Virus record (IMG/VR): IMGVR_UViG_3300028048_001599 | Reading direction: 5' to 3' (one strand) | DNA length: 64,000 nt | DNA from: a virus | Taxonomy: Duplodnaviria > Heunggongvirae > Uroviricota > Caudoviricetes | Part shown: one piece after another, positions 1 to 64,000 of the stretch | Layout: each line of letters begins with the position of its first letter | Position numbering within the stretch: the first letter of the stretch is position 1 | Notes under the pieces: generated by a model | Told to the model about the DNA's origin: nothing | What the model saw: only the letters and a program-made list of their open reading frames with translations | The model's database searches: none | Made by a program: the position numbers and the translations under genes

Positions 1-191
1 TAAACGAGGTTAATTCTCTAATCACTTTTTAAATTTATAAATCACTTTTAAGTCTTAAACGAGGTTAATTCTCTAATCACTTTTTAAATTTATAAATCAC
101 TTTTAAGTCTTAAACGAGGTTAATTCTCTAATCACTTTTTAAATTTATAAATCACTTTTAAGTCTTAAACGAGGTTAATTCTATAATCACT
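1..191. repeat. 55-bp tandem repeat array (3 identical copies + 1 partial; cut by the window start)
   Basis: Unit TAAACGAGGTTAATTCTCTAATCACTTTTTAAATTTATAAATCACTTTTAAGTCT starts at 1, 56 and 111, with a partial copy at 166. No spacers. Followed by about 550 bp of very AT-rich non-coding DNA. Confidence 0.95.
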
Positions 192-763
192 ATCATTATT
201 CAGTTTGAACAAGTTTTAGGCTGTTAATATGTTTACATAATAACAAATTTGGTGTAGTATATCAAATTATAGATAATTTTGATTGTGTATAGTTGTAAAT
301 AAGTAACAATTGATTATTAATATAGATATGAATTATTTATTATTTATAAGTTGTAATTTATTAATAACTTGATTTAGTACCTTTTTATCAATGAATAGTG
401 AAAAAATGGTTAATTTCTTATTTGTATAAGCAAAGAATAGGGGTATTGATAGTTTAATAAACTTATTATTTCAGGTATAATAACATTTTATGTATTATTC
501 TTATATGAAGAAAAATAATGGTACATTAAGTGTCTTACTTGAATTTTAAGTAAATAATCTGTGATATAGAAATTTTCTGTCTGTGATATTTTCAGCACTT
601 AAGGCTCGATTTCGGTCTGTGAATAATAGCTGTGAAATTATATTTTAATTTTATCTCTCTTAAATGGTAAAAAGTCAGATTTAATCAAAAAATCCTTAAG
701 GATAAAATCGGGGAAAAAGGGTCAAAATTGAGTCAAGTAAAGTTCTGAAGTGAAAATTAGCTA

Positions 764-792
764 TTGACAAAGTTCGGAAAATCTGTTAAAAT
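764..792 (+). promoter_or_regulatory. sigma70/sigmaA-type promoter
   Basis: TTGACA-17bp-TAAAAT upstream of the RBS (AAAGGTG) of ORF 827. Confidence 0.75.
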
Positions 793-826
793 AATATTGT
801 AAATCTGTGAAAGGTGTGGTTATCTC

Positions 827-1507
827 ATGAAAACCTCATATTTTAAACGACTTATGGTTTTATCAAATACCATATCCGAAAGAGTATCTATTGAAAAAGA
901 AGGTACTAAAGAATATAATCGTTGGTTTGAATGTCAGCGTGTTTTGTCATCTGTGATTAAGTATGCTTTAAACAGTGGTAAGGGTTCGCTTAATACCAAA
1001 ATAACGGTATTTTGGGAGTGTGGCTGTGATTATACTGAGGCTTTGGAGCGTCTTGACGTGTCCTATGAAGTACTCAGGGCTTGTTTAGCTCGTGCAAGTA
1101 GAAAGCTATACAATGAACTGGGGGTAAATGTCCTTGACTTTATATCAGATGGAAAACCTGTTGATGCTCATATTGAATTTATGGTAAAAACAGGTCAACT
1201 TCTATTGGATGATGTAATACCTACTGAGGTTGTTTCACTTCTTCCTGTTCCTGCATTTCATTCAATTATAAATATTGAAGAATGTACTGAAGAATTGAAG
1301 TTGTTGAAGGCACTAACATTGGTTTCATTAAAACAATCTATTCAGAATGTAAACCCAAACAAATTAGCTCATCTGTTGGCAATTCTCGGAGGCGATGGTG
1401 ACTATTCAAGTATTGTTGTAAAAAAGAAATTGTGGGGGTACTTAATAGGAAAAGATGAATTGAAACAAACAATGAACGACCTAAAAGTAAAAAATCTCAT
1501 ACAATGA
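827..1507 (+). CDS. hypothetical protein with a possible sigma-region-4-like HTH
   Basis: 226-aa ORF with RBS. Segment YTEALERLDVSYEVLRACLARASRKL resembles a sigma70 r4/HTH pattern. Confidence 0.5.
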   Translation: MKTSYFKRLMVLSNTISERVSIEKEGTKEYNRWFECQRVLSSVIKYALNSGKGSLNTKITVFWECGCDYTEALERLDVSYEVLRACLARASRKLYNELGVNVLDFISDGKPVDAHIEFMVKTGQLLLDDVIPTEVVSLLPVPAFHSIINIEECTEELKLLKALTLVSLKQSIQNVNPNKLAHLLAILGGDGDYSSIVVKKKLWGYLIGKDELKQTMNDLKVKNLIQ

Positions 1508-1529
1508 TGGATAAAATTATAACAAGGTA

Positions 1530-1558
1530 TTGACAAATATTGAAATTCATGTTATAAT
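1530..1558 (+). promoter_or_regulatory. consensus sigmaA promoter
   Basis: TTGACA-17bp-TATAAT with an extended -10 TG. Confidence 0.85.
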
Positions 1559-1602
1559 ATTATCATAAGTTATTTTTCATTAGCGAAAGGGGATATATCA
1601 TT

Positions 1603-2808
1603 ATGAACGTATCTGAGATTTTGGAAATTGTAACAGGAAAGAAAATCACACGGCTTGAAACTGGCTCAGAGTGTGAACTTGTAGGTGAAATTGCTTTTGC
1701 TCTTGGTGAAGTGTCAAGTGAAAGTGTTGAAGTTGATGTAGAGGTGGACAATAAGATTTCTGATATATACATTAACCGTATGCTTGACCTCGGTGCAAAG
1801 TGGGGTGATAGAAAGGCATCTTATTATAATTCAGCATTTTTCATGGTAAAGAATAATCGTAATTTCAACTCGCTTGTTATAAGGAAAACAGTCACGGATT
1901 GGACGTTTGATAGAAACGATTCAGTGTTTAAGAATACAATCCTTGACCATAGTGGGGGTTGTGGATACATTCCGCTTGTGGCTTCATTTATTGTTACTAA
2001 GTTTCTTACAGGAACAAAGGGCGTTCTTCATCTTGTAAGCAAAACCATTCCTGATACTTATAAAAACCTTTTTGTTCTTATGTTTTACGGTAATAAGATT
2101 ATTGAGGACATTGTTGAAATAGAGAACGTGTCAGTTCAGCAGGCTGAATGGTTCGCTTATATCACAACTCAGCGTCAGTACGGTAGAATGTTATCATCTG
2201 TTGATAGTGTCACAAAGTACAATTGGCTTAAGGAGAATGACATCAGAAATGGTGATATTCTTCTCCTTTATAAAGTTGGTAAAAATCAGGATAAAACAAA
2301 ACGTGAGTTGATTTCTTGTTATATTGCAAGAGTAGATAGTTACAATCAGTTTGGTATGTCATTCTATGTTATTTCTTCCATTGAAACAGTGTTAACTCAG
2401 GTTCATCGTGTAAGTGTTGCAAATTTCAGGGATAAATCTATTGAGGACTATACTCAGTTTAATGCAAGACAACAAACAATTCAGTTTACTTCACTCGGTG
2501 TGGATTATCTTACATATGATGAAGAATATATGATAATGAAACCATCAACAGACGATGGTTCTGTTCAACTTATGGTGATGCCTGATGACAAGGGTGGTTG
2601 GGATATACAGAAGGTAGAAATGGATACTCTTGAAACAATATACGCTGTCATGGAAAATAGGGGTGTTCGTTTCAATAAAGAACGTTTCTTAGAAATGTAT
2701 TTCACTCCGAGGGGTGTTGTCCCTATCTATGAAAAATATAGAGACCATCAGCCGACTGAATACGAGGATATGACCAAGGCTGAAATTTTGGCAAAATATG
2801 GGGGTTAA
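1603..2808 (+). CDS. hypothetical protein (overlaps the helicase start)
   Basis: 401-aa ORF with RBS AAAGGGGG. No motif recognised. Confidence 0.8.
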   Translation: MNVSEILEIVTGKKITRLETGSECELVGEIAFALGEVSSESVEVDVEVDNKISDIYINRMLDLGAKWGDRKASYYNSAFFMVKNNRNFNSLVIRKTVTDWTFDRNDSVFKNTILDHSGGCGYIPLVASFIVTKFLTGTKGVLHLVSKTIPDTYKNLFVLMFYGNKIIEDIVEIENVSVQQAEWFAYITTQRQYGRMLSSVDSVTKYNWLKENDIRNGDILLLYKVGKNQDKTKRELISCYIARVDSYNQFGMSFYVISSIETVLTQVHRVSVANFRDKSIEDYTQFNARQQTIQFTSLGVDYLTYDEEYMIMKPSTDDGSVQLMVMPDDKGGWDIQKVEMDTLETIYAVMENRGVRFNKERFLEMYFTPRGVVPIYEKYRDHQPTEYEDMTKAEILAKYGG

Positions 2809-4861
2809 TAGTTATATGTTAGATACAATGTTAAATGCTGTAAATAACATAGGTGGTCTTAATAATAGACCACCTGATGTAACAATAGACAAAGACTCTG
2901 AGTTTTTTGATAAACTCAAAAAGGCAAATATAAACCTTGAGGAATTGGGTTGTATCTTGAAAGAAACCGATAACTCCTTGATTATATCATGTGCAGGGTC
3001 AGGTAAAACAACGGCTCTCATTCTTAAAATCATTTATGACTTGTATACAGGATTAAGTTATAAGGTTGTAGAAATTCCCTCAGCTTCAGGGGTAAATTCG
3101 GTAAGAGTACCCGCAAATATTCTTGTAACTACATTCTTAAAAAGTGGAGCGGAGGACTTGAAAAAGTCATTCAATAGTTGGCTTCAACGGTTAAATATAA
3201 CGGGTATAGATACTTCTAAGATTGTATTCAGAACAATGCACTCTGAGGTATATCAAGCTCTTAAGTCAATGGGTGTTGAAATTTCTATTGTAACCGATAA
3301 TACAAAGTATATCCGTGCCTCAATGAAGTCGTTCGGGGTACGTTCTGTTATGTCAAAATCACGTCAGATAACGGTTGACGAGGTTAGGGATATTGAATGT
3401 ATTTTGGCTTATGCAAGAAACAGATTGGATAATAAAAAGTATTCTCACCCATTGATGACTGATTACAACATGGATGAAACGGTACTCAAGTATATGCTAA
3501 GCGATACCAAAAATCAAAGGCGAGAAGAAGGGGTAATGGATTATGAAGACCTTCAGGAATTGCTTCTTGACGCTTTGAAAAAGAATCCAGCTGTTCAGTC
3601 TGTTATAAAACAGAGATATGATTTTATTTACTGTGATGAGTTTCAAGACACATCTCAGTTGCAATACGCACTTCTGCAATATTACTTTGACGCTGCAAAA
3701 AGAGTTATATGTATAGGTGATGATGACCAATGTATCTACTCATGGCGTGGTTCGGACATCAATATAATCACAAATTATTTTATAGATGATTATACTCCAA
3801 ATGTATATAATTTATCAACAAATTATCGTTGTAAATCAACAATTCTCGATGCTGTTATTCCCTCAATCATTAAAAATGAAAACAGGGCTAAAAAGGAGAT
3901 AAAAGCAGCAAAAGATGGGGGTACATTGAATGTCCTGATTAACCACACGGTATCTGAATTGATTAGGTCGGTTCAGAATGATGTTTACAATGGAAAGTCA
4001 GTTGGTATTATTTCAAGAACAAATAATGACTTGTTAATTCCTGCACTTATTCTTGAGTTAGGTGGTGGAATAGATTATTGTGTATCAAAGCAACTCAATG
4101 TTAGGGGTAGATTACCGAGGTTTGTGTTCGGGTGTATAGAGCTTTTAACCAAACGATACTCAGACTACTTTGAAGACTACTTTAAACAGGTTTTATCGTT
4201 CGGTAATAAATCTGAAGCAAACTTGTTGTGTGATATATTGAAAAATAATCAGAATTTATCTATCTTCAGTATAAATAGTGAAGACCTTGAGGCTTCCGTT
4301 CCAAATCTTTATTACTCTTTGTTAGAACCTTTAAGGTCATATAGAAAAGGTGCTGATGGTGATAGGGCAGCTTATGACGTGTTGTTGTTTATTATGCGAG
4401 ACTCTTTCAGGGGTACATCAGCATACGCTAAAAAAGCTCACGACTTATTTGATTATACTATTGACCTTATCCATTCTGAACTGTGTCAAGATTTATCATT
4501 ATATGAATTAGATACATTGTTTAATTCAACAATACCTTCTCATTTGGATACAAGAACAACAAGAAATAATGCACTTGTAAAACTTACAACAGTACATGAA
4601 GCAAAAGGTAAAGAATGGGATAGTGTTTATATCTGGAACGATAACGATGGGGTATTTCCTGCTCAGGTAGGTCAACGTGCATTGTCACAGGATGAGTACG
4701 AGGAGGAGCGTCGTATTCATTACATAGCTTGGACACGTGCGAAAGAAAAGTTAACTGTGTATGCTACTCAGGGTACAATGAGTCCATTTCTTGAAGAATG
4801 TGAGATAGAGCCTGATATAGCCGAATATAAAGTACGACAAACATTTAGAATGAATGGTTGA
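2798..4861 (+). CDS. UvrD/PcrA/Rep-family SF1 DNA helicase
   Basis: Motifs AGSGKTT, DEFQD, GDDDQCIYSWRG, NYR, TVHEAKGKEW and EEERRIHYIAWTRAK. Confidence 0.95.
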   Translation: MGVNSYMLDTMLNAVNNIGGLNNRPPDVTIDKDSEFFDKLKKANINLEELGCILKETDNSLIISCAGSGKTTALILKIIYDLYTGLSYKVVEIPSASGVNSVRVPANILVTTFLKSGAEDLKKSFNSWLQRLNITGIDTSKIVFRTMHSEVYQALKSMGVEISIVTDNTKYIRASMKSFGVRSVMSKSRQITVDEVRDIECILAYARNRLDNKKYSHPLMTDYNMDETVLKYMLSDTKNQRREEGVMDYEDLQELLLDALKKNPAVQSVIKQRYDFIYCDEFQDTSQLQYALLQYYFDAAKRVICIGDDDQCIYSWRGSDINIITNYFIDDYTPNVYNLSTNYRCKSTILDAVIPSIIKNENRAKKEIKAAKDGGTLNVLINHTVSELIRSVQNDVYNGKSVGIISRTNNDLLIPALILELGGGIDYCVSKQLNVRGRLPRFVFGCIELLTKRYSDYFEDYFKQVLSFGNKSEANLLCDILKNNQNLSIFSINSEDLEASVPNLYYSLLEPLRSYRKGADGDRAAYDVLLFIMRDSFRGTSAYAKKAHDLFDYTIDLIHSELCQDLSLYELDTLFNSTIPSHLDTRTTRNNALVKLTTVHEAKGKEWDSVYIWNDNDGVFPAQVGQRALSQDEYEEERRIHYIAWTRAKEKLTVYATQGTMSPFLEECEIEPDIAEYKVRQTFRMNG

Positions 4862-4867
4862 TTCTTG

Positions 4868-4900
4868 ACAAGCTAAGACATTGTCTTAGCTTGTTTTATT
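4868..4900 (+). terminator. intrinsic terminator
   Basis: Perfect stem ACAAGCTAAGAC/GTCTTAGCTTGT followed by a T-tract, directly after the helicase stop. Confidence 0.85.
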
Positions 4901-5129
4901 TTTATAAACTAATGTAGATATGTTTTTTATATGGTTCGTGACTTGTTAGAAAAATTAAAAACAAGGTGTGCACATGTTTAAGAAAATTACAGTTGCACTG
5001 ATATTTGGTTATTATACAGTTACAGTCTGATGATGCATTAAATTACTATGAATGGTACTCGTTTATGTTTAGTACATGAACAAGTACCTTTTTATTTTTA
5101 TATATATAAAATCGAAAGGTGGTTATAAA

Positions 5130-5744
5130 ATGAAATATTTAGTAAACAATAGTGCTGGTATCGTCATGTTGCCAAAGTACGCAGGGATTGATAAGTATAT
5201 TACTGTAGATGTGAATAAGGGTGACACGTTCTTTATAATCGAGCACAACAATGAATATGTTGGAGTATTCGATATAGAGGGGGTAGAGGACTTTGTAGAA
5301 AAACATATGGATAATATATCTGTCACAATGTACAGAACAAACGAGTTTTTCAAGATGGCTACTTTGATGATTGATAAAATAGTTTCCATCAAGATTCATT
5401 CTTATTCTTATAGTTGTCATGAATTAATTATGCTTTTCAATAAATTGATTGATAACAGCTTCAAAAATCAGATAATAACCAATGGTAAAGTATTCTACGA
5501 TGTTACATATAAAGCCAGTGGTTCTACATTCTGTTCCAGATTCGATAGTATAATTGATGCAGGTGTTTTACTTGACAATCTTGAAGATGAAAACATCGTA
5601 AAGATTGATATGGTTTATGATAATAACCGTGTTGCCACAATCAGTAATTTCGATGACGTTGATGATATATTTACGTTGTATTCCACCACACATTTTGGCG
5701 AAATATCGGATATTGTTGATTTGTTTGAACAGTTTTTGAGATGA
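5130..5744 (+). CDS. hypothetical protein
   Basis: ORF track 5076..5744. RBS GAAAGGTGG favours the ATG at 5130. Confidence 0.7.
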   Translation: MKYLVNNSAGIVMLPKYAGIDKYITVDVNKGDTFFIIEHNNEYVGVFDIEGVEDFVEKHMDNISVTMYRTNEFFKMATLMIDKIVSIKIHSYSYSCHELIMLFNKLIDNSFKNQIITNGKVFYDVTYKASGSTFCSRFDSIIDAGVLLDNLEDENIVKIDMVYDNNRVATISNFDDVDDIFTLYSTTHFGEISDIVDLFEQFLR

Positions 5745-5777
5745 TATTATGACTAATAAATAGTTAGGAGGTATATT

Positions 5778-6017
5778 ATGGTAAATATTTGTTTATCACT
5801 CGATAGATCAGAAATAAACAGAATATGGGGTAGTACTTGTTCAATTGTTGTTCATACACCCGATGATTTTTATGTTGTGGACGATGAAAAAGCAATAGAT
5901 TATCCTGTTGATGAAATAAAAGAAACAATAGAGAACTTCTATAATATTAAATCAAAAAGAGTAGTAACTGATGGTTATTATGTCTACGTGGTAAGTAATA
6001 GAAGCATAAATATGTAA
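5778..6017 (+). CDS. hypothetical protein
   Basis: 79 aa, strong RBS AGGAGG. Confidence 0.7.
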   Translation: MVNICLSLDRSEINRIWGSTCSIVVHTPDDFYVVDDEKAIDYPVDEIKETIENFYNIKSKRVVTDGYYVYVVSNRSINM

Positions 6018-6030
6018 TAAGGATAAGACT

Positions 6031-7140
6031 ATGAATAAGTGGGTTTCAACATTTCTAAGTAAGCGTCTTGTATTTAGACCTTTTGAGTTCACCGATGCTC
6101 AAGCAATATATGACGAATGGGGTAAAATAACCGATGTATCAAAATATGTCACATGGTGGCCTCATGCAAGTATTGAAGATACATTTAACTATGTAAGTAA
6201 AGTTATCAACAGATATAACGATAATGACTACATGGAGTGGCTTATATGTTTACGTGATACAGGTGAACCTATTGGTGCTATATGTATTCAGAAGATTAAC
6301 GGTAACTGGGAAGTCGGATATAACTTCACAAAATCTCAGTGGCACAAGGGGTACGCAACTGAAGCTCTTTTCAGGGTTCTTGATTTTGCATTTATGCACA
6401 TGAGGCTTTCTTGTGTATACTCAAGTCACCTTGAAGAAAACAAAGGTTCGGGATACGTAATGAAGAAGTGTGGCATGACCTATGTGGAAACAAAACCAAT
6501 CACTACAAAGAATATCGAAACGTCACTTCTTGTTTATAAAATCAATAGACTTGATTGGCTCATGACACGTGTTGAATCGGAAGTACCTAAATTGTTTCTT
6601 GACGGTTATACATTGAGACCTATGATACCATCTGATATAGACTACATGTGTGAATACTTCGGTGATTCAGATGTTATAAGATATCTGCATAAAGATACAA
6701 GGACATCAAAGGTAGGTGTCAAAAACAAGGTTTCTGAACTGTTGACACGTTGCATTGAGGAGAACTTCTACTATTGGGTCATTGTTGATGATAATGATAC
6801 ACCAATAGGTAACATAGCTCTATGTATCGATTCATCTATTCATGCGTATGTATCTTATGTATTGTCAAAAGATAAATGGGGTATGGGTATCATGCCTGTT
6901 ATGCTTAATACAGTGATAAATTATGCCTTTACCAATTATCCAGATATGTGGGTAGTTGAAGGTTCTTGTGCGTTACCAAACAAAGCAAGTAGTAAAGTAA
7001 TGGAGAAATGTGGTATGATATGTCACGGTTCATATAAATGTGGGGAACATCAGATGGTGAATTGTGTATCAGGTAAATATCCGTTAGTACGTTATCAAAT
7101 AACAAGAGTAGACTGGAGGAAAATTAATTATGAAACTTAA
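6031..7140 (+). CDS. tandem (two-domain) RimJ/RimL-type GNAT acetyltransferase
   Basis: Two copies of the pattern L.[FL]RP...D / IG.I / W..G...: WHKGYATEA...NKGSGYVMKKCGM and WGMGIMPV...NKASSKVMEKCGM. Confidence 0.9.
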   Translation: MNKWVSTFLSKRLVFRPFEFTDAQAIYDEWGKITDVSKYVTWWPHASIEDTFNYVSKVINRYNDNDYMEWLICLRDTGEPIGAICIQKINGNWEVGYNFTKSQWHKGYATEALFRVLDFAFMHMRLSCVYSSHLEENKGSGYVMKKCGMTYVETKPITTKNIETSLLVYKINRLDWLMTRVESEVPKLFLDGYTLRPMIPSDIDYMCEYFGDSDVIRYLHKDTRTSKVGVKNKVSELLTRCIEENFYYWVIVDDNDTPIGNIALCIDSSIHAYVSYVLSKDKWGMGIMPVMLNTVINYAFTNYPDMWVVEGSCALPNKASSKVMEKCGMICHGSYKCGEHQMVNCVSGKYPLVRYQITRVDWRKINYET

Positions 7141-7936
7141 GTTAGATCATGCACACATAGGTAAAACAGCGACGGAATGTTATCTGAATATAGACGGGGT
7201 ACTAAGTTCTGTGGAGGAACGTAATATTCGTATAGGTGACTTCAACAAAAGGGTTCTTACTGCCATTGTTCGTGAGATATACATTGCAATTTATCATAAA
7301 TCATCTGTATGTGAAGCAAATGACTTTGCAAAATCTTTTGTAGGTTGTTACACATCAGATGACCTGATTCCTTTCATGTGTAATTATATCACGGACGAGG
7401 GTTTTAGGGATGCATTTAATAAGTGTGTTAGACTCAGGGATTATGATTCCGCTGCCGACTTGTGCAAATTCTATGTCACATCATTTAAGGGGAAGGAACT
7501 CGTATTCTACAGTGACAGAGCGATGTCAATGAAGGTAGACACTCCTAAAAAAGCATATGAGGGGGTAGTCCTTCGTTCGCTTGTACCTATGCTTATTTTA
7601 ATAAGCAAATTAAACTTAATTTCAAGGTGTAAGTGTTATTATAAAAGACAAATCTATCCTGCTATGAGTGCATTTGGAGTCTACATTACATACGGTCATT
7701 ATGAATCAATACAGTATAGTGGCAGTATACCTGACATAATGAGGTATCATCTAACTGTTCTTAAATTAGCATCAATGATGTGGGTGGCACCTGATTTTAG
7801 TGATTATATCATACGCACAATAAAACAGGCATCAGTAGAAACTTTGTTTGAACTTTTTGAATTGATTGATACAGTGTACAATAATCACTTCATTATTAGT
7901 TGTACAGATATAGGTCTAAGGTCACTTATAAGATGA
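7130..7936 (+). CDS. hypothetical protein
   Basis: 268 aa, RBS GGAGG, overlaps the previous stop. Confidence 0.75.
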   Translation: MKLKLDHAHIGKTATECYLNIDGVLSSVEERNIRIGDFNKRVLTAIVREIYIAIYHKSSVCEANDFAKSFVGCYTSDDLIPFMCNYITDEGFRDAFNKCVRLRDYDSAADLCKFYVTSFKGKELVFYSDRAMSMKVDTPKKAYEGVVLRSLVPMLILISKLNLISRCKCYYKRQIYPAMSAFGVYITYGHYESIQYSGSIPDIMRYHLTVLKLASMMWVAPDFSDYIIRTIKQASVETLFELFELIDTVYNNHFIISCTDIGLRSLIR

Positions 7937-7945
7937 ATAAATCGA

Positions 7946-7976
7946 CGCGGTGGTTTGCTACCACCGCATTTTTTTA
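7946..7976 (+). terminator. intrinsic terminator
   Basis: GCGGTGGT-loop-ACCACCGC followed by a T-tract. Confidence 0.8.
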
Positions 7977-8066
7977 TAACATTTATAAATACTAAAAGTT
8001 CTATAAATTATAGAGGTTAATATTATAACAATCTCAAAATTTATTGTTAACAAAGGAGACGTTACT

Positions 8067-8507
8067 ATGTTTGAAGTTGTAAAATGGGAAAAGCGGGAAC
8101 ACAAGGGTGCTATGATTAGATTACCTCAGAGAGCAACAAAATCTGCGTGTGCTTATGACATCTATTCACCTTGTAATATATCAATACCTGTTGGATGTTC
8201 TGCTATGATATGGACTGACATTAAAGTTAAACTTAAGGATGACCAGGTATGTTTGTTAAATGTACGTTCGTCAATGGGTAAATTTCCGATTATGTTAGCA
8301 AATACTCAAGGTTGGATTGATGCAGACTACTACGGTAACGAAGGAAACGATGGAAATATTGGTTTAAACCTGCTTAACATTAGTAAAAAACCTTATGAAA
8401 TTAAGGAAGGTGACAGGATTGGGCAGGCAATGATTGTAAAATTCTGTACATTTGATGATAATGTAGACACTGTTCGTAGTGGTGGATTTGGTTCAACAGG
8501 AACATAA
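8067..8507 (+). CDS. dut: trimeric dUTPase
   Basis: Motifs SACAYDI, RSSMG, GWIDADY, GDRIGQ and RSGGFGSTG. Confidence 0.95.
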   Translation: MFEVVKWEKREHKGAMIRLPQRATKSACAYDIYSPCNISIPVGCSAMIWTDIKVKLKDDQVCLLNVRSSMGKFPIMLANTQGWIDADYYGNEGNDGNIGLNLLNISKKPYEIKEGDRIGQAMIVKFCTFDDNVDTVRSGGFGSTGT

Positions 8508-8518
8508 AAAGAAAGAAG

Positions 8519-9112
8519 ATGATGTATATGAAAATGCTATACGATAAACAGGAAGGTTGTTTTAAGGTACTTGATACAAAGCGTTATGCAATAGTAGATA
8601 TGGACAACCATACTGGGTCAATTTATATCAATCACTACAAGGATGGTACCATATACACGGGAGCAAGTCCTTTTGTAAATGCTGAGTGTAGCTGTGTTGA
8701 AGCATTTGTTAAAAGTGATACCTCAATGAAAAGATTAGGTCTTATAAATTATGACTCAGAGTGTCTAATTCTATATTCAACAAAGAAGATATCAAAACTG
8801 AAAAAAGCGTTTGAATCAATTGCTAAACATAGTAACATTGACCACATAGAGGTTGTTTACAGTGAGCACTCTACGGTGGGTCTTGACAGCATAAATGGGG
8901 TAGTAGAACACATTAAGACGCTCAGTTCAATGAATGATATGGGGTACATCTACATACATTTATTTAGTAATGGTTTCAGAGTTTCAGATGTATGTCTATA
9001 TAAGAAAGGTTACCAGTCAATAAAGTTTCAAACTTTTAAGACTGTGGTGTCTTTCGATAATAAATGTGTAAGTGACTTGTTTAATCTATGTATTAAATTT
9101 GATAAGGAGTAA
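8519..9112 (+). CDS. hypothetical protein
   Basis: 197-aa ORF in operon order. Confidence 0.7.
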   Translation: MMYMKMLYDKQEGCFKVLDTKRYAIVDMDNHTGSIYINHYKDGTIYTGASPFVNAECSCVEAFVKSDTSMKRLGLINYDSECLILYSTKKISKLKKAFESIAKHSNIDHIEVVYSEHSTVGLDSINGVVEHIKTLSSMNDMGYIYIHLFSNGFRVSDVCLYKKGYQSIKFQTFKTVVSFDNKCVSDLFNLCIKFDKE

Positions 9113-9116
9113 GTTC

Positions 9117-9506
9117 ATGCAAATAAATATAAATAAAAAGTATGGTATATATGAATACTCCATAATTTCTGATGACAATATAGTACACTCAGGTACTACG
9201 TCTGATATTGATGTAATATTGAATAAGATAAGGATAGAAAATGGGGTAGATACATTTCCTTGTGGTATAACATCAGGCAAGTTTACTTTGTCAGGTAAAG
9301 GTTTTGAAATTGACAAAGATAAGACAAAGGTATTTATATATGACTTTAGGGATTCTAATAATAAACGTTACATTTATAGAACATTAAAATGTTTGACTTA
9401 TGAACTTAATAAAACATATAAATTAATATATAAAATAATATCTCGAAGGACAGCTTCAAACTCAATTATAATAAATTATATAGATATTATTTCTGAAAAT
9501 AAATAA
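9117..9506 (+). CDS. hypothetical protein
   Basis: RBS AAGGAG before the ATG at 9117 (track ORF 9072..9506). Confidence 0.65.
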   Translation: MQININKKYGIYEYSIISDDNIVHSGTTSDIDVILNKIRIENGVDTFPCGITSGKFTLSGKGFEIDKDKTKVFIYDFRDSNNKRYIYRTLKCLTYELNKTYKLIYKIISRRTASNSIIINYIDIISENK

Positions 9507-9525
9507 AAAAAATTATTACTCCCTA

Positions 9526-9554
9526 TTGACAAATTATGAAAAATATGTTATAAT
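9526..9554 (+). promoter_or_regulatory. consensus sigmaA promoter
   Basis: TTGACA-17bp-TATAAT with an extended -10. Confidence 0.85.
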
Positions 9555-9586
9555 ATGTATATAATAATTTGAAAGGTGGTAAAATT

Positions 9587-10216
9587 ATGATTATTGCTGT
9601 AGATAAGGTAAACAATAGGGCAAAAATTGTTGATAGCGATACAGCCATACTTATGCGTAATGATGGTGAATCGTTCTATCAGTGTTACGACTCTGTTGAT
9701 TGGCTTCGTGAAAGTATCACAGACGTACTTGACAAAATAAATGCCGATGTTATTAAGAGATACGAGTCAATAAAAATGTGTACTATTGTCGATAATGACA
9801 TAGAAACAACAGCAGTAATTGAGAGGTCTTGTAACTTCTATGAATTGCATATCATAAGACCATTGTATGCTAAACCTATTGTATCTGCGTTCAACAAGGT
9901 TTCTAAGCGGATAGTACCTGTAAAGTTCAAGGTATATGTATGCGAACAATTGATAGATCGTAATAGGATGATAGATAACCTCAAAGAAATTACCGAGGTC
10001 TTTGAAACATTTGGTGAAGCTCAGGACTTCTTTGACAGGTCAATAAATAATAATACAGTAACAGCAACAATCGATGCTTATGATACAGATGATGTTTATG
10101 TAGCAAGTATTATGTTATCAGACGGTGACTTTTTCTTCAGAACAGTTAGTAACACCGATAGTGCGATAATCAAAGCAATGTATCAATTTATGCAAAGTAA
10201 GGTAACAAACAAATAA
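9587..10216 (+). CDS. hypothetical protein
   Basis: RBS GAAAGGTGG before the ATG at 9587. Confidence 0.75.
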   Translation: MIIAVDKVNNRAKIVDSDTAILMRNDGESFYQCYDSVDWLRESITDVLDKINADVIKRYESIKMCTIVDNDIETTAVIERSCNFYELHIIRPLYAKPIVSAFNKVSKRIVPVKFKVYVCEQLIDRNRMIDNLKEITEVFETFGEAQDFFDRSINNNTVTATIDAYDTDDVYVASIMLSDGDFFFRTVSNTDSAIIKAMYQFMQSKVTNK

Positions 10217-10233
10217 AGAAATGGGGGTAGTAC

Positions 10234-10455
10234 ATGGATTATTCATTGGAAGTACAGCAATTATTCAGTAAAACCTTTAATATAAACCCAGAACTACTCC
10301 CCGTTTTACTAACAAGATTAGAGCAAGCAGCTACCAAAGCTAAGATTTCTAAGTGGTCTGAAATTTTGTTTTCAAATAACATCGACCAAATAGAGGGTGT
10401 ATTTGAAGAAATGCGATATTACTATGGTATAGAGGTAGATAAACTTGAGAAATAA
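10234..10455 (+). CDS. hypothetical protein
   Basis: 73 aa, RBS GGGGG. Confidence 0.6.
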   Translation: MDYSLEVQQLFSKTFNINPELLPVLLTRLEQAATKAKISKWSEILFSNNIDQIEGVFEEMRYYYGIEVDKLEK

Positions 10456-11290
10456 ATCAATTGAAATAAATATGTTGAATGAAACATTAAAGGCATTTAA
10501 TGACGGATGTTATAGAGCTGGTAACAAATCAGTCAAGACATCCGCCATTGATATATTAAGTGATGTAACGGTTATTTTGCCTGATGATTTGGATAAATTG
10601 GCAGACATCGACCCCGTTATTACATCGAATCATTGTAAACTTGATTGTCAGAATGTAGACACGTTTTCAATGGTAAGAATATTAAAAAGCAAGGGGGTAA
10701 CCAATATAATTGCTCTTAACCTTGCAAGTCCGGTCAATCCGGGTGGCGGTGTTCGTAAGGGTGCTAAGGCTCAGGAGGAGGACTTATGTAGAAAGAGTTC
10801 ACTACTTTTTTCCCTTGAATCACAGGTAGCTAAGGTCTATTATGACTATAATAGAAAAGCTAATACATTCATGGGAACAAGTGCAATGATGGTTACTCCA
10901 AAGGTTGAAATTATACGTGACGATAATGGCAAGTTTTTACCAGAGCCTGTAGAAACTTCTGTTTTAACCTGTGCAGCACCTAAGTTAGTTAAGGGTGAAA
11001 AACTCAATATGAAGAATTACCGTTCATTGGTCTATAACCGTATTGGTTATATGTTAACGGTTCTTGCACATCAGGGTTTCAAAAACTTGGTTCTTGGGGC
11101 ATGGGGTTGTGGTGCATACGGAAATGACGCTGCTATCATATCAGACTTGTTTAAAGCTTCAATAGTAAACTTCAAATATAAGGGGTACTCTTATAACGAA
11201 GTTTTTGATTCAATCACATTTGCTGTTCTTGATAAAACCGATTCACAGTATAATTTCAAGCAGTTTAAGCGTAATTTCAGGGAAAAGTAG
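10445..11290 (+). CDS. TIGR02452/DUF2263 family bacterial-type poly(ADP-ribose) glycohydrolase (macrodomain)
   Basis: Motifs LNLASPVNPGGG...AQEEDLCR, TCAAP and LVLGAWGCGAYGN. Confidence 0.9.
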   Translation: MRNKSIEINMLNETLKAFNDGCYRAGNKSVKTSAIDILSDVTVILPDDLDKLADIDPVITSNHCKLDCQNVDTFSMVRILKSKGVTNIIALNLASPVNPGGGVRKGAKAQEEDLCRKSSLLFSLESQVAKVYYDYNRKANTFMGTSAMMVTPKVEIIRDDNGKFLPEPVETSVLTCAAPKLVKGEKLNMKNYRSLVYNRIGYMLTVLAHQGFKNLVLGAWGCGAYGNDAAIISDLFKASIVNFKYKGYSYNEVFDSITFAVLDKTDSQYNFKQFKRNFREK

Positions 11291-11892
11291 TGGGAGTGAT
11301 AAAAATGTATGCGAAGGAAAAAGTGTTAATAGAGTTAAAAGATAAGGGACTTAATATATTTCCATATGATATAATAACATCAGAAGCCGACTTGTTACAT
11401 TATCATATATTTCATCCGAATTTTACAATTCGGTATACTCGTGAGGTTGCTTGTGGTGACCTACCATTTTATATTGTTTCAAAAAATACAGATGCTTATA
11501 AGGTATTACATATCGCAAGGGAGGCTGAACTTCTCAATTGTGCTATGCTTTGTTCAGACGGTATAGTACATGATAAAGATATGGTTTGTAACTTTGTATT
11601 TAGTAAGACAACAGATGGTAGATTCCTACTTGAATGGCACACTGGTAATATTCCACTTCGTCATATGTACAAAAATGCGGATACAGCGGTAATTGAAGGT
11701 TCTATTCTAGGTTCAACCGAGGACTTCAGTCATAAGGGGTATAATACAAGAAGTCTTGGATATACAGACCTGCAATATATCCTCGACTTTATGGAAGAAA
11801 TAAATATATTTAATAAGCAGGTCGAATGTACGTTGTACAATAAACCAGTAGGCATAAGAAAGGAGCGTATTATAGTATGGGGACTTTCTTAG
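11290..11892 (+). CDS. hypothetical protein
   Basis: 200-aa ORF. Confidence 0.7.
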   Translation: MGVIKMYAKEKVLIELKDKGLNIFPYDIITSEADLLHYHIFHPNFTIRYTREVACGDLPFYIVSKNTDAYKVLHIAREAELLNCAMLCSDGIVHDKDMVCNFVFSKTTDGRFLLEWHTGNIPLRHMYKNADTAVIEGSILGSTEDFSHKGYNTRSLGYTDLQYILDFMEEINIFNKQVECTLYNKPVGIRKERIIVWGLS

Positions 11893-11910
11893 GAATAAGT
11901 AGGTGATATA

Positions 11911-12402
11911 ATGATAACAAAGGCACAGTGGTATTCTGCTAAAAATCATAAGGTCGGCAATGAAATTGATTTTAGCAAAACTCCACTGACAGATTATAAG
12001 GAACTTGTATTGAAACCATCACATGACATCTCTGAAAAATTAAGTAATTTATGTGCGTTTTTAGGTATCAACTTTGTATCGGCATATAATAGTATGATTA
12101 AGCAAATGGGTGACGTTTATAGGATGGGTAGTGTTGAAGGTGGTTGTTGTGAAGCATGTGAATTGAGATACGGTGCTTACGATATTCAACGAGGCTTTTA
12201 TAGTTGGTTAGAAAATGAAATAATTCAAGCACAAGGGCGATATATCTCAATATGTGACATAAATTCAGTAAGTGACTTAAATTTATTTTGTGAAGTAAAC
12301 GATTCATTGTACGATACTAATTATGTCGAGTTATTGTCAAGCAGGTCTGAAAAAGAAAAACCTATAGATACATTAAGACGTATCGTCATAATGAATAAAT
12401 GA
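11911..12402 (+). CDS. hypothetical protein
   Basis: 163 aa, RBS AGGTG. Confidence 0.7.
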   Translation: MITKAQWYSAKNHKVGNEIDFSKTPLTDYKELVLKPSHDISEKLSNLCAFLGINFVSAYNSMIKQMGDVYRMGSVEGGCCEACELRYGAYDIQRGFYSWLENEIIQAQGRYISICDINSVSDLNLFCEVNDSLYDTNYVELLSSRSEKEKPIDTLRRIVIMNK

Positions 12403-12836
12403 GGTGTATTATGAAAAAATATTTAGTAAACATGCCTGATTCAGTAAAAGAGTTTTGGAGAAAAAGAGAACAAGAGGTTTATGCTGAGGAACATAAATTA
12501 CGTGAGATAATAAAAAATAGCTCAGTAGTTCTCACGTCTGATGGTACTTTACCTTATGCAGTAAATAATCTGTATTATCAGAATGGGGTAGCATGTCCAG
12601 TTAGGTTGGATATTAACTTACAGTGTATGTTTAATACTCAGTCTGTATTTATATGGTTTACACCGAAAGATAATGTATTATATGGAAAATGTGAGACACA
12701 TATCTTAATGCGAACAGAACTTGTTTATGATATTATGGATATAGAAATAGTTGAGGTTAATATACCTTTATCTAAGGTATCAAAAGAGGTTCGTAATTAT
12801 ATATCAGAGCTGCAGAAACGGGTACTTGGTGGTTAA
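12399..12836 (+). CDS. hypothetical protein
   Basis: 145 aa. The true start may be the ATG at 12411 after GAGGTG. Confidence 0.7.
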   Translation: MRCIMKKYLVNMPDSVKEFWRKREQEVYAEEHKLREIIKNSSVVLTSDGTLPYAVNNLYYQNGVACPVRLDINLQCMFNTQSVFIWFTPKDNVLYGKCETHILMRTELVYDIMDIEIVEVNIPLSKVSKEVRNYISELQKRVLGG

Positions 12837-12914
12837 TAACCATAATTTATTCAGAAATGTTATAAAATTCATACTCGTGTATATACTTTTCTTTATAGTA
12901 AATGAGGTGATATT

Positions 12915-13328
12915 ATGACAAATGTGGAAAAAAGGCTTAATAGAATTTCCAACATTAAGGATAAATTAAAAAATGGGGAGCATATACTCTTTACAGTAAA
13001 ATACAGGGTTTCCGCTGTTGGTAAAACGTGCGGTCAGTCGATATGTAGTTTATATGCACTTGGTCACAAAGTCAGTGACAGAGTCGGAGGGGGTAATGAA
13101 CTTGTGAGTGGTTGTTTTTGTGATTTTATAAATATAGCTCTTCAGCAGGAAATGTTAATATATAATAAAAACCACTCATCTTCTGATTTTATAAATGTAC
13201 ATTATAAAGACATAACTATTATTGATAATGGTTTAAATTTTCTTTGTGATAAACTTCCAAAATTAGGTTATTGTTTAAAGGATATAGGTAGAAACAATTA
13301 TGTGATGTATAAAGTTGATAAAAACTAA
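12915..13328 (+). CDS. hypothetical protein
   Basis: 137 aa, RBS GAGGTG. Confidence 0.65.
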   Translation: MTNVEKRLNRISNIKDKLKNGEHILFTVKYRVSAVGKTCGQSICSLYALGHKVSDRVGGGNELVSGCFCDFINIALQQEMLIYNKNHSSSDFINVHYKDITIIDNGLNFLCDKLPKLGYCLKDIGRNNYVMYKVDKN

Positions 13329-13406
13329 TATAAAAATCAATAGTAAATAACATCACATTTTTAATTGATACATGATTTATAATTTAGCACTCTTTTTCAA
13401 CATATA

Positions 13407-15134
13407 ATGGAGGTGTTGATAATGATTGGATTATATAAAATTCGAGAGGACTACTTGGCTTACATTGACGAACAGTTATCTAAGTTGCGTAACAAATATC
13501 CAGATTGTAACATAAGGGTAGTAATTAAGAACCGATTTTCTGAATTAGTCGGTACTAAGGAGGTTACATTCTTAATCATTCAGGTATCAAGTAACGCACT
13601 CATCAATGGTCAGCAACTAATTGCTCATCTACAATATACAGAAAAGGGTAACATAATTACACCATATGTAAATTTACCTGAAAGTATGTATAGTCAATGG
13701 TACAATGTACCGATAGTATGCGAGCATTGTGGGGTAAATAGAAACCGTAAACACTCATTCATAGTACGAGATGTAGCTACGAATACTTATAGACAAATCG
13801 GTGACTCTTGTGTTAATAAGTATACACGGGGTGATAGTGTAGCTGCTGCGAGGGCTATTGAACGGTTCTTAGGGTTATTTACACCTGAAAAGCTTGAGGC
13901 TTTATATCAAAGGGAGCCGATGCCACTGTATCTTTACAAAGACTTGATAGCAAGTATTATATCAGGCAAGTGTTACAAGGCTGGGTTATACGATGACCTT
14001 ACCGACAAAGCGAAAAAGTTCATAGATGATATGCATGTTTGGGTCAACTCGCTTGATAGTAGTAATGTAAAAAATCATAATTATCAGACATTAATAAAAA
14101 CTGTATTTATCCACAAGGATTTTGTTGATGACCTGAGAAAAATGATTAATGATTACAAGTATTTCTTAGATGCACCAAGACGTCAGGCGGAGGCTGAAGC
14201 AAAGAAGAAAGAACGTGAACGTAGAGCTTACGAAGAAGGTAAAGCACAGCACAAGCTAGCAATAGGGGTATACCGAAACGATCTTGAACGAATATTAAAA
14301 GAAAATTCAAAGTACATCGAGGCTTATAAAAACAATCAGGAACTTTTGAATACCAATCTTAATGAAGTTTCACATACATCGAAACGTTTAGGTGAAGTTG
14401 GTGAGAAGGTTGAAGTAACCATATGTAGTGTAGTGTTAAAATATAAGAATCCATCTGACTTTGGTGGCCATTATGGTATATACATATTTGAGACATTAGA
14501 CGGTGACGTTATTCAGTGGGGAACTACTGTAGAAAAGGTTGTTGATAAATACAACTTTCCATCAGTTGTAGACGAACCTAAGTCAGTTGGGTTCATACTC
14601 AAAGGAACGATTAAGAGTCTGAAGGAAAGAGATGGTAACGAAACAACTTGTTTAACTAACTGTCGTCTAAAAGCAACAGTTGTTCCTAAAAAGGTAGACA
14701 CTTATGATTCAGCATTGATTTCGCAAGTTCAAATGGGGTATCGTACACTAGCTAACTACAAATTAGGTTGTCAATTTGCAGATAAACTTAAAGACTACGA
14801 TGTTTACCTAGAAGAACTAAAGAAACAAAGAGAACGAGATTTAAAATCTGTTAGTTCTGATAGACTTGGTGAGTCAGTGGAATTAACAATAGTAAGTATA
14901 CGTGAATTTTACGACGGTTACAATACAGCTTACCTTGTCAGATGTTCAGACAATAATCTTTACAAGTTTTATTATGATTTCTACATCTTAAGGAAGTTAT
15001 GTATTGTTCTTCCAGATAAGGTAGACATTGAGGTACCTGTAAGTCAAAAGTGTAAGTTTAGGGGTACACTTAAAAGTTCTCATGTATATGACGGTATAAA
15101 GTACACTTGGGTAGCATATCCAAAAATTCTATAA
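13407..15134 (+). CDS. phage-type protein with a CEHC Zn motif and two C-terminal OB-fold-like repeats
   Basis: CEHCGVNRNRK...QIGDSC. Two repeats begin S.RLGE..V.T and end in KGT/RGT-[IL]-KS...G...T. Confidence 0.65.
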   Translation: MEVLIMIGLYKIREDYLAYIDEQLSKLRNKYPDCNIRVVIKNRFSELVGTKEVTFLIIQVSSNALINGQQLIAHLQYTEKGNIITPYVNLPESMYSQWYNVPIVCEHCGVNRNRKHSFIVRDVATNTYRQIGDSCVNKYTRGDSVAAARAIERFLGLFTPEKLEALYQREPMPLYLYKDLIASIISGKCYKAGLYDDLTDKAKKFIDDMHVWVNSLDSSNVKNHNYQTLIKTVFIHKDFVDDLRKMINDYKYFLDAPRRQAEAEAKKKERERRAYEEGKAQHKLAIGVYRNDLERILKENSKYIEAYKNNQELLNTNLNEVSHTSKRLGEVGEKVEVTICSVVLKYKNPSDFGGHYGIYIFETLDGDVIQWGTTVEKVVDKYNFPSVVDEPKSVGFILKGTIKSLKERDGNETTCLTNCRLKATVVPKKVDTYDSALISQVQMGYRTLANYKLGCQFADKLKDYDVYLEELKKQRERDLKSVSSDRLGESVELTIVSIREFYDGYNTAYLVRCSDNNLYKFYYDFYILRKLCIVLPDKVDIEVPVSQKCKFRGTLKSSHVYDGIKYTWVAYPKIL

Positions 15135-15146
15135 TGGAGGTATACT

Positions 15147-15626
15147 ATGTTTTACTACATTGAAAAATGTGACAGTGAATTTGCTTGTTTCACATTAGAA
15201 AGACGGTCTATGGAATATTACACAAGCGTGGATAAATGTTGTGTAACATTAAGTCCTATTTTGGACTCAAAGGTTTTGAAGTTTGTGAAGCAAGGAAAAT
15301 CAATAGATGGAGTAGTCTATTATAGACCTTATTATGAACTGTGGGATTACATCAATAATCAGCTTAAGACCTCCGAAATAAAAGAGTACATAATCAGATA
15401 TGCCGATGGCACTGAGGAACATGTTGATAAACTTGATGCCGATGCGATAGACAATAAGAAGAAATTTAACATTTATGTTGAGGCTATTGGTATTGATGGT
15501 AAGGAAGTTGCGCATATTTCCGACAATAAATTATTTATCAGGAACTATTATGATGGTCTTAATTTACTTATGGCATTTTATGCTGATACATACGAAATAA
15601 ACAAACCATTAGATGAGTATTTATAA
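15147..15626 (+). CDS. hypothetical protein
   Basis: 159 aa, RBS GGAGG. Confidence 0.7.
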   Translation: MFYYIEKCDSEFACFTLERRSMEYYTSVDKCCVTLSPILDSKVLKFVKQGKSIDGVVYYRPYYELWDYINNQLKTSEIKEYIIRYADGTEEHVDKLDADAIDNKKKFNIYVEAIGIDGKEVAHISDNKLFIRNYYDGLNLLMAFYADTYEINKPLDEYL

Positions 15627-15723
15627 TAACATAAAAAAATAATAACACTTTTGTAATTTTTATTAAAATTTTGTAATAATTAAGCCACCTTAATCTATAA
15701 TAAGATGAAAGGTGGTTTAATTT

Positions 15724-16965
15724 ATGAAAAAAATAATAGCGATAGTAAGTGCAATAGCAATGTCAATGTCAATAGTGGCTGGTAGTGCTACAAGTGTAAG
15801 TGCAACGTCAGGTTCTACGGGTGTCGGTATGTCGGCTCACGCATTGAAGGCATACAATGAGAATTGGCAATACGTGTATGGTAGTGCAACAACAGGATAT
15901 GTTGATTGTTCAGGACTAATATGTACATATAATGGGGTAGGTGGCAACCGAGTTGATATGTTAGGTAGTTCATCGGAGTGGGGTTATGTAAGAAATGGTA
16001 TTCCACGTATACATGGTCTTGGACTTCATCAACCTGGACATGTTGGTGTCTACATTGGTTCTAACACGGCTATTGATGCACGTGGTACTGGTTATAATTG
16101 TGTAATGCACAATCCGTATAATAAGTCATGGGTCGAATGGTTCAAGATAGCAGGGGTAGCATACCCGAATACAGGTTGGGTTCTGTTTGATAACAAAGCT
16201 TTCTATTATGAAGACGGTCAGTATATAGTAGATACATCAAGGGAATTAGATGGGGTAACCTATAATTTTGATAGTTTAGGCAGGTCAGATGTACTACCAC
16301 CTGAGGATGTGTATACACAGACAGATTATTCAAACGTAACAATTAATCAACCTACGGTTTCATATGCACCACAACCTGTTTCTACTGAGGGGCAAGCACA
16401 AATAGACGCAGAAAACAGGGCTGCTGAACAGCGAAGGGTTGAGGAAAAAAGAAAAGAGGAAGCACGTAAAAAGAAAGAAGCTGAACGCAAAAAGAAAGAA
16501 GCTGAACGTAAAAAGAAAGAAGCTGAACGTAAAAAGAAAGAAGCTGAACGCAAAAAGAAAGAAGCTGAACGTAAAAAGCGTCGTCAAGAGGCTATAAATA
16601 AACGTTTAAAATTTGAGAAATCGAAATATTGTAACATAGGTAGTACAGGACTTCTTGTAGTTGAATATCAAGAACTTCTTAAAAAGTACGGTTATTATAA
16701 GGGCGAGATAACCGGGTATTTCGATGAATCTACATCTCAGGCTTTATCAGACTTTGCAAAAAATAACAAATTAATGGCTGTTGGTATCGGTGATGAGGGG
16801 ATTTATAATACCCTTAAGTCAACATATGTAGAAACAAAGCCAATTACCTTTGAACCAATGCCTGGTGTTGCAATTGAACAAAAAACAAGGTTACAGTCAG
16901 ATGGAAAGATTGTACCTATAGAAAATAGTTTTATGTTTATTGATTCAACTATCACTTATAAGTAA
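15724..16965 (+). CDS. secreted NlpC/P60-like cell-wall hydrolase with a charged coiled-coil and a peptidoglycan-binding domain
   Basis: Signal peptide; YVYG...DCSGL...GHVGVYIG catalytic Cys/His; GST G.V.EYQELLKKYGYY.GEITGYF PG_binding_1-like segment. Confidence 0.85.
   Translation: MKKIIAIVSAIAMSMSIVAGSATSVSATSGSTGVGMSAHALKAYNENWQYVYGSATTGYVDCSGLICTYNGVGGNRVDMLGSSSEWGYVRNGIPRIHGLGLHQPGHVGVYIGSNTAIDARGTGYNCVMHNPYNKSWVEWFKIAGVAYPNTGWVLFDNKAFYYEDGQYIVDTSRELDGVTYNFDSLGRSDVLPPEDVYTQTDYSNVTINQPTVSYAPQPVSTEGQAQIDAENRAAEQRRVEEKRKEEARKKKEAERKKKEAERKKKEAERKKKEAERKKKEAERKKRRQEAINKRLKFEKSKYCNIGSTGLLVVEYQELLKKYGYYKGEITGYFDESTSQALSDFAKNNKLMAVGIGDEGIYNTLKSTYVETKPITFEPMPGVAIEQKTRLQSDGKIVPIENSFMFIDSTITYK
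16468..16578 (+). repeat. 21-bp coding tandem repeat (KKKEAER x5)
   Basis: AAAAAGAAAGAAGCTGAACGY repeated five times. Confidence 0.95.
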
Positions 16966-17118
16966 ATATTACTCAAATATCTACTAAAAAATTTAATATT
17001 ATAGTGAGAAATTTTTTACATACGTTAAAATTTTAGTGTGAAAAATTGAAAGCTATGGATTCTTAAGGTGGCAAAATATAGAAATATAGTTTGCCACTTT
17101 TTACTTAGAGGTGATATT

Positions 17119-17316
17119 ATGAAACATGAAGTAACAAAGGGGGATATGTGTAAAGCAGTAAGAGGTAACTTATTATCTTCCTACATATCAATTTTATTAT
17201 GTCAACAAAAAGGTGATATAACGGAAAAACAGTTTCTCACCGATTTAGCTATTGGAAGTTCTCCTATGTATTCATTAGCAAAGGATATGGTTCAGTATAA
17301 TATTAAAAAATATTAA
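17119..17316 (+). pseudogene. 5' part of a gene interrupted by IS607
   Basis: RBS GAGGTG plus ATG at 17119. The frame joins ORF 19309..19776 when the IS is removed at an AT dinucleotide. Confidence 0.7.
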
Positions 17317-17401
17317 AATCAATATAAATTTTATAATAAATTTTATTTAAAATCAGTACTTTTTATTATAATATATAAAGAAAATTAGTGGGGGTTTTAA
17401 T

Positions 17402-18004
17402 ATGAAGGCTAGTGAAGTGTTGCAGTTATTAAAAATTACAAGACCTACATTAACAAAATATGTTAAAGAGGGGAAAATTAAAGTGACTGTGAAAGGTAAT
17501 GGGCAATATGATTATGATGTAGACAGTGTATATAAGATGTTAAATAAAGATATAGAACGAAAGACATATTTATATGCACGTGTATCAACGGTAAAACAGA
17601 AAAAAGATTTAGAGAATCAGATACAGTTGTTAAAAAATTATTGTTTTCAGAATGGATTACAAATAAATGGAATATACACTGATATAGCAAGTGGTATAAG
17701 TTTTGAAAAGCGTAAAGATTTCTTTACAATGCTCGATGATATTATAGCAGGTAAAGTAAAAAAAGTGGTAATAACATATAAAGATAGATTATCACGTGTA
17801 GGGTTTGAGTTATTTAGTTATTTATTTAAGAAATACGGGTGTGAAATAATTGTTGTATCAGAGGTAGGTTCAGAGAAACTTGATAGTGAGGAAATATTTG
17901 AGGAAATTGTGAGTTTACTTCATTGTTATTCTATGAAGCTTTATAGTAAGAGAAAAGGACAGAAAATTAAGTCGGTGCTTGATGAAAAGGATGATAACAC
18001 ATGA
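17402..18004 (+). CDS. tnpA: IS607 transposase (MerR-type HTH + serine recombinase)
   Basis: N-terminal HTH; YARVST, QKKDLENQ, DIASG, DRLSRVGF. Confidence 0.95.
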   Translation: MKASEVLQLLKITRPTLTKYVKEGKIKVTVKGNGQYDYDVDSVYKMLNKDIERKTYLYARVSTVKQKKDLENQIQLLKNYCFQNGLQINGIYTDIASGISFEKRKDFFTMLDDIIAGKVKKVVITYKDRLSRVGFELFSYLFKKYGCEIIVVSEVGSEKLDSEEIFEEIVSLLHCYSMKLYSKRKGQKIKSVLDEKDDNT

Positions 18005-19230
18005 TTGTAACAAGGGTAGAAAAGCATGTTTTAAAGCAGAATAATGTGTTTTATTCTTTAATTGATAACTTTTGTTTCAAAGCAAAGAATTTATATAATC
18101 ATGCTAATTATATTGTACGTCAAGCATTTTGTAGTGAGAATAATTGGGTGAGATATAGGGATTTAGATTTAATACTTAAGAATGATATTGAATATCCAGA
18201 CTATAGGGAAATGCCTACTGCACAGTCAGCACAGCAAATACTGAGATTGTTGGATAAGAATTGGAGTTCATTTTTTAAAGCAATAAAAGATTGGGGTATG
18301 CACAAAGATAAATATTTAGGTAAACCTAAACTTCCAAAGTATAAATCTAAAAATGGTAGAGAAATACTAATATTGACAAATCAAAATGTAAAGTTAAAAG
18401 ATGATATATTAAAGTTTCCAAAAACATTTAAAGGTTTTAATATTACACCTAGATTTATAAAGCGTACAGATTTTGTATCATTTCAACAAGTTAGGTTTTT
18501 ATCAAGAAATAAACATATAATTATAGAACTTGTTTATAACATAGAGGTTCCGAATACAGTGAAGTCTAATGGAAGATATTTAAGTATTGATATAGGTGTA
18601 GATAACTTAGTAGCCATGACAAACAATTTTAACAAAGCACCAGTTCTCATAAATGGCAAGGGTCTAAAATCTATAAATCAATACTATAATAAAAAATTAG
18701 CATATTATAAATCAATAACAAAGGTAATGAACAAAAAGGACTATTCTAATAGACAAAATAAACTTACTATGAAAAGAAATGATAAAATACTTGATTACAT
18801 ACATAAAGCTAGTAGGTATGTAGTTAATTATGCTAAGAAGACTGATGTGTCAGTTATTGTAATAGGTTACAATAAGGAGTGGAAGCAAAACAGTGTAATG
18901 TGTAAACAAGTAAATCAGACTTTTATTCAAATACCATTTAGTAAATTAATAAATCAAATAAAATACAAAGCTGAAGAGTTTGGTATTGAAGTAATTTTAA
19001 CTGAAGAAAGTTATACATCTGGTACGTCATTTTTAGATAATGAACAACCTATAAAAGAATACTACAATAAAAGTAGAAGAATATATAGGGGTTTGTTCAA
19101 GACAAAAAGTGGGGTAGTAATAAATTCTGATGTAAATGGTGCATTTCAGATAATGAAGAAAGTATTTCCAAATGCTTATGCAGATGGAATAGAGGGTTTA
19201 GTGTTTAACCCAGTCAAAGTAAGTGTGTAA
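18001..19230 (+). CDS. tnpB: IS607-type TnpB RNA-guided endonuclease
   Basis: RuvC motifs LSIDIGV, EESYTS (the repositioned Glu typical of IS607 TnpB) and INSDVNGA. Confidence 0.93.
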   Translation: MIVTRVEKHVLKQNNVFYSLIDNFCFKAKNLYNHANYIVRQAFCSENNWVRYRDLDLILKNDIEYPDYREMPTAQSAQQILRLLDKNWSSFFKAIKDWGMHKDKYLGKPKLPKYKSKNGREILILTNQNVKLKDDILKFPKTFKGFNITPRFIKRTDFVSFQQVRFLSRNKHIIIELVYNIEVPNTVKSNGRYLSIDIGVDNLVAMTNNFNKAPVLINGKGLKSINQYYNKKLAYYKSITKVMNKKDYSNRQNKLTMKRNDKILDYIHKASRYVVNYAKKTDVSVIVIGYNKEWKQNSVMCKQVNQTFIQIPFSKLINQIKYKAEEFGIEVILTEESYTSGTSFLDNEQPIKEYYNKSRRIYRGLFKTKSGVVINSDVNGAFQIMKKVFPNAYADGIEGLVFNPVKVSV

Positions 19231-19320
19231 AGCTGATTGACAAAGTTTTAATAAAGTTATTTATTATATTTTAATAGTTTTTATTAAAAACAAAACATAA
19301 TACATAGATTGAATAATGAT
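19189..19320 (+). ncRNA. putative omegaRNA (IS607 right-end scaffold plus flanking guide)
   Basis: Overlaps the tnpB 3' end. Stems GGGTT/AACCC and TTTTAATAAAG/TTTTATTAAAA are conserved in the second copy at 36.7 kb. Boundaries approximate. Confidence 0.6.
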
Positions 19321-19776
19321 TTATTCAAACCTTTAGGTGTCAATAATTTTGAAATAAACTTTATGAAAGAGTTGGACGCGAATGTATTTAAGTTTATGTA
19401 TACAATGGCTTTTTCTGAAAAACCTGCATCTGTGCTACCCTTGGACAAATTAAGGAGTGTTCAGGCAAAATTACATGCATTTATACGTCAAGATATTGAT
19501 GTATTGTTTGGTATAGCAAAAGCTAATGACCTGTTTGATCCAGTACTTCTAAAATATGGTATGAAAATAACTGATATGGAAAATAACCCATGTATAATTT
19601 CGAGATGTTGTACAAGTTTTAATGACATGGTTTATTATTGTTTCGTTCATGATAAATTGAGGGGTACTAAAATGTCTAATGATTACTCACTGGTTTATGA
19701 TGACTTAAAAACTAAGGGTTTATCATATGATGATAGATTAAAAATTCTTCAGTCATATATTGAGGACGTATCTTAA
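19300..19776 (+). pseudogene. 3' part of the gene interrupted by IS607
   Basis: No RBS; the frame is open up to the IS right end. The joined sequence reads ...VQYN-IHRLNNDLFKP... Confidence 0.7.
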
Positions 19777-19788
19777 TAGGGGGTAACT

Positions 19789-19980
19789 ATGAATATTGTT
19801 GTAAGAACGCCATCTGGTAATTATTTAGTACTTAATTATGGGCGCTTTATAGTAGCATCTAAGTTGTGGCGAGTGCCATTACTTGATAGTATGGCTAAAG
19901 CGAATATGTTTAATCCAAACAATATGAAGGCAAGATATGTAACAATAACGGATAGTTATTATAAAAAATTGATAAATTAA
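19789..19980 (+). CDS. hypothetical protein
   Basis: 63 aa, RBS AGGGGG. Confidence 0.6.
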   Translation: MNIVVRTPSGNYLVLNYGRFIVASKLWRVPLLDSMAKANMFNPNNMKARYVTITDSYYKKLIN

Positions 19981-19989
19981 GGAGTTATT

Positions 19990-20712
19990 ATGGAAAACTT
20001 ATGTACTAATGAAATTATATCGAAAGCATATAAGCAGGCTTTAATTTCAAAAGCTCTTATAGAAAATGATACATGGATATATCAAGATGAACTAAGTTCA
20101 AACCATCTTGACATTTATAAAAGACCACTAAAGGATTTATATGATAACAGTATAATGTTGATTAAGTCTGAGATACATAATAATGAAAGTATGAACTTAT
20201 TTGAGTTGGAAAAAGTAGAATTAGAAATATCAAACACATTGGGTATTTCTCTCGACAACTCAGGTAGGGTCACGGCAATTCCTGTTTGCGTTGAAGCCAT
20301 TATTGTTGACTTGAGAAAATGTGCATATAAAAAGTATTGTACTATTAAGGACATTAGAACAGTTATCGAGTGTGTTCAGACATGGAAAAATCCTATAAAG
20401 AACATCTGTAAATTTGTGGATATACTTGACAAATTGAATATACTTTATAATAAAGCAATAGTCGCAATTCAGAAGTATGGTACACATCAGATTGATTTAA
20501 ATGCTTTTGATTTGGAAATCAAGAACATAACATCAGAAATGAAGGACTGTTTAGATACTGTTATTGACCATGATGAAGTAAAGGCAGACTTCAAAGAAAT
20601 AGGTGCTACGGGGTATACAAAGCTTAATCGGGAATATGAAAAATTTCGGTTATTTTATAATCGTTTATCGAGTGATTATCAAGTTATCAGGTCGGTCACA
20701 GATTTGCTGTAA
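19990..20712 (+). CDS. hypothetical helical protein
   Basis: 240 aa, RBS AAGGAG. Confidence 0.75.
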   Translation: MENLCTNEIISKAYKQALISKALIENDTWIYQDELSSNHLDIYKRPLKDLYDNSIMLIKSEIHNNESMNLFELEKVELEISNTLGISLDNSGRVTAIPVCVEAIIVDLRKCAYKKYCTIKDIRTVIECVQTWKNPIKNICKFVDILDKLNILYNKAIVAIQKYGTHQIDLNAFDLEIKNITSEMKDCLDTVIDHDEVKADFKEIGATGYTKLNREYEKFRLFYNRLSSDYQVIRSVTDLL

Positions 20713-20740
20713 TGGCTCAGAATGGCTCAGAATGGCTCAA
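20711..20740. repeat. 10-bp tandem repeat AATGGCTCAG x3
   Basis: aatggctcag aatggctcag aatggctcaa. Confidence 0.85.
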
Positions 20741-20915
20741 AAGTCGGTCAGGTGTGTAATTTCATATTTCAAGAAAAAGTCGCTCAGAGGGGATTGTAAG
20801 CAATTTCAGGCTCAGTGGTGTTATTTCACAAAATAGGAAATAATCAGTGGGAAATAGTGATTAATGGTGGTTTTGACGGATTAAGAAATTTCTGTAAAAA
20901 TTTTGAAAAAATGTA

Positions 20916-20944
20916 TTGACAAATTCGGAATATTGTTGTATAAT
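20916..20944 (+). promoter_or_regulatory. consensus sigmaA promoter
   Basis: TTGACA-17bp-TATAAT with upstream A/T tracts. Confidence 0.85.
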
Positions 20945-21004
20945 TGTAAATGTAATCAGAAAGCGATAAACAATATCATAAAAATGAAAGAGAGGATAAA
21001 AATT

Positions 21005-21784
21005 ATGATTATCAACAAAAATGTAAAAGTGGAAAACGGGGTAGTAACTCTTAAGACACCCTCATGTTCAAAGGCAAAGTCAATCGTGATTGATGAAAGT
21101 TGTCTTGAACCTATGCAGTCAGTTGATGTTACATTCGATGGTAGTAATATCAACATCAAGCCATGCGAATTTGACGGTTCAGCTTACATAATCACCGAAA
21201 AGTGGGGTGTTCTCTACGGTGAGATGACACTCTGTTCACTGATGTTTATTTCACTTACAAGTGTTCTGATTTCAGTAGACAACGGCTATATCTGCTATGA
21301 GGATGAGAACGGTGATATTTACTGTATCGGAAACGACGGCACACGGGGTAAGGTCACTCCAGAACAGGCTCAGAGTATAAACTGGTTCAAGGCTGCAGAC
21401 ATGCGTGATGTACTTCCGTTGTTCCTTAAAACAAGAACTCAGCAGTACCCTGAAGTTATCAGGCACTATGTTGATAACTTCGTGTTTGCTTACTCATTCA
21501 AGTCAGAACGTGAGAAATATTCGTATAAACTCTGTAACGTTGACGATTCTCTTGTTGCACCTTATGGTTTGGTCTACACTAAGTTTGTAGAACTTGACCT
21601 CGATGGTTCAACCGATGATTACATCGAACTCGACGATGAGGACGAGGATGAGGACGAGGATGAGGTAGAGGAACAGGACGAAGTAGATGATGCCTTCCTT
21701 GATAACTACGAGGAGTACGATGAAGAAGACCTTGAAAATGAGTTTGATGACATCGATGATATTGCCGATGACGATGAAGAATAA
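21005..21784 (+). CDS. hypothetical protein with a very acidic C-terminal tail
   Basis: RBS GAGG before the ATG at 21005. The last ~60 aa are mostly D/E. Codon use (ATC/AAC/GAC/TTC) suggests high expression. Confidence 0.8.
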   Translation: MIINKNVKVENGVVTLKTPSCSKAKSIVIDESCLEPMQSVDVTFDGSNINIKPCEFDGSAYIITEKWGVLYGEMTLCSLMFISLTSVLISVDNGYICYEDENGDIYCIGNDGTRGKVTPEQAQSINWFKAADMRDVLPLFLKTRTQQYPEVIRHYVDNFVFAYSFKSEREKYSYKLCNVDDSLVAPYGLVYTKFVELDLDGSTDDYIELDDEDEDEDEDEVEEQDEVDDAFLDNYEEYDEEDLENEFDDIDDIADDDEE

Positions 21785-21884
21785 GTAAAAATTTATTTAC
21801 ATTAAGATTTTTAATAATACTTCAATCAATAAATCGCCACCTTTGTCTATTATATAATAAAGGCAAAGGTGGTGAAATTATTTT

Positions 21885-23333
21885 ATGGTTTTCAGTGGTA
21901 CTGATTTTGCGAAGTCAATTATAGAACAGGGTTCAAATTTCTTGGTATATGGCGACCCTGATATTGACGGAATGATTGCAGCATACTTGGTATGTGCTTA
22001 TCTAAGAAAACGTGGAATAACTTTTAATTATTATATTAACTCAAATCGTAAGCATGGGTTTACTTTGCCTTTGGATAAAGTAAGGGGTAAAACCATAATT
22101 GCGGTTGATTTTTCTATGTCCGAAAAAGAACTTGAGGATGTAGTCAATATTGGTGCTAACATAGTATTAATAGACCACCATCATATTGATAGTACTCAAC
22201 TTGTAATAAAGGACAATGGCAAGAATAGGGGTATTATAATAAATAATCAATACACGTTTGAAGATAAGGCATACCGTTTTTTAAGTGGAGCAGGTGTTGT
22301 GTACTATGTGTTGGGGTATATGGAACCTACGATGTTTTCTGAGGACAACAAGGCATTAGTAGGTATATCCTTATTGTCTGATATTCGTGAAATTGAAAAT
22401 GATATAGCACAAGATTTCTTGAAAACGACTTATGTAGCAAATACACCTATGATAAATAGACTAATTGCTATAACAAAACCTGAATATTCTTTTAGTTTTG
22501 GTGCTGTTAAGATGGACAGACAATTTATTGATTATACATTTTCTCCACGTTTTAATGCTATGTTCAGAGCCAACAAAGGTTATGAAGCCTTTGAATACAT
22601 GCTTGGAAAACCGCTTGAACGTAAGTTCGTAGAAGAATGTCGAGATTTTCAGAATACTATGGTTCAATACATATTGGACAATCTTAAAGGTAAAGAATAC
22701 TCAGCTTTAATTTGTAAATACATTGAGCATAAAAACATGTCAGATGTAATTCTTGAAACTGATTCAAACCCCATGTTTCATGATGCGGAGTTATCTAACT
22801 TTATTGGTTTAGTAGCATCAAGGATAAAAGGAAAAAAGAGTTCTATAGTATACATTAAGAATGGTGACGACATAGAGCGTGGCTCATTCAGGGGTAGCGG
22901 AGACCATGACTATTTACATCTATTTAGAGACCTTGGTGGTTTAGCAAATGGTCACAGAAACGCATTTGGCTTTCATTGTATGATATCTGCTACATTTGAT
23001 GAATTTAATGACATCTTGTATGGTATATCATTATATAATGATAATTCAAACCGTATTGTTGAAGCAAGTAACTTATCAACAATAGTAAACACAACTAATA
23101 TTGACTTAGCTACATTGAATATATTTAGACGTTCGTCCAATCAGATATTTGTTAAGTATATAGGTTCTAAGGATAACTGTATTGCAACCGAGCGAGGTAA
23201 ATTAATCGAGTGGCGGATAGATGGGGTACTTGTAAAAAGCTTTGATGCTGATTTAAAACCGTGGAAGGATTTCATTTTGCCATATAAAGACAAGGGGTAT
23301 ACAGTGTTCTACCTTAAAAAAGATATTAATTGA
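21885..23333 (+). CDS. RecJ-like DHH/DHHA1 single-stranded DNA exonuclease
   Basis: Motifs VYGDPDIDG, R.HG, AVDF, IDHH, LSGAGV, SD, RGSFR and GH..AFG. Confidence 0.9.
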   Translation: MVFSGTDFAKSIIEQGSNFLVYGDPDIDGMIAAYLVCAYLRKRGITFNYYINSNRKHGFTLPLDKVRGKTIIAVDFSMSEKELEDVVNIGANIVLIDHHHIDSTQLVIKDNGKNRGIIINNQYTFEDKAYRFLSGAGVVYYVLGYMEPTMFSEDNKALVGISLLSDIREIENDIAQDFLKTTYVANTPMINRLIAITKPEYSFSFGAVKMDRQFIDYTFSPRFNAMFRANKGYEAFEYMLGKPLERKFVEECRDFQNTMVQYILDNLKGKEYSALICKYIEHKNMSDVILETDSNPMFHDAELSNFIGLVASRIKGKKSSIVYIKNGDDIERGSFRGSGDHDYLHLFRDLGGLANGHRNAFGFHCMISATFDEFNDILYGISLYNDNSNRIVEASNLSTIVNTTNIDLATLNIFRRSSNQIFVKYIGSKDNCIATERGKLIEWRIDGVLVKSFDADLKPWKDFILPYKDKGYTVFYLKKDIN

Positions 23334-24265
23334 AAGGGGCTAAATTAAAAATGGGTCTGAAACTTGATAAGGATGTTGTAAGAACAAAAAATAAAGCGAA
23401 GTTCTCACAACAAATACTAATTATTATTGGTGCTTTAATTCTTGTAGCAGTGGTAATTGTTGTTAACTGGTGGTCATCGAGGGATATGCGTGATACTGTT
23501 GAGGTTGCTGTATTTAATACAAACGTAGCACAAAACGCTTATATTAACGCATCCATGATAACCAAGCAAGAAATGACAACCGCCGACTACAAGCGTTCTG
23601 CAATTGTAAAAATGTCGGATGGTACTGAACGTAGACAGATTGTGTTATATCAGGATGCTCAAAATGCACTTGTTGGTAAATATGCTGCTAACTATGTAAG
23701 AGCCAATACTCCTATATACTATGACGCTGTAACTACAGAGTATACAAAATCTAATTCATATTTGTATCAGATGGACGGTACTGAACTTCTAAAGATTGAT
23801 GTTGACCCGAAACAGTTTGGTGATATACTTGTTCCTGGTGATAAACTTAATGTTCGTATTACTTACGATGAAACAAAATATAAGATTTTATCAGAGAAAG
23901 ATTATCTTAAATTAACTGATGCAGAACGTGAAAGTCTTATTACAACAACATCTGTTACCGAACTTATGTTCTCAGAAGTAACAGTACTGGATATGCTTAA
24001 CGCATCTGGTGAAAGTATATTTGATAAATATTATGCACTTATGTCAATGCCTGAAGCACAGCAGAAAAAGAAGTTTGCTGATGATAACTTCAAAACATCA
24101 ATCGAACCTAAGTGCATTCTTATTGCTGTAACTCCTGAGGAAGCAGAGCGTTATTCAATTCTTGGTGGTAAGACAAAGGGTTCTCTTATTACACTTCTTC
24201 CGAGAACAACAAGTAATCCGATTCTTGAGGCTATTAATTCACTGACAAATGGTACAGCTAAATAA
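23330..24265 (+). CDS. Flp pilus assembly protein, CpaB/RcpC-like (SAF domain)
   Basis: Single N-terminal TM, SAF-like segment (LVGKYAANYV), LVPGDKLNV and IAVTPEEAE. Confidence 0.75.
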   Translation: MKGAKLKMGLKLDKDVVRTKNKAKFSQQILIIIGALILVAVVIVVNWWSSRDMRDTVEVAVFNTNVAQNAYINASMITKQEMTTADYKRSAIVKMSDGTERRQIVLYQDAQNALVGKYAANYVRANTPIYYDAVTTEYTKSNSYLYQMDGTELLKIDVDPKQFGDILVPGDKLNVRITYDETKYKILSEKDYLKLTDAERESLITTTSVTELMFSEVTVLDMLNASGESIFDKYYALMSMPEAQQKKKFADDNFKTSIEPKCILIAVTPEEAERYSILGGKTKGSLITLLPRTTSNPILEAINSLTNGTAK

Positions 24266-24277
24266 GGAGGAGTAACT

Positions 24278-25291
24278 ATGGGTATTATTAGAAACTTACT
24301 CTCACTGTTTAGTGGTGGCACTGGTGAGGTAAGAGTATCTGAACAGTTGCTATTTGATAAGGTAATAGGTTTCAAAGGGGTAGTTGACGGTGCTGGTGCA
24401 TCTACAATTGTTCAAAATATAGCTGTCGCTTTATCGGATACAACTCATTATAAGATATGTGTTATAGATACCAATATGTTATACCCTTGTCAGTTTGAAT
24501 TACTTGGTTGTTCTGGTGATAATAAATATGACATCATAGACTACACAAGGGGCATAAAAATTGGTGAAATAGTCAATGAGTCAAGACATGGTAATGTTTC
24601 AGTTGTAGGTTTCAAGGATAGAACTGTAGTCGACCTTGTTGCTGTTACTGAAACACTTGGTGACTTCGATAAATTGTTAAATGAACTTAAAATGTTCTAT
24701 GATATTATTCTTATAGATTTATCTCACGAGCCGTCAAACTTCGCTACTCAGGCGGCTATTAAGTGTAACAAGATATTTATGGTATGTGATGAAAGTGTAA
24801 AGAGTACATCAAACCTCATTCACGCATATAATTATATAACAACTCTTGGGGTATCTCTTACAAAGTGTAGGAGAATTATACTCAATAAAACTACGGCTAT
24901 TAATACAGGTATTCGTGGCACTATAAGTGATTTGAAACTTGAGATATTTGGTGAAATTCCTTTCTCAGAAGCAATTTATAATAGAGGGGTAGCCGGTAAA
25001 CCTTTTTATGGTATGGCTACTCGAGATAGTACCATTACTGAGGCTCATATCCTTATAGAAAAATTACGTAAAGATATAATTGAGGAAACACCTCTTAATC
25101 GTAAAAATCTTAAGGATAGTAAGGAAAAACATTCAAAAGAAACTGTTGCTGAAATTGATTTTTCTAATGAAGATTCAGAAAGCATAGAGGAACCTATTAA
25201 GGAAAAACTCACTTATAGTGAACCTGATGTATTTGGCAAAGGTGAATCGCAGGATGATGTGGAACCTGTATTTAGTGATGGAGGGGAGTAA
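24278..25291 (+). CDS. CpaE/TadZ-like MinD/ParA-family protein with a degenerate Walker A
   Basis: VIGFKGVVDGAGASTIVQNIA, ICVID, YDIILID and ILNK...GEIPF. Confidence 0.8.
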   Translation: MGIIRNLLSLFSGGTGEVRVSEQLLFDKVIGFKGVVDGAGASTIVQNIAVALSDTTHYKICVIDTNMLYPCQFELLGCSGDNKYDIIDYTRGIKIGEIVNESRHGNVSVVGFKDRTVVDLVAVTETLGDFDKLLNELKMFYDIILIDLSHEPSNFATQAAIKCNKIFMVCDESVKSTSNLIHAYNYITTLGVSLTKCRRIILNKTTAINTGIRGTISDLKLEIFGEIPFSEAIYNRGVAGKPFYGMATRDSTITEAHILIEKLRKDIIEETPLNRKNLKDSKEKHSKETVAEIDFSNEDSESIEEPIKEKLTYSEPDVFGKGESQDDVEPVFSDGGE

Positions 25292-25296
25292 TATAA

Positions 25297-26778
25297 ATGC
25301 TAAATGAACATACGATTTACAGTATACAATCTATGAATAATGTTACTGACCTCTCTCGTGAGGACTCAATAACATTTGAAGAATACGTTTCTCAGTGTAG
25401 AACATTTGTAGTAAACAATATGTCTATTGACGGTCTTTCAAACGCGTCAGATGATCCTAAGACACGGCATAAGCGTTTGATATCTCTTATTGAAAGTTTT
25501 GTAACTAAACACGAAATGAATGTCGAGGGGTATCTTACTCAGGTTGGTACTATCAACAAACAGAAGTTGCTTGATGACGTTGTTGATACTGTAACTGGTT
25601 TGGGTATTTTGAAGGATGCATTTGAAAATCCTGATATAGACGAAATTCAGATTAATGACTACAAGACAATCTTTGTAGTCGATAAGGGTGTAACAAAGCA
25701 CCTATGTGATTCTAAAGGTCAACCGTTGTCATTTTTTAATAATGACGAGGTTCATACTCTATTCAATAAGCTTGTTGACGATGGTACTGGTTCAATTCCG
25801 CAGTTTACGGATGGTTATCCTATTGTTAATACAAAGACAGCTCGTGACCAATATCGTGTATCTGCAGTTCATTACGCCGCAAATGCACGTGACTCTGATT
25901 TAGGTAACAAGCCTATAACGTCTATGGTTATTCGTAAATTCCGTAAGGTTAAGCTTACAATGCAAAATCTTATTGATACTGATACTTTAACTCCTAAGAT
26001 GGCAAGATTTTTGGAGCTACTTGGTAGAGCCGATATTACAATGTTCTGTGTTGGTAAGACTGGTTCTGGTAAAACGACACTGTTAAATATTATTGGTTCA
26101 ACAATTCCAAAGAATAAACGTATTTTGCTTGTTCAGAACCCTACCGAAATTACATTCTTTGAGCGTGACACATATCATAGAAATATAAGAAATGCTGTCC
26201 ACTGGGAAGTTCGTGATAGTGGTTCAAAGGATAAAGATGCTATTTATACGGCAACAATGGAAAACTTAATGTCAAATACACTTCGTTTTACTCCTGAAAT
26301 GACAATCATAGGTGAGGCACGTACAAAGGGTGAGTTTGAACAGATTAAGCGTTCTATTCAGATGGGTCAGCCTGTAATGGGTACATTCCACGCATTTGAT
26401 ACTGAAGAGGCTATTGGACGTATGGCAACTGAAGTTGGTGGTGACATTATGGAGGCAAAGAACCTTTTCGCTAATAGTGTTGACATCATTGTATCTCAGT
26501 TCCGTTTCCTCGATGGTACAAGACGTGTTCTTGAAATCTCTGAGGTGTTGGGGTTAAATCCTGACGGTTCAGTTAATGTTAATAAACTTTTTGAGTTTGA
26601 GCAGACTGGTAAGATTACAAAGAACCCAAAAAATGCTCTTGACCACGCCGTCGGGGTATTCAGACAGATTAATGGTATCAGTGAAGTACTTCAGAAAAAG
26701 TTCTACCGTTCTTCAATTTCAAAGGAAGAAATTCAGGAGTTTATAGATGTAGACCCGACACCGAGTAAGGAGGTATAA
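25297..26778 (+). CDS. tadA: CpaF/TadA pilus assembly ATPase
   Basis: DEIQIN, IRKF, GKTGSGKTT, IIGEAR, MGTFHA and DGTRRVLEISEV. Confidence 0.92.
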   Translation: MLNEHTIYSIQSMNNVTDLSREDSITFEEYVSQCRTFVVNNMSIDGLSNASDDPKTRHKRLISLIESFVTKHEMNVEGYLTQVGTINKQKLLDDVVDTVTGLGILKDAFENPDIDEIQINDYKTIFVVDKGVTKHLCDSKGQPLSFFNNDEVHTLFNKLVDDGTGSIPQFTDGYPIVNTKTARDQYRVSAVHYAANARDSDLGNKPITSMVIRKFRKVKLTMQNLIDTDTLTPKMARFLELLGRADITMFCVGKTGSGKTTLLNIIGSTIPKNKRILLVQNPTEITFFERDTYHRNIRNAVHWEVRDSGSKDKDAIYTATMENLMSNTLRFTPEMTIIGEARTKGEFEQIKRSIQMGQPVMGTFHAFDTEEAIGRMATEVGGDIMEAKNLFANSVDIIVSQFRFLDGTRRVLEISEVLGLNPDGSVNVNKLFEFEQTGKITKNPKNALDHAVGVFRQINGISEVLQKKFYRSSISKEEIQEFIDVDPTPSKEV

Positions 26779-26781
26779 CCT

Positions 26782-27780
26782 ATGGATTTAAAAGACTTAC
26801 TTGGTAATATTCCTGGTTCATACGTATCAATTGGACTGTTATTCATATTGGGGATATTATTCTTTGTATTTATTTACTTCAATAGACAGATTCTAAAATT
26901 GATAGGAAATATACGGCTTGGAATAAACAAGTTTGTAAGTAAGCACTTTGGTTCAACTTTTAGGTCTGCTGATAAGAAGTTCAGACGTACAGCTTTTCTA
27001 AGAACCGAAAGTTTATGGTATAAGATATATAGAGTATTCGACAACATGATAACAAATCTAAACCTACAGAAAAACGGTGTTACAGTTTTCGGTTTGATTT
27101 TGTTTATGTGTGTATTAGCATTTATAATTACACTCATTATTAGTATTCTATTTAACTTTGGTATCTTTCTTGGGTTCTTTATGTTTATTACCGCATTTGT
27201 CGCTGTATTTGTCGTATTTATGTTTAATTCATTATCACATAAAGAGAAGTTTGAAAATGAAATAATGGATGCAGTAGACTTGTTGGTATCAGACGTTAAA
27301 GGGGGTATTCATAACGCCATTACAAGGTATATGGAAAGTATTCACCCAGATATTAGACCCTACTTTTTAGAGTTTATTGATAACACTAAAACAAAAGGTT
27401 TATCCTTTAAATCAGCTATGTTGATACTTAATGATAGGCTTGGACCGACTTTCAGTGATTTTGCTCACAAGGCTATTATGTATGAAGAAAAAGCTGATGC
27501 TGAGTTTGACGATATTTTCTCAGCAATACTTGAAGTAAATAGACATAAACGTATTCTTAGAGCTAAGAATAATTTTGCATTTCAGCAACTTATGATAACA
27601 TTTATTATATCATTTGCAATGGTTGCTGGCTTTGCTGTATACATCACATTAACGGAGCCATTTGTAAGTGATTTTCTTATAAATAACATTGTAGGTAAAT
27701 TCTTACTAATTCTTGATTTTATAATATTTATTGTGGTACTTGGCATATTAACGTATCTCAAGGCTAAGTCATTTGAATAA
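26782..27780 (+). CDS. tadB: TadB-like (T2SSF fold) membrane platform protein
   Basis: Multi-TM protein directly after tadA, with the F...I.DAVDLL...GG pattern. Confidence 0.7.
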   Translation: MDLKDLLGNIPGSYVSIGLLFILGILFFVFIYFNRQILKLIGNIRLGINKFVSKHFGSTFRSADKKFRRTAFLRTESLWYKIYRVFDNMITNLNLQKNGVTVFGLILFMCVLAFIITLIISILFNFGIFLGFFMFITAFVAVFVVFMFNSLSHKEKFENEIMDAVDLLVSDVKGGIHNAITRYMESIHPDIRPYFLEFIDNTKTKGLSFKSAMLILNDRLGPTFSDFAHKAIMYEEKADAEFDDIFSAILEVNRHKRILRAKNNFAFQQLMITFIISFAMVAGFAVYITLTEPFVSDFLINNIVGKFLLILDFIIFIVVLGILTYLKAKSFE

Positions 27781-27791
27781 GGAGGGGTATC

Positions 27792-28751
27792 ATGGACATT
27801 AGTAGTATTGGTTTCAAGGATATTTTTCTTTACTCTGTACTTGCACTATTTATCTTTTGGGTGCTATTGAAATTCAATATGATTGGAGCAAGGAGAGGTA
27901 CTAAAAAATCATCCAAGCAACGTGATAAGGAAACTACAAGACAGAGAAACCGTAGACGTACAATATGGTTTATGAAACAATTCGAATCTCTGTATAACTT
28001 TATAGGGTATACCACAAAGGAATATGAATTTGAATTGAAATATAGACTTGAGCGTTGTGACATTAAGGTTAGAAGTCTTGAACGTCCATTAAAAGTCAGT
28101 GAACTTATAGGTATTTTTAGGTTTATTCAGATATTAACGGTACTTATCACAATAACTGTTGTGTCTTTAACTTTGAGTCCCGTTGGACTTTTAATATTAG
28201 TCGGTATATTTATTCCGAAATTATACTCTGGTCTATTAAAATTGAAAATTTTATCTGAAGATGAAGAACTCGAAGATAATTTTCCTGACCTTTATCTATT
28301 ATTATATAGTAGGTTAAGAAAAGGTGCTCATACACGTATCGAACCAACAATTCAAGACTATCTAAATTCTCTTGATGATATGTATGGTACAGGTGTAGGA
28401 CACATTCCAATCCGTAAGTTTTGTTCAAGATTTATTGCTAATGTAGAGATATATGGTGATGAATCTATGGCAATAAAACGTATGCGTGAGCATTACAGGT
28501 CACCTACAATGATAAACTTTTGTAACCTCGCTATTCAATCACTAAGTGGGGTAGATAACAGTGATAAATTACTTACATTTAAACAAGAACTTGCAGAAGA
28601 CCGTCGTGTAAAGATGGACAAAAGAGCTGCAGCACTTGTCGAAAAAGGAAATAAGGTTATTTTCATAATCTATGTTATACTTTTTCAATTTATCATATTA
28701 TCTTGGGTTTCAAAAGTCGACTTAAGTATGTTTAATGCTATTTTAGGATAA
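27792..28751 (+). CDS. tadC: TadC-like membrane platform protein
   Basis: EELEDNFPDLYLLL, RR..MDKRA and the TM pattern; follows tadB. Confidence 0.7.
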   Translation: MDISSIGFKDIFLYSVLALFIFWVLLKFNMIGARRGTKKSSKQRDKETTRQRNRRRTIWFMKQFESLYNFIGYTTKEYEFELKYRLERCDIKVRSLERPLKVSELIGIFRFIQILTVLITITVVSLTLSPVGLLILVGIFIPKLYSGLLKLKILSEDEELEDNFPDLYLLLYSRLRKGAHTRIEPTIQDYLNSLDDMYGTGVGHIPIRKFCSRFIANVEIYGDESMAIKRMREHYRSPTMINFCNLAIQSLSGVDNSDKLLTFKQELAEDRRVKMDKRAAALVEKGNKVIFIIYVILFQFIILSWVSKVDLSMFNAILG

Positions 28752-28855
28752 GCTTACACGAGTTGAATTTGCAAATTATAAAAATTGCCCCTTTTTATGT
28801 TGCAAATTTAGCTCTTTACTATAATCAGCTCTTTATAGAAGGAGGTGTGGGGGCG

Positions 28856-29104
28856 ATGAAGAAGACAATCAGAAATGTGTTCTTGATTATCGGTGTACTT
28901 GTACTCTGTCTTTTAATCTGGGCTGTATTCTTCAATAATTCACTTGAAGCTGCTTGGAACTCAGTTAGACAGCCGATCAACAACGCATGGAACGCAATTG
29001 TAGGCGGTGGCGATGATGTCATTCAGGACTGGGATGGTGCAAACGAAGGTCTTAATGGCGGTGCTAACGTTGATAACCAGATTAACAATACCCAGCAGGT
29101 ATAA
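28856..29104 (+). CDS. putative major pilin (Flp-like, no class III cleavage motif)
   Basis: Strong RBS AAGGAGGTG. 82 aa with an N-terminal hydrophobic helix, high-expression codons, an upstream TATAAT and its own downstream hairpin. Confidence 0.65.
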   Translation: MKKTIRNVFLIIGVLVLCLLIWAVFFNNSLEAAWNSVRQPINNAWNAIVGGGDDVIQDWDGANEGLNGGANVDNQINNTQQV

Positions 29105-29130
29105 TAAATCTGTGTAACAGCAAACCCAAA

Positions 29131-29158
29131 GGGGTGTGTACCATAGGTACACACCCCC
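29131..29158 (+). terminator. terminator/stabilising hairpin after the pilin gene
   Basis: GGGGTGTGTACC-ATA-GGTACACACCCC perfect stem. Confidence 0.8.
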
Positions 29159-29250
29159 GTTACATTTTATAGGTATTATATATTTTTATTGAAAAAATAT
29201 ATACTAATGTATATAATATTATAGAGATTAAAATAGTGTGGTGAAATAAC

Positions 29251-29487
29251 ATGCATAGAGTTGTAAGTTACGTTTTTGGTTGGCTATTCGCCATAGTATT
29301 AACATTGATGATGTGGAACATATTCATTAAAGAACAACCGAGGTTGTATGAAATAATGGACTCTGCATTATCAAATGAATGGAACAAAGACACAGGTAAC
29401 AACGGGCAATTAGTAAATTCAATCAGGGACAAGGTATGGAACGCCGATACTAAAAATAAGACGTTGATTGCCTATGTAGAAAGTTAA
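29251..29487 (+). CDS. putative minor pilin
   Basis: 78 aa with an N-terminal TM. The MHRVV start is shared with the next gene. Confidence 0.6.
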   Translation: MHRVVSYVFGWLFAIVLTLMMWNIFIKEQPRLYEIMDSALSNEWNKDTGNNGQLVNSIRDKVWNADTKNKTLIAYVES

Positions 29488-29500
29488 GGAGGGGTAAGAC

Positions 29501-29971
29501 ATGCATAGAGTTGTAGCATGGGTTTTCAAGTTTATAGGAATATCCATAATGCTAATGATACTAATGGACACAGGTATAATGTTAGCTGATGCTTTTACAA
29601 CAAATGGTAGAATACAGGCACAGGCTAATCTAATGCAGATGGAAATAGCAAAGAATAACTATCTATCAGATGAGGCTGCTAATGTATTTCGAGGTACTAA
29701 TTCGTCAGGTTCTACTGTTGGTACTGGTTTCAAAAGAATAGTTGAGTTATCTAAGGTTTACAAAGATATAAAGTTTAATTCAGGTGCAGTTACTGGCAGT
29801 GTATCTAAAGTTAAGAATTACGGTGATTATCACGTGCTTAAAATAACTGCAACAATAAATCCGTGGCATTATTATTTTTCAGGTCATGTAAATGGTGGTA
29901 TCAGAAAAATAGCAAAAGAATCACAGATAGTATACACATTTACAATACCTTGTTTAAGATACATGAAGTAA
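29501..29971 (+). CDS. TadE-like pseudopilin
   Basis: N-terminal TM, amphipathic helix and C-terminal beta strands; sits in the Tad operon. Confidence 0.6.
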   Translation: MHRVVAWVFKFIGISIMLMILMDTGIMLADAFTTNGRIQAQANLMQMEIAKNNYLSDEAANVFRGTNSSGSTVGTGFKRIVELSKVYKDIKFNSGAVTGSVSKVKNYGDYHVLKITATINPWHYYFSGHVNGGIRKIAKESQIVYTFTIPCLRYMK

Positions 29972-29987
29972 TGGATGGTGACAAACA

Positions 29988-31433
29988 ATGACAAAGATTA
30001 GGTATTTACTCTTATGGGTTATTGTATCATTTCTCATTATGTTCTTTGTATCTTGGGGTATTGAAAGTGCTGCTCTTGAATCTGAAGCTCGACAAGTGCA
30101 GGCACTAACAGAACTTGCTGCTGATTGTGCATTGCAGGCTGGTCAAGGTATTGACGACTTCTTTACTACATATGATACATGGGACGCCCCTGCAGGGGTA
30201 TGGACTAACCATGGTATTAATGGTAGAACACGTTCTTCAGATCGAAATGGTTATGGTTTAAATATATTATACCATGCAGGGAAAAATGCAACAAAATATT
30301 CTTCATCTGACTTGTTTAAATGGTATTTTGGTGAGAGTCATGCTTCAAATACATATGATTCAGGATTAACAACTTACGGTAGTTTCAAAGATAGACAAAC
30401 ATTATTCACTAAACTATATAATGGTAAAGCTACAAATGCGACTGCTGACGCTAAAGCATTTTTGAAGTTTGCAAGGTCAAAACAGTGTTTAAGTTTAATG
30501 ACTCAGATTCCATACATGAAAGATAATGGTGACATTCTTTGGGTTTCAGTACCCCGCATAGCTTTGATAGGGGCACAGTGGATTTGGGATAATGAGGCTG
30601 ATTATGTAAGTACTTTAACGAGTGATGTTCTTAGTGCTTCTGTTCCAAGTGGAGAACGTAATGACGCTAAATCATTTGGTTGGAAGGCACTTGTGCAGAA
30701 TGATTATATGTATGCAACTAAAACCGGATATTTTGGTAGATACTTTTTGACTCCATCGAAAGTTGGTGTAACTTATGTATCTCCTGGTCTTGTACAGGCA
30801 ATATACCGTAATAATCTTGATATTATAATGAGGTACAAGTATAATGAGGACAGTAAACTTGCAGAGCATAATGGTATATTACTTAATAGTTTCAAAGATA
30901 GTACTGATTTTACTTCTTCAAGTGTAAAAACAAGTATCAACTCATATAATAATACATATAATGAGAGTTCACACGTAGGTGTTATAAATAATGGTTTATT
31001 CACAGTAAATCTTGACCACTCGTCTATTGAAAAAATAGAATACAAGACAGTAGACGTATTTAATTCTGCTAATGCAGCTATTATAGAACAGTTATACGGT
31101 GGATATGTAGAATTCAACTCAGCAGGAGGGGTATCAAGTACAGGGGTAATGACTGCTAATAAATTGAAGGATAGGTTTAAAAGGATTCATATAAAACCTG
31201 ATAACTCAGTTTACCGTGAATCTAATAATTTTATTGTTGTAGCAAAAGTAACATTCTCAACGGACGTGATACTTAACCATAAGACAGCGGTGTTTACTAA
31301 TTGGAATGTAAGGTTTGATAATGGGGTAGCACATAACTATAACGACATAATTCAGACAACGGGTAGTGGTACAAACCGATCCACAAGGAGTAAAAAGTAT
31401 ACTTATACAAGATACTACGCAGTAACCGCATAA
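29988..31433 (+). CDS. TadG-like large pseudopilin / tip adhesin
   Basis: N-terminal TM followed by QALTELAADCALQAG (the TadG-type Q.AAD.AA.AG helix). Confidence 0.65.
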   Translation: MTKIRYLLLWVIVSFLIMFFVSWGIESAALESEARQVQALTELAADCALQAGQGIDDFFTTYDTWDAPAGVWTNHGINGRTRSSDRNGYGLNILYHAGKNATKYSSSDLFKWYFGESHASNTYDSGLTTYGSFKDRQTLFTKLYNGKATNATADAKAFLKFARSKQCLSLMTQIPYMKDNGDILWVSVPRIALIGAQWIWDNEADYVSTLTSDVLSASVPSGERNDAKSFGWKALVQNDYMYATKTGYFGRYFLTPSKVGVTYVSPGLVQAIYRNNLDIIMRYKYNEDSKLAEHNGILLNSFKDSTDFTSSSVKTSINSYNNTYNESSHVGVINNGLFTVNLDHSSIEKIEYKTVDVFNSANAAIIEQLYGGYVEFNSAGGVSSTGVMTANKLKDRFKRIHIKPDNSVYRESNNFIVVAKVTFSTDVILNHKTAVFTNWNVRFDNGVAHNYNDIIQTTGSGTNRSTRSKKYTYTRYYAVTA

Positions 31434-31439
31434 TACAAT

Positions 31440-31472
31440 GAGGTCGATTTTCCGACTTGAAAATCGACCTTT
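31440..31472 (+). terminator. intrinsic terminator ending the Tad operon
   Basis: AGGTCGATTTTC/GAAAATCGACCT stem followed by a T-rich tail. Confidence 0.8.
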
Positions 31473-31545
31473 ATTTTATTATATAATAGGTTTTGGAAAT
31501 AGTTTTGACAGTTTTCCAAAACTTATAAAATGAAAACCAAAAGAG

Positions 31546-32064
31546 GTGAATAAAAAGATGTTGTACATACTTACAGATAATGACATTTATACAATCGCAT
31601 ATATCTGTCAAAATGGGGTATTTCCTGATAAGTACGCCTTGGAGAGCGAAAGTATCAAGAATGTTATGCCTTACTTTAATGAAGACGATGAGGTTGTAGT
31701 ATTAACTCAGGGGCTTATTAACTGGACATTTGTAAGGTTGACAAAGTTATTGAGTGCCTTGGAGTCTTGTACAAACCTTAAATCTTGGAAAATATATTCT
31801 ACTATTGAATTACCTCTAAAATATGATTATATACTTGTAAGAGGTGATTTATTCCATGGGGAATATGTAGATTATAAACACAGAAAATGGGGTAAACCAT
31901 ACAAGGCAAATTTTGGTTCTGTATACAAGGATTATGATAAACAGAAGGAGCCTTTGTCATTCGACTTCGATGAAGAAACGGATGAAACGGAGCACATGGT
32001 GGTAAGTAATGAAACGCCTTTACATTTAGTTAAGGTGGATATATCTAAGCGAAAGGACGGTTAA
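31546..32064 (+). CDS. hypothetical protein (first gene of the actin module)
   Basis: 172 aa, GTG start. Confidence 0.7.
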   Translation: MNKKMLYILTDNDIYTIAYICQNGVFPDKYALESESIKNVMPYFNEDDEVVVLTQGLINWTFVRLTKLLSALESCTNLKSWKIYSTIELPLKYDYILVRGDLFHGEYVDYKHRKWGKPYKANFGSVYKDYDKQKEPLSFDFDEETDETEHMVVSNETPLHLVKVDISKRKDG

Positions 32065-32066
32065 TA

Positions 32067-33206
32067 ATGACAACAGCGAACGTGACAATTCTTGTAGACT
32101 TGGGTAACTCTGAGACAAGGGCAGAGTTAGTCTACATGGGAAAAAGTGTAACAATTTCAGTTCCTAATAGGTTTTATGAACTGAAACCTAACTATTTAAT
32201 TCCTGAGGAATACCGTAACAGTGATTCGACTGTATTCTGTAATGACGGTATCTACCTAGCTAACGGTGAGCTAGTAGCTATAGAGTTTCCAAAGAGGGGT
32301 CTTGCTCCGATTGGCTTTAGCGACAAGTCATCGCAGATTACATCAAAGTATAGTATTATACTTCTTATGATTAAGGCAATAAATAAAATCAGTGGTGACA
32401 TTGGTGCTAAAGCATCAGATATAAACTGGGTGTTTAATATTGCAGTTTTACTTCCACCGTTTGAACAGGACAAACGAACAAATGACCAACCGAGCGGTAA
32501 AGAAGCTATGATTGACCTTATTCGTTCCATTACACAGATTAATAGTGTATCACCCGTAAAATACAGTGTTCCTATTGCGATTAAGGAAATCAAAGTATTA
32601 CCTGAAGGTGTTGTAGCATTTACAGCGGCTATGTTTAAGCTTGAAGACGGAAAGATAAACATAAATACTGATAATCAGAAGTACAAGCAGGGGTACTGTA
32701 TAGTACTCGATATTGGTGCAGGGACAACCGATATGGTAGTTGTCCGTGACGGTAAGTTTATTATGTCTACAAAGGAGACTTTTAGAAAAGGCGGAAATCT
32801 TGTGGAGTCCACTTGTAGAACATTGATTAGACGTAAGTATAATGTATCTCCCTCAGATATGAAAGAAATAATAGAAACAGGGGTATACCATCACGCTAAT
32901 GATACTCTAATTGTTGATGACCTGTTGGATGAGGCTAAAAAAGACTACGCTGAAAATGTACTTCAGGATATTATAGCTTACCTCGGTGAGAAAGATATAC
33001 CTGTTCAGGAATTGAGGGGTGTTCTTACTGTAGGTGGTGGTTCACTTCCTACAATGCGAAATGGTGTAGTAGTTAGTGAGCCTATGTCAGCACCTCTTGT
33101 AGCTCTACTTAAACAGTTTTCACCGTCAATTGAACAGATAAAGTTGGACTCTAATCCACGTTATGCAAATCTTGACGGGTTGCATATAATGTCTACAGCA
33201 TGGTAA
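32067..33206 (+). CDS. parM: ParM/StbA-family actin-like ATPase
   Basis: Actin motifs VDLGNSET, VLPEG, LDIGAGTTD, VGGG and RYANLDG. Confidence 0.88.
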   Translation: MTTANVTILVDLGNSETRAELVYMGKSVTISVPNRFYELKPNYLIPEEYRNSDSTVFCNDGIYLANGELVAIEFPKRGLAPIGFSDKSSQITSKYSIILLMIKAINKISGDIGAKASDINWVFNIAVLLPPFEQDKRTNDQPSGKEAMIDLIRSITQINSVSPVKYSVPIAIKEIKVLPEGVVAFTAAMFKLEDGKININTDNQKYKQGYCIVLDIGAGTTDMVVVRDGKFIMSTKETFRKGGNLVESTCRTLIRRKYNVSPSDMKEIIETGVYHHANDTLIVDDLLDEAKKDYAENVLQDIIAYLGEKDIPVQELRGVLTVGGGSLPTMRNGVVVSEPMSAPLVALLKQFSPSIEQIKLDSNPRYANLDGLHIMSTAW

Positions 33207-33218
33207 GGGGGTAGTGAT

Positions 33219-34754
33219 ATGATAATCATTATAGGTAGTTCAATATCTGAGGATAAATTGCCAACATTTTCAGAGTTCAAAATTATTGAAGGTGCAGCAG
33301 AAGCAAAGATGACGCTCAGACTCACAAATAATCCTACTGCAGTTTTTGTTCATGAATCACTTGCAAAAGATTTGAATACACCGCTTGTATCAAAGGCAAT
33401 TCGTGATAATTTTGTTTACTTCTCAAATGATAATGACCTCTTAAAGAAGATTTCTGGTATCTCAGATGAAGATAATAGTAATAATGAGGCTAAACAGGAT
33501 ACAGTTAAGGAAACTCCAGCTAAACCTGTGGAAGTTCCGAAGAAACAGGATAAACCGACTGTAATCGTACCTCCTGCGTCTACTCCTGCACCTGCTACCG
33601 CTGTCGTTAGTGAACCGGCAAAACCAGTTCCGGCAGATGTCAAGAAGGAAACAGGGGTAAAACCGGGGGTTACTTCACAGGAGAACAAACCAGTAGTGAC
33701 TAATGTAAGTACTCCTGAAACAAAACCTGTTGTTTCAACATCGATTGACGATGGTATAACTGAGATAGATGAAACTGACGATGATGTTTTCTCAAACACA
33801 TTTAAGATTCCTATGTCAATCAACGGCAGTTATGATGCTATGGCTGCTAAATTAAAAGCTAAGGAAGAACAGTTATCACAGTTCCAGCAGATGTTTACAT
33901 CTAAGTGCGAAGAATATGACACGATGATTCGTGAACAGGACGAAAGCACAGCACAGATAATCAAGACTTATGAGAACAAGTTGAAGGAAGCTTCTACTGC
34001 ATTTAATAAGTTGAAGAACGATTATTCAAAAGCAATGTCAACCACTGGTAAATATCATGTATATGCTGAAAAGACAAAAGGTGTTCTAAAAGAGGGGTTT
34101 GCACCTGCTGAGAAGGAAGCTATTCAGAGTCTTGGTCTTGACCTTTGTATCATGTGTACTGCAGGTGATGTTACGGATATGCATTTTATGATGCAACAGA
34201 ATATTGAAACATTTAAGGAAGATTATGTATTCATCGATTTTACAGGTACACATTTCTTTGATACTATGTATCAGACTAATTTAAGTGGTGCACTCCGTCT
34301 GTTTAATTTTGTATCACAGGATGAGCTTACATCTCTTAAGAATAGTTTCTACCATAAGGAAAAGGCTGATATAATCGCAGAATATAATTTCCATGATATT
34401 ACATTCCTCGATAGTGATTGGGTAACATTCTTTAAGAACCTTAAAATAATGTTCCCTGACCGTAAGATAATACTTCTATTCAATAGTATTTCAAGTTTTT
34501 CGGTTCTTTACACACTCTCAAAGTTGGCTACAATATTTAAGGCTTATGTGCATCTGCGTTGTTCGTATTTTTCAATTCAGAATACATATACAAGACTTCG
34601 TCTTGTACCAGCAAGTAGGGGTATCAAACTTGTTGCTACTTACTACTTCGATGACGTTAAGGATATTATTACAGAAGTAGGTAAAAAGTATGAGATAAAG
34701 ACAAGTACTGATATATTGTCACTGTCTACCATAGAAAATAGACTTAATAAGTAA
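33219..34754 (+). CDS. multidomain protein: small N-domain, Pro/Thr/acidic linker, coiled coil, degenerate P-loop-like C-domain
   Basis: Low-complexity linker at aa ~85-190 and a heptad region. The C-terminal YVFIDF...AYVHLRCSYFSIQN resembles an inactive MinD/CpaE fold. Confidence 0.55.
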   Translation: MIIIIGSSISEDKLPTFSEFKIIEGAAEAKMTLRLTNNPTAVFVHESLAKDLNTPLVSKAIRDNFVYFSNDNDLLKKISGISDEDNSNNEAKQDTVKETPAKPVEVPKKQDKPTVIVPPASTPAPATAVVSEPAKPVPADVKKETGVKPGVTSQENKPVVTNVSTPETKPVVSTSIDDGITEIDETDDDVFSNTFKIPMSINGSYDAMAAKLKAKEEQLSQFQQMFTSKCEEYDTMIREQDESTAQIIKTYENKLKEASTAFNKLKNDYSKAMSTTGKYHVYAEKTKGVLKEGFAPAEKEAIQSLGLDLCIMCTAGDVTDMHFMMQQNIETFKEDYVFIDFTGTHFFDTMYQTNLSGALRLFNFVSQDELTSLKNSFYHKEKADIIAEYNFHDITFLDSDWVTFFKNLKIMFPDRKIILLFNSISSFSVLYTLSKLATIFKAYVHLRCSYFSIQNTYTRLRLVPASRGIKLVATYYFDDVKDIITEVGKKYEIKTSTDILSLSTIENRLNK

Positions 34755-34766
34755 GTTTAAGGAGGG

Positions 34767-35630
34767 TTGACAGTGGGTGAAATAAAGCGGGTGAGTGTTA
34801 GTCTTAAAGTTGATTCAAGTGATGAACTTTATTGGTCTTTAATACAACCACTGCAACAAAACCGTCAGTTAGCAAGTTTTCTTGTAACTTTACTTCAGGC
34901 TTACAAAGATGACGGTGATGTTCATGATTTAGTAGACACATTCGCTAATGAAAATAGTGGTGTAGCAAAATTAAGGGGTCACTTGGAAAACCTTATTGAC
35001 TTACAGGCTAAGGCTACAAGATTTGCGGAGGACGTTAATGATTCACTCGGTGGGGGTAATAACGAAAGTACTATTGAGAATTTTTTTGATACCGAGGATG
35101 TTGAGGATGATTCTATTAGTGCTGAACAAGGGGTTCAGGACAGTCAAACAGGTCAAGTTGTTGTTAAGCCTGCAGGTGTTGTAAATAGACCAGTTGATGC
35201 TTCTAAAAAGACTAAGAGTAATAGTTCTGCACTTGCAAAACCTGGTGAATACATTCCAAGTCAGAGCATAATCAAAGCGGTATTGAAACGTCTTGATGAT
35301 GTAGAGGACACTTTGAAAGTAATAAAATCTGTTGTACATGTCCAAGATACAGAGGTAAGCAGAGCTGTTGAAAACTCTGTTGAAAATGTTGAAAATATGT
35401 CAGAAGTTGATGATATTAAGGATACAGGCAAAGAACCTGTAATATCTGAAGTACCTGATGAAGTCATGGAGTTGTCCGATAAGAAAACAGAGGTATCCGA
35501 GGTTTCCGAAGTACCTGAGATCGACAATAATCAGTCTGCAATAGCTAAACAGACAACTGTAGTTGAGGACGATTCACAGAAGTACCTTAAAAGTATGATG
35601 GACGACATATTTAAAGATAGTGGTTTATAA
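34767..35630 (+). CDS. putative ParR-like adaptor (RHH-like N-terminus, acidic disordered body)
   Basis: KRVSVSLKV-helix-helix N-terminus and a terminal amphipathic helix YLKSMMDDIF; lies downstream of parM. Confidence 0.5.
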   Translation: MTVGEIKRVSVSLKVDSSDELYWSLIQPLQQNRQLASFLVTLLQAYKDDGDVHDLVDTFANENSGVAKLRGHLENLIDLQAKATRFAEDVNDSLGGGNNESTIENFFDTEDVEDDSISAEQGVQDSQTGQVVVKPAGVVNRPVDASKKTKSNSSALAKPGEYIPSQSIIKAVLKRLDDVEDTLKVIKSVVHVQDTEVSRAVENSVENVENMSEVDDIKDTGKEPVISEVPDEVMELSDKKTEVSEVSEVPEIDNNQSAIAKQTTVVEDDSQKYLKSMMDDIFKDSGL

Positions 35631-35653
35631 TAAAAGAAAGTTGGTTACAAATT

Positions 35654-36610
35654 ATGAGTACAAATGGACAGCGTTATATTTTAATTGACTATAATCATAT
35701 GGCTTATAAGTTTTTCTATGGGGCACAGCCTTTAAGTTCCGTAGTAAATATAAACGGTGTTGATACGATTGTAGACACCACAATAGCTTACGGTACTATC
35801 AGAGCCTTGAATAATTATGGTCAAAGGGGTAAATACTATATCGGTATTTGTTACGAGGGTGGCTCAAAGTTTCGTAAAGAATATTTTAGTGGTTCAACAA
35901 CCGAGGGTTATAAAGGAACACGTAAGTCGATGGATAATAAAATGAAGGCAGCTATTGACGTTTCAATTGATTTACTTGCTAAGTGTGGTGCCGCGCAGTA
36001 TCGTTGTTTGGGTTACGAGGCTGATGATATGATTTATTCTATTGTAAAGCGTATCAAGGCAGTTGATAAAACAACACCGATTGATATTATCACAGGTGAT
36101 GGGGATATGTTACCACTTGTAGATGAACAGGTGTCTGTATTTATGAAAGGTACTCGCACTTTTGCTTTTCCGGGTGCAAACGAATACAGGGGGTATTATC
36201 AGGTAACTCCTGAGAGCTGGGAACAATATCTCAAAAATACTTCTGCTTATAAGGATTATCTCATTCCGTATAATTCAATGTTACTTTTTAAGCTTATGAA
36301 GGGTGATAAGGCAGATAATATACCTGCAGTTACACGAGGATACGGTGGTAAAGGTTACTCAGCACTTATGCAGAAAATGCTTAATGACGGTATTGATTTT
36401 TCCGAAGTATTCCGGTATGGCGTAGACTTCGATGAAACAATACGTCCTGTGTTAAAGTACTATTTTGATACAGATACAATTGATAAGATGAAATGGATAT
36501 ACGGGGGTATGAACCTTAGAAATTTCGAGGGTGACATTGCTCCTCTGAAGCAACTTCCAATAGATAAAGTTCACGTTGTATATTCATCGATAGGTATTAA
36601 TAAAATTTAA
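35654..36610 (+). CDS. stand-alone 5'-3' exonuclease / flap endonuclease (Pol I N-terminal domain type)
   Basis: Motifs LID, YKGTR, GYEADD, TGDGDM and GDKADNIP. Confidence 0.92.
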   Translation: MSTNGQRYILIDYNHMAYKFFYGAQPLSSVVNINGVDTIVDTTIAYGTIRALNNYGQRGKYYIGICYEGGSKFRKEYFSGSTTEGYKGTRKSMDNKMKAAIDVSIDLLAKCGAAQYRCLGYEADDMIYSIVKRIKAVDKTTPIDIITGDGDMLPLVDEQVSVFMKGTRTFAFPGANEYRGYYQVTPESWEQYLKNTSAYKDYLIPYNSMLLFKLMKGDKADNIPAVTRGYGGKGYSALMQKMLNDGIDFSEVFRYGVDFDETIRPVLKYYFDTDTIDKMKWIYGGMNLRNFEGDIAPLKQLPIDKVHVVYSSIGINKI

Positions 36611-36682
36611 GCATTTAAGCGAGGTAAATTAATTTATGTTAATTTACAAATATATCAAGGAATGTAATAAATTTAAGGCACT

Positions 36683-36813
36683 AATAAAAGTAGAAGAATA
36701 TATAGGGTTTAGTGTTTAACCCTATCAAAGTAAGTGTGTAAAGCTGATTGACAAAGTTTTAATGAAGTTATTTATTATATTTTAATAGTCTTTATTAAAA
36801 ACAAAACATAATA
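36683..36813 (+). mobile_element. orphan, internally deleted IS607 right end (omegaRNA scaffold without tnpB)
   Basis: 36683-36707 matches 19066-19090, and 36705-36813 matches about 19194-19302 with about 4 substitutions. Confidence 0.9.
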
Positions 36814-37042
36814 TTTTCAAGACATAAAGTTTTTAAAGTTATGTTTAGTATACGCGGGTTCTGAAGGTCAGAATTTATTAGTAACAATTTTTGACTATGA
36901 TACGAATTTTTTAACAGGTTATGTTAAAGAACATTCATTAAACAAGTCTGTAAAAACTGTAAGTAATAAAAAGGTTGATAAGTATGTTAGTGTTGGTTGG
37001 AAAGTTGATTTCAATGAATATTATACAAATCAATCTGGTAAA

Positions 37043-40000
37043 GTGTATATAGACCAACAAGGGGGAGAATTTTACGATATATTCCCTGAAGGTGCAACAT
37101 TAGATATTTCATCGTTGAAAGTATATGTAGATAATAAAATGGTTAATGAGGCTGACTATACTTATTCGATCGATGAGAATTTTAATAACAGTAACAAAAT
37201 AATGTTGGCAATAAAGATTAATAAAGAAGCGAAAAATGGTTATACAGTTTATTATAATACTATTCACTCATGGGAAAATATAAATGACTTTGGTGATAAA
37301 GCATTAAATTCGGTAATGTATAAGTCTTGTAATGAAACTTTTAGTACAGGTAAAAAACTAAATCAAGGTGATATATATTATTCTGATTTGTTTGAAAATT
37401 TAAGTTACGATGACGTTAGTAGCGAAGATAGAGATAAAAGATTATTTGCGTTTAGTGAACATAGTTATATTATAGATGTACCAATAGCTGTTTCTGCCGG
37501 ACTTAAAAAATCTGTTAAAGCAGGGGATTCTTTGGTATATAGTTCATCAGAAACGATAAGGGGTAAAGTTCCTTATACTTATAATATTAGATATGCTACA
37601 GATTCAGAGACTAGGGCTAAAAATATAGTTATATTTGATAACTTAGATAATTATGTAGAAAACCATACACGAGGAGTACTAACAAGTATAGATGTAAGTG
37701 AACTAAAAAAGTTGGGAGCAAACCCGAAAATATATTGTTCGGAACAAGATATTGATTTTAGTATTGAGGCTAATAGGAGTTTAAGTAATAATAATTGGAG
37801 TAGTTACGAAAATTCTAACTTATCAAAAGTAAAGTCTATAGCTATAGATGTTTCTAAGGATAGTAAAGGTAATGATTTTGTTCTGGATTATAATAAGGCT
37901 ATACATATCTATATTAAAATGTATGTTAATGAGTTGTCAGAAGACGTAGAAAAGAATAAAATATATAATGGGGTACATTCTGTAAGTGACTTTTTAATAG
38001 AAAATAATGTTAGTAACAGATATGTACAATGGGGTTATACTGTATTAGATTGTAGGTCAGCGGCACAGTTTTCTATTAAGAAGGTTGATGAAGCTGATTC
38101 TTCAAAAGCATTGTCAAATGTAAGATTTATATTGACTGGTGTTTCTGATTATAGTGGTGATGTTTATAAGTTGAAAACAACTAATAATAATGGTATCATA
38201 GACTTTGGTATGCTAGAAAAAGGTAATTATTCACTTTATGAATATGATTATGCTAATCCTGATTATTTTGTGAATAGTTTAGTTTTTGATATAGTTGTTG
38301 ATGCTAATAACAATATAAAAGTAAACGGAAATAGTATTAATTTACCTTATGTTATAGGTGACACAAGAAGAATACATAATGATATACAATTTAACAAGAG
38401 GGACTTGGTGAATAAGAGTGTAGCTCTGGAAAATGTTAAGTTTGTATTAACAGGTACTTCTGACTACAGTACTAAGGTTTTTGAATATGCTTCATCTGAT
38501 AGTGATGGTATAGTTAAATTTGAAAACATAGAAAAAGGTACTTATGCACTTAAGGAAGTTAAAACAAAAACAGGTTATGTAATTAATACTGCTGAATATA
38601 AAGTCACTATAGATGATAATGCACAAGTTAATATTATGAAGGACGGAAATAATTTAAATATAGACTCTAATGGGTTACTGACAGTTTATAATGAACCTCA
38701 GCATAGATTGGTAATACATAAAGTAGGAACTATACAAAATGCTGGTGGAGATGTTGATGATGTAGCAGGAGCAAAGATAAACTTGTTAGGTGGTACTGTT
38801 GATGGTGATTCTGTTGATATAACTTTAACTACTGATAGTAACGGTTTAGCTATATTTAATGGTTTACATTCTGGTTCATATAATTTAGTAGAAGTAGAAG
38901 CACCAGAGGGGTATACTGTTAATTCAAATATTTATACGGTTACTATAAAGCCTGAAGGGATTACTGTTGATGGACTTGAACAAGATGCACAAGGTAATTA
39001 TTTATTAGTAGATAAAGAAGCAGGAACTTTGGAAATACATAAGAAATGGATAGATAGTTCTACAAATAACCGTGAAGAACCTGTTATACATGTAACTACT
39101 AGTATGCCATCATGGAGTGTACAGTTTGATAAAAGTAAATTAAAGCGTGAGACATATGCTACAGCGAGTGGAAATGTTTCATGGACTGATATTACTGGGT
39201 TTGAATATACTTCATTATCAGATAGAGATAATCAGATTTTAGCTGATTTAAGAATGTTAGTAAGAACAAATCCTCCTAACGTATATACTGTGGATGATTA
39301 TACATTGTATAGAGTGGATGACGGTGCTACACAGTTTGTATTATATGCTTATGTAGGTTCTGATAAAAAATTGTACTGGTGGACAAATGCAAGGGATGTC
39401 TATATGTGTTCTGATTGTAGTCATTTATTTGACGGAACAAAAATAGAGTCTTTTGATATACAGTATACGAATGTAAATAATAAGTCTGGTGCAAATATAA
39501 AATTTAATAAAACATTAGACTTATCTTATATGTTTGCAAATTCAGAGCTAAAAACAATGTGTTCTTATTTAGCTGCTGATAATGTAATAACTGCTAAAGG
39601 TATGTTTGCAGGTTGTCAGGATTTAGCATTTACTGATACTACTGCTATTGAATGTCAGCGGTGGAAACAAAAAGAAGATGATTGGGTTCGTGAGGATGTT
39701 ACTTTATATAGTTATAAATTTTCATTAGGTGATTCTAGTAACTTAGAGGATATATCTTCTATGTTTGAGGGAACGGAGTTAAAGTATGGACCTCGTGGGT
39801 TTGAATGTGAAGCGTTAGATTTGAACGAGTTAAATGTTTCTGCTGTACAAAATATGAGTAGGATGTTTAAAGATTCTAACGTAAAACCAGCTTTTAAAAG
39901 TTGGGAAAATACTGTAGTTAATGACATGACTGAAATGTTTTATAATAATACTACTATAGAGGTAGTAGAATTACCTCATGTTGTTAGTAGTATTGATTAT

Positions 40001-43000
40001 ATGGCAAAGATGTTTTATAGTTGTCAAGCTTTAAAGTTTGTAGACATTAGTGGTTTAGAAACTTCAAATGTTCAAGATATGTCATATTTATTCTATCTTT
40101 GTCATCGTTTAACTTCTTTAAATTTAAGTACTTTAAGCACAGATAGTGCAACAACTATGAAATCTATGTTCCAGGATTGTCATCGTATGGGTACTTTGAA
40201 TTTAAGTGGATTTACGAATACATCAAATGTTACAGATATGTCGTACATGTTTGACCATTGTGGGTATACTCCAAGGTTAAGTGAGAATTATTCTGATTCT
40301 CCTACTGATAAAGGTTATGGCTTAATTGAGGGCAGACCGCAAGATATGTACTTTAAAGGTTCATTCAATATAATTGGTATAAATAATTTTGATACATCTA
40401 GTGTAACTACAATGAACCATATGTTTGCAACTGCTGGACCTGTACTTGGAGTTTCACTTTCTGTTACTATTCATAATTCTGAAGATACGGGTAAACCTCA
40501 TCAGTTTACATTTGATTCTAATTATGCAGAGGGTGAAGAGTTAGTTGAATTATATGCACCATATTATATCAGGTATTATGATGGGGTAATGGACACTAAG
40601 CAAATGAGTATTATTGCTACAGGGCTGGATGAAGAGACTTATATGGTTCAGACTGGTGCTAATATTGCACATGTTGAAAATGGTATTGGTGTCGATGAGT
40701 ATATGGAACTTGTACCTATTGAAAAATGTACTAATTCTTTTTACTGGTCGATGGATTTATCAGGTTGGAATACTTCTAATGTAACTGATATGGAAATGAT
40801 GTTTTATAATGCACAGTTTTTAAGAGATTTGAACATTTCTAATTTTGATACAACTAGAGTAACTAAGATGTGTTTTGTACCTGAGCCTGATGGTGTTTTC
40901 ACTGATTTTAGTCCTTACACTAAAGGTATGTTTGAAGATTGTTTTTCATTACGGTCTTTAGATTTAAGTGGATTTAATACATTGTCTATAACGAATGCGA
41001 GTTTATCCAGAATATTTAAAGATTGTATGGAGTTAACAAGTATTAGTTTTGGTTCTAACTTTTTCACTTCAAATATAACTTATGCTGGGGATATGTTTAT
41101 TAATTGTAAAAATCTATTATCTATAGATGCATCGCATTTTGATTTTTCAAATATAAAAAATATGAATGGACTGTGTGCTTATTGTTTTAAATTGCAGAAT
41201 TTTGATTTAGGTACAGGATATTCGATTGAGAATTGTAATTATGCCCGTTGTTTATTCTTAAATTGTTATGACTTGGTGACATTAGATTTGATGGGTGATT
41301 TTGATACTTCTGCAAATGCAGGGGATTATGCTACACCTAATATGGATTATGCATTTTATAATTGTGAGAGTATTGTTTCATTAGATTTTGGTGATAATTT
41401 TTATTACAAGGGTAATGGAGACAAGATGTTCTATAATTGTAAGGATTTAATATACTTATATTTAGGGGATTGTTGTACACCTAATTCAATTAAAGAAATG
41501 TTTAGTGGTTGTGAAAGTTTGCGAGAATTAACATGGTATACATCTTTTAATGGTACTTATTATAATAATAATAACTCATCTGAATTTAAAGGATATTCAG
41601 ATGTAGAGGGGTTATTTAAAAATTGTAGATCTTTATACTATTTGGATATTAGTGAATTACCACTTGATGAGCCGACTTCCACAAAGGAAATGTTTTATAA
41701 TTGTAGTTCATTAGATACATTAATGTGGAATGGTCCTGATACATCTAGTGTAAAGGATATGTCTTACATGTTCTGTAATTGTTCTGCTGAAATCACCTTT
41801 GATTTAGATACTTCCAGTGTAACGGATATGACCAGTATGTTTGATAAATATGGATATACAGGTGAATTACATGTAGATAATTTTGATACATCATCAGTTG
41901 AGAATATGTCGTATATGTTTAGGGGTTGTAAAGCAGAAGTAATAGGTTTGGATAACTTTGATACTTCAGCGGTGACCGATTTTTCATTTATGTTTTCTGA
42001 GTATGAAAATGATTTACAATTAGACATGAATACCTCTGGTGGTAATATAAAGAGGATGTTTTATAAATTTAAGGGTGAAACTTTGGAAGTAGATAATCTT
42101 AGTGCTGCTAATGTTACAGACATTTCATATTTATTTGCTGAGTCATCTGTAAAGAATTTGACAGTTGGTATTATAGGTTCTAATAATGTTAGAAACATGT
42201 CGTACTTGTTTAGTAACTGTAAGCATATGGAGTCGTTAACAATAACGAGTATAGATACTACTAAAGTTACTAACATGACTGCAATGTTCAGTTCATGTAA
42301 AAAGATTACTGAATTGGACTTAACAAAGTTTAATACTGCCAGAGTTACTAATATGACTAACATGTTTGTAAATAGTAATTTATTGGAGACTATTAAAATA
42401 TCTTCTTTATGGGATGTTACTAGAGCTACAAGAAGTGCATCGATGTTTGATAATTGTACAAGTATTAGGGGTAGTAATGGTACTACTTATAATAGTTCTT
42501 ATACGGATAAAACTTATGCAAGAGCTGATACAGCGGCTAATCCTGGTTATATGACTTTGGTAATGTCTACAGGGAGTGGTGCATCAGCAGTAACAATTAA
42601 GACAACATCATCTTCTGCAAGTGGTGAATCATACTGTACTGCCACAGATGCACATGAATTTCATGTAGATGGACCGGATGACCAAACATATGTATTTGAT
42701 GGTTTAAAACAAAATCAGGTATATTATGTATGGGAAGAGCCAATGGAACATTATAATACGGATCATGGTTATGATAATCCTTTGATTTTATATAACGAAT
42801 CTGGAACAATTACAAATACAGAAGATATCAAAACATATGATATAACACTTCAGAAAGAGTTGTATAATAAAGCAGGAGATTATAGTGGACTTATAGAAGA
42901 AGACTATCGTAAAACTTTTGAAGTAAAGGTAACATTTGGTACTGGGGTAAAGAAAGAAACTACTGAACTCGGACCTGCTGGTTTATTACTTAGTCCTGTA

Positions 43001-44767
43001 AGTGGTACATATTATGTTGACCATATATTAAGAGATAATACAGTAATTACACAAAAAATCAGTTTTGTGGGTGGTTCATATACTTTCTCACTTAAAATTG
43101 GTGAAAAGTATATAATAAAGAATGTACCAGAGAGTAGATATTTTAGTGTACAAGAGATATTATCAGGTACGGATAAAAATAAATACTCAGTAAATTTTGA
43201 AAGAGATGGTACGCAGATATCCAAGGTTATTGCTACTAATGCATATCCAGACACTAATGTATCTTATGCTCAAACATCTAAGAATGGTAACGATGTTGAT
43301 ATTACAATAATTAATACTAAGAAATATGCTTATGATTATAATTCGAGTGTGGATGTAAAGATAAAGAAGGAAGTCATAGGTAATGTAATTGATGCATCAG
43401 AGGAATTTAAGTTTGGTATGTATTTAACAGATTTAATACCTTATCAAGAGTATAGACTTGTTAGTGATATAGTAGGTAAGGCAGATGTAGTAATAACAGC
43501 CGACGATAAAGGGGTAGCGTTTATTGATTTTTCAATGGTTAAAGATGAAACTGTTTCAATTAATCTACTTGTCGGTAGTAAGTACAGAATTGTAGAAGAA
43601 GGCGGAGATTATAGGTCTTATTATAATATTGTAGATGCTAATAATGGAAATAATATAAAGAGTACATCAGGAGCTGTTTGGACAAATAATAAGTCCTTGG
43701 TAACGGATGAAGAAATAGTAGATAGTAATGAGGAAGTTACTATAACATATACTAACTATAAGTATGTTACACAAAACATTTCTATCAGAAAAGAAACTAC
43801 TTTAAGTTCTGAAAATAATCAAGATAAGTTTTCATTTAATGTAAATCTATATGGGTTAGACGCAGATTCAAGTATAGATTCGAACGTGGGTAGTTTTAGA
43901 GTTGATGGCGATGGCAACTTGGATATTGATATTATAATGAATAGTCAAGATGAAATAATTTTATATAATATACCAGTAGGTGTAGAATATAAAGTAAAGG
44001 AGCGAGAATCTGCGTATAAAGCATCTTATACTGTTATGCATGGTGATAGTGTAGTAGAGTCTAACAGTAATAATACCACATATACACCTTTGGAAACCAC
44101 ATTAAGGACTATAGAGGCTTATAAAGATGTTGTAGTGACTTTTGTAAATAGTCGAGAAGGATGCGATGTTACAATAACAAAGAATGTTGATATGACATAT
44201 GGATTATTAACTAAGCCCGAATACTATGAAAAGGAATTTAGTTATCATATTGTATTAAGCAATCTTACTGGTACATTGCATGACTTGGAGACTGAATTTG
44301 CATATTTAAATACTACAGGTGGCGAAGATATAAAGCCCTTAAATGAACTTATAGGTGAACCAGAGGATAGTGTAATGTCAGAGGTTGAATTTGATATAAC
44401 CTTAAAGAATAAAGGGGTATTTAAGATACGATATTTACCTGTAGGTGCTAATATAAGTATAACGGAACAAGCTGATAATTTCTATGTTATTTCGTGTAGT
44501 GTTAGTGCTAACGACGGTGCTGTATTACAAGCAAGTGATGTACAAAATATAGATTATGAGATGCCATTAACTGTTTCTGAAACTATAGATAGCACGGATT
44601 CTGATATATACTTTGATTTCTTAAATACATATAAATTTAATTCATATATACTGCCAGCAGCAGGTATGAACAATTACTGGTACGTGCTATATGGGGTAGC
44701 ATTTATAATGTTAATATTGACTCTTGCTTATACTTACAGTAGTTATAAGAGAAGACAGGAGATATAG
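37043..44767 (+). CDS. giant cell-surface adhesin (SpaA/Cna-B-like Ig repeats, BspA/DUF285 leucine-rich repeats, sortase-type anchor); probably 5'-truncated
   Basis: K...L..V.F.L...G.Y.L.E..AP.GY repeats; many FDTSSVT.M..MF repeats; C-terminal LPAAG + TM + KRR. No signal peptide, and the frame is open from 36812. Confidence 0.88.
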   Translation: MYIDQQGGEFYDIFPEGATLDISSLKVYVDNKMVNEADYTYSIDENFNNSNKIMLAIKINKEAKNGYTVYYNTIHSWENINDFGDKALNSVMYKSCNETFSTGKKLNQGDIYYSDLFENLSYDDVSSEDRDKRLFAFSEHSYIIDVPIAVSAGLKKSVKAGDSLVYSSSETIRGKVPYTYNIRYATDSETRAKNIVIFDNLDNYVENHTRGVLTSIDVSELKKLGANPKIYCSEQDIDFSIEANRSLSNNNWSSYENSNLSKVKSIAIDVSKDSKGNDFVLDYNKAIHIYIKMYVNELSEDVEKNKIYNGVHSVSDFLIENNVSNRYVQWGYTVLDCRSAAQFSIKKVDEADSSKALSNVRFILTGVSDYSGDVYKLKTTNNNGIIDFGMLEKGNYSLYEYDYANPDYFVNSLVFDIVVDANNNIKVNGNSINLPYVIGDTRRIHNDIQFNKRDLVNKSVALENVKFVLTGTSDYSTKVFEYASSDSDGIVKFENIEKGTYALKEVKTKTGYVINTAEYKVTIDDNAQVNIMKDGNNLNIDSNGLLTVYNEPQHRLVIHKVGTIQNAGGDVDDVAGAKINLLGGTVDGDSVDITLTTDSNGLAIFNGLHSGSYNLVEVEAPEGYTVNSNIYTVTIKPEGITVDGLEQDAQGNYLLVDKEAGTLEIHKKWIDSSTNNREEPVIHVTTSMPSWSVQFDKSKLKRETYATASGNVSWTDITGFEYTSLSDRDNQILADLRMLVRTNPPNVYTVDDYTLYRVDDGATQFVLYAYVGSDKKLYWWTNARDVYMCSDCSHLFDGTKIESFDIQYTNVNNKSGANIKFNKTLDLSYMFANSELKTMCSYLAADNVITAKGMFAGCQDLAFTDTTAIECQRWKQKEDDWVREDVTLYSYKFSLGDSSNLEDISSMFEGTELKYGPRGFECEALDLNELNVSAVQNMSRMFKDSNVKPAFKSWENTVVNDMTEMFYNNTTIEVVELPHVVSSIDYMAKMFYSCQALKFVDISGLETSNVQDMSYLFYLCHRLTSLNLSTLSTDSATTMKSMFQDCHRMGTLNLSGFTNTSNVTDMSYMFDHCGYTPRLSENYSDSPTDKGYGLIEGRPQDMYFKGSFNIIGINNFDTSSVTTMNHMFATAGPVLGVSLSVTIHNSEDTGKPHQFTFDSNYAEGEELVELYAPYYIRYYDGVMDTKQMSIIATGLDEETYMVQTGANIAHVENGIGVDEYMELVPIEKCTNSFYWSMDLSGWNTSNVTDMEMMFYNAQFLRDLNISNFDTTRVTKMCFVPEPDGVFTDFSPYTKGMFEDCFSLRSLDLSGFNTLSITNASLSRIFKDCMELTSISFGSNFFTSNITYAGDMFINCKNLLSIDASHFDFSNIKNMNGLCAYCFKLQNFDLGTGYSIENCNYARCLFLNCYDLVTLDLMGDFDTSANAGDYATPNMDYAFYNCESIVSLDFGDNFYYKGNGDKMFYNCKDLIYLYLGDCCTPNSIKEMFSGCESLRELTWYTSFNGTYYNNNNSSEFKGYSDVEGLFKNCRSLYYLDISELPLDEPTSTKEMFYNCSSLDTLMWNGPDTSSVKDMSYMFCNCSAEITFDLDTSSVTDMTSMFDKYGYTGELHVDNFDTSSVENMSYMFRGCKAEVIGLDNFDTSAVTDFSFMFSEYENDLQLDMNTSGGNIKRMFYKFKGETLEVDNLSAANVTDISYLFAESSVKNLTVGIIGSNNVRNMSYLFSNCKHMESLTITSIDTTKVTNMTAMFSSCKKITELDLTKFNTARVTNMTNMFVNSNLLETIKISSLWDVTRATRSASMFDNCTSIRGSNGTTYNSSYTDKTYARADTAANPGYMTLVMSTGSGASAVTIKTTSSSASGESYCTATDAHEFHVDGPDDQTYVFDGLKQNQVYYVWEEPMEHYNTDHGYDNPLILYNESGTITNTEDIKTYDITLQKELYNKAGDYSGLIEEDYRKTFEVKVTFGTGVKKETTELGPAGLLLSPVSGTYYVDHILRDNTVITQKISFVGGSYTFSLKIGEKYIIKNVPESRYFSVQEILSGTDKNKYSVNFERDGTQISKVIATNAYPDTNVSYAQTSKNGNDVDITIINTKKYAYDYNSSVDVKIKKEVIGNVIDASEEFKFGMYLTDLIPYQEYRLVSDIVGKADVVITADDKGVAFIDFSMVKDETVSINLLVGSKYRIVEEGGDYRSYYNIVDANNGNNIKSTSGAVWTNNKSLVTDEEIVDSNEEVTITYTNYKYVTQNISIRKETTLSSENNQDKFSFNVNLYGLDADSSIDSNVGSFRVDGDGNLDIDIIMNSQDEIILYNIPVGVEYKVKERESAYKASYTVMHGDSVVESNSNNTTYTPLETTLRTIEAYKDVVVTFVNSREGCDVTITKNVDMTYGLLTKPEYYEKEFSYHIVLSNLTGTLHDLETEFAYLNTTGGEDIKPLNELIGEPEDSVMSEVEFDITLKNKGVFKIRYLPVGANISITEQADNFYVISCSVSANDGAVLQASDVQNIDYEMPLTVSETIDSTDSDIYFDFLNTYKFNSYILPAAGMNNYWYVLYGVAFIMLILTLAYTYSSYKRRQEI

Positions 44768-44771
44768 TGTG

Positions 44772-44806
44772 AAATAGCACCGTGTAAAAAGCGGTGCTAT
44801 TTTTTA
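44772..44806 (+). terminator. intrinsic terminator
   Basis: AAATAGCACCG/CGGTGCTATTT stem followed by a T-tract. Confidence 0.85.
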
Positions 44807-45064
44807 TATTTATTTCATACATATTTTTATAATATAGTATTATCATTATTTTATTTCATTGTTTATCAAATTAAACCAAAAAATCCGTAAATTTTTAAGT
44901 ACTTATGTAATTTTCGATAGAACAATGATTAAATCGGTATAGCAACAAGTATAAAAAGTCATAAACTTTTATAGATTATAAGTGAGTAACAAAATATGAC
45001 ATTTTTAATGAATTTCAATACATCAGTTTTTGAAAATTTCTAATATTACCATACATAAAAAATA

Positions 45065-45097
45065 AATGACCGATAGATTCATTGTCTATCGGTCATT
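45065..45097 (-). terminator. intrinsic terminator of the minus-strand gene
   Basis: AATGACCGATAGA/TCTATCGGTCATT stem with an A-tract on its left. Confidence 0.8.
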
Positions 45098-45110
45098 CTT
45101 ATATGACTTA

Positions 45111-45530
45111 TTAGATTACAATAACAAATTCTCTGGTATTGACATTATACCCTAATTTGTAGTCTGTATTGTGGTCGGAGTTGTACTTGTCGAGTAACTC
45201 AAAGATTGGGTGAATTTTAGCTGTACTGGTATTTGATTTCTGTGTTGATAAAATAATCGTTTCAATAACAGGGGTATCTACGTCGTTTATAACCCATGTT
45301 CTATCAAGACATACGATATTTAATACTTCCTGTCCATCTTCAACAATTGTCTGAATTGGGAGGACATTGCACTTAGTCGTTGCTACTTTTTTATCCTGTA
45401 GCACATTGTAAAGTTTTGCTCTGTTAATAAGATAGTTGTCGATGTTATTGTCATACTCGTTTTCGTGACAAATAACAAAGATATTAGGCTCAGTAAGGGG
45501 GTATAGACTTTTGTTCTTAGTGTTTGACAT
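45111..45530 (-). CDS. hypothetical protein
   Basis: 139 aa, RBS AAAGGAG, TTTACA-17-TATACT promoter on the minus strand, and a terminator. Confidence 0.8.
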   Translation of the reverse strand: MSNTKNKSLYPLTEPNIFVICHENEYDNNIDNYLINRAKLYNVLQDKKVATTKCNVLPIQTIVEDGQEVLNIVCLDRTWVINDVDTPVIETIILSTQKSNTSTAKIHPIFELLDKYNSDHNTDYKLGYNVNTREFVIVI

Positions 45531-45637
45531 TTGAAAAACTCCTTTGTTTTAAGATTGTAAGTATAGTATACCGTAGGTTTATCATTTTGTAAATAAATTT
45601 TTAAAAAATAATTTCAAAAATATTTTTAAACATGGTA

Positions 45638-45666
45638 TTGACAAATTCTGAAATTTATGTTATAAT
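45638..45666 (+). promoter_or_regulatory. consensus sigmaA promoter
   Basis: TTGACA-17bp-TATAAT with an extended -10. Confidence 0.85.
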
Positions 45667-45901
45667 ATAGAAAATGTAACTATTGTGCCTGGTGTTTATA
45701 ATTTTGATACATTGACTTATAATTGTTCACTTGAATATTTATATGACACTTTTGACTTTCTATTTTCTGAAACTTGTATTTTCAACAAATTGTAGGTTTC
45801 ATTTTTGTTATAGTTGTATATTGATTTTTATAATAGAATAGAATAAAATAGAATAAGGTAATTGATTAATGGTATCAATAAATACATAGGTGGGGTAATA
45901 A

Positions 45902-46108
45902 ATGCAAACAAAATTCTTTTACTATCGTAAGGTTCGTTATAACATGACTTTAAAAGAGGTGTCAAATAGGACAGGTATACCTTTAGCATCAATAATAAAG
46001 TATGATAATGGTGAAGTACCAATGGAGAACGCATCTTACAAGCGTGTGAAACTTTTGTCACAATTGTTTAATTGTAGCACAGATGATTTAATAGGTTATA
46101 TAGAATAG
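45902..46108 (+). CDS. XRE/Cro-family HTH regulator
   Basis: R....MTLKEVS.RTGIPLASIIKYDNG...LSQLFNCSTDDLIG. Confidence 0.88.
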   Translation: MQTKFFYYRKVRYNMTLKEVSNRTGIPLASIIKYDNGEVPMENASYKRVKLLSQLFNCSTDDLIGYIE

Positions 46109-46201
46109 GGATAACAAAAGTTCTGACCAGGCTACAAGTTGTTCTGTAGCTTGACACTATGGACGTGTTCAAAGACATTCAGTGAATTGGAGGACTTAAA
46201 A

Positions 46202-46957
46202 ATGATATTTATAACAGGTGATTGTCACGGTGAGTTCAAGAAATTCTCAACAAGTAAATTTCCAGAGCAAAAAGAGCTTACACGTGATGATATAGTAATA
46301 GTGTGTGGTGACTTCGGTATCTGGCATGACATACCAACAGAAAGATATTGGTTCAACTGGTTATCTGAAAAACCATTTACAATTGTATTTGTAGATGGTA
46401 ACCATGAGAACTTTGACCGGTTGTACTCAGATGAATTTCCTGTAGTTGATTTTTATGGTGCTAAGGCACAGAAAATCAGAGACAATATATTTCACCTAAT
46501 AAGAGGTAACATCTATGAATTTGAAGGTAAGACGTTTTATGCTTTTGGTGGTGCAGCTTGCCATGATATACAAGATGGGGTATTAAATCCTGCTGACTTT
46601 AAAACAAAATCGGAACTTAATGATTTAGCTAATAAGTGGTATAGACAAGGTAAGATGTTCAGAATAAAAGGTATATCTTGGTGGGAACGTGAGTTACCAA
46701 CACAAGAGGAGATAGACACAGGTATTAAAAATCTTAAAACGGTTAATAATTCGGTAGATTACATAATATCTCATTGTCTACCATTAGAGATAGAAGTAGC
46801 AGTAACAGGGGTAGATGAACCAAACATTCTGACGAATTACTTTGACGATGTAGCAAATAATGTAAGCTTTAAGAAATGGTTTTGTGGTCACTATCATGTA
46901 AATATATGTGTCGATGACAAATACTGGGTACTTTATGAGAAGATTATAAAACTCTAA
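46202..46957 (+). CDS. calcineurin-like metallophosphoesterase
   Basis: Motifs GDCHG, CGDFG, DGNHE, ISH and GHYH. RBS GGAGG before the ATG at 46202. Confidence 0.92.
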   Translation: MIFITGDCHGEFKKFSTSKFPEQKELTRDDIVIVCGDFGIWHDIPTERYWFNWLSEKPFTIVFVDGNHENFDRLYSDEFPVVDFYGAKAQKIRDNIFHLIRGNIYEFEGKTFYAFGGAACHDIQDGVLNPADFKTKSELNDLANKWYRQGKMFRIKGISWWERELPTQEEIDTGIKNLKTVNNSVDYIISHCLPLEIEVAVTGVDEPNILTNYFDDVANNVSFKKWFCGHYHVNICVDDKYWVLYEKIIKL

Positions 46958-46971
46958 GGAGGGGAATAAAT

Positions 46972-47388
46972 ATGATAATTGTTAATAGTGACTGGGCTAA
47001 AAGAATAGAATGTCCATGTTCTTTTAGAACATGTTATATGTACCATAACGGGGTTTGCATCGGTGAAATAACAGAGGAAACAAATGATGCATTAGAGACA
47101 GATTATGTATTTAAAATATACTGGGATAAATGGGAGAGCGTCGGAGAACCAGATATAGAGGGATTAGATACTGATTTAAGACTTAAAGAATATGTCAGAA
47201 GTGGAATAATACCTCAGTTTATCTCAATAAGAGTTCCACCAGATGGTCGTGAGGATATACCTGATAGGATGCAAAGAACTGGTATGACAGGTGAATGGGA
47301 CTTTTGGGAGTACATGATTCGTAATAATGGTAGATGTTCATCAAGTGTAATTTTAGTAGGAAGAACACCTTATGAAAATATACAGTAA
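46972..47388 (+). CDS. hypothetical protein, possibly HipA N-terminal-like
   Basis: IGEI...YVF...PQFISIRVPP.GREDI...G...D.WE....NGR pattern. Confidence 0.5.
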   Translation: MIIVNSDWAKRIECPCSFRTCYMYHNGVCIGEITEETNDALETDYVFKIYWDKWESVGEPDIEGLDTDLRLKEYVRSGIIPQFISIRVPPDGREDIPDRMQRTGMTGEWDFWEYMIRNNGRCSSSVILVGRTPYENIQ

Positions 47389-47399
47389 GGAGTGATAAT

Positions 47400-47669
47400 A
47401 TGCATTGGTACAATCCTGTAAAAATAGATGATAGTTCATACTTTAGACAGGCGAAAAAGAATAATTGTAGGGCGAAAATATACTATGACAGAGGTGTATT
47501 TTGTTTTGTAATCAATGATATACTGACATCGCAGGTATTTCATAGTAGAAAAGAGGGGTATACATTCAGCACATTTGAAGAATGTGCGAAGGCTTGTGAA
47601 AATCAACTTGACAACATTATAGCTAATAGGTACATGAACAAATTGAAAAAAGAACGTTATTTTGTATGA
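47400..47669 (+). CDS. hypothetical protein
   Basis: 89 aa, RBS AAGGAG. Confidence 0.7.
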   Translation: MHWYNPVKIDDSSYFRQAKKNNCRAKIYYDRGVFCFVINDILTSQVFHSRKEGYTFSTFEECAKACENQLDNIIANRYMNKLKKERYFV

Positions 47670-47899
47670 ATATTGTATGGGGGTTAAAATGAAGTTAAGC
47701 AAAGAGGTATACGGTAGTTTGGTCATCACAACTACAAAAAGAGGTATAGCAGATAATGGTGTAAATGGTAGACGTTTTATAGACGTTGAGGGCGCTTTTA
47801 ATACTTTTGTAGAGTGGGGCTGGTAATACGTGTTGAAAAATGTAAGTTAATTTAAAGTTGTTATGTTGTAACATAAATAGTTTTAATGCATAAGAAGGA

Positions 47900-48898
47900 G
47901 TGATAAATATGTTTTGTCCGAATTGTGGGAGCGAGTATTCAGTTGAGAACAAATTTTGTACTATGTGTGGTTTTAAATTTAAAAACTCTGTAAATGATAC
48001 TACTTCATTAGAAAAAGATACACTTGCTAAGAAAAACATTGGAATAGTCATCGGATTAATTGTTGGTGGGGTTGTTACTGTAGCTGTGATAATACTTGTA
48101 TTGTTCTTTTTTATTTTCAAAGGTGAAAATTTTTCAAAAGATTTCATTGTAGGCACATGGGTTTCAACAGAAAATAGTGGTCATAGTATAATTTTTGAAA
48201 ATGATGGAACAGGTACTTTTGATTCAGATGATGGATTGCATATAAATTTTGAATATGGGGTAACTGATGATAATGATTTAATAATAAAGGAAATGTCAAT
48301 GTTGGGTTCGTCTTTTGGTCATCCTATATCTTGCAAACTTGATGCATCTGCAAAAACATTTAGCACAGGTATTTTTTCTGCATCTTCAAGTTTTTGGAGT
48401 AGCACATGGTATATAGATGGTGACAATCTTTATCTGGACGGCGAGATTCTTACCAAAAAAGGTTTGTCTAATGAGATTTCTTCAGATTCAGAGTACACTA
48501 TTGAACATGGACAGAGTAAAGTTACAATACCAAAGATTATTTGGGGAGAGAGTGAAGCTGAGGCTTTGAACAGTGCTTGTAAGACGGTTTATATAGGAGT
48601 TAAGGATGGAACTATTAATAAAGGTGCTGTTGGTTGTTCAAGTTATTACTGGGCACCGTCTGCCGATGCATCCAGGTATGAAAGAAGTTCTACCGCTGAA
48701 GGTTTGACAGTTGACAATGCTATGAGTTATAATGGTCTGCACACAGACCTTTCTATGATGGTGTATGTTATATCTGATAATTCAAGTTATTCTATGGGTA
48801 CTATTCTTTATAAGTATGACCCCGTGATATCTCAGGATAGTCTTGACGTTGAATCTTTAACATCAGATATAACACTTGGAACACTTTATAAGAATTGA
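47900..48898 (+). CDS. zinc-ribbon membrane-anchored protein
   Basis: MFCPNCG...FCTMCG, a single TM, and an IVGTW...DGTG extracellular domain. Confidence 0.85.
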   Translation: MINMFCPNCGSEYSVENKFCTMCGFKFKNSVNDTTSLEKDTLAKKNIGIVIGLIVGGVVTVAVIILVLFFFIFKGENFSKDFIVGTWVSTENSGHSIIFENDGTGTFDSDDGLHINFEYGVTDDNDLIIKEMSMLGSSFGHPISCKLDASAKTFSTGIFSASSSFWSSTWYIDGDNLYLDGEILTKKGLSNEISSDSEYTIEHGQSKVTIPKIIWGESEAEALNSACKTVYIGVKDGTINKGAVGCSSYYWAPSADASRYERSSTAEGLTVDNAMSYNGLHTDLSMMVYVISDNSSYSMGTILYKYDPVISQDSLDVESLTSDITLGTLYKN

Positions 48899-49112
48899 TA
48901 CATAAAGTATAGTCACATGGTGCATATTTTAATACTGAGAGTGTTTGTACCTATGGGTTTTGTAAAGGAAGTATTGATTAAGTTTATATTTTTCACATCG
49001 TCATAAATAGGTCTACGGCTCGATTTAAGGCATTTTTAGTTGTCGTGTCAAGTTCCTCATTTAAGGGCGAAAAATGGTTCAGAAAGGTTTACAGCGAAGG
49101 AGAGAGTGGTTT

Positions 49113-50126
49113 ATGAATTATATGGATAAAATCAGCGGTCAGGAATATAATTTTCTTAGAGAGAATAAACATTTAGGTGATAGAATCGGGATGTTGTGTG
49201 TTTCAGGTAGTTACGGTTATGGTACAAACATAGATGGTTCAGACTTAGATTTGAGGGGTTTCGCACTTCCAACCGAACGTGACATCATTCTTGGTAACGA
49301 CTTTGGTCAGGTAGAGGATAGGACTACTGACACAGTAATTTACTCATTCGATAAAATAGTTCACTTATTATCCGAATGTAACCCAAATGTCATTGAGTTA
49401 CTTGGTTTACCTCCAGCGAACTACCTCATTTGTAATAAAATAGGTATGATGTTAAATGCTCACAGCAGCATGTTCCTATCAAAACTTGCAGTGAACACAT
49501 TTGGTGGTTATGCAAACCAACAACTTCGTAGGATTCAGAACAAGTCTGCAAAGAAGATAACACAGGAGGATTTTGAGAATTACATCTTGCAAACAATAAG
49601 ACATTCAGAGTTTAATTACAAGGAGAAGTACGGTATAGACCTTGTAAACAAAATCAAGGTTTACATTGACAAATCTAAAAAAGAGAATTTAGACGTGGAG
49701 TTATTTTTAGATTTTGACATAGAGCACATGCCATTACGTGACGTCACTTCTTTTGTTTCAGATATGAACAACATAATCAAAATGTATAACAAAACAGGCG
49801 GACGTAATAACAATGCTATAGTGCACGATAAATTAGGTAAGCACATGATGCATCTTGTTCGTTTGTATTATACTTGCTTTGATATACTTGAAAAAGGTAA
49901 AATAATAACATACAGACCCGAACGTGAAGAATTATTAAAAATAAGGAACGGGTTATATTTAGACGGTGACACTCCAAAGCCCGAATTTACCGAATTTGTA
50001 AATAAACTAGAAGCACGCCTCACTTATGCTAAGGAAAACACAGATTTACCCGATAAACCTGACATGAATAAAATTAATGACTTTAAGTATTCAGTATACA
50101 AGCAAATAATAAACGATATAGGCTAA
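49113..50126 (+). CDS. Pol-beta-superfamily nucleotidyltransferase (Nuc-transf/YcgL-like)
   Basis: SGSYGYGTN..GSDLDLRG, NPNVIELL, GYA..Q and KHMMHLVRL. Confidence 0.88.
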   Translation: MNYMDKISGQEYNFLRENKHLGDRIGMLCVSGSYGYGTNIDGSDLDLRGFALPTERDIILGNDFGQVEDRTTDTVIYSFDKIVHLLSECNPNVIELLGLPPANYLICNKIGMMLNAHSSMFLSKLAVNTFGGYANQQLRRIQNKSAKKITQEDFENYILQTIRHSEFNYKEKYGIDLVNKIKVYIDKSKKENLDVELFLDFDIEHMPLRDVTSFVSDMNNIIKMYNKTGGRNNNAIVHDKLGKHMMHLVRLYYTCFDILEKGKIITYRPEREELLKIRNGLYLDGDTPKPEFTEFVNKLEARLTYAKENTDLPDKPDMNKINDFKYSVYKQIINDIG

Positions 50127-50324
50127 GGGGTACTTTCAGAATCCGAAATAGCACATGCTCATTCAGATTTAGACATTAAGAACAAGCAAATTTGGTGTTA
50201 TCAAGAATATGCGGACAAGCCTATTGTTGTTTACATATTAGATAGTGGATTTGAGACGTTTATAGTTGATGCAAAGACCGGCAAGACTGTTAATAGTTGG
50301 TCTAACATAATGACAGAGAATTGA
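50127..50324 (+). pseudogene. startless gene fragment with a PepSY-like C-terminus
   Basis: 65 open codons (GVLSESE...FIVDAKTGKTV...TEN*) directly after the NTase stop; no suitable start or RBS. Confidence 0.5.
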
Positions 50325-50444
50325 TAGTAGTAATAAGCGGATTTTTATAATCACTTTCATAACTTATGTTACGTTATATACTGGTTTCACTTAAAAACCA
50401 AAAAATCGCACCATATTGGATAATAGGAAAAAGGGAGTGATATT

Positions 50445-51314
50445 ATGGCAAAACAACCTAACAAGTTATTCGTTCAAGAATTTAAGCAAATGATGACGGA
50501 CAGGTTCAATATGTACGGCACAGACAAAAGGTTTCTTATAAACAATCTTCCGTTACCGCATATAGCAAGTTTGAAACTTGATAAAGAAAATGGTGCTTAT
50601 GTAAAGGGTATATCTGAGCCTTACTTTGATAAATTGAATAAGACTGTTGTAAATGTTGAAAAAAGACAGGCTTGGACTAAAAAGGAGTACGATCAGTATG
50701 GTAAAGTACTTATGCGTAACGGTAAACCTGTCTTAAAGGATATTACAATTCCTATGGATAGTATTGTGGTTTCAACGACAGTCAATATAGAGTTGCCAAA
50801 TGTTAAGACTATTGGTGTGTCTAAACGTAAATATGTACCATCTGATGGTTATTTATATGTAGATTATGAAATCAAAAATGGGGTAAAAGTGTTCTATTAT
50901 GCTATTCCGAAGGTTTACGTATATAAGTTAAATTTGTGTGCATTAATTTTAACGAAAAACACGTATCGAAGAGCATATAAGGGGTATAAAATAGCTCTAC
51001 AGAATGGTTCTTATATCTACATTTATGTAATTCCATATAACCCAAATAGGGCTGTATCTTACCGATTATTAGGTATCAAAGCAAGTCCAAATTTCAACAA
51101 TGAAATAAAAACCATTGTTCAGTGGTGGCAGCGTCAGAACGTAACATTTAATTATGACTTATGTATGGTTGAAAACAATAACATAGCATATTCGTTCATA
51201 GATGGGGTAGTAAACGTTGACGACTATAAGCCTTATGGGGACTCAATGGGTGTTATATCTACAAACAATGAAGATAATGGTATACTAAATTCATTGGCTG
51301 AAAATGTTGGATAA
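50445..51314 (+). CDS. hypothetical basic protein
   Basis: 289 aa, RBS AAGGGAG. Confidence 0.8.
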   Translation: MAKQPNKLFVQEFKQMMTDRFNMYGTDKRFLINNLPLPHIASLKLDKENGAYVKGISEPYFDKLNKTVVNVEKRQAWTKKEYDQYGKVLMRNGKPVLKDITIPMDSIVVSTTVNIELPNVKTIGVSKRKYVPSDGYLYVDYEIKNGVKVFYYAIPKVYVYKLNLCALILTKNTYRRAYKGYKIALQNGSYIYIYVIPYNPNRAVSYRLLGIKASPNFNNEIKTIVQWWQRQNVTFNYDLCMVENNNIAYSFIDGVVNVDDYKPYGDSMGVISTNNEDNGILNSLAENVG

Positions 51315-51446
51315 ATATGTGTTTGTAGTTAGGGATTTTGTGCAAAACTTGCATCGTTGATGTAAATGGACTTAAAATCAATTACATCAATATGAATGAG
51401 TTTTTATTAAACCCTAATAATTATTTATAACAAAGGAGAAAGTGGT

Positions 51447-51857
51447 ATGCAAACTTATTTGTTGTCAGAGGGCATGTCATATAGGACATTGGTCTACAAT
51501 GGTGTTTCTATCCAATTTTCTATTATTGGTAAGGCACTTGTAATGAAGAAATATGACATAACGAGACCGCATAGTGGTTCTTTAAGTACGGTAAATGTGG
51601 TTTCATTACTAGAAGAACAGGGTGTAAACGAGGCTGAGGTAGCCGTATGTTTCGATAATTTTGAAGTTATCGGAAATGTAAAAGGTGAAGAACTTAGCAA
51701 GTTAAGAGATATTTTAGATTCTACTAAGGCTTGTTTCTTTGTGGGAAGACTTAATTCAAAAGTAAAGGACATTAACTATAAACAAACATTTTATATATTC
51801 AGACAAAATCAATTCAACAAAGATGACTTTAATAAATTAATGAGTGTAGGTGAATGA
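51447..51857 (+). CDS. hypothetical protein, possibly HIRAN-like
   Basis: FSIIG...VSLLEE..N..VAV....VIGNV...L..IL resembles the HIRAN pattern (weak). Confidence 0.45.
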   Translation: MQTYLLSEGMSYRTLVYNGVSIQFSIIGKALVMKKYDITRPHSGSLSTVNVVSLLEEQGVNEAEVAVCFDNFEVIGNVKGEELSKLRDILDSTKACFFVGRLNSKVKDINYKQTFYIFRQNQFNKDDFNKLMSVGE

Positions 51858-52920
51858 GATGGAAACATATTTACAGCATTTGAGAGGTTTAGCAAGTCGT
51901 AATGTACTTATAACAAATAGATATCCAGCTATGAAGGCTGAAAAACTGGATGACTTGTTCAAAAAATCAGTTCATCAAACAATGATAAAAGCAAGTTTGG
52001 GAGTTGACGAAACGAAGGACTTTGGTGGTGACTTGTATCTTGGGGGTAATACATTTAATGATAGTATGGTAAAACAATATATCAAGGAAATTCTTGATGA
52101 CTGTTATAGCTATCTTCAGGACATAAATGGTAAAGTTCTTTGGGACATGCCTCATATCTTTATAGCATCTTATGCACTTCAGTATAAATATGCAAGATTT
52201 CATGATAGCACTAAAGTATTAGCCGCTGGTCTTTTATTAAATTCTAAAGATATAGTTCCAACAATAGCTGCACTTTTGAAGAATAGGGGTAAGCGTATCA
52301 AACTCGGTTTTAATTACAGCACTTATGACTGTAAGAAATGCGATTATTCTAAAAAGTACATGATGTATTTAACGATTCCGAATGGTTATAATTGTTATTT
52401 ATATGAACCGCACAATATAGCACAGATTGCTTTTCTGATGACATTAGGAATGAATGTTAATGACGTTGGCAATTATATTGGTTCAAATAAAAATGGGTTA
52501 TTAATTGGTTCTATACCGCAATCTGTAGAGACATCGGTTAGTGATACGATTTTCAGAAATAGGGTATTAAAACTTGACGGTTTCTTCGGTAATCAGTTTT
52601 TAGACAGATATACTCAGGCTATTCGTAATAAGAATTTTATAGTCGAAGGGTACAATCCGTCGTTTTATTACTATGAATCAATTATCCCTACAATGTGTAA
52701 ATTGATGGATAGTGCATTCTATCAGGGGTATTTACATGATATAAACAGCAATTTAGACCTAACTGAAGAAGAATGTTTTATTAATTATATTACACCAACT
52801 TGTGTATCAGTATGTATAAGAAAAGACCTCGATGTAAACTATGTTTTACCGTCAGTCGTGAATAAATTAAGTATTGTAAATCCTGTAGTGGACTTTACAA
52901 ATGTATTGAATTACTGTTAA
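51850..52920 (+). CDS. hypothetical protein
   Basis: 356 aa, overlaps the previous gene. Confidence 0.75.
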   Translation: MNEMETYLQHLRGLASRNVLITNRYPAMKAEKLDDLFKKSVHQTMIKASLGVDETKDFGGDLYLGGNTFNDSMVKQYIKEILDDCYSYLQDINGKVLWDMPHIFIASYALQYKYARFHDSTKVLAAGLLLNSKDIVPTIAALLKNRGKRIKLGFNYSTYDCKKCDYSKKYMMYLTIPNGYNCYLYEPHNIAQIAFLMTLGMNVNDVGNYIGSNKNGLLIGSIPQSVETSVSDTIFRNRVLKLDGFFGNQFLDRYTQAIRNKNFIVEGYNPSFYYYESIIPTMCKLMDSAFYQGYLHDINSNLDLTEEECFINYITPTCVSVCIRKDLDVNYVLPSVVNKLSIVNPVVDFTNVLNYC

Positions 52921-52936
52921 AGGAGGGGGCGATGGT

Positions 52937-53356
52937 GTGATAGATAAAATCAAGTTTAAAATAGATAAACAAGGAACGGCAGGGGTAAAATTAAGTACCA
53001 ACGTTCGTAGACATCATGACGGAAGTTTGCGAATTGAAACATTGGTTTTTCTCAGTTCTAACGGTATGTTACAACCTATGAAAACTCATAATAACATATT
53101 TGTTCCGACAAATGACTTGACAAAACAGGTATATTTTCAGTTTGAACAAGTGAGTTTTATAGGTAAAGCCATTATAAATATAGGTACTAATGATGAATAT
53201 TTATCTATGGCTATATCTCAGGCTAACTACCAAAATTCGGCTATATCACCTAAAGGAAATAATGACGGTGATATTCTTATAACGTGGCAACCTATTCAGG
53301 TAACAGAACAAATTGAACAATTGGTTAAGCAGTTCTGTAAAACTTTTATATATTAA
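52937..53356 (+). CDS. hypothetical protein
   Basis: 139 aa, RBS AAGGAGG. Confidence 0.75.
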   Translation: MIDKIKFKIDKQGTAGVKLSTNVRRHHDGSLRIETLVFLSSNGMLQPMKTHNNIFVPTNDLTKQVYFQFEQVSFIGKAIINIGTNDEYLSMAISQANYQNSAISPKGNNDGDILITWQPIQVTEQIEQLVKQFCKTFIY

Positions 53357-53377
53357 ACTATAGAAAGATGGGGTATT

Positions 53378-55549
53378 ATGAATTTAAAAGATTTTGCACG
53401 TATATCTGTAAGTAAAGCACAGAATAAGGGTCAGAAGACATCGGTAAATGTAAAGGCGTTTGCATTTTATGGTGCTATGGCTGTAGGTTTCGCAGGAATA
53501 TTAGGGGGTATCGTATCGGGGTGTTCTCCAGCGGTAAACCCATCAAATGTAACTAATGACAATAATGCTAATTCTTCAAAACCTGCAACATCAGCTAATC
53601 AAACAGCTAATACTGAGGATTCTAAGGCATGGGATGAATTTGATAAATATGATGAGACTGCATATAGGGAATATATTACCAATCTTATCAAGTCTTACGA
53701 TAAGGATGCATCAGCACTTGAAGTGCAGGATGTTGTTAATTTTGCTGTGCAGCTTAATTTATTTACAACTCACGCTAATGCAGATTTACAATCTAAGTCT
53801 AATTTTGATGCTGATAAGGATTTATTGATACTTTCAAACAAAGCCGAGTCAATTATGCAAAAAGGTAATTCAGACGTTAAGAAAACTATTAGTGATAAGA
53901 ATATAACAGATAACTTGATGTCATTGAGTGAACAAATGAAAGTATGTAAGGTACTCACAGCTTCTCCGATTGAACTTGTAGAGGGTGCAACTGCTACAGT
54001 TTCAGTAAAAGCTCAACCTGCTAATGCGGAGCTTAACTTGGTATATTCTGTGAATAACTCAAGTGTAGCAACGGTGTCAGATAAGGGGGTAGTCAAAGGT
54101 GTAGCAAAGGGTTCAGCAGTACTAACAATCATTGATAAGAATACCGAAGTTTCAACACAGGTCAACATTAATGTTAAGGCTAAGACAGTTAAGGTTGACT
54201 CGGAAAAGAAAACAAATGATAATACGGAAAAGAAAACAAATGATAATACGGAAAAGAAAACAAATGATAATACGGAAAAGAAAACAAATGATGCATCAAC
54301 TAAGGAATCGGTTGACACATCAAATAAATCGGAGTCAAAACCTGCGTCTAAACCGAACACTACAACTCAAACTAAACCTACGACAACAAAAACAGAAACA
54401 AAACAAGCTCCCAAAATCACAGCCACCTCAGTAACGCTTGACATCAACAATCTCAACCTCACAGCAGGTGGTAGTAGAGAGCTTAACGCTTATGTTCACT
54501 ACAGTGACGGTTCTTCAAATTACTCTGGTATCACATGGTCATCTTCAAACTCAGGTGTAGCCACAGTAGACAGTTATGGTAACGTATATGCTCATTCAGC
54601 TGGTACAGCACAGATAACAGCGTCATACGGTAGTTTCAAAGCCTCATGTTCAATCACAGTAAAAGCAGCACAGCAATCGAAACCGCAGACTCAGTACACG
54701 TCTAACAACAATAACTCTGGCGGTAACTCAGGCGGTTCAAGCAGTAACAGTAGCAATAACGGTTCATCCAACAATGGTGGTTCAAGCAACAACAGTAACA
54801 ACAACGGTGGTTCATCCAACAATGGGGGTTCTAGCAACAATGGTGGTAGCACAACTAAGAAGCAGACCAACAACTCCGGTGGCAACTCAGGCGGAAGCTC
54901 AACCACCAAGAAGCAAACCAACAACGGCGGTAATAGTGGTGGCAACACCCAAACCAAGAAACAGCAGACAACATCGAAGAAATCAAACGACAACAGTCCA
55001 GTAGTAACAGAGGAATGGTTAAAAGCCAACTGTACAGCGGTCAAGACAAAGTTTGGAATAACAGTCTACGAAATACCACAGTTAGTCAACTATGTAAACG
55101 AGGAGCGAGTAAAGAACGGGGTAAACACCGTAACCTGGCGTCCCGATGTAAACAGAAACTATAATGATTTTATAAATTTTTTGAAACAAGAGAAGGCAGA
55201 CGCAGGTAATCCAGCTTTTTATCCTTATCTACAGCAAAATTACCCAGGTGCTTTTGATGATAATGGTAATATAATTTTAACAGAAGAAACATTTAACAAG
55301 AAGTTCAAACGAACAACAAATGAATTAGCAAACGAAACAGCCTACATTGCCACTCACGGCATCGGTCATGAATACGGTCGTGCTACGGTAAATGCTTCTT
55401 ATAATGAGGAAACAACCGTTAGGGAACTTGTAACTATATTGAAAGAGAGTGAAGCCCATTATTGGTGTTTGTGTGAGTCCACATCAATAGATCAATTATA
55501 TGCATGTATAGTAGATTATGGTGGTACATTATTTCTATCAGTGATATAA
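53378..55549 (+). CDS. putative lipoprotein with two Big_2 Ig-like domains, N/G/S linkers and a CAP-like C-terminal domain
   Basis: Lipobox IVSGC; SSVATVSDKGVV.GV..G and WSSSNSGVATVDSYG.V; YVNEERVKNG and LKES.AH. Confidence 0.8.
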   Translation: MNLKDFARISVSKAQNKGQKTSVNVKAFAFYGAMAVGFAGILGGIVSGCSPAVNPSNVTNDNNANSSKPATSANQTANTEDSKAWDEFDKYDETAYREYITNLIKSYDKDASALEVQDVVNFAVQLNLFTTHANADLQSKSNFDADKDLLILSNKAESIMQKGNSDVKKTISDKNITDNLMSLSEQMKVCKVLTASPIELVEGATATVSVKAQPANAELNLVYSVNNSSVATVSDKGVVKGVAKGSAVLTIIDKNTEVSTQVNINVKAKTVKVDSEKKTNDNTEKKTNDNTEKKTNDNTEKKTNDASTKESVDTSNKSESKPASKPNTTTQTKPTTTKTETKQAPKITATSVTLDINNLNLTAGGSRELNAYVHYSDGSSNYSGITWSSSNSGVATVDSYGNVYAHSAGTAQITASYGSFKASCSITVKAAQQSKPQTQYTSNNNNSGGNSGGSSSNSSNNGSSNNGGSSNNSNNNGGSSNNGGSSNNGGSTTKKQTNNSGGNSGGSSTTKKQTNNGGNSGGNTQTKKQQTTSKKSNDNSPVVTEEWLKANCTAVKTKFGITVYEIPQLVNYVNEERVKNGVNTVTWRPDVNRNYNDFINFLKQEKADAGNPAFYPYLQQNYPGAFDDNGNIILTEETFNKKFKRTTNELANETAYIATHGIGHEYGRATVNASYNEETTVRELVTILKESEAHYWCLCESTSIDQLYACIVDYGGTLFLSVI
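54201..54292 (+). repeat. 24-bp coding tandem repeat (EKKTNDNT, ~4 copies)
   Basis: CGGAAAAGAAAACAAATGATAATA x3 plus a partial copy. Confidence 0.95.
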
Positions 55550-55826
55550 AACTTTGGGGTATTTTCTATAGCTTTATAATCAAGATATGATGTTCAAGTT
55601 TTTTATTGGGATGAAATTTCAGAATAAAGAATATGATTATCGAAGCTGTGCTATTTTTATTGGTACAGCTTCTTAATTTTTTGTACTTTTTTATATAATA
55701 GATATAAGGAAAGTCCATATCAAGAGGGGTAATCCGTCCTTGATATAGGCTTTTTGAAAGAAAGTACTGACAATTAATCATTATGTGTGCAGTCTAAGCT
55801 GCAGTAACAGTTTAGACTGCGATTGA

Positions 55827-56054
55827 TTAAAGTTGCAAAACAGCTACTACAGATAAAATAAGAGCATACAAAATACATAAGCCAATTTTTACTTTGAGTC
55901 TTTTGTATACACTGCACCATTCACCTGTAAGTTCAGCTACCTGCATTTCATCATGTGTATCTCTTGCATCAGCTAATTTAAGGGACGTGCATATTAGCGA
56001 CACAAGCACATAAATCATTCCGATCAATGCACCACATAATAGGTTATAAAACAT
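55827..56054 (-). CDS. small two-TM membrane protein
   Basis: RBS AAAGGAG before the ATG at 56054, TTGACG-17-TATAAT promoter upstream, hairpin at 55789-55820 downstream. Confidence 0.75.
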   Translation of the reverse strand: MFYNLLCGALIGMIYVLVSLICTSLKLADARDTHDEMQVAELTGEWCSVYKRLKVKIGLCILYALILSVVAVLQL

Positions 56055-56190
56055 GGTCAGCACTCCTTTCTTTAGAATACACCTGCTGCAAACAAGTGTA
56101 TTTTTATTATAATATATTTTACTTATTTCGTCAAATTTCATTAGGCAAAAGCGCACGAGAAATTTCGTGCGCATGTTTACATTTTAATAT

Positions 56191-56290
56191 CTAAATATGT
56201 TTCAAAACCAGTATCAAAACTTCCTATTACATAGAAAAATAAAACAGTACATTGAATTATAATATTTATAAAAGGTAGTTATACAGAGGT
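56191..56290. repeat. ~100-bp direct repeat, copy 1 (copy 2 at 60771-60870)
   Basis: ATATGTTTCAAAACCAGTATCAAAACTTCCTATTACAT... is near-identical in both copies. Confidence 0.9.
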
Positions 56291-56363
56291 GATAATAAAA
56301 TTGAGTGGTTTATCAAAATATGATGATACTGTATTACTTGATATAGTAAATTTTGGTGCAGAA

Positions 56364-56597
56364 TTAGAAAGGATAAAATATGATGAGTATAAATATATAG
56401 ATTATTAGGGCTATTATACTTATGACTATGCGTTTTTTGTAAATCTTCTCAAAGGACTCTATATCAAGTGATTTTGTTGATTTCTTTATCATATAGATAC
56501 TTTTGATTATAAAAGCAATAGTTATGACAATTAAAGGTATCATTAGTAAAGATAATATTCCTGTAAAAATATTTATTACAAATGAAGGTATATACAT
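56364..56597 (-). CDS. small two-TM membrane protein
   Basis: 77 aa, RBS AAGGAG, TM-loop-YKKR-TM. Confidence 0.7.
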   Translation of the reverse strand: MYIPSFVINIFTGILSLLMIPLIVITIAFIIKSIYMIKKSTKSLDIESFEKIYKKRIVISIIALIIYIFILIIFYPF

Positions 56598-56624
56598 AAA
56601 AATTCTCCTTGCGTATATAATAGG

Positions 56625-56876
56625 GTGGTGACAGTTATGTTAAAAAAGATGATACAATCAGACAAATTATTTAACAAATTAGTAAGGTATATAACAATAT
56701 TTTTAATACCACTATATTTGGTATTATTTATAACTGGTATTGTAGCTTTATACTATTGTAGAACTATAAATGAATATTTATTTTTCATATTACCATTATT
56801 TGTTGTAACATTGAGTATGATAGGATTACTTATATACAATAGAAAGTATAGCATAAATAAATATAAAAAGCAATAA
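56625..56876 (+). CDS. small two-TM membrane protein
   Basis: 83 aa, hydrophobic, basic tail. Confidence 0.6.
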   Translation: MVTVMLKKMIQSDKLFNKLVRYITIFLIPLYLVLFITGIVALYYCRTINEYLFFILPLFVVTLSMIGLLIYNRKYSINKYKKQ

Positions 56877-56995
56877 ATTTAGAAACTAATACATTTGTAG
56901 TTCGCATAAAAGGGGTATTATGGCCTTAGCATTATTGATTACATTATTGATAGTATTAATACATAGAATAAAAAAGAGCTATTTTTAACCTAAAT

Positions 56996-58318
56996 GGGCA
57001 AGAAGTCCTCCACCTCTTAGGTGGAGGGATGAGTTGCTCGTCAGCCGCAAGGCTGACTTTTAGTTGACTTATGATTCCGTTTATGTTATCTTTGAGATAA
57101 AGAGGTGAGAGCAACATGAACAAAGCCTACAAATTCAGGATATACCCTAATGAAGAACAAAGAATACTGATAGCAAAGACATTTGGTTGTGTCAGATTTA
57201 TCTACAATAAGATGTTGGGTGACAAGATAGAATACTATCATCAGACACAGAAAAAACTGAATAATACTCCTGCACAGTATAAAACCGAATTTGAGTGGCT
57301 GAAAGAAGTAGATAGTCTTGCCCTTGCCAATGCGCAGATGAATTTGCAGGATGCATATAATAACTTTTTCCGAGATAAGAAAGTGGGTTTCCCTAAGTTC
57401 AAATCAAAAAAAGGCAGTAAAAGAAGTTATACAACTAATTGGGTAAATGGTAATATCATTGTTCGGGATGGTATGATAAGACTTCCGAAATTAGGTTTTG
57501 TCAAAATGAAACAACACAGAAACATACCCGATGATTACAAACTGAAATCTGTTACTGTAAGTCAGAACGCAGGCGGTAAATATTTCGCAAGTATTCTTTT
57601 TGAGTATGAAGAAGAAATCACAGAGAAAAAACTTGAAAGTTTTATCGGTCTGGATTTTTCTATGCACGAATTGTATGTTGACAGCAACGGTAATTGTCCA
57701 CAGTTTCCGAGATATTACAGATTATCCGAAAAGAAACTCAAAAAAGAACAAAGAAAGCTGTCGAAAATGGTGAAAGGTTCAAGAAACAGAGAAAAACAGC
57801 GTATCAAAGTTGCTAAACTGCATGAAAAGGTTGCCAACCAAAGAAAGGATTTTCTGCACAAGCAGTCAAGACAGATAGCCAATGTTTATGATTGTGTGTA
57901 TATTGAAAATCTGAATATGCGGGCTATGGCACAGTCACTGAATTTCGGTAAATCCGTTTCGGACAACGGTTGGGGAATGTTTACGGCATTTCTGAAATAC
58001 AAGTTAGAGGAACTCGGAAAAAGACTTGTAAAAATAGATAAGTTTTTTGCAAGTTCACAGATTTGCAGCGTATGCGGATATCAAAATCCCGATACAAAAA
58101 ATTTGTCTGTCAGAGAATGGATTTGTCCTTACTGTCAAACAAATCATAACAGAGATATAAACGCTGCTATAAACATACGAAATGAAGGTATGAGAATAGT
58201 ATTAGCGTAAAAAACAAAACAAGAACCGTGGGACACACGGGGTTAGCTCGTTGATACTGTATGGGTTACCATACTTGAGCGAGAAGCCCACACCTCTATA
58301 GGTGGGGGAGTATGTCAC
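56996..58318 (+). mobile_element. IS200/IS605-family (IS1341-like, tnpB-only) element
   Basis: Left-end hairpin CTCCACCTCTTAGGTGGAG and right-end hairpin CACCTCTATAGGTG ending ...TGTCAC. No tnpA. Left boundary approximate. Confidence 0.85.
57116..58210 (+). CDS. tnpB: IS605-type TnpB RNA-guided endonuclease
   Basis: AYKFRIYP, TFGCVRFIYN, GLDF, IENL, CSVC...CPYC and RDINAAINI; the catalytic D/E/D residues are intact. Confidence 0.95.
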   Translation: MNKAYKFRIYPNEEQRILIAKTFGCVRFIYNKMLGDKIEYYHQTQKKLNNTPAQYKTEFEWLKEVDSLALANAQMNLQDAYNNFFRDKKVGFPKFKSKKGSKRSYTTNWVNGNIIVRDGMIRLPKLGFVKMKQHRNIPDDYKLKSVTVSQNAGGKYFASILFEYEEEITEKKLESFIGLDFSMHELYVDSNGNCPQFPRYYRLSEKKLKKEQRKLSKMVKGSRNREKQRIKVAKLHEKVANQRKDFLHKQSRQIANVYDCVYIENLNMRAMAQSLNFGKSVSDNGWGMFTAFLKYKLEELGKRLVKIDKFFASSQICSVCGYQNPDTKNLSVREWICPYCQTNHNRDINAAINIRNEGMRIVLA

Positions 58319-58338
58319 TTCAAATGACATCGACAGAT
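58215..58338 (+). ncRNA. putative omegaRNA of the IS605 TnpB (guide approximately TTCAAATGACATCGACAGAT)
   Basis: CCGTG/CACGG and GCTCG/CGAG stems plus the terminal hairpin after tnpB; guide inferred 3' of TCAC. Confidence 0.65.
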
Positions 58339-58543
58339 CAACTCCTTAGGTGGCGATATTATGTTTATTAGAAGGTTTAGAGATTGGATAAAAGTTCAGA
58401 AGGTAAGAAAGCGCCATTATCATTAAGAATAATAGGTACAATTTTATGTATAATACAGTGATGTAAGTAGTTTGAGGGCATTCTTTTCTAAGTAATTTTC
58501 ATAAATCATGATTATCAGTATATATTTCATTGGGGGTGTAATA

Positions 58544-58867
58544 ATGAAGGAGTTTATAATGAAGCATTTAAATAGTATAGCAGACAAACTTATATTATTT
58601 TGTGAACATTGTGAATCAAGAGATAAAGCAAGGTCAGAATCCAAAACAAGAGCATGGTGTAGACAGCATAGAATTGGGGTAGTTATTGCATTACAATTGT
58701 TTAAACTCTGCATACTTATAAGCTGCATAGACATATTATTTTTACCGATTTCTTTTAGTATAAGACTTATAATATTATCATTTTACGGAATACTGGGAAT
58801 ATATGCAGCATACAGAGCAGAGAATGTAATAAACGATGTGAAAAACATAAAAACGAATAGGAAATAA
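58544..58867 (+). CDS. membrane protein
   Basis: ATG at 58544 after GGGGGTG; two C-terminal TMs. Confidence 0.6.
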   Translation: MKEFIMKHLNSIADKLILFCEHCESRDKARSESKTRAWCRQHRIGVVIALQLFKLCILISCIDILFLPISFSIRLIILSFYGILGIYAAYRAENVINDVKNIKTNRK

Positions 58868-59061
58868 AGTCAAGAATTGAGGTGAATTAGGTATGATAAG
58901 GAAGCTATTAAAAAGCATTATTGGTTTACTTACGCCATTTACATTATTACTTGTATCATTTATAGGGCTGAGAGTAGTATATAATAAAAATACTCCTGCT
59001 GCATACAGGTGTATTTATTATACTAGATTTTAATGATTTTGTCAAAAGAGGTGTATAAATA

Positions 59062-60405
59062 ATGAAAAAGAACAACTTAATCGGGGTACTGACGATAGGT
59101 ATACTTGTAGTGGGTATAGCAGCCTGTGCTATTAGCAACCCCCCCTCAACTCCTAATGAAACTGACTCATCAATTTCATTAAGCAAAGACGAGGATGTCA
59201 GTGACACTGACACCAAAAGTTCCGAGGTTGACAAAGATATTGTTATAGAACAGCCAAAATCTAAAGAGTCATCAAAACAAGAATCATCGTCTAAGGAAGA
59301 ATCGAAACAAGAATCGTCTAAGGAAGAATCGTCTAAGGAAGAATCGAAACAAGAGTCATCTAAGCAAGAGTCTAAGACAGAGGTTAAAGAATATAAAACA
59401 TATAGTTATGATACTCTTGCACGTAACCCTGATAAATACAGCGGGGAGCATATCAAGTTATATGGTGAAGTAATTCAAGTACAGGAATCGGATTCTTGGT
59501 TCAGTGATGACACAAGTGTAGAATTACGTGTTGATATGACACCTACAAAGAGTAGCTATGCAAAAAGTGGGTTCAATTGGGATGACACTGTATATGTAAA
59601 ATATACTTATAAATCTGACGAGGATAAGATACTTGAAGACGACATAGTAGAAATTAGGGGTACTATATATGGTTCCTACTCATACACATCAGTATTAGGT
59701 AATTCAATAACACTACCACGTATTGATGCTGACTCCGTAAGAGTAATAACTGACTATTCAAATATTCCATTTACAACAAGTAATGGTGAAACCGTAAAAG
59801 AGTCAGATGTAAAATATGAAATAATTGACCAATATTTTAACACATATAATAGTTCTTACAGTGACTCATTATATTATTCAGGGTGGGTAGCCATTAAGAA
59901 TACTGGTAAAGTTGATATTTACATAGATGATTGCACATTTGACATTGAGGACACTAATGGTAGTCTGATTTTAAATGATTCTTATACTCGCAAGTGTCCT
60001 AATGTAATAAAAGCAGGGCAAGTAGGTTACTGTTATAGTTATAATGACTTACCCGAAGAAGCCAAAGGTAAATCATTATGGTTAAACCCTAACGTGAAAG
60101 TTGAGCTAATAACAAAGGATGTTAAATATCATACTGTTTCAGATGAAAAGATAACAAGTAGTACTTACAGCAGAGAAATAGTTGGAAGAGTGACGAATAG
60201 TTCTTCTGAAGAGGAAGACATTTACATAGACTATCAGCTATTTGATACAAATGGTAGATTTTTGTGGGGTGGTCAGGTGTCTGTTTATGACGTAGCTGCA
60301 AATAACACACAAAGTTTTTCAGAGAGGATATCCTTGCCTGCTGATTTAGATAAAAAGCAAATAGGTTCGTTTAAGTGTATAGCGATGACCAACTATTACC
60401 AGTGA
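59062..60405 (+). CDS. lipoprotein with an ESSK-repeat linker, an OB-like domain and FxLYD-type Ig domains
   Basis: Lipobox IAAC; YDTLARNPDKYSGE.IK.YGEVIQV; GRVTN...YQLFDTNG. Confidence 0.8.
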   Translation: MKKNNLIGVLTIGILVVGIAACAISNPPSTPNETDSSISLSKDEDVSDTDTKSSEVDKDIVIEQPKSKESSKQESSSKEESKQESSKEESSKEESKQESSKQESKTEVKEYKTYSYDTLARNPDKYSGEHIKLYGEVIQVQESDSWFSDDTSVELRVDMTPTKSSYAKSGFNWDDTVYVKYTYKSDEDKILEDDIVEIRGTIYGSYSYTSVLGNSITLPRIDADSVRVITDYSNIPFTTSNGETVKESDVKYEIIDQYFNTYNSSYSDSLYYSGWVAIKNTGKVDIYIDDCTFDIEDTNGSLILNDSYTRKCPNVIKAGQVGYCYSYNDLPEEAKGKSLWLNPNVKVELITKDVKYHTVSDEKITSSTYSREIVGRVTNSSSEEEDIYIDYQLFDTNGRFLWGGQVSVYDVAANNTQSFSERISLPADLDKKQIGSFKCIAMTNYYQ

Positions 60406-60470
60406 TTAGTAAACTTATTTTTATGTATGTATGCATAGAGATAATCAATCCTTTCTGGAGGTGAATAATA

Positions 60471-60719
60471 ATGCTATTAAATAAAATATTAAACGACAGT
60501 AAGCATATGGCAGGTAAAAAAGTACCCTTGTTATGTAGGATATTTTCATTACTTGTTCTATTATTAGAATCTTTTGATTTACTTTGCTATATGATTAATG
60601 TTAGATTTATATGGATGGCTGAAATGCAAAACATTAGTATTGCGATTTTTATATATTTGATGTTAGTATATTCTACATTTGTTTTCATATTTATACCATT
60701 GCCGAAGTATAATTGTTAG
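60471..60719 (+). CDS. small membrane protein
   Basis: 82 aa, RBS GGAGGTG, two TMs. Confidence 0.65.
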   Translation: MLLNKILNDSKHMAGKKVPLLCRIFSLLVLLLESFDLLCYMINVRFIWMAEMQNISIAIFIYLMLVYSTFVFIFIPLPKYNC

Positions 60720-60770
60720 TTATAATGTGAGTTTTTTTATATATATTATTACAGAGAATAAATAAGGCTA

Positions 60771-60870
60771 CTAAAATATGTTTCAAAACCAGTATCAAAA
60801 CTTCCTATTACATATAAAAATAAAACAATACATTGAATTATAATATTTATAAAATGTAGTAATACAGAAG
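60771..60870. repeat. ~100-bp direct repeat, copy 2
   Basis: Matches 56191-56290. Confidence 0.9.
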
Positions 60871-61305
60871 TTAAAATTATAAATTAAATAAGACTATAAT
60901 AGATGCTATGTATAATAAAATACATATTGAGCAAGTAATTAACCTTCGTTTATAAAATTGTCTATCTTCATTTGAGAATACTGTTATATAAGATTTAAGA
61001 TTTTTTATAAATATTACTATACTTAATGTACTGGTGATTTATTTGTAGTATTACCATTAATAGTAATAACATATGGGGTAGTAGGCTTATTATATTATAG
61101 TAGACATAAAACATATGGGGATAAAAAATAACTACTTTGAGGTGATATTTATGAATGTAAGAAAAGCGATAGATATAGTCAAGGCATTATACAAGTTCGG
61201 GGTAATACCGATGACATTGTTTATATTAGGGATATCACCATTTTCCGATTGTAGCATTGTTTAATTGTAGTATTGAGGACTTAATAGGGGAAATGAGGTA
61301 ATACT

Positions 61306-61569
61306 ATGAAACATAAAGAAAACATAGATTTAGTATTGCAGACTGTAGCTAATGATATGACATGTGAGTTAATTAATGATATACTAAATTATTACAATTG
61401 TACATTTGATGATGTTGATAGACTTTTCAGGAAAATGGACTACTGGAAGGTTATAAATGATGATAAAGTTATGTGTGTTATGGCACACGACTATAATTTT
61501 GAAAGATTTAGGAAGGACTTGGAAAGGATAGGTGCTATAAATGAACTTATATCACGGGACAATCTATAA
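61306..61569 (+). CDS. small helical protein (DUF3791-like partner of DUF3990)
   Basis: 87 aa, RBS GAGG; overlaps the start of the DUF3990-like ORF. Confidence 0.5.
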   Translation: MKHKENIDLVLQTVANDMTCELINDILNYYNCTFDDVDRLFRKMDYWKVINDDKVMCVMAHDYNFERFRKDLERIGAINELISRDNL

Positions 61570-61696
61570 ATTCAAACAGTTTGACATAGGGTTCGCAGAG
61601 GAATACAAGGATTTTGGGCTTGGTATGTATTTAGCTACTCAGTTAGGACATGCTAGGTGGTATGCGAATCGCATGGGAGTTACGTTTGGAATATGA
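61541..61696 (+). pseudogene. truncated DUF3990-like (ADP-ribosyltransferase fold) gene
   Basis: Hand translation MNLYHGT...KDFGLGMYLAT...ARWYA stops after 51 aa. Confidence 0.7.
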
Positions 61697-61917
61697 CCAT
61701 AGCCCTAAGTGGTTCATGTCGCCGTTTGATATGTAATCACTGCATAACCAATCAAACAAATCAAAGAACGAGCCATCAACAATAACATTGGTGGCTCTTC
61801 TTTATTACATCAAAATCAAATCAGGTACTATGTTCTATAATATATAAATGAATAATGGGATAATTTTGTCATCGTATAGCATTATTCATAAATTGAAACA
61901 AAGAAAGGGGCAACAAA

Positions 61918-63768
61918 ATGATAAAGTTAAAACAGACAATCACAGCTTGTCTACTATCGGCAATATTGGTATCTGCTATTGCCCTACCTGCATTTGCAGT
62001 GGACGAATCAGTAGACCAAACTCCGGTGGTAGTTGACGAGCAAGTAGAGAAAAACAGTGATACAGGGGGTACACAGGACAGTGAGGTTCCTGTTGATACA
62101 CCCGCAGACGAACCGGTAGATACGCCTGCTGACGAACCCACAGACGAGCCAACAGATAAATCTGTTGACGAATCTTCACAAACATCAGAAAAATCAGAAA
62201 TATCTGTAGTTTCCGATACACCTACAGATGAATCTGAAGACACATCGTCAACACCCGAATCAAAGCAGGAATCACAGGAAGAGGACAGCAAGGAAGAATC
62301 TGAGGTTTCAGAGGAATCCTCAAAACAAGAGATAAATACAGGTGAACAACTAATCTATTTTTACATAGATTTAGGCGGTGAATACGGAAAATGTTCATGG
62401 AGTAAGGATTTAGGTTATTTAACTTTTGCAAATGTGAAATGTACAGTATATAAGTCTGATGGTAAGACACAAATAGCTTCATTCAAGCTTGAAGATAGGT
62501 TATTTGACAGTACAGTAGACAATCGTTATACAATATCACGAAGCGTAAAGGTTCCTGAATGGAAAAAAGGTACTTATTATATTTTAAGATTTGAGAATCT
62601 ACCTTCGATTTATCCAAGTTCCACACAGGAGATTAAGTTGGTATATAAATCCGATGAAGTAGGTATGCCTTTAGGTACTTCTGAAGAAGATAGTATGTTA
62701 TTAAAGTTGATACCAAATAATTTCAACTCTTTGTTTTATGTATACGATAAAAATGGTACGCCTATTTATAATGCAAAGGTTGATGTCAAGGGTTATGATG
62801 ATGATGGTAATTTAGTTTACTCGAAGTCAACGACATCTAAAAAAGACGGGGTAGCATCTTTATTTATAAATAATTCTGATGTTGGTATCTTAAAAATTTC
62901 TGTACCTTCAATATTAAACAAGTCCGTTGTAACTGGTACAGTTCAAGGATTTTTTAATTTTGCAGCAAATACTTCTGAATATCCTAGTGTTACGGTTTTA
63001 AAGGCTGATGCTAATTATGATGGAAAAATAAGAACTGCTGATGGTACAGTAGTTCAAGAAGGCTGTTCAGTACCATTCACAGTTGAATACAAGTCAGCGA
63101 ATGATATGCTTCTATTTAAGCATACAACAGTAAACGTAAGTCTATATGACAGAACTTCCGCATTTAACAGTATTGTTTTATCACCTGAAAATAAGACAGA
63201 GGAATTTTCCTTAGCCGAGGGTTCAAAATATACTGTAAAGGCACTGAATATTCCTGATTATTCATTGTCAGTTTCACCTACAACATTGACAGTTTCAAAG
63301 AGTGCAAAAGTAACTGTAACAGCAACACCTCAAATGTCATTAAAAGTAATAAATGAAAGGAATGGGGTAAAGAACAATGCACATTTTGAAATTTTAGGTT
63401 ATGGTAAACAATTTAATGAGCAAGCACATGTTTTTTCAGTTAATTATGACCAGGGTTTATCAATTAAAAACCTTGATAACGGTGAAGTATTTGAATTATT
63501 TATAGGTGCATATAAAGAAACAGTACTTAACATAGCTGATTGGACAGTACAGCAAAATGGTTTCATTAAAATAGATTATTCCGAAGACACTCCAAACACA
63601 TCGTCATCTGCTGGTTACACAGATTCAAATGTAATCACAACGGTGCCGAAGACAGGTGATACAATCTTGGGGGTAGGTTTAGCTCTATGTGGTTTAACTA
63701 TTTTGTCTTTCACAGGTTATCAATACTATAAGAGAAAGGGGAAAAAGTACAATGAGAGTAAGAAATAA
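61918..63768 (+). CDS. sortase-anchored surface protein
   Basis: Signal peptide (AFA|V), acidic DTPADEP repeats, beta-rich domains, VPKTG + TM + KRKGKK. Confidence 0.85.
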   Translation: MIKLKQTITACLLSAILVSAIALPAFAVDESVDQTPVVVDEQVEKNSDTGGTQDSEVPVDTPADEPVDTPADEPTDEPTDKSVDESSQTSEKSEISVVSDTPTDESEDTSSTPESKQESQEEDSKEESEVSEESSKQEINTGEQLIYFYIDLGGEYGKCSWSKDLGYLTFANVKCTVYKSDGKTQIASFKLEDRLFDSTVDNRYTISRSVKVPEWKKGTYYILRFENLPSIYPSSTQEIKLVYKSDEVGMPLGTSEEDSMLLKLIPNNFNSLFYVYDKNGTPIYNAKVDVKGYDDDGNLVYSKSTTSKKDGVASLFINNSDVGILKISVPSILNKSVVTGTVQGFFNFAANTSEYPSVTVLKADANYDGKIRTADGTVVQEGCSVPFTVEYKSANDMLLFKHTTVNVSLYDRTSAFNSIVLSPENKTEEFSLAEGSKYTVKALNIPDYSLSVSPTTLTVSKSAKVTVTATPQMSLKVINERNGVKNNAHFEILGYGKQFNEQAHVFSVNYDQGLSIKNLDNGEVFELFIGAYKETVLNIADWTVQQNGFIKIDYSEDTPNTSSSAGYTDSNVITTVPKTGDTILGVGLALCGLTILSFTGYQYYKRKGKKYNESKK

Positions 63769-64000
63769 CATTTTCAAAAGGGTACTTTCATCTATTCTTG
63801 CACTAACAATGATAGTTGCAATAGCACCTATAGACTTGACAGTACTTGCTGCGTCAGGTGGTTCAGGTAATGCAGGATCAAGTTCTGGTGGTGCAGGTAA
63901 ATATTGGTTACAAGATGGTTATGACATAATAAAAATTTCTGTTTCAAAAATAGATGATGATTCATCAATTAAGAATATGACAAGTCTAAACTATAGATAC
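63752..64000 (+). CDS. secreted protein, N-terminus only (runs off the window)
   Basis: MRVRNNIFKRVLSSILALTMIVAIAP...VLA|ASGGSG signal peptide; open to the window end. Confidence 0.7.
   Translation, partial: MRVRNNIFKRVLSSILALTMIVAIAPIDLTVLAASGGSGNAGSSSGGAGKYWLQDGYDIIKISVSKIDDDSSIKNMTSLNYRY

Follow-up and report, generated by a model that had tools for sequence, protein, structure and literature searches.

The 64,000-nt stretch of DNA analysed here, the window, repeats the hexamer GGGGTA along one of its strands, which raises the question of what reads this word and why the sequence keeps it. An exact count over the whole window gives 111 copies on the + strand and a single one on the - strand. 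The first-pass annotation, working by hand, had arrived at about 110 and one (TACCCC at about 30550), and all eight of the coordinates it quoted proved right. The features needed for the following are these:

440-63675, + strand: field of 111 GGGGTA sites (first at 440, last at 63670), each a proposed start point for priming on the lagging-strand template
30550-30555, - strand: sole reverse-strand GGGGTA (TACCCC on +), within the chance expectation of 1-2.4
45111-45530, - strand: probable real gene of 139 aa, with copies at 45271 and 45498 on the + DNA strand
17402-19230, + strand: IS607-type element (resolvase and TnpB), with GGGGTA at 18293 and 19111 (3.4 expected)
57116-58210, + strand: IS605-type tnpB, with no GGGGTA (2.6 expected), inside the gap 56912-58676

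An evenly spaced word under selection on one DNA strand

GGGGTA is the top hexamer of the window for both strand skew and over-representation, its 111 copies comparing with 22.9 expected from an order-2 Markov model. An earlier rough expectation of about ten copies per strand serves well enough for the + strand but not for the reverse strand, where TACCCC is expected only 1-2.4 times and its rarity is therefore not a signal. Indeed, a strand-skewed control plasmid has GGGGTA at 134:10 and a control word at 157:10, so that G-C skew alone reproduces the strand asymmetry. The signal lies instead in the excess and the even spacing.

The excess was assessed in two ways. When synonymous codons are shuffled with all proteins kept, genes contain 19.7 +/- 4.0 copies (maximum 33 in 300 shuffles) against the 93 observed, a 4.7-fold excess; shuffling codon order gives 12.3. 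The enrichment thus survives a protein-preserving null. In a strict dicodon null, frame-0 copies would by design become part of the expectation. As had been noticed at the outset, the word occurs in several reading frames and between genes: copies in + strand genes are split 51/27/15 by frame, 16 lie outside the listed genes and two fall in the minus-strand gene. GGG-GTA encodes 51 of the 105 Gly-Val pairs, while GGG makes up about 10% of the remaining Gly codons.

The minus-strand ORF is probably a genuine gene, judging from the AAAGGAG that precedes its start and a codon score of 0.12 (+ strand genes range from 0.08 to 0.29). Both of its copies sit on the + DNA strand, as first reported, and one of them requires the rare codon CCC; this supports a signal belonging to the DNA strand, on two sites only. 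The window holds two IS200/IS605-family elements. The original remark that the IS605 element lacks the word is true of its tnpB, but the IS607-type element holds two copies.

Sites are spaced at a mean of 575 bp with a coefficient of variation (CV) of 0.73, against 0.99 by chance (p=0.0002), and GGGGTA is the most evenly spaced among 160 equally common hexamers. Gaps below 100 bp number five where 17 are expected. The longest gap is 2041 bp (16252-18293) and extends into the IS607-type element. About 40% of all synonymous opportunities for GGGGTA are used, but the curve, computed in the window, in plasmid pXO16 (see below) and in one small phage, runs from 0.08-0.17 at 50 bp or less from another site up to 0.64-0.71 at 400-800 bp. 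Selection maintains GGGGTA on one DNA strand, and it acts on the size of the gaps.

That codon use, G-C skew or repeats produce the whole pattern as an artefact is next to impossible. Skew does yield the asymmetry, and many matches to the pattern in viral DNA are Pro/Thr repeat genes, yet the excess and spacing refute it: the excess is 4.7-fold and in all frames, the copies share no flanks, they are under-dispersed and they turn over between orthologues. Avoidance of a restriction site was rejected by reasoning, since it accounts for polarity or depletion and not for excess.

A family of giant plasmids related to pXO16

Further genes of the window place it among known replicons:

1-191, no strand: 55-bp tandem array at the contig end
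827-2808, + strand: two genes of no assigned function (226 and 401 aa), in synteny with those that precede UvrD in pXO16
2798-4861, + strand: UvrD/PcrA-type helicase, 36% identical to its pXO16 orthologue, nuclease domain not detected
21885-23333, + strand: DHH-family protein, a lineage marker, 31% identical to its pXO16 orthologue
24278-28751, + strand: Tad-like locus (P-loop NTPase, CpaF-like ATPase and two further genes)
32067-33206, + strand: ParM-like actin, whose only plasmid matches are the pXO16 copies (27%)
35654-36610, + strand: stand-alone 5'-3' exonuclease, a candidate primer remover, best plasmid match pXO16 (35.5%)

Orthologues of UvrD, DHH, ParM, the exonuclease, an adhesin and one further gene follow the order of pXO16 and its one-strand coding. 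The 226- and 401-aa genes resemble their pXO16 counterparts weakly (pairwise E-values of 2e-5 and 9e-8). At the place syntenic to the 55-bp array, which is a candidate origin or centromere, pXO16 carries a 21-bp array. On this gene-level evidence, the window is a piece of a cattle-rumen relative, of some 324 kb, of the giant plasmid pXO16. Its proteins found no matches in a phage collection or among viral contigs.

In pXO16 itself (from Bacillus thuringiensis sv. israelensis; PMC6199540, PMC9673590) all genes lie on one strand, and word, density and gap cap are as in the window. The window differs in its Tad-like locus, which has no pXO16 counterpart and served as the query for finding relatives, in its rumen origin and in orthologues that are only 27-36% identical. 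Round the whole pXO16 circle GGGGTA stands at 658:5 by strand, with 12-27 copies per 10 kb throughout. Short gaps and gaps above 2 kb are depleted (maximum 2071 bp), and genes hold 491 copies against 96 under a protein-preserving null. A gene-free stretch of 4.4 kb has eight copies, the usual density. Orthologous genes maintain the density of the word at positions that mostly differ, only 13 of 42 being shared.

The word extends to a wider family. Nine further elements were picked out through their zinc-finger or CpaF gene; eight of them, ranging in GC content from 29 to 57%, carry an excess of G(n)TA. The form is GGGTA in the complete relative G001 (667:36) and in L422, and GGGGGTA in L425 (34/36). 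These variants differ only in the length of the G-run (three, four or five), the 3' TA being fixed. One lineage, L354-L356, has the DHH-Tad-ParM module and no G(n)TA excess; an apparent variant series in L354 (CAGGTA, GTGGTA) was gone under synonymous recoding. As regards other minus-strand genes, one of 844 aa in G001 has one GGGTA and one TACCC, and the minus ORFs of G312 were rejected as shadows of a + strand gene. Among the 40 variants listed of 588 in rumen relatives, none lies inside a site, where about 0.5 would be expected.

Backgrounds were surveyed at several levels. Across CpaF loci in genome, metagenome and viral collections, which served as negative background only because such scans yielded nothing or mostly generic ATPases, no locus exceeds 0.62 words per kb, and a three-copy pattern scan of viral DNA returned mostly the Pro/Thr repeat genes, with L034 the only true case. 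No excess was seen in 301 Bacillota genomes, where the ratio of GGGGTA to a control word is at most about 1.7; it is 2.8 in the window, 6.2 in pXO16 and 22 in G003. A B. cereus-type chromosome has 30 copies against 37.5 expected, and five other large plasmids, including other B. thuringiensis plasmids, have no excess. The Firmicutes chromosomes surveyed do not share the density of the element. The word is not described in any paper found by literature searches, whose coverage left most subscription journals, the primary pXO16 papers among them, outside.

Candidate readers of the word

The first-pass annotation had suggested that a primase encoded by the element recognises the word and makes the primer pppACCCC, with a translocase site or a Chi-like site as alternatives. 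The first of these is the best explanation, in view of the relatives' replisome, the selection on gaps, the fixed TA and the lack of excess on host-type chromosomes, although it is still something that we infer: GGGGTA is, on balance, probably the recognition site of a primase encoded by pXO16-family giant plasmids.

The replisome of this family comprises a DnaB helicase, a split primase, a family-A polymerase (PolA), a ligase and a 5'-3' exonuclease. The primase is of DnaG type and comes as two free proteins, one zinc-binding and the other a TOPRIM protein; both domains, with catalytic motifs intact, are known from pXO16 and G001. The replisome is seen in these relatives and would be expected for the window's contig too. 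The TOPRIM protein retains EGxFD and DxD; it found no match in a fold and structure search. The element zinc finger aligns with that of Geobacillus DnaG (1D0Q), and the alignment takes in the I-F pair that precedes HCFGC. In DnaG the two residues at this place fix the uncopied third base of the site, A in Firmicutes (PMC2978363). As I-F is common in DnaG generally, the match is weak evidence. Nor does the final base co-vary with the pair across those sampled, none of them the F-Y of the known switch: IF, VF, RF, KF, IY and LY all go with final A.

The word combines features of two known kinds of site. The Firmicute DnaG site, 5'-CTA-3' (PMC2978363), shares its TA end, and the enzymes share the I-F pair and the zinc-finger fold, but in GGGGTA it is G rather than C that precedes TA, and the final A persists as the pair changes. 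Such trinucleotide sites are also abundant, making genome recoding unnecessary. In having G before T, the word breaks the pyrimidine-pyrimidine-purine rule of bacterial sites and agrees with the GTC of T7, a His33 mutant of whose primase primes at GTA (PMC2978363). T7 gp4 reads 5'-(G/T)2GTC-3' and makes primers pppACCC, ACCA or ACAC (PMC12839067). Likewise GGGGTA has a G-rich templated part, a penultimate T and a last base that is presumably uncopied, and it lies on the + strand of a one-way-coded genome with a replisome of PolA, DnaB-type helicase and 5'-3' exonuclease. Unlike the T7 site, it ends in A and is one strict word of five to seven bases, and the element primase is two separate proteins where that of T7 is fused to the helicase. 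As a positive control, T7's own primase sites are mildly enriched on its + strand (73 vs 46 and 38 vs 19), a 1.6-2-fold effect compared with the 5-fold excess and even spacing here. We found no precedent for a strict hexamer as primase site, known DnaG sites having three bases and that of T7 five. The lineage L354-L356, the mildness of the enrichment in T7 and the reported independence of T7 Okazaki length from site number also count against a primase.

The mechanism may be pictured as follows. A single fork would circle with transcription, making the + strand, possibly also the strand displaced in conjugation, the lagging-strand template. This fork direction is read from the uniform skew and from the placing of all genes on one strand. 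In pXO16, GGGGTA keeps to the G-rich coding strand all the way round, and the polarity flip that had been anticipated at a GC-skew inversion does not occur, skew and word both being unidirectional round the 350 kb. If it works like T7 primase and DnaG, the enzyme would read 5'-GGGGTA-3', leave the last A uncopied and start with ATP opposite T, giving pppACCCC; in GGGTA and GGGGGTA lineages primers would be one base shorter or longer. A T next to last and a final A are constant across all word variants, and a fixed 3' TA with a variable G-run, as expected if primer length varies, counts for the primase. A six-base requirement would make sites rare, which would explain synonymous recoding to one site per ~550 bp with none much beyond 2 kb.

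If GGGGTA were instead Chi-like, a helicase-nuclease, either the host's (AddAB/RecBCD type) or the element's own, would cease to degrade DNA on reaching it, and plasmids and small phages would hoard the word to gain protection and recombination. Its polarity is compatible with this. Phages without recombination genes do hoard Chi in one orientation, and LLS and MD8 are mobile genomes in which a short polar word is over-represented although its enzyme is missing (PMC12315714); the small phages and plasmids here lack RecA, while the element has a UvrD helicase whose 401-aa partner has no assigned function and found no match in a fold and structure search. A Chi word, however, should be enriched in the host, and GGGGTA is in excess neither on the B. 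cereus-type chromosome nor in the other Bacillota genomes and B. thuringiensis plasmids. Chi sequences differ between host lineages, whereas the same word spans elements of 29-57% GC. Chi of E. coli and AGCGG of Bacillus, the latter mildly enriched on the B. cereus-type chromosome, are randomly spaced (CV 1.02 and 1.00). In phage LLS, Chi occurs once per 1.9 kb and is end-clustered (PMC12315714), which is not true of GGGGTA. With PF12705, neither pXO16 nor G001 matched an AddB/RecB-type domain, and the missing RecA match weakens the reading as well. The Chi-like alternative is thereby weakened and seems unlikely.

A directional loading site, for an FtsK-type ATPase of the transfer region in the manner of KOPS/SRS or for a packaging motor, is less likely again. 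GGGGTA is, like the KOPS/SRS of FtsK/SpoIIIE, G-rich, polar and on the G-rich strand, and pXO16 does encode an FtsK/SpoIIIE-type ATPase and transfers its 350 kb within minutes by a route that is unexplained. Several observations weaken the idea: the FtsK-gamma domain (PF09397) is unmatched in pXO16 and G001 while controls were detected, the reverse word shows no significant avoidance (1 vs 2.4; 3 vs 5.6), the pXO16 circle has no convergence point, GGGGTA is far denser than KOPS/SRS, the DNA transferred by pXO16 is single-stranded, and small phages carrying the word encode a terminase themselves but lack transfer genes.

The word could also be bound at regular intervals by some other protein of the element, serving to organise the nucleoid, reload helicase, protect single strands or mark self. 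Such a DNA-binding protein would explain element-specific even sites and their sharing with dependent phages, and most core genes have no assigned function. No candidate protein is apparent, though, and the fixed 3' end, variable G-run and purine-templating penultimate T suit a primase rather than an ordinary duplex binder; we regard this, too, as improbable.

A signal in RNA, whether Shine-Dalgarno-like (GGGGU), a pause or a protein-binding site on mRNA, is very hard to credit. Nearly all genes do lie on one strand, and in pXO16 a possible start codon follows closely on 104 of the 167 non-coding copies. Against this, three quarters of copies are within genes and in all frames, the gene-free stretch of pXO16 has normal density, the minus-strand gene has its copies on the + DNA strand, and GGGGTG, a closer anti-Shine-Dalgarno match, shows no enrichment (23 vs 37).

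Small phages and Okazaki spacing

The word is shared by small phages of 24-30 kb, with 44-58 copies at a CV of 0.47-0.73 and the same GGGGTA and GGGTA variants. Their 45 non-virion proteins include no replication or recombination family; the single conserved one is HNH-like and was rejected as a replication protein on that ground. Comparison with the plasmids yielded no convincing shared DNA and no replication proteins in common. With virion genes and no recognisable replisome, the small phages resemble MiniFlayer and MulchRoom, satellites that encode a capsid and lack replication genes (PMC10690885), but the helper proposed here is a conjugative plasmid and not a phage. Having no replication genes, the small phages may have copied the word because they would use the plasmid replisome. 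The full scheme can be offered only tentatively: a one-way T7-like replisome of the pXO16 family, its split primase needing a word of five to seven bases, with recoded, evenly spaced sites and with a widespread family of small, virion-encoding phages as its satellites.

The word bears on whether the sequence of priming sites sets the length of Okazaki fragments. In T7 and E. coli, priming sites far outnumber those used. Okazaki length in T7 is reported to be independent of site number (PMC12839067). A replicon with one strict site per ~550 bp and gaps capped at about 2 kb makes the matter directly testable, and pXO16 is manageable in laboratory strains of B. thuringiensis. The word also provides a sequence barcode for the pXO16-type plasmid family in rumen, gut and soil. 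If the primase reading is true, an Okazaki map would be written into the plasmid sequence, and phages that borrow a plasmid's replisome may represent a new type of dependence.

A strand-specific word and its spacing

The first-pass annotation had counted by hand about 110 GGGGTA on the + strand and one TACCCC; the full count of the window is 111 on + and 1 on −. The excess also persists against a codon-based null: with synonymous codons shuffled and every protein kept, the + genes hold 93 copies against 19.7 ± 4.0, and each reading frame contributes (51 against 7.0, 27 against 10.3 and 15 against 2.3). Since words one base off do not exceed expectation in the window and the flanks of the sites carry little information, what is enriched is a word of six bases and no longer repeat. 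The strand asymmetry noted earlier stands as an excess on +; the rarity of TACCCC is no signal, since 1–2.4 copies are expected and a control word in a skewed control plasmid is as asymmetric between strands as GGGGTA. Two further words are in excess window-wide under synonymous recoding, ACTTGT (44 against 17) and CAGCGG (11 against 2), the latter containing AGCGG, the Bacillus Chi.

The minus-strand gene at 45111-45530, which looks real, bears on whether the word acts in RNA or translation. Copies between genes may in many cases also serve as ribosome-binding sites. GGGGTG, however, shows no enrichment, and both copies within this gene follow the + DNA strand, as originally described, so that an RNA-level signal is very improbable. 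An IS605-type element had been reported free of the word; this holds for its + strand tnpB (57116-58210, 0 copies) but not for an IS607-type element, likewise on the + strand (17402-19230, 2 copies).

The coefficient of variation (CV) of the gaps between sites in the window is 0.73, compared with 0.99 for random placement (p = 0.0002), making GGGGTA the most evenly spaced of 160 comparable hexamers. The longest gap is 2041 bp there and 2071 bp in pXO16, the giant conjugative plasmid of Bacillus thuringiensis sv. israelensis, where short gaps and gaps above 2 kb are both depleted. We listed every position at which synonymous recoding could make the word in pXO16, the window and one small phage. 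About 40% of these opportunities are used (479/1148, 94/220 and 38/104, respectively), use being 0.08, 0.17 and 0.0 at 50 bp or less from another site and 0.64, 0.67 and 0.71 at 400–800 bp. Orthologues at 30–50% protein identity have similar numbers of sites at mostly different positions. Selection acts on the gaps: a second site nearby brings little benefit, whereas long gaps carry a cost.

The pXO16 family and the distribution of the word

The window matches a contig of about 324 kb, present in cattle and sheep rumen samples. Its 5'-3' exonuclease and ParM have their best matches in pXO16, and UvrD, DHH, ParM, exonuclease and adhesin follow the pXO16 order. The pXO16 orthologue of the exonuclease (L008:10805-11992, L003-L009 being pieces of the plasmid) is annotated as potassium transporter TrkH, wrongly as it looks from sequence comparison. 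Rumen and gut relatives share with the window (24278-29971) a Tad-like pilus locus, placed between the DHH and ParM genes, which is absent from pXO16 and from G001, a complete 225-kb relative. A microbial PARG-type macrodomain (window 10445-11290) and an RlaP-like nucleotidyltransferase (window 49074-50126) are possibly counter-defence or repair cargo.

It had been suggested that polarity might flip with the GC skew. Round pXO16 (NZ_CP009348.1) there is no flip: all annotated genes lie on one strand, G-C skew is positive in all 10-kb bins, and GGGGTA outnumbers its reverse 658 to 5. Reviews of pXO16 describe single-stranded transfer, with relaxase and oriT not known and the replication region hypothetical only. 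Two arrays are candidates for an origin or partition site:

Window 1-191: terminal 55-bp tandem array of the contig, ahead of two unknown genes and UvrD
L007:20198-20648 (pXO16): degenerate 21-bp array ahead of the same three genes, within one of the longest GGGGTA gaps

After its TOPRIM gene, pXO16 has a 4.4-kb gene-free stretch packed with related hairpins (L006:12887-17323, equal to pXO16 162887-167323), possibly a non-coding RNA array or an origin; G001 has a 3.3-kb gap at this place. The plasmid pXO16 all but lacks stretches of six A (36 against 946 expected), and its 350 kb contain a single GATC. GGGTC, a T7-type site one base off the word, is avoided on + in pXO16 (11 against 115 expected), G001 (3 against 79) and the window (14 against 28); its reverse, GACCC, is not avoided in any of the three.

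Relatives collected by their CpaF or zinc-finger gene carry 23–64 copies of the word per 20 kb, across 29–57% GC. The form is GGGTA in two, namely G001, where the excess is weaker (667:36), and L422; it is GGGGGTA in L425 (34/36 sites). All these variants end in TA and differ in the length of the G-run. One lineage sharing the DHH-Tad-ParM module (L354-L356) has no excess of G(n)TA; GACCCTA is slightly in excess on its + strand (7 against 0.8). Firmicute chromosomes, surveyed in line with the host control proposed earlier, have no comparable excess: GGGGTA reaches at most about 1.7 times the control word in 301 Firmicute genomes, and a B. cereus-type chromosome has 30 copies against 37.5 expected. 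Five other large plasmids, two of them from B. thuringiensis, likewise have no excess.

Candidate readers of the word

Chi sequences differ between host lineages. A Chi-like site read by a helicase-nuclease would fit the polarity of GGGGTA, and there is precedent in phages without recombination genes (PMC12315714). However, three marks of Chi are missing: an excess on chromosomes, specificity to a lineage and spacing that is random (CV 1.02 for E. coli Chi, 1.00 for Bacillus AGCGG). Neither an AddB-type domain nor RecA was found in pXO16 or G001; we consider this unlikely. A KOPS-like site for a DNA translocase is less likely still, with polarity that does not converge, a reverse word that is not avoided and no gamma domain found in pXO16 or G001. 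Both alternatives had been raised at the outset, and GGGGTA lacks the Chi and KOPS features examined. A binding site for some other element-encoded DNA-binding protein is about as doubtful as Chi.

Because the word has no excess in the surveyed Firmicute chromosomes, is constant across hosts and is sensitive to gaps, its simplest reader would be the element's own primase. In pXO16, the zinc-finger protein (WP_000365721.1) and the TOPRIM protein (WP_000389279.1) are encoded 128 kb apart; the former aligns to Geobacillus DnaG, with an identical I-F pair, and the latter retains EGxFD and DxD. The plasmid also codes for DnaB (WP_001162832.1), a family-A polymerase, ligase, a clamp-loader-like ATPase and an FtsK-type ATPase. 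In pXO16 (L003:33700-35193) and in further relatives (L419-L425), the gene after the free zinc-finger gene, lying between DnaB and ligase, is in every case a conserved one of unknown function (275-338 aa) and a candidate for a third component of the primosome.

GGGGTA behaves like a T7 or DnaG priming site, and its assignment as one is by analogy. The site of T7 primase is (G/T)2GTC, from which it synthesises primers of the pppACCC type (PMC12839067). The Firmicute DnaG site is CTA, and two residues of the zinc finger determine its last base; T7 primase mutated at the corresponding position starts primers at GTA (PMC2978363). If the element's primase reads GGGGTA, the primer would be pppACCCC, and variation in the G-run would amount to variation in primer length. 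The skew suggests a single fork moving with transcription, which would make + the lagging-strand template.

The zinc-finger link is not predictive here, since in a co-variation test the pair varies (IF, VF, RF, KF, IY, LY) while the last base of the word is constant. T7's own sites are only 1.6-2-fold enriched, for two of them, and the number of sites reportedly has no influence on the length of its Okazaki fragments (PMC12839067). Given the failed co-variation, the weak T7 enrichment, the wordless lineage, a replisome known from relatives and a putative helper link of the small phages, we hold the primase-site idea of the first-pass annotation to be the best-supported reading and somewhat probable, with reader and primer drawn from the T7/DnaG analogy.

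Small phages and a possible link to the plasmid replisome

Complete tailed-phage genomes of 24-30 kb (G003, G310-G314) have either 44-58 copies of GGGGTA, at a CV of 0.47-0.73, or the variant GGGTA. Besides genes for the virion and for lysis they encode an HNH-like protein, the sole non-virion gene common to them; among 45 non-virion proteins, none matched a family of replication or recombination proteins. In G314, GGGTA (93:2) is accompanied by GGGTT (66:9), possibly a relaxed last base; CCTTC is in excess on both its strands.

No description of the GGGGTA word was found in the literature. The present analysis adds to it gap-dependent site use, the G-run series, the split primase and the host controls, and we infer that the small phages may depend on the plasmid replisome.

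Follow-up and report, generated by a model that had tools for sequence, protein, structure and literature searches.

IS607 omegaRNAs consist of a nexus, stem-loops and an essential pseudoknot, and the same nexus, stem-loop and pseudoknot architecture has been described for TnpB omegaRNAs in general (bioRxiv 10.1101/2023.11.20.567912). In the CboIStron of Clostridium botulinum (Zedaveinyte et al., bioRxiv 10.1101/2023.11.20.567912), the scaffold lies at the right end of the element and overlaps the 3' end of tnpB, its nexus loop pairs with the scaffold 3' end, further stem-loops follow, and the guide is the flanking DNA. PATEs, gene-less derivatives of IS200/IS605 elements, often encode omegaRNAs that are necessarily used in trans (Meers et al., bioRxiv 10.1101/2023.03.14.532601).

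The 64,000-nt stretch of viral metagenome DNA analysed here (“the window”) carries an intact, resident IS607-family element that resembles CboIStron in all of these respects. It also carries, at 36683-36813, a second copy of the resident right end, about 96% identical, referred to below as the orphan. Like a PATE, the orphan is a protein-less omegaRNA carrier needing a TnpB encoded elsewhere, but it derives from a serine-recombinase IS607 rather than a Y1-transposase IS605 element and has a right end only, whereas PATEs keep both ends and are mobilisable. Unlike CboIStron, it is without tnpB, tnpA, a left end and an upstream scaffold helix; another difference is that no group I intron is found here (no Rfam match), and an IStron reading was rejected on that ground. 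The best explanation for the orphan, with a probability of roughly 0.75, is that it is a decaying relic of a second IS607 insertion, which may still give rise to an RNA that TnpB can load. This is the reading offered as an alternative in the earlier note, a decayed remnant of a sister IS, and the evidence favours it. Relics of this kind are already known, in the form of the PATEs.

Table 1. Coordinates of the resident IS607 element, the orphan right end and their surroundings within the 64,000-nt window.
Feature	Position	Strand	Basis and details
Intact IS607-family element	17325..19298	+	tnpA and tnpB by Pfam; ends placed from relatives (left end approximate)
tnpA, serine recombinase (HTH and resolvase domain)	17402..18004	+	PF00239, E 1e-21
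tnpB, RNA-guided nuclease, apparently intact	18001..19230	+	PF01385 and PF07282
Helix B, upstream of intact omegaRNA nexus	19166..19189	+	19166-69 pairs with 19186-89; RNAalifold consensus; absent from orphan
Intact omegaRNA core	19194..19298	+	nexus 19194-98/19207-11; pseudoknot 19202-06 with 19293-97; SL1 19213-17/19237-41; SL2 19246-56/19279-89
Guide of intact copy, by position	19299..19318	+	flanking DNA directly 3' of right end; unique in window
5'-3' exonuclease gene upstream of orphan	35654..36610		
Region upstream of orphan, no left end	36611..36682	+	72 nt; local alignment no better than shuffles
tnpB fragment (19066 onward, to deletion junction)	36683..36704	+	repeat search, alignment; GGGTTT at 36705-36710
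Orphan omegaRNA core	36700..36809	+	nexus 36705-09/36718-22; pseudoknot 36713-17 with 36804-08; SL1 36724-28/36748-52 (closing pair broken); SL2 36757-67/36790-36800
Putative orphan guide	36810..36829	+	by position, directly 3' of ...ACAT; unique in window
Flank between right end and adhesin homology	36810..36844	+	35 nt; no match to P0121 (closest intact adhesin allele) in any frame
5'-truncated giant sortase-type surface protein gene	36845..44767	+	frame open from 36812; P0121 homology from residue 615

The resident element has what defines an autonomous IS607 insertion sequence, tnpA and tnpB between two ends. Its right boundary (...ACAT) is the point at which at least 15 relatives stop resembling each other: in an alignment of tnpB 3' ends from IMG/VR and metagenome contigs, likeness ends at once after this terminus, which reads ACGT in two lineages. 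The left boundary probably lies near 17325, as judged from eight relatives whose left flank ends in TAT; the adjoining flank in the window reads ATAT (17321-17324), and together these suggest a TAM of about NTAT. Such a TAM would differ from the right-end terminus at position -3 (NTAT versus ACAT), as TGGG differs from TCGG in CboIStron. TnpA proteins 65-81% identical to the resident one are found upstream of tnpB in at least 11 relatives. Three other loci have short tnpA remnants upstream of an otherwise intact tnpB (L019:2843-2980, L001:2868-2990 and L021:83-163), and stepwise deletion is thus common in this IS family.

The resident TnpB does appear to be the intact cognate nuclease it had been taken for: besides its Pfam domains, it has full-length relatives of 91-98% identity, and its RuvC motif residues D197, E336 and D377 are invariant and align with the motifs of chain 8j12_A. 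The large clade to which the window protein belongs (with relatives P0002-P0120) has no cysteines at the place where the zinc finger is usual in TnpB and Cas12 proteins, a further difference from CboIStron; between RuvC-II and RuvC-III this clade reads Ser, Thr, Gly where chain 8j12_A has Cys pairs.

Repeat search and pairwise alignment agree on the composition of the orphan: 19189-19302 matches 36700-36813 (114 nt, 96%), and 19066-19096 matches 36683-36713. As the earlier note had described, this is a second IS607 right end with 25 nt of tnpB fused to the last ~110 nt of the element and with neither gene nearby: the only neighbours are the exonuclease gene upstream and a giant ORF downstream. 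The deletion that joins the two parts also exists, although the repeat offsets (17617 versus 17511) make it 106 nt rather than the ~105 nt proposed; it shifts the tnpB frame, and its junction falls within the near-repeats named in that note, at a 6-nt GGGTTT microhomology that is a signature of slippage. The sequences 3' of the two right ends differ as claimed, but comparison with relatives places the end of the orphan (...ACAT) at 36809, so that the element ends 4 nt earlier than had been supposed and both guides open with AATA.

There is no left end in the 72 nt between the exonuclease gene and the orphan, where alignment to the resident left end is equalled or exceeded by 269 of 500 shuffles; alignment of the same 72 nt to the remainder of the IS is likewise no better than shuffles. 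Lacking both ORFs of an autonomous IS607 element and having no left end beside it, the orphan cannot move as a unit of its own, and a PATE- or MITE-like mini-element was rejected because only one end is present. Exact-pattern scans of viral, genome and metagenome contig collections for the right-end core gave no match, nor did megablast of 36000-38000 against phage and plasmid collections; a 19-nt A/T-rich terminal pattern had 36 matches in IMG/VR, all of them chance low-complexity sequence, and was discarded.

The orphan guide had been suggested to target intact adhesin alleles on competing elements. The closest intact allele of the downstream adhesin (P0121, 3,245 aa, 90% identical) lends this no support: its alignment starts only with residue 615 at 36845, and the guide and the 35-nt flank match nothing in it. 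The guide and flank have no match in IMG/VR either, and no syntenic relatives were found there using the exonuclease and the adhesin. Nothing in the window corresponds to the first 614 residues of P0121, at the start of which there is a signal peptide. What is left of the adhesin gene in the window is an ORF of 2,574 codons that lacks a start, a ribosome-binding site and a signal peptide, the earliest possible start being a GTG at 37043; the C-terminal end of its product has an LPAAG motif, a membrane helix and a KRR tail. The remaining 7.9 kb contain no stop, so the truncation looks recent. To judge from these alignments, the relic lies at the scar left where the adhesin gene lost its 5' end.

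The most economical history that would account for this anatomy begins with a second insertion by the same IS607 family near the 5' region of the adhesin gene, by a sister copy that differed from the resident by about 3%. Three deletions may then have reduced it: one taking the left end, tnpA and tnpB as far as the position corresponding to 19065; another, the 106-nt slippage between GGGTTT microhomologies, taking the stretch of the tnpB 3' end in which two upstream helices are encoded; and another, starting 35 nt past the right end, taking the adhesin promoter and first 614 codons. The remainder would be a guide-RNA core of ~105 nt and a “guide” that is simply DNA once flanking the old insertion. 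Every large ORF around the orphan is on the + strand, and neither the orphan nor the stretch separating it from the exonuclease gene has a plus-strand site resembling a terminator or a promoter. A role as plus-strand terminator or promoter was rejected for this reason, and the orphan is probably read through. The orphan scaffold being 96% identical to the resident one, the resident TnpB could load the resulting RNA and then cut DNA carrying a TAM and the old vacant site, although loading is made uncertain by the missing helix B and a lower model score (both discussed below). Such cutting would be the normal function in homing and retention, passively carried over, rather than the work of a purpose-built guide gene.

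Another possibility, though an unlikely one, is that the orphan is just such a gene: a selected, stand-alone guide-RNA gene, with TnpB loaded with the orphan RNA cutting competing plasmids or alleles that have an uninterrupted site, in a guide-only exclusion or addiction module. The use of omegaRNAs in trans by TnpB is accepted for PATEs, the apparently intact cognate TnpB is 17.5 kb away on the same strand, and the nexus, pseudoknot, SL1 and SL2 of the core are all complete. Against this, the orphan has no promoter of its own, and neither the intact adhesin allele nor the rest of the window contains a match to its guide. The remaining evidence, on both sides, comes from the fold of the core, the loss of the upstream helix and the nature of the substitutions.

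The family fold, in which SL1 also has an inner helix, was derived from an alignment of the tnpB 3' ends of TnpB relatives from IMG/VR and metagenome contigs. Across 18 sequences, 97.2% of its cells are paired, versus 38-51% with slid partners, and 17 of its 27 pairs show compensatory change, values reached by no shuffle. The nexus and pseudoknot helices are 100% paired in the family, with three compensatory pairs in each, and the pseudoknot occurs in at least six loop/partner combinations among relatives. A covariance model of IS607 right ends, of the kind the earlier note had called for, was built from 15 relatives with both window copies left out (model R1). It finds exactly two sites in the 64 kb, the intact end (85.4 bits, E 1e-16) and the orphan (70.7 bits, E 3e-13), each matched over the full length of the model (positions 1-116 for the orphan), which excludes chance as the source of the likeness. 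In 98 related loci, the model matches only right ends at the 3' end of tnpB or its remnant, and these score 68-121 bits, save for one marginal match of 29.8 bits; the score of the orphan thus falls inside the range of right ends adjoining tnpB or its 3' part. With its nexus-loop pseudoknot, two further stem-loops and significant match to the family model, the orphan has indeed retained the omegaRNA core.

Other searches for known or generic structure were less informative. No Rfam family (RAGATH-18 or other curated RNAs) reached its gathering score in the 64 kb, and below that score there were only chance-level matches (E 1-10) around the intact end; minimum free energy folds of the single sequences gave z-scores of -1.7 and -0.7, which carry no information in such AT-rich RNA. 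Among the relatives, there is also a short natural right-end variant (L034:4186-4273, the same as L002), of 88 nt versus about 116, which is without the inner part of SL2, yet lies beside full-length tnpA and tnpB and scores 91.8 bits against the model.

The 106-nt deletion took two upstream helices predicted in the family alignment, among them helix B, which lies within the 3' end of tnpB and borders the nexus on its 5' side. Helix B is consistent in 20 of 20 distinct sequences, and covaries at synonymous third positions: Phe TTT occurs with Gly GGA in seven and TTC with GGG in 13, with no mixed cases. This perfect synonymous-site covariation identifies it as a selected RNA element, and its loss from the orphan counts against a selected guide gene. 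One outcome named in advance as fatal to a functional orphan, removal of essential 5' scaffold by the deletion, is half borne out: a conserved, co-varying helix, which may or may not be essential, is gone. Helix B could be part of the mature guide RNA or just of the precursor trimmed by TnpB. Processing of the CboIStron omegaRNA takes place 42 nt inside the model, and cleavage is lost with most 5' truncations (bioRxiv 10.1101/2023.11.20.567912).

The orphan and intact cores differ by four true substitutions (A>T at 36723, G>A at 36724, A>G at 36764 and T>C at 36790), a fifth difference, T36703, coming from the deletion junction. These had been regarded as structure-preserving, but as a sign of selection this is not supported. 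The change at 36723 is in an unpaired linker; that at 36724 turns the closing G-C pair of SL1 into A.C (36724/36752), the sole unpaired cell in that covariation-supported helix. Only the two in SL2 keep pairing (A-U to G.U at 36764, G.U to G-C at 36790), and these pairing-neutral changes are of the commonest kind of transition. Two substitutions that keep pairing, one that breaks it and one that is neutral are what chance would give, and four are in any case too few to show selection. The stand-alone guide gene has in its favour that the two SL2 substitutions are pairing-neutral, and against it the loss of one conserved pair and a core score 15 bits short of that of the intact copy. The perfect 8-bp stem noticed earlier at 36702-36725 does exist, but as a by-product of the deletion junction rather than a sign of selection: its 5' half derives from the junction (the ATA from the far side), and it lengthens the nexus at the expense of SL1. 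It has no counterpart in the close relatives aligned, and a distant subgroup (L047, for example) has a bulged version.

In the former tnpB frame, the change at 36723 is synonymous (CCA to CCT) and that at 36724 replaces Val by Ile. Full-length relatives of 77-84% identity also have Ile here, though not those of 91% or more, and the substitutions could perhaps have been inherited from a close functional sister. Some of these observations count against a decaying relic: two of the four substitutions keep SL2 pairing, Val rather than Ile is found in all full-length relatives of at least 91% identity, and the whole core has survived three deletions next to an adhesin frame without a stop, so that either the events are recent or something has been kept.

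It is quite unlikely that the orphan serves the resident TnpB as a functional second guide, whether by cutting related plasmids with an uninterrupted site or by policing a joint made by TnpA between the left end at 17.3 kb and the distal right end. The transposition half of this idea can be considered in its own right: with the orphan as a distal second right end, TnpA could excise or move a 19.5-kb segment between ~17325 and 36809, including a Tad-like pilus operon, and the orphan guide would match the excision joint (the left flank ending ATAT, then 36810 onward), enforcing retention. TnpA excision of CboIStron needs just 40 bp of the left end and 60 bp of the right end (bioRxiv 10.1101/2023.11.20.567912). 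Over its last 60 bp, the orphan agrees with the intact end at 58 of 60 positions, AATA follows both right ends, and the left end near 17325 and the orphan right end share orientation and terminal bases. Such a transposing unit is nevertheless very unlikely: no circle junction, second 19.5-kb copy or relative lacking the unit was seen, and three deletions are enough to explain the anatomy. Misassembly by a chimeric join at a repeated IS end is highly improbable, for although the contig comes from a metagenome, repeats are classic misjoin sites and the adhesin is abruptly truncated, the orphan differs from the intact copy at five positions and by a 106-nt deletion, sequence on either side of it is unique, and the longest identical run of about 40 nt is short for a k-mer misjoin.

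The window contains several other repeats. At its very start (1-191), a 55-nt unit is repeated three times in tandem, almost perfectly. Six overlapping copies in a 21-nt register form another tandem repeat (16426-16593) inside a gene for an NlpC/P60 and peptidoglycan-binding protein, just upstream of the IS607 element. Near-consensus promoter-like repeats, with a TTGACA-type box followed by TG and a TATAAT-type box, precede gene blocks at 1513-1560, 9509-9556, 20896-20944 and 45618-45668. A 104-nt direct repeat (56193-56296 and 60774-60877, 93% identity, 4.6 kb apart) is unexplained. The two right ends themselves form 110-nt direct repeats (19189-19298 and 36700-36809, about 96% identical), 17.5 kb apart, that bracket the Tad-like pilus operon.

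On present evidence, the orphan is ordinary transposon decay, and as a relic it explains why the giant surface-protein ORF has no start, ribosome-binding site or signal peptide. The 110-nt repeats could mediate loss of the pilus segment, by homologous or TnpA-driven recombination; if the orphan did police a TnpA-made joint, a 19.5-kb cargo segment including the Tad-like pilus operon would be locked into the replicon. A by-product of the analysis is a covariation-backed guide-RNA fold for a zinc-finger-less TnpB clade abundant in metagenomes, comprising the nexus, the pseudoknot, both stem-loops and the upstream helix encoded at synonymous codon sites. Should the relic prove to load TnpB, a guide would here have outlived its transposon, and there would be a natural test of the 5' scaffold length that this clade needs.
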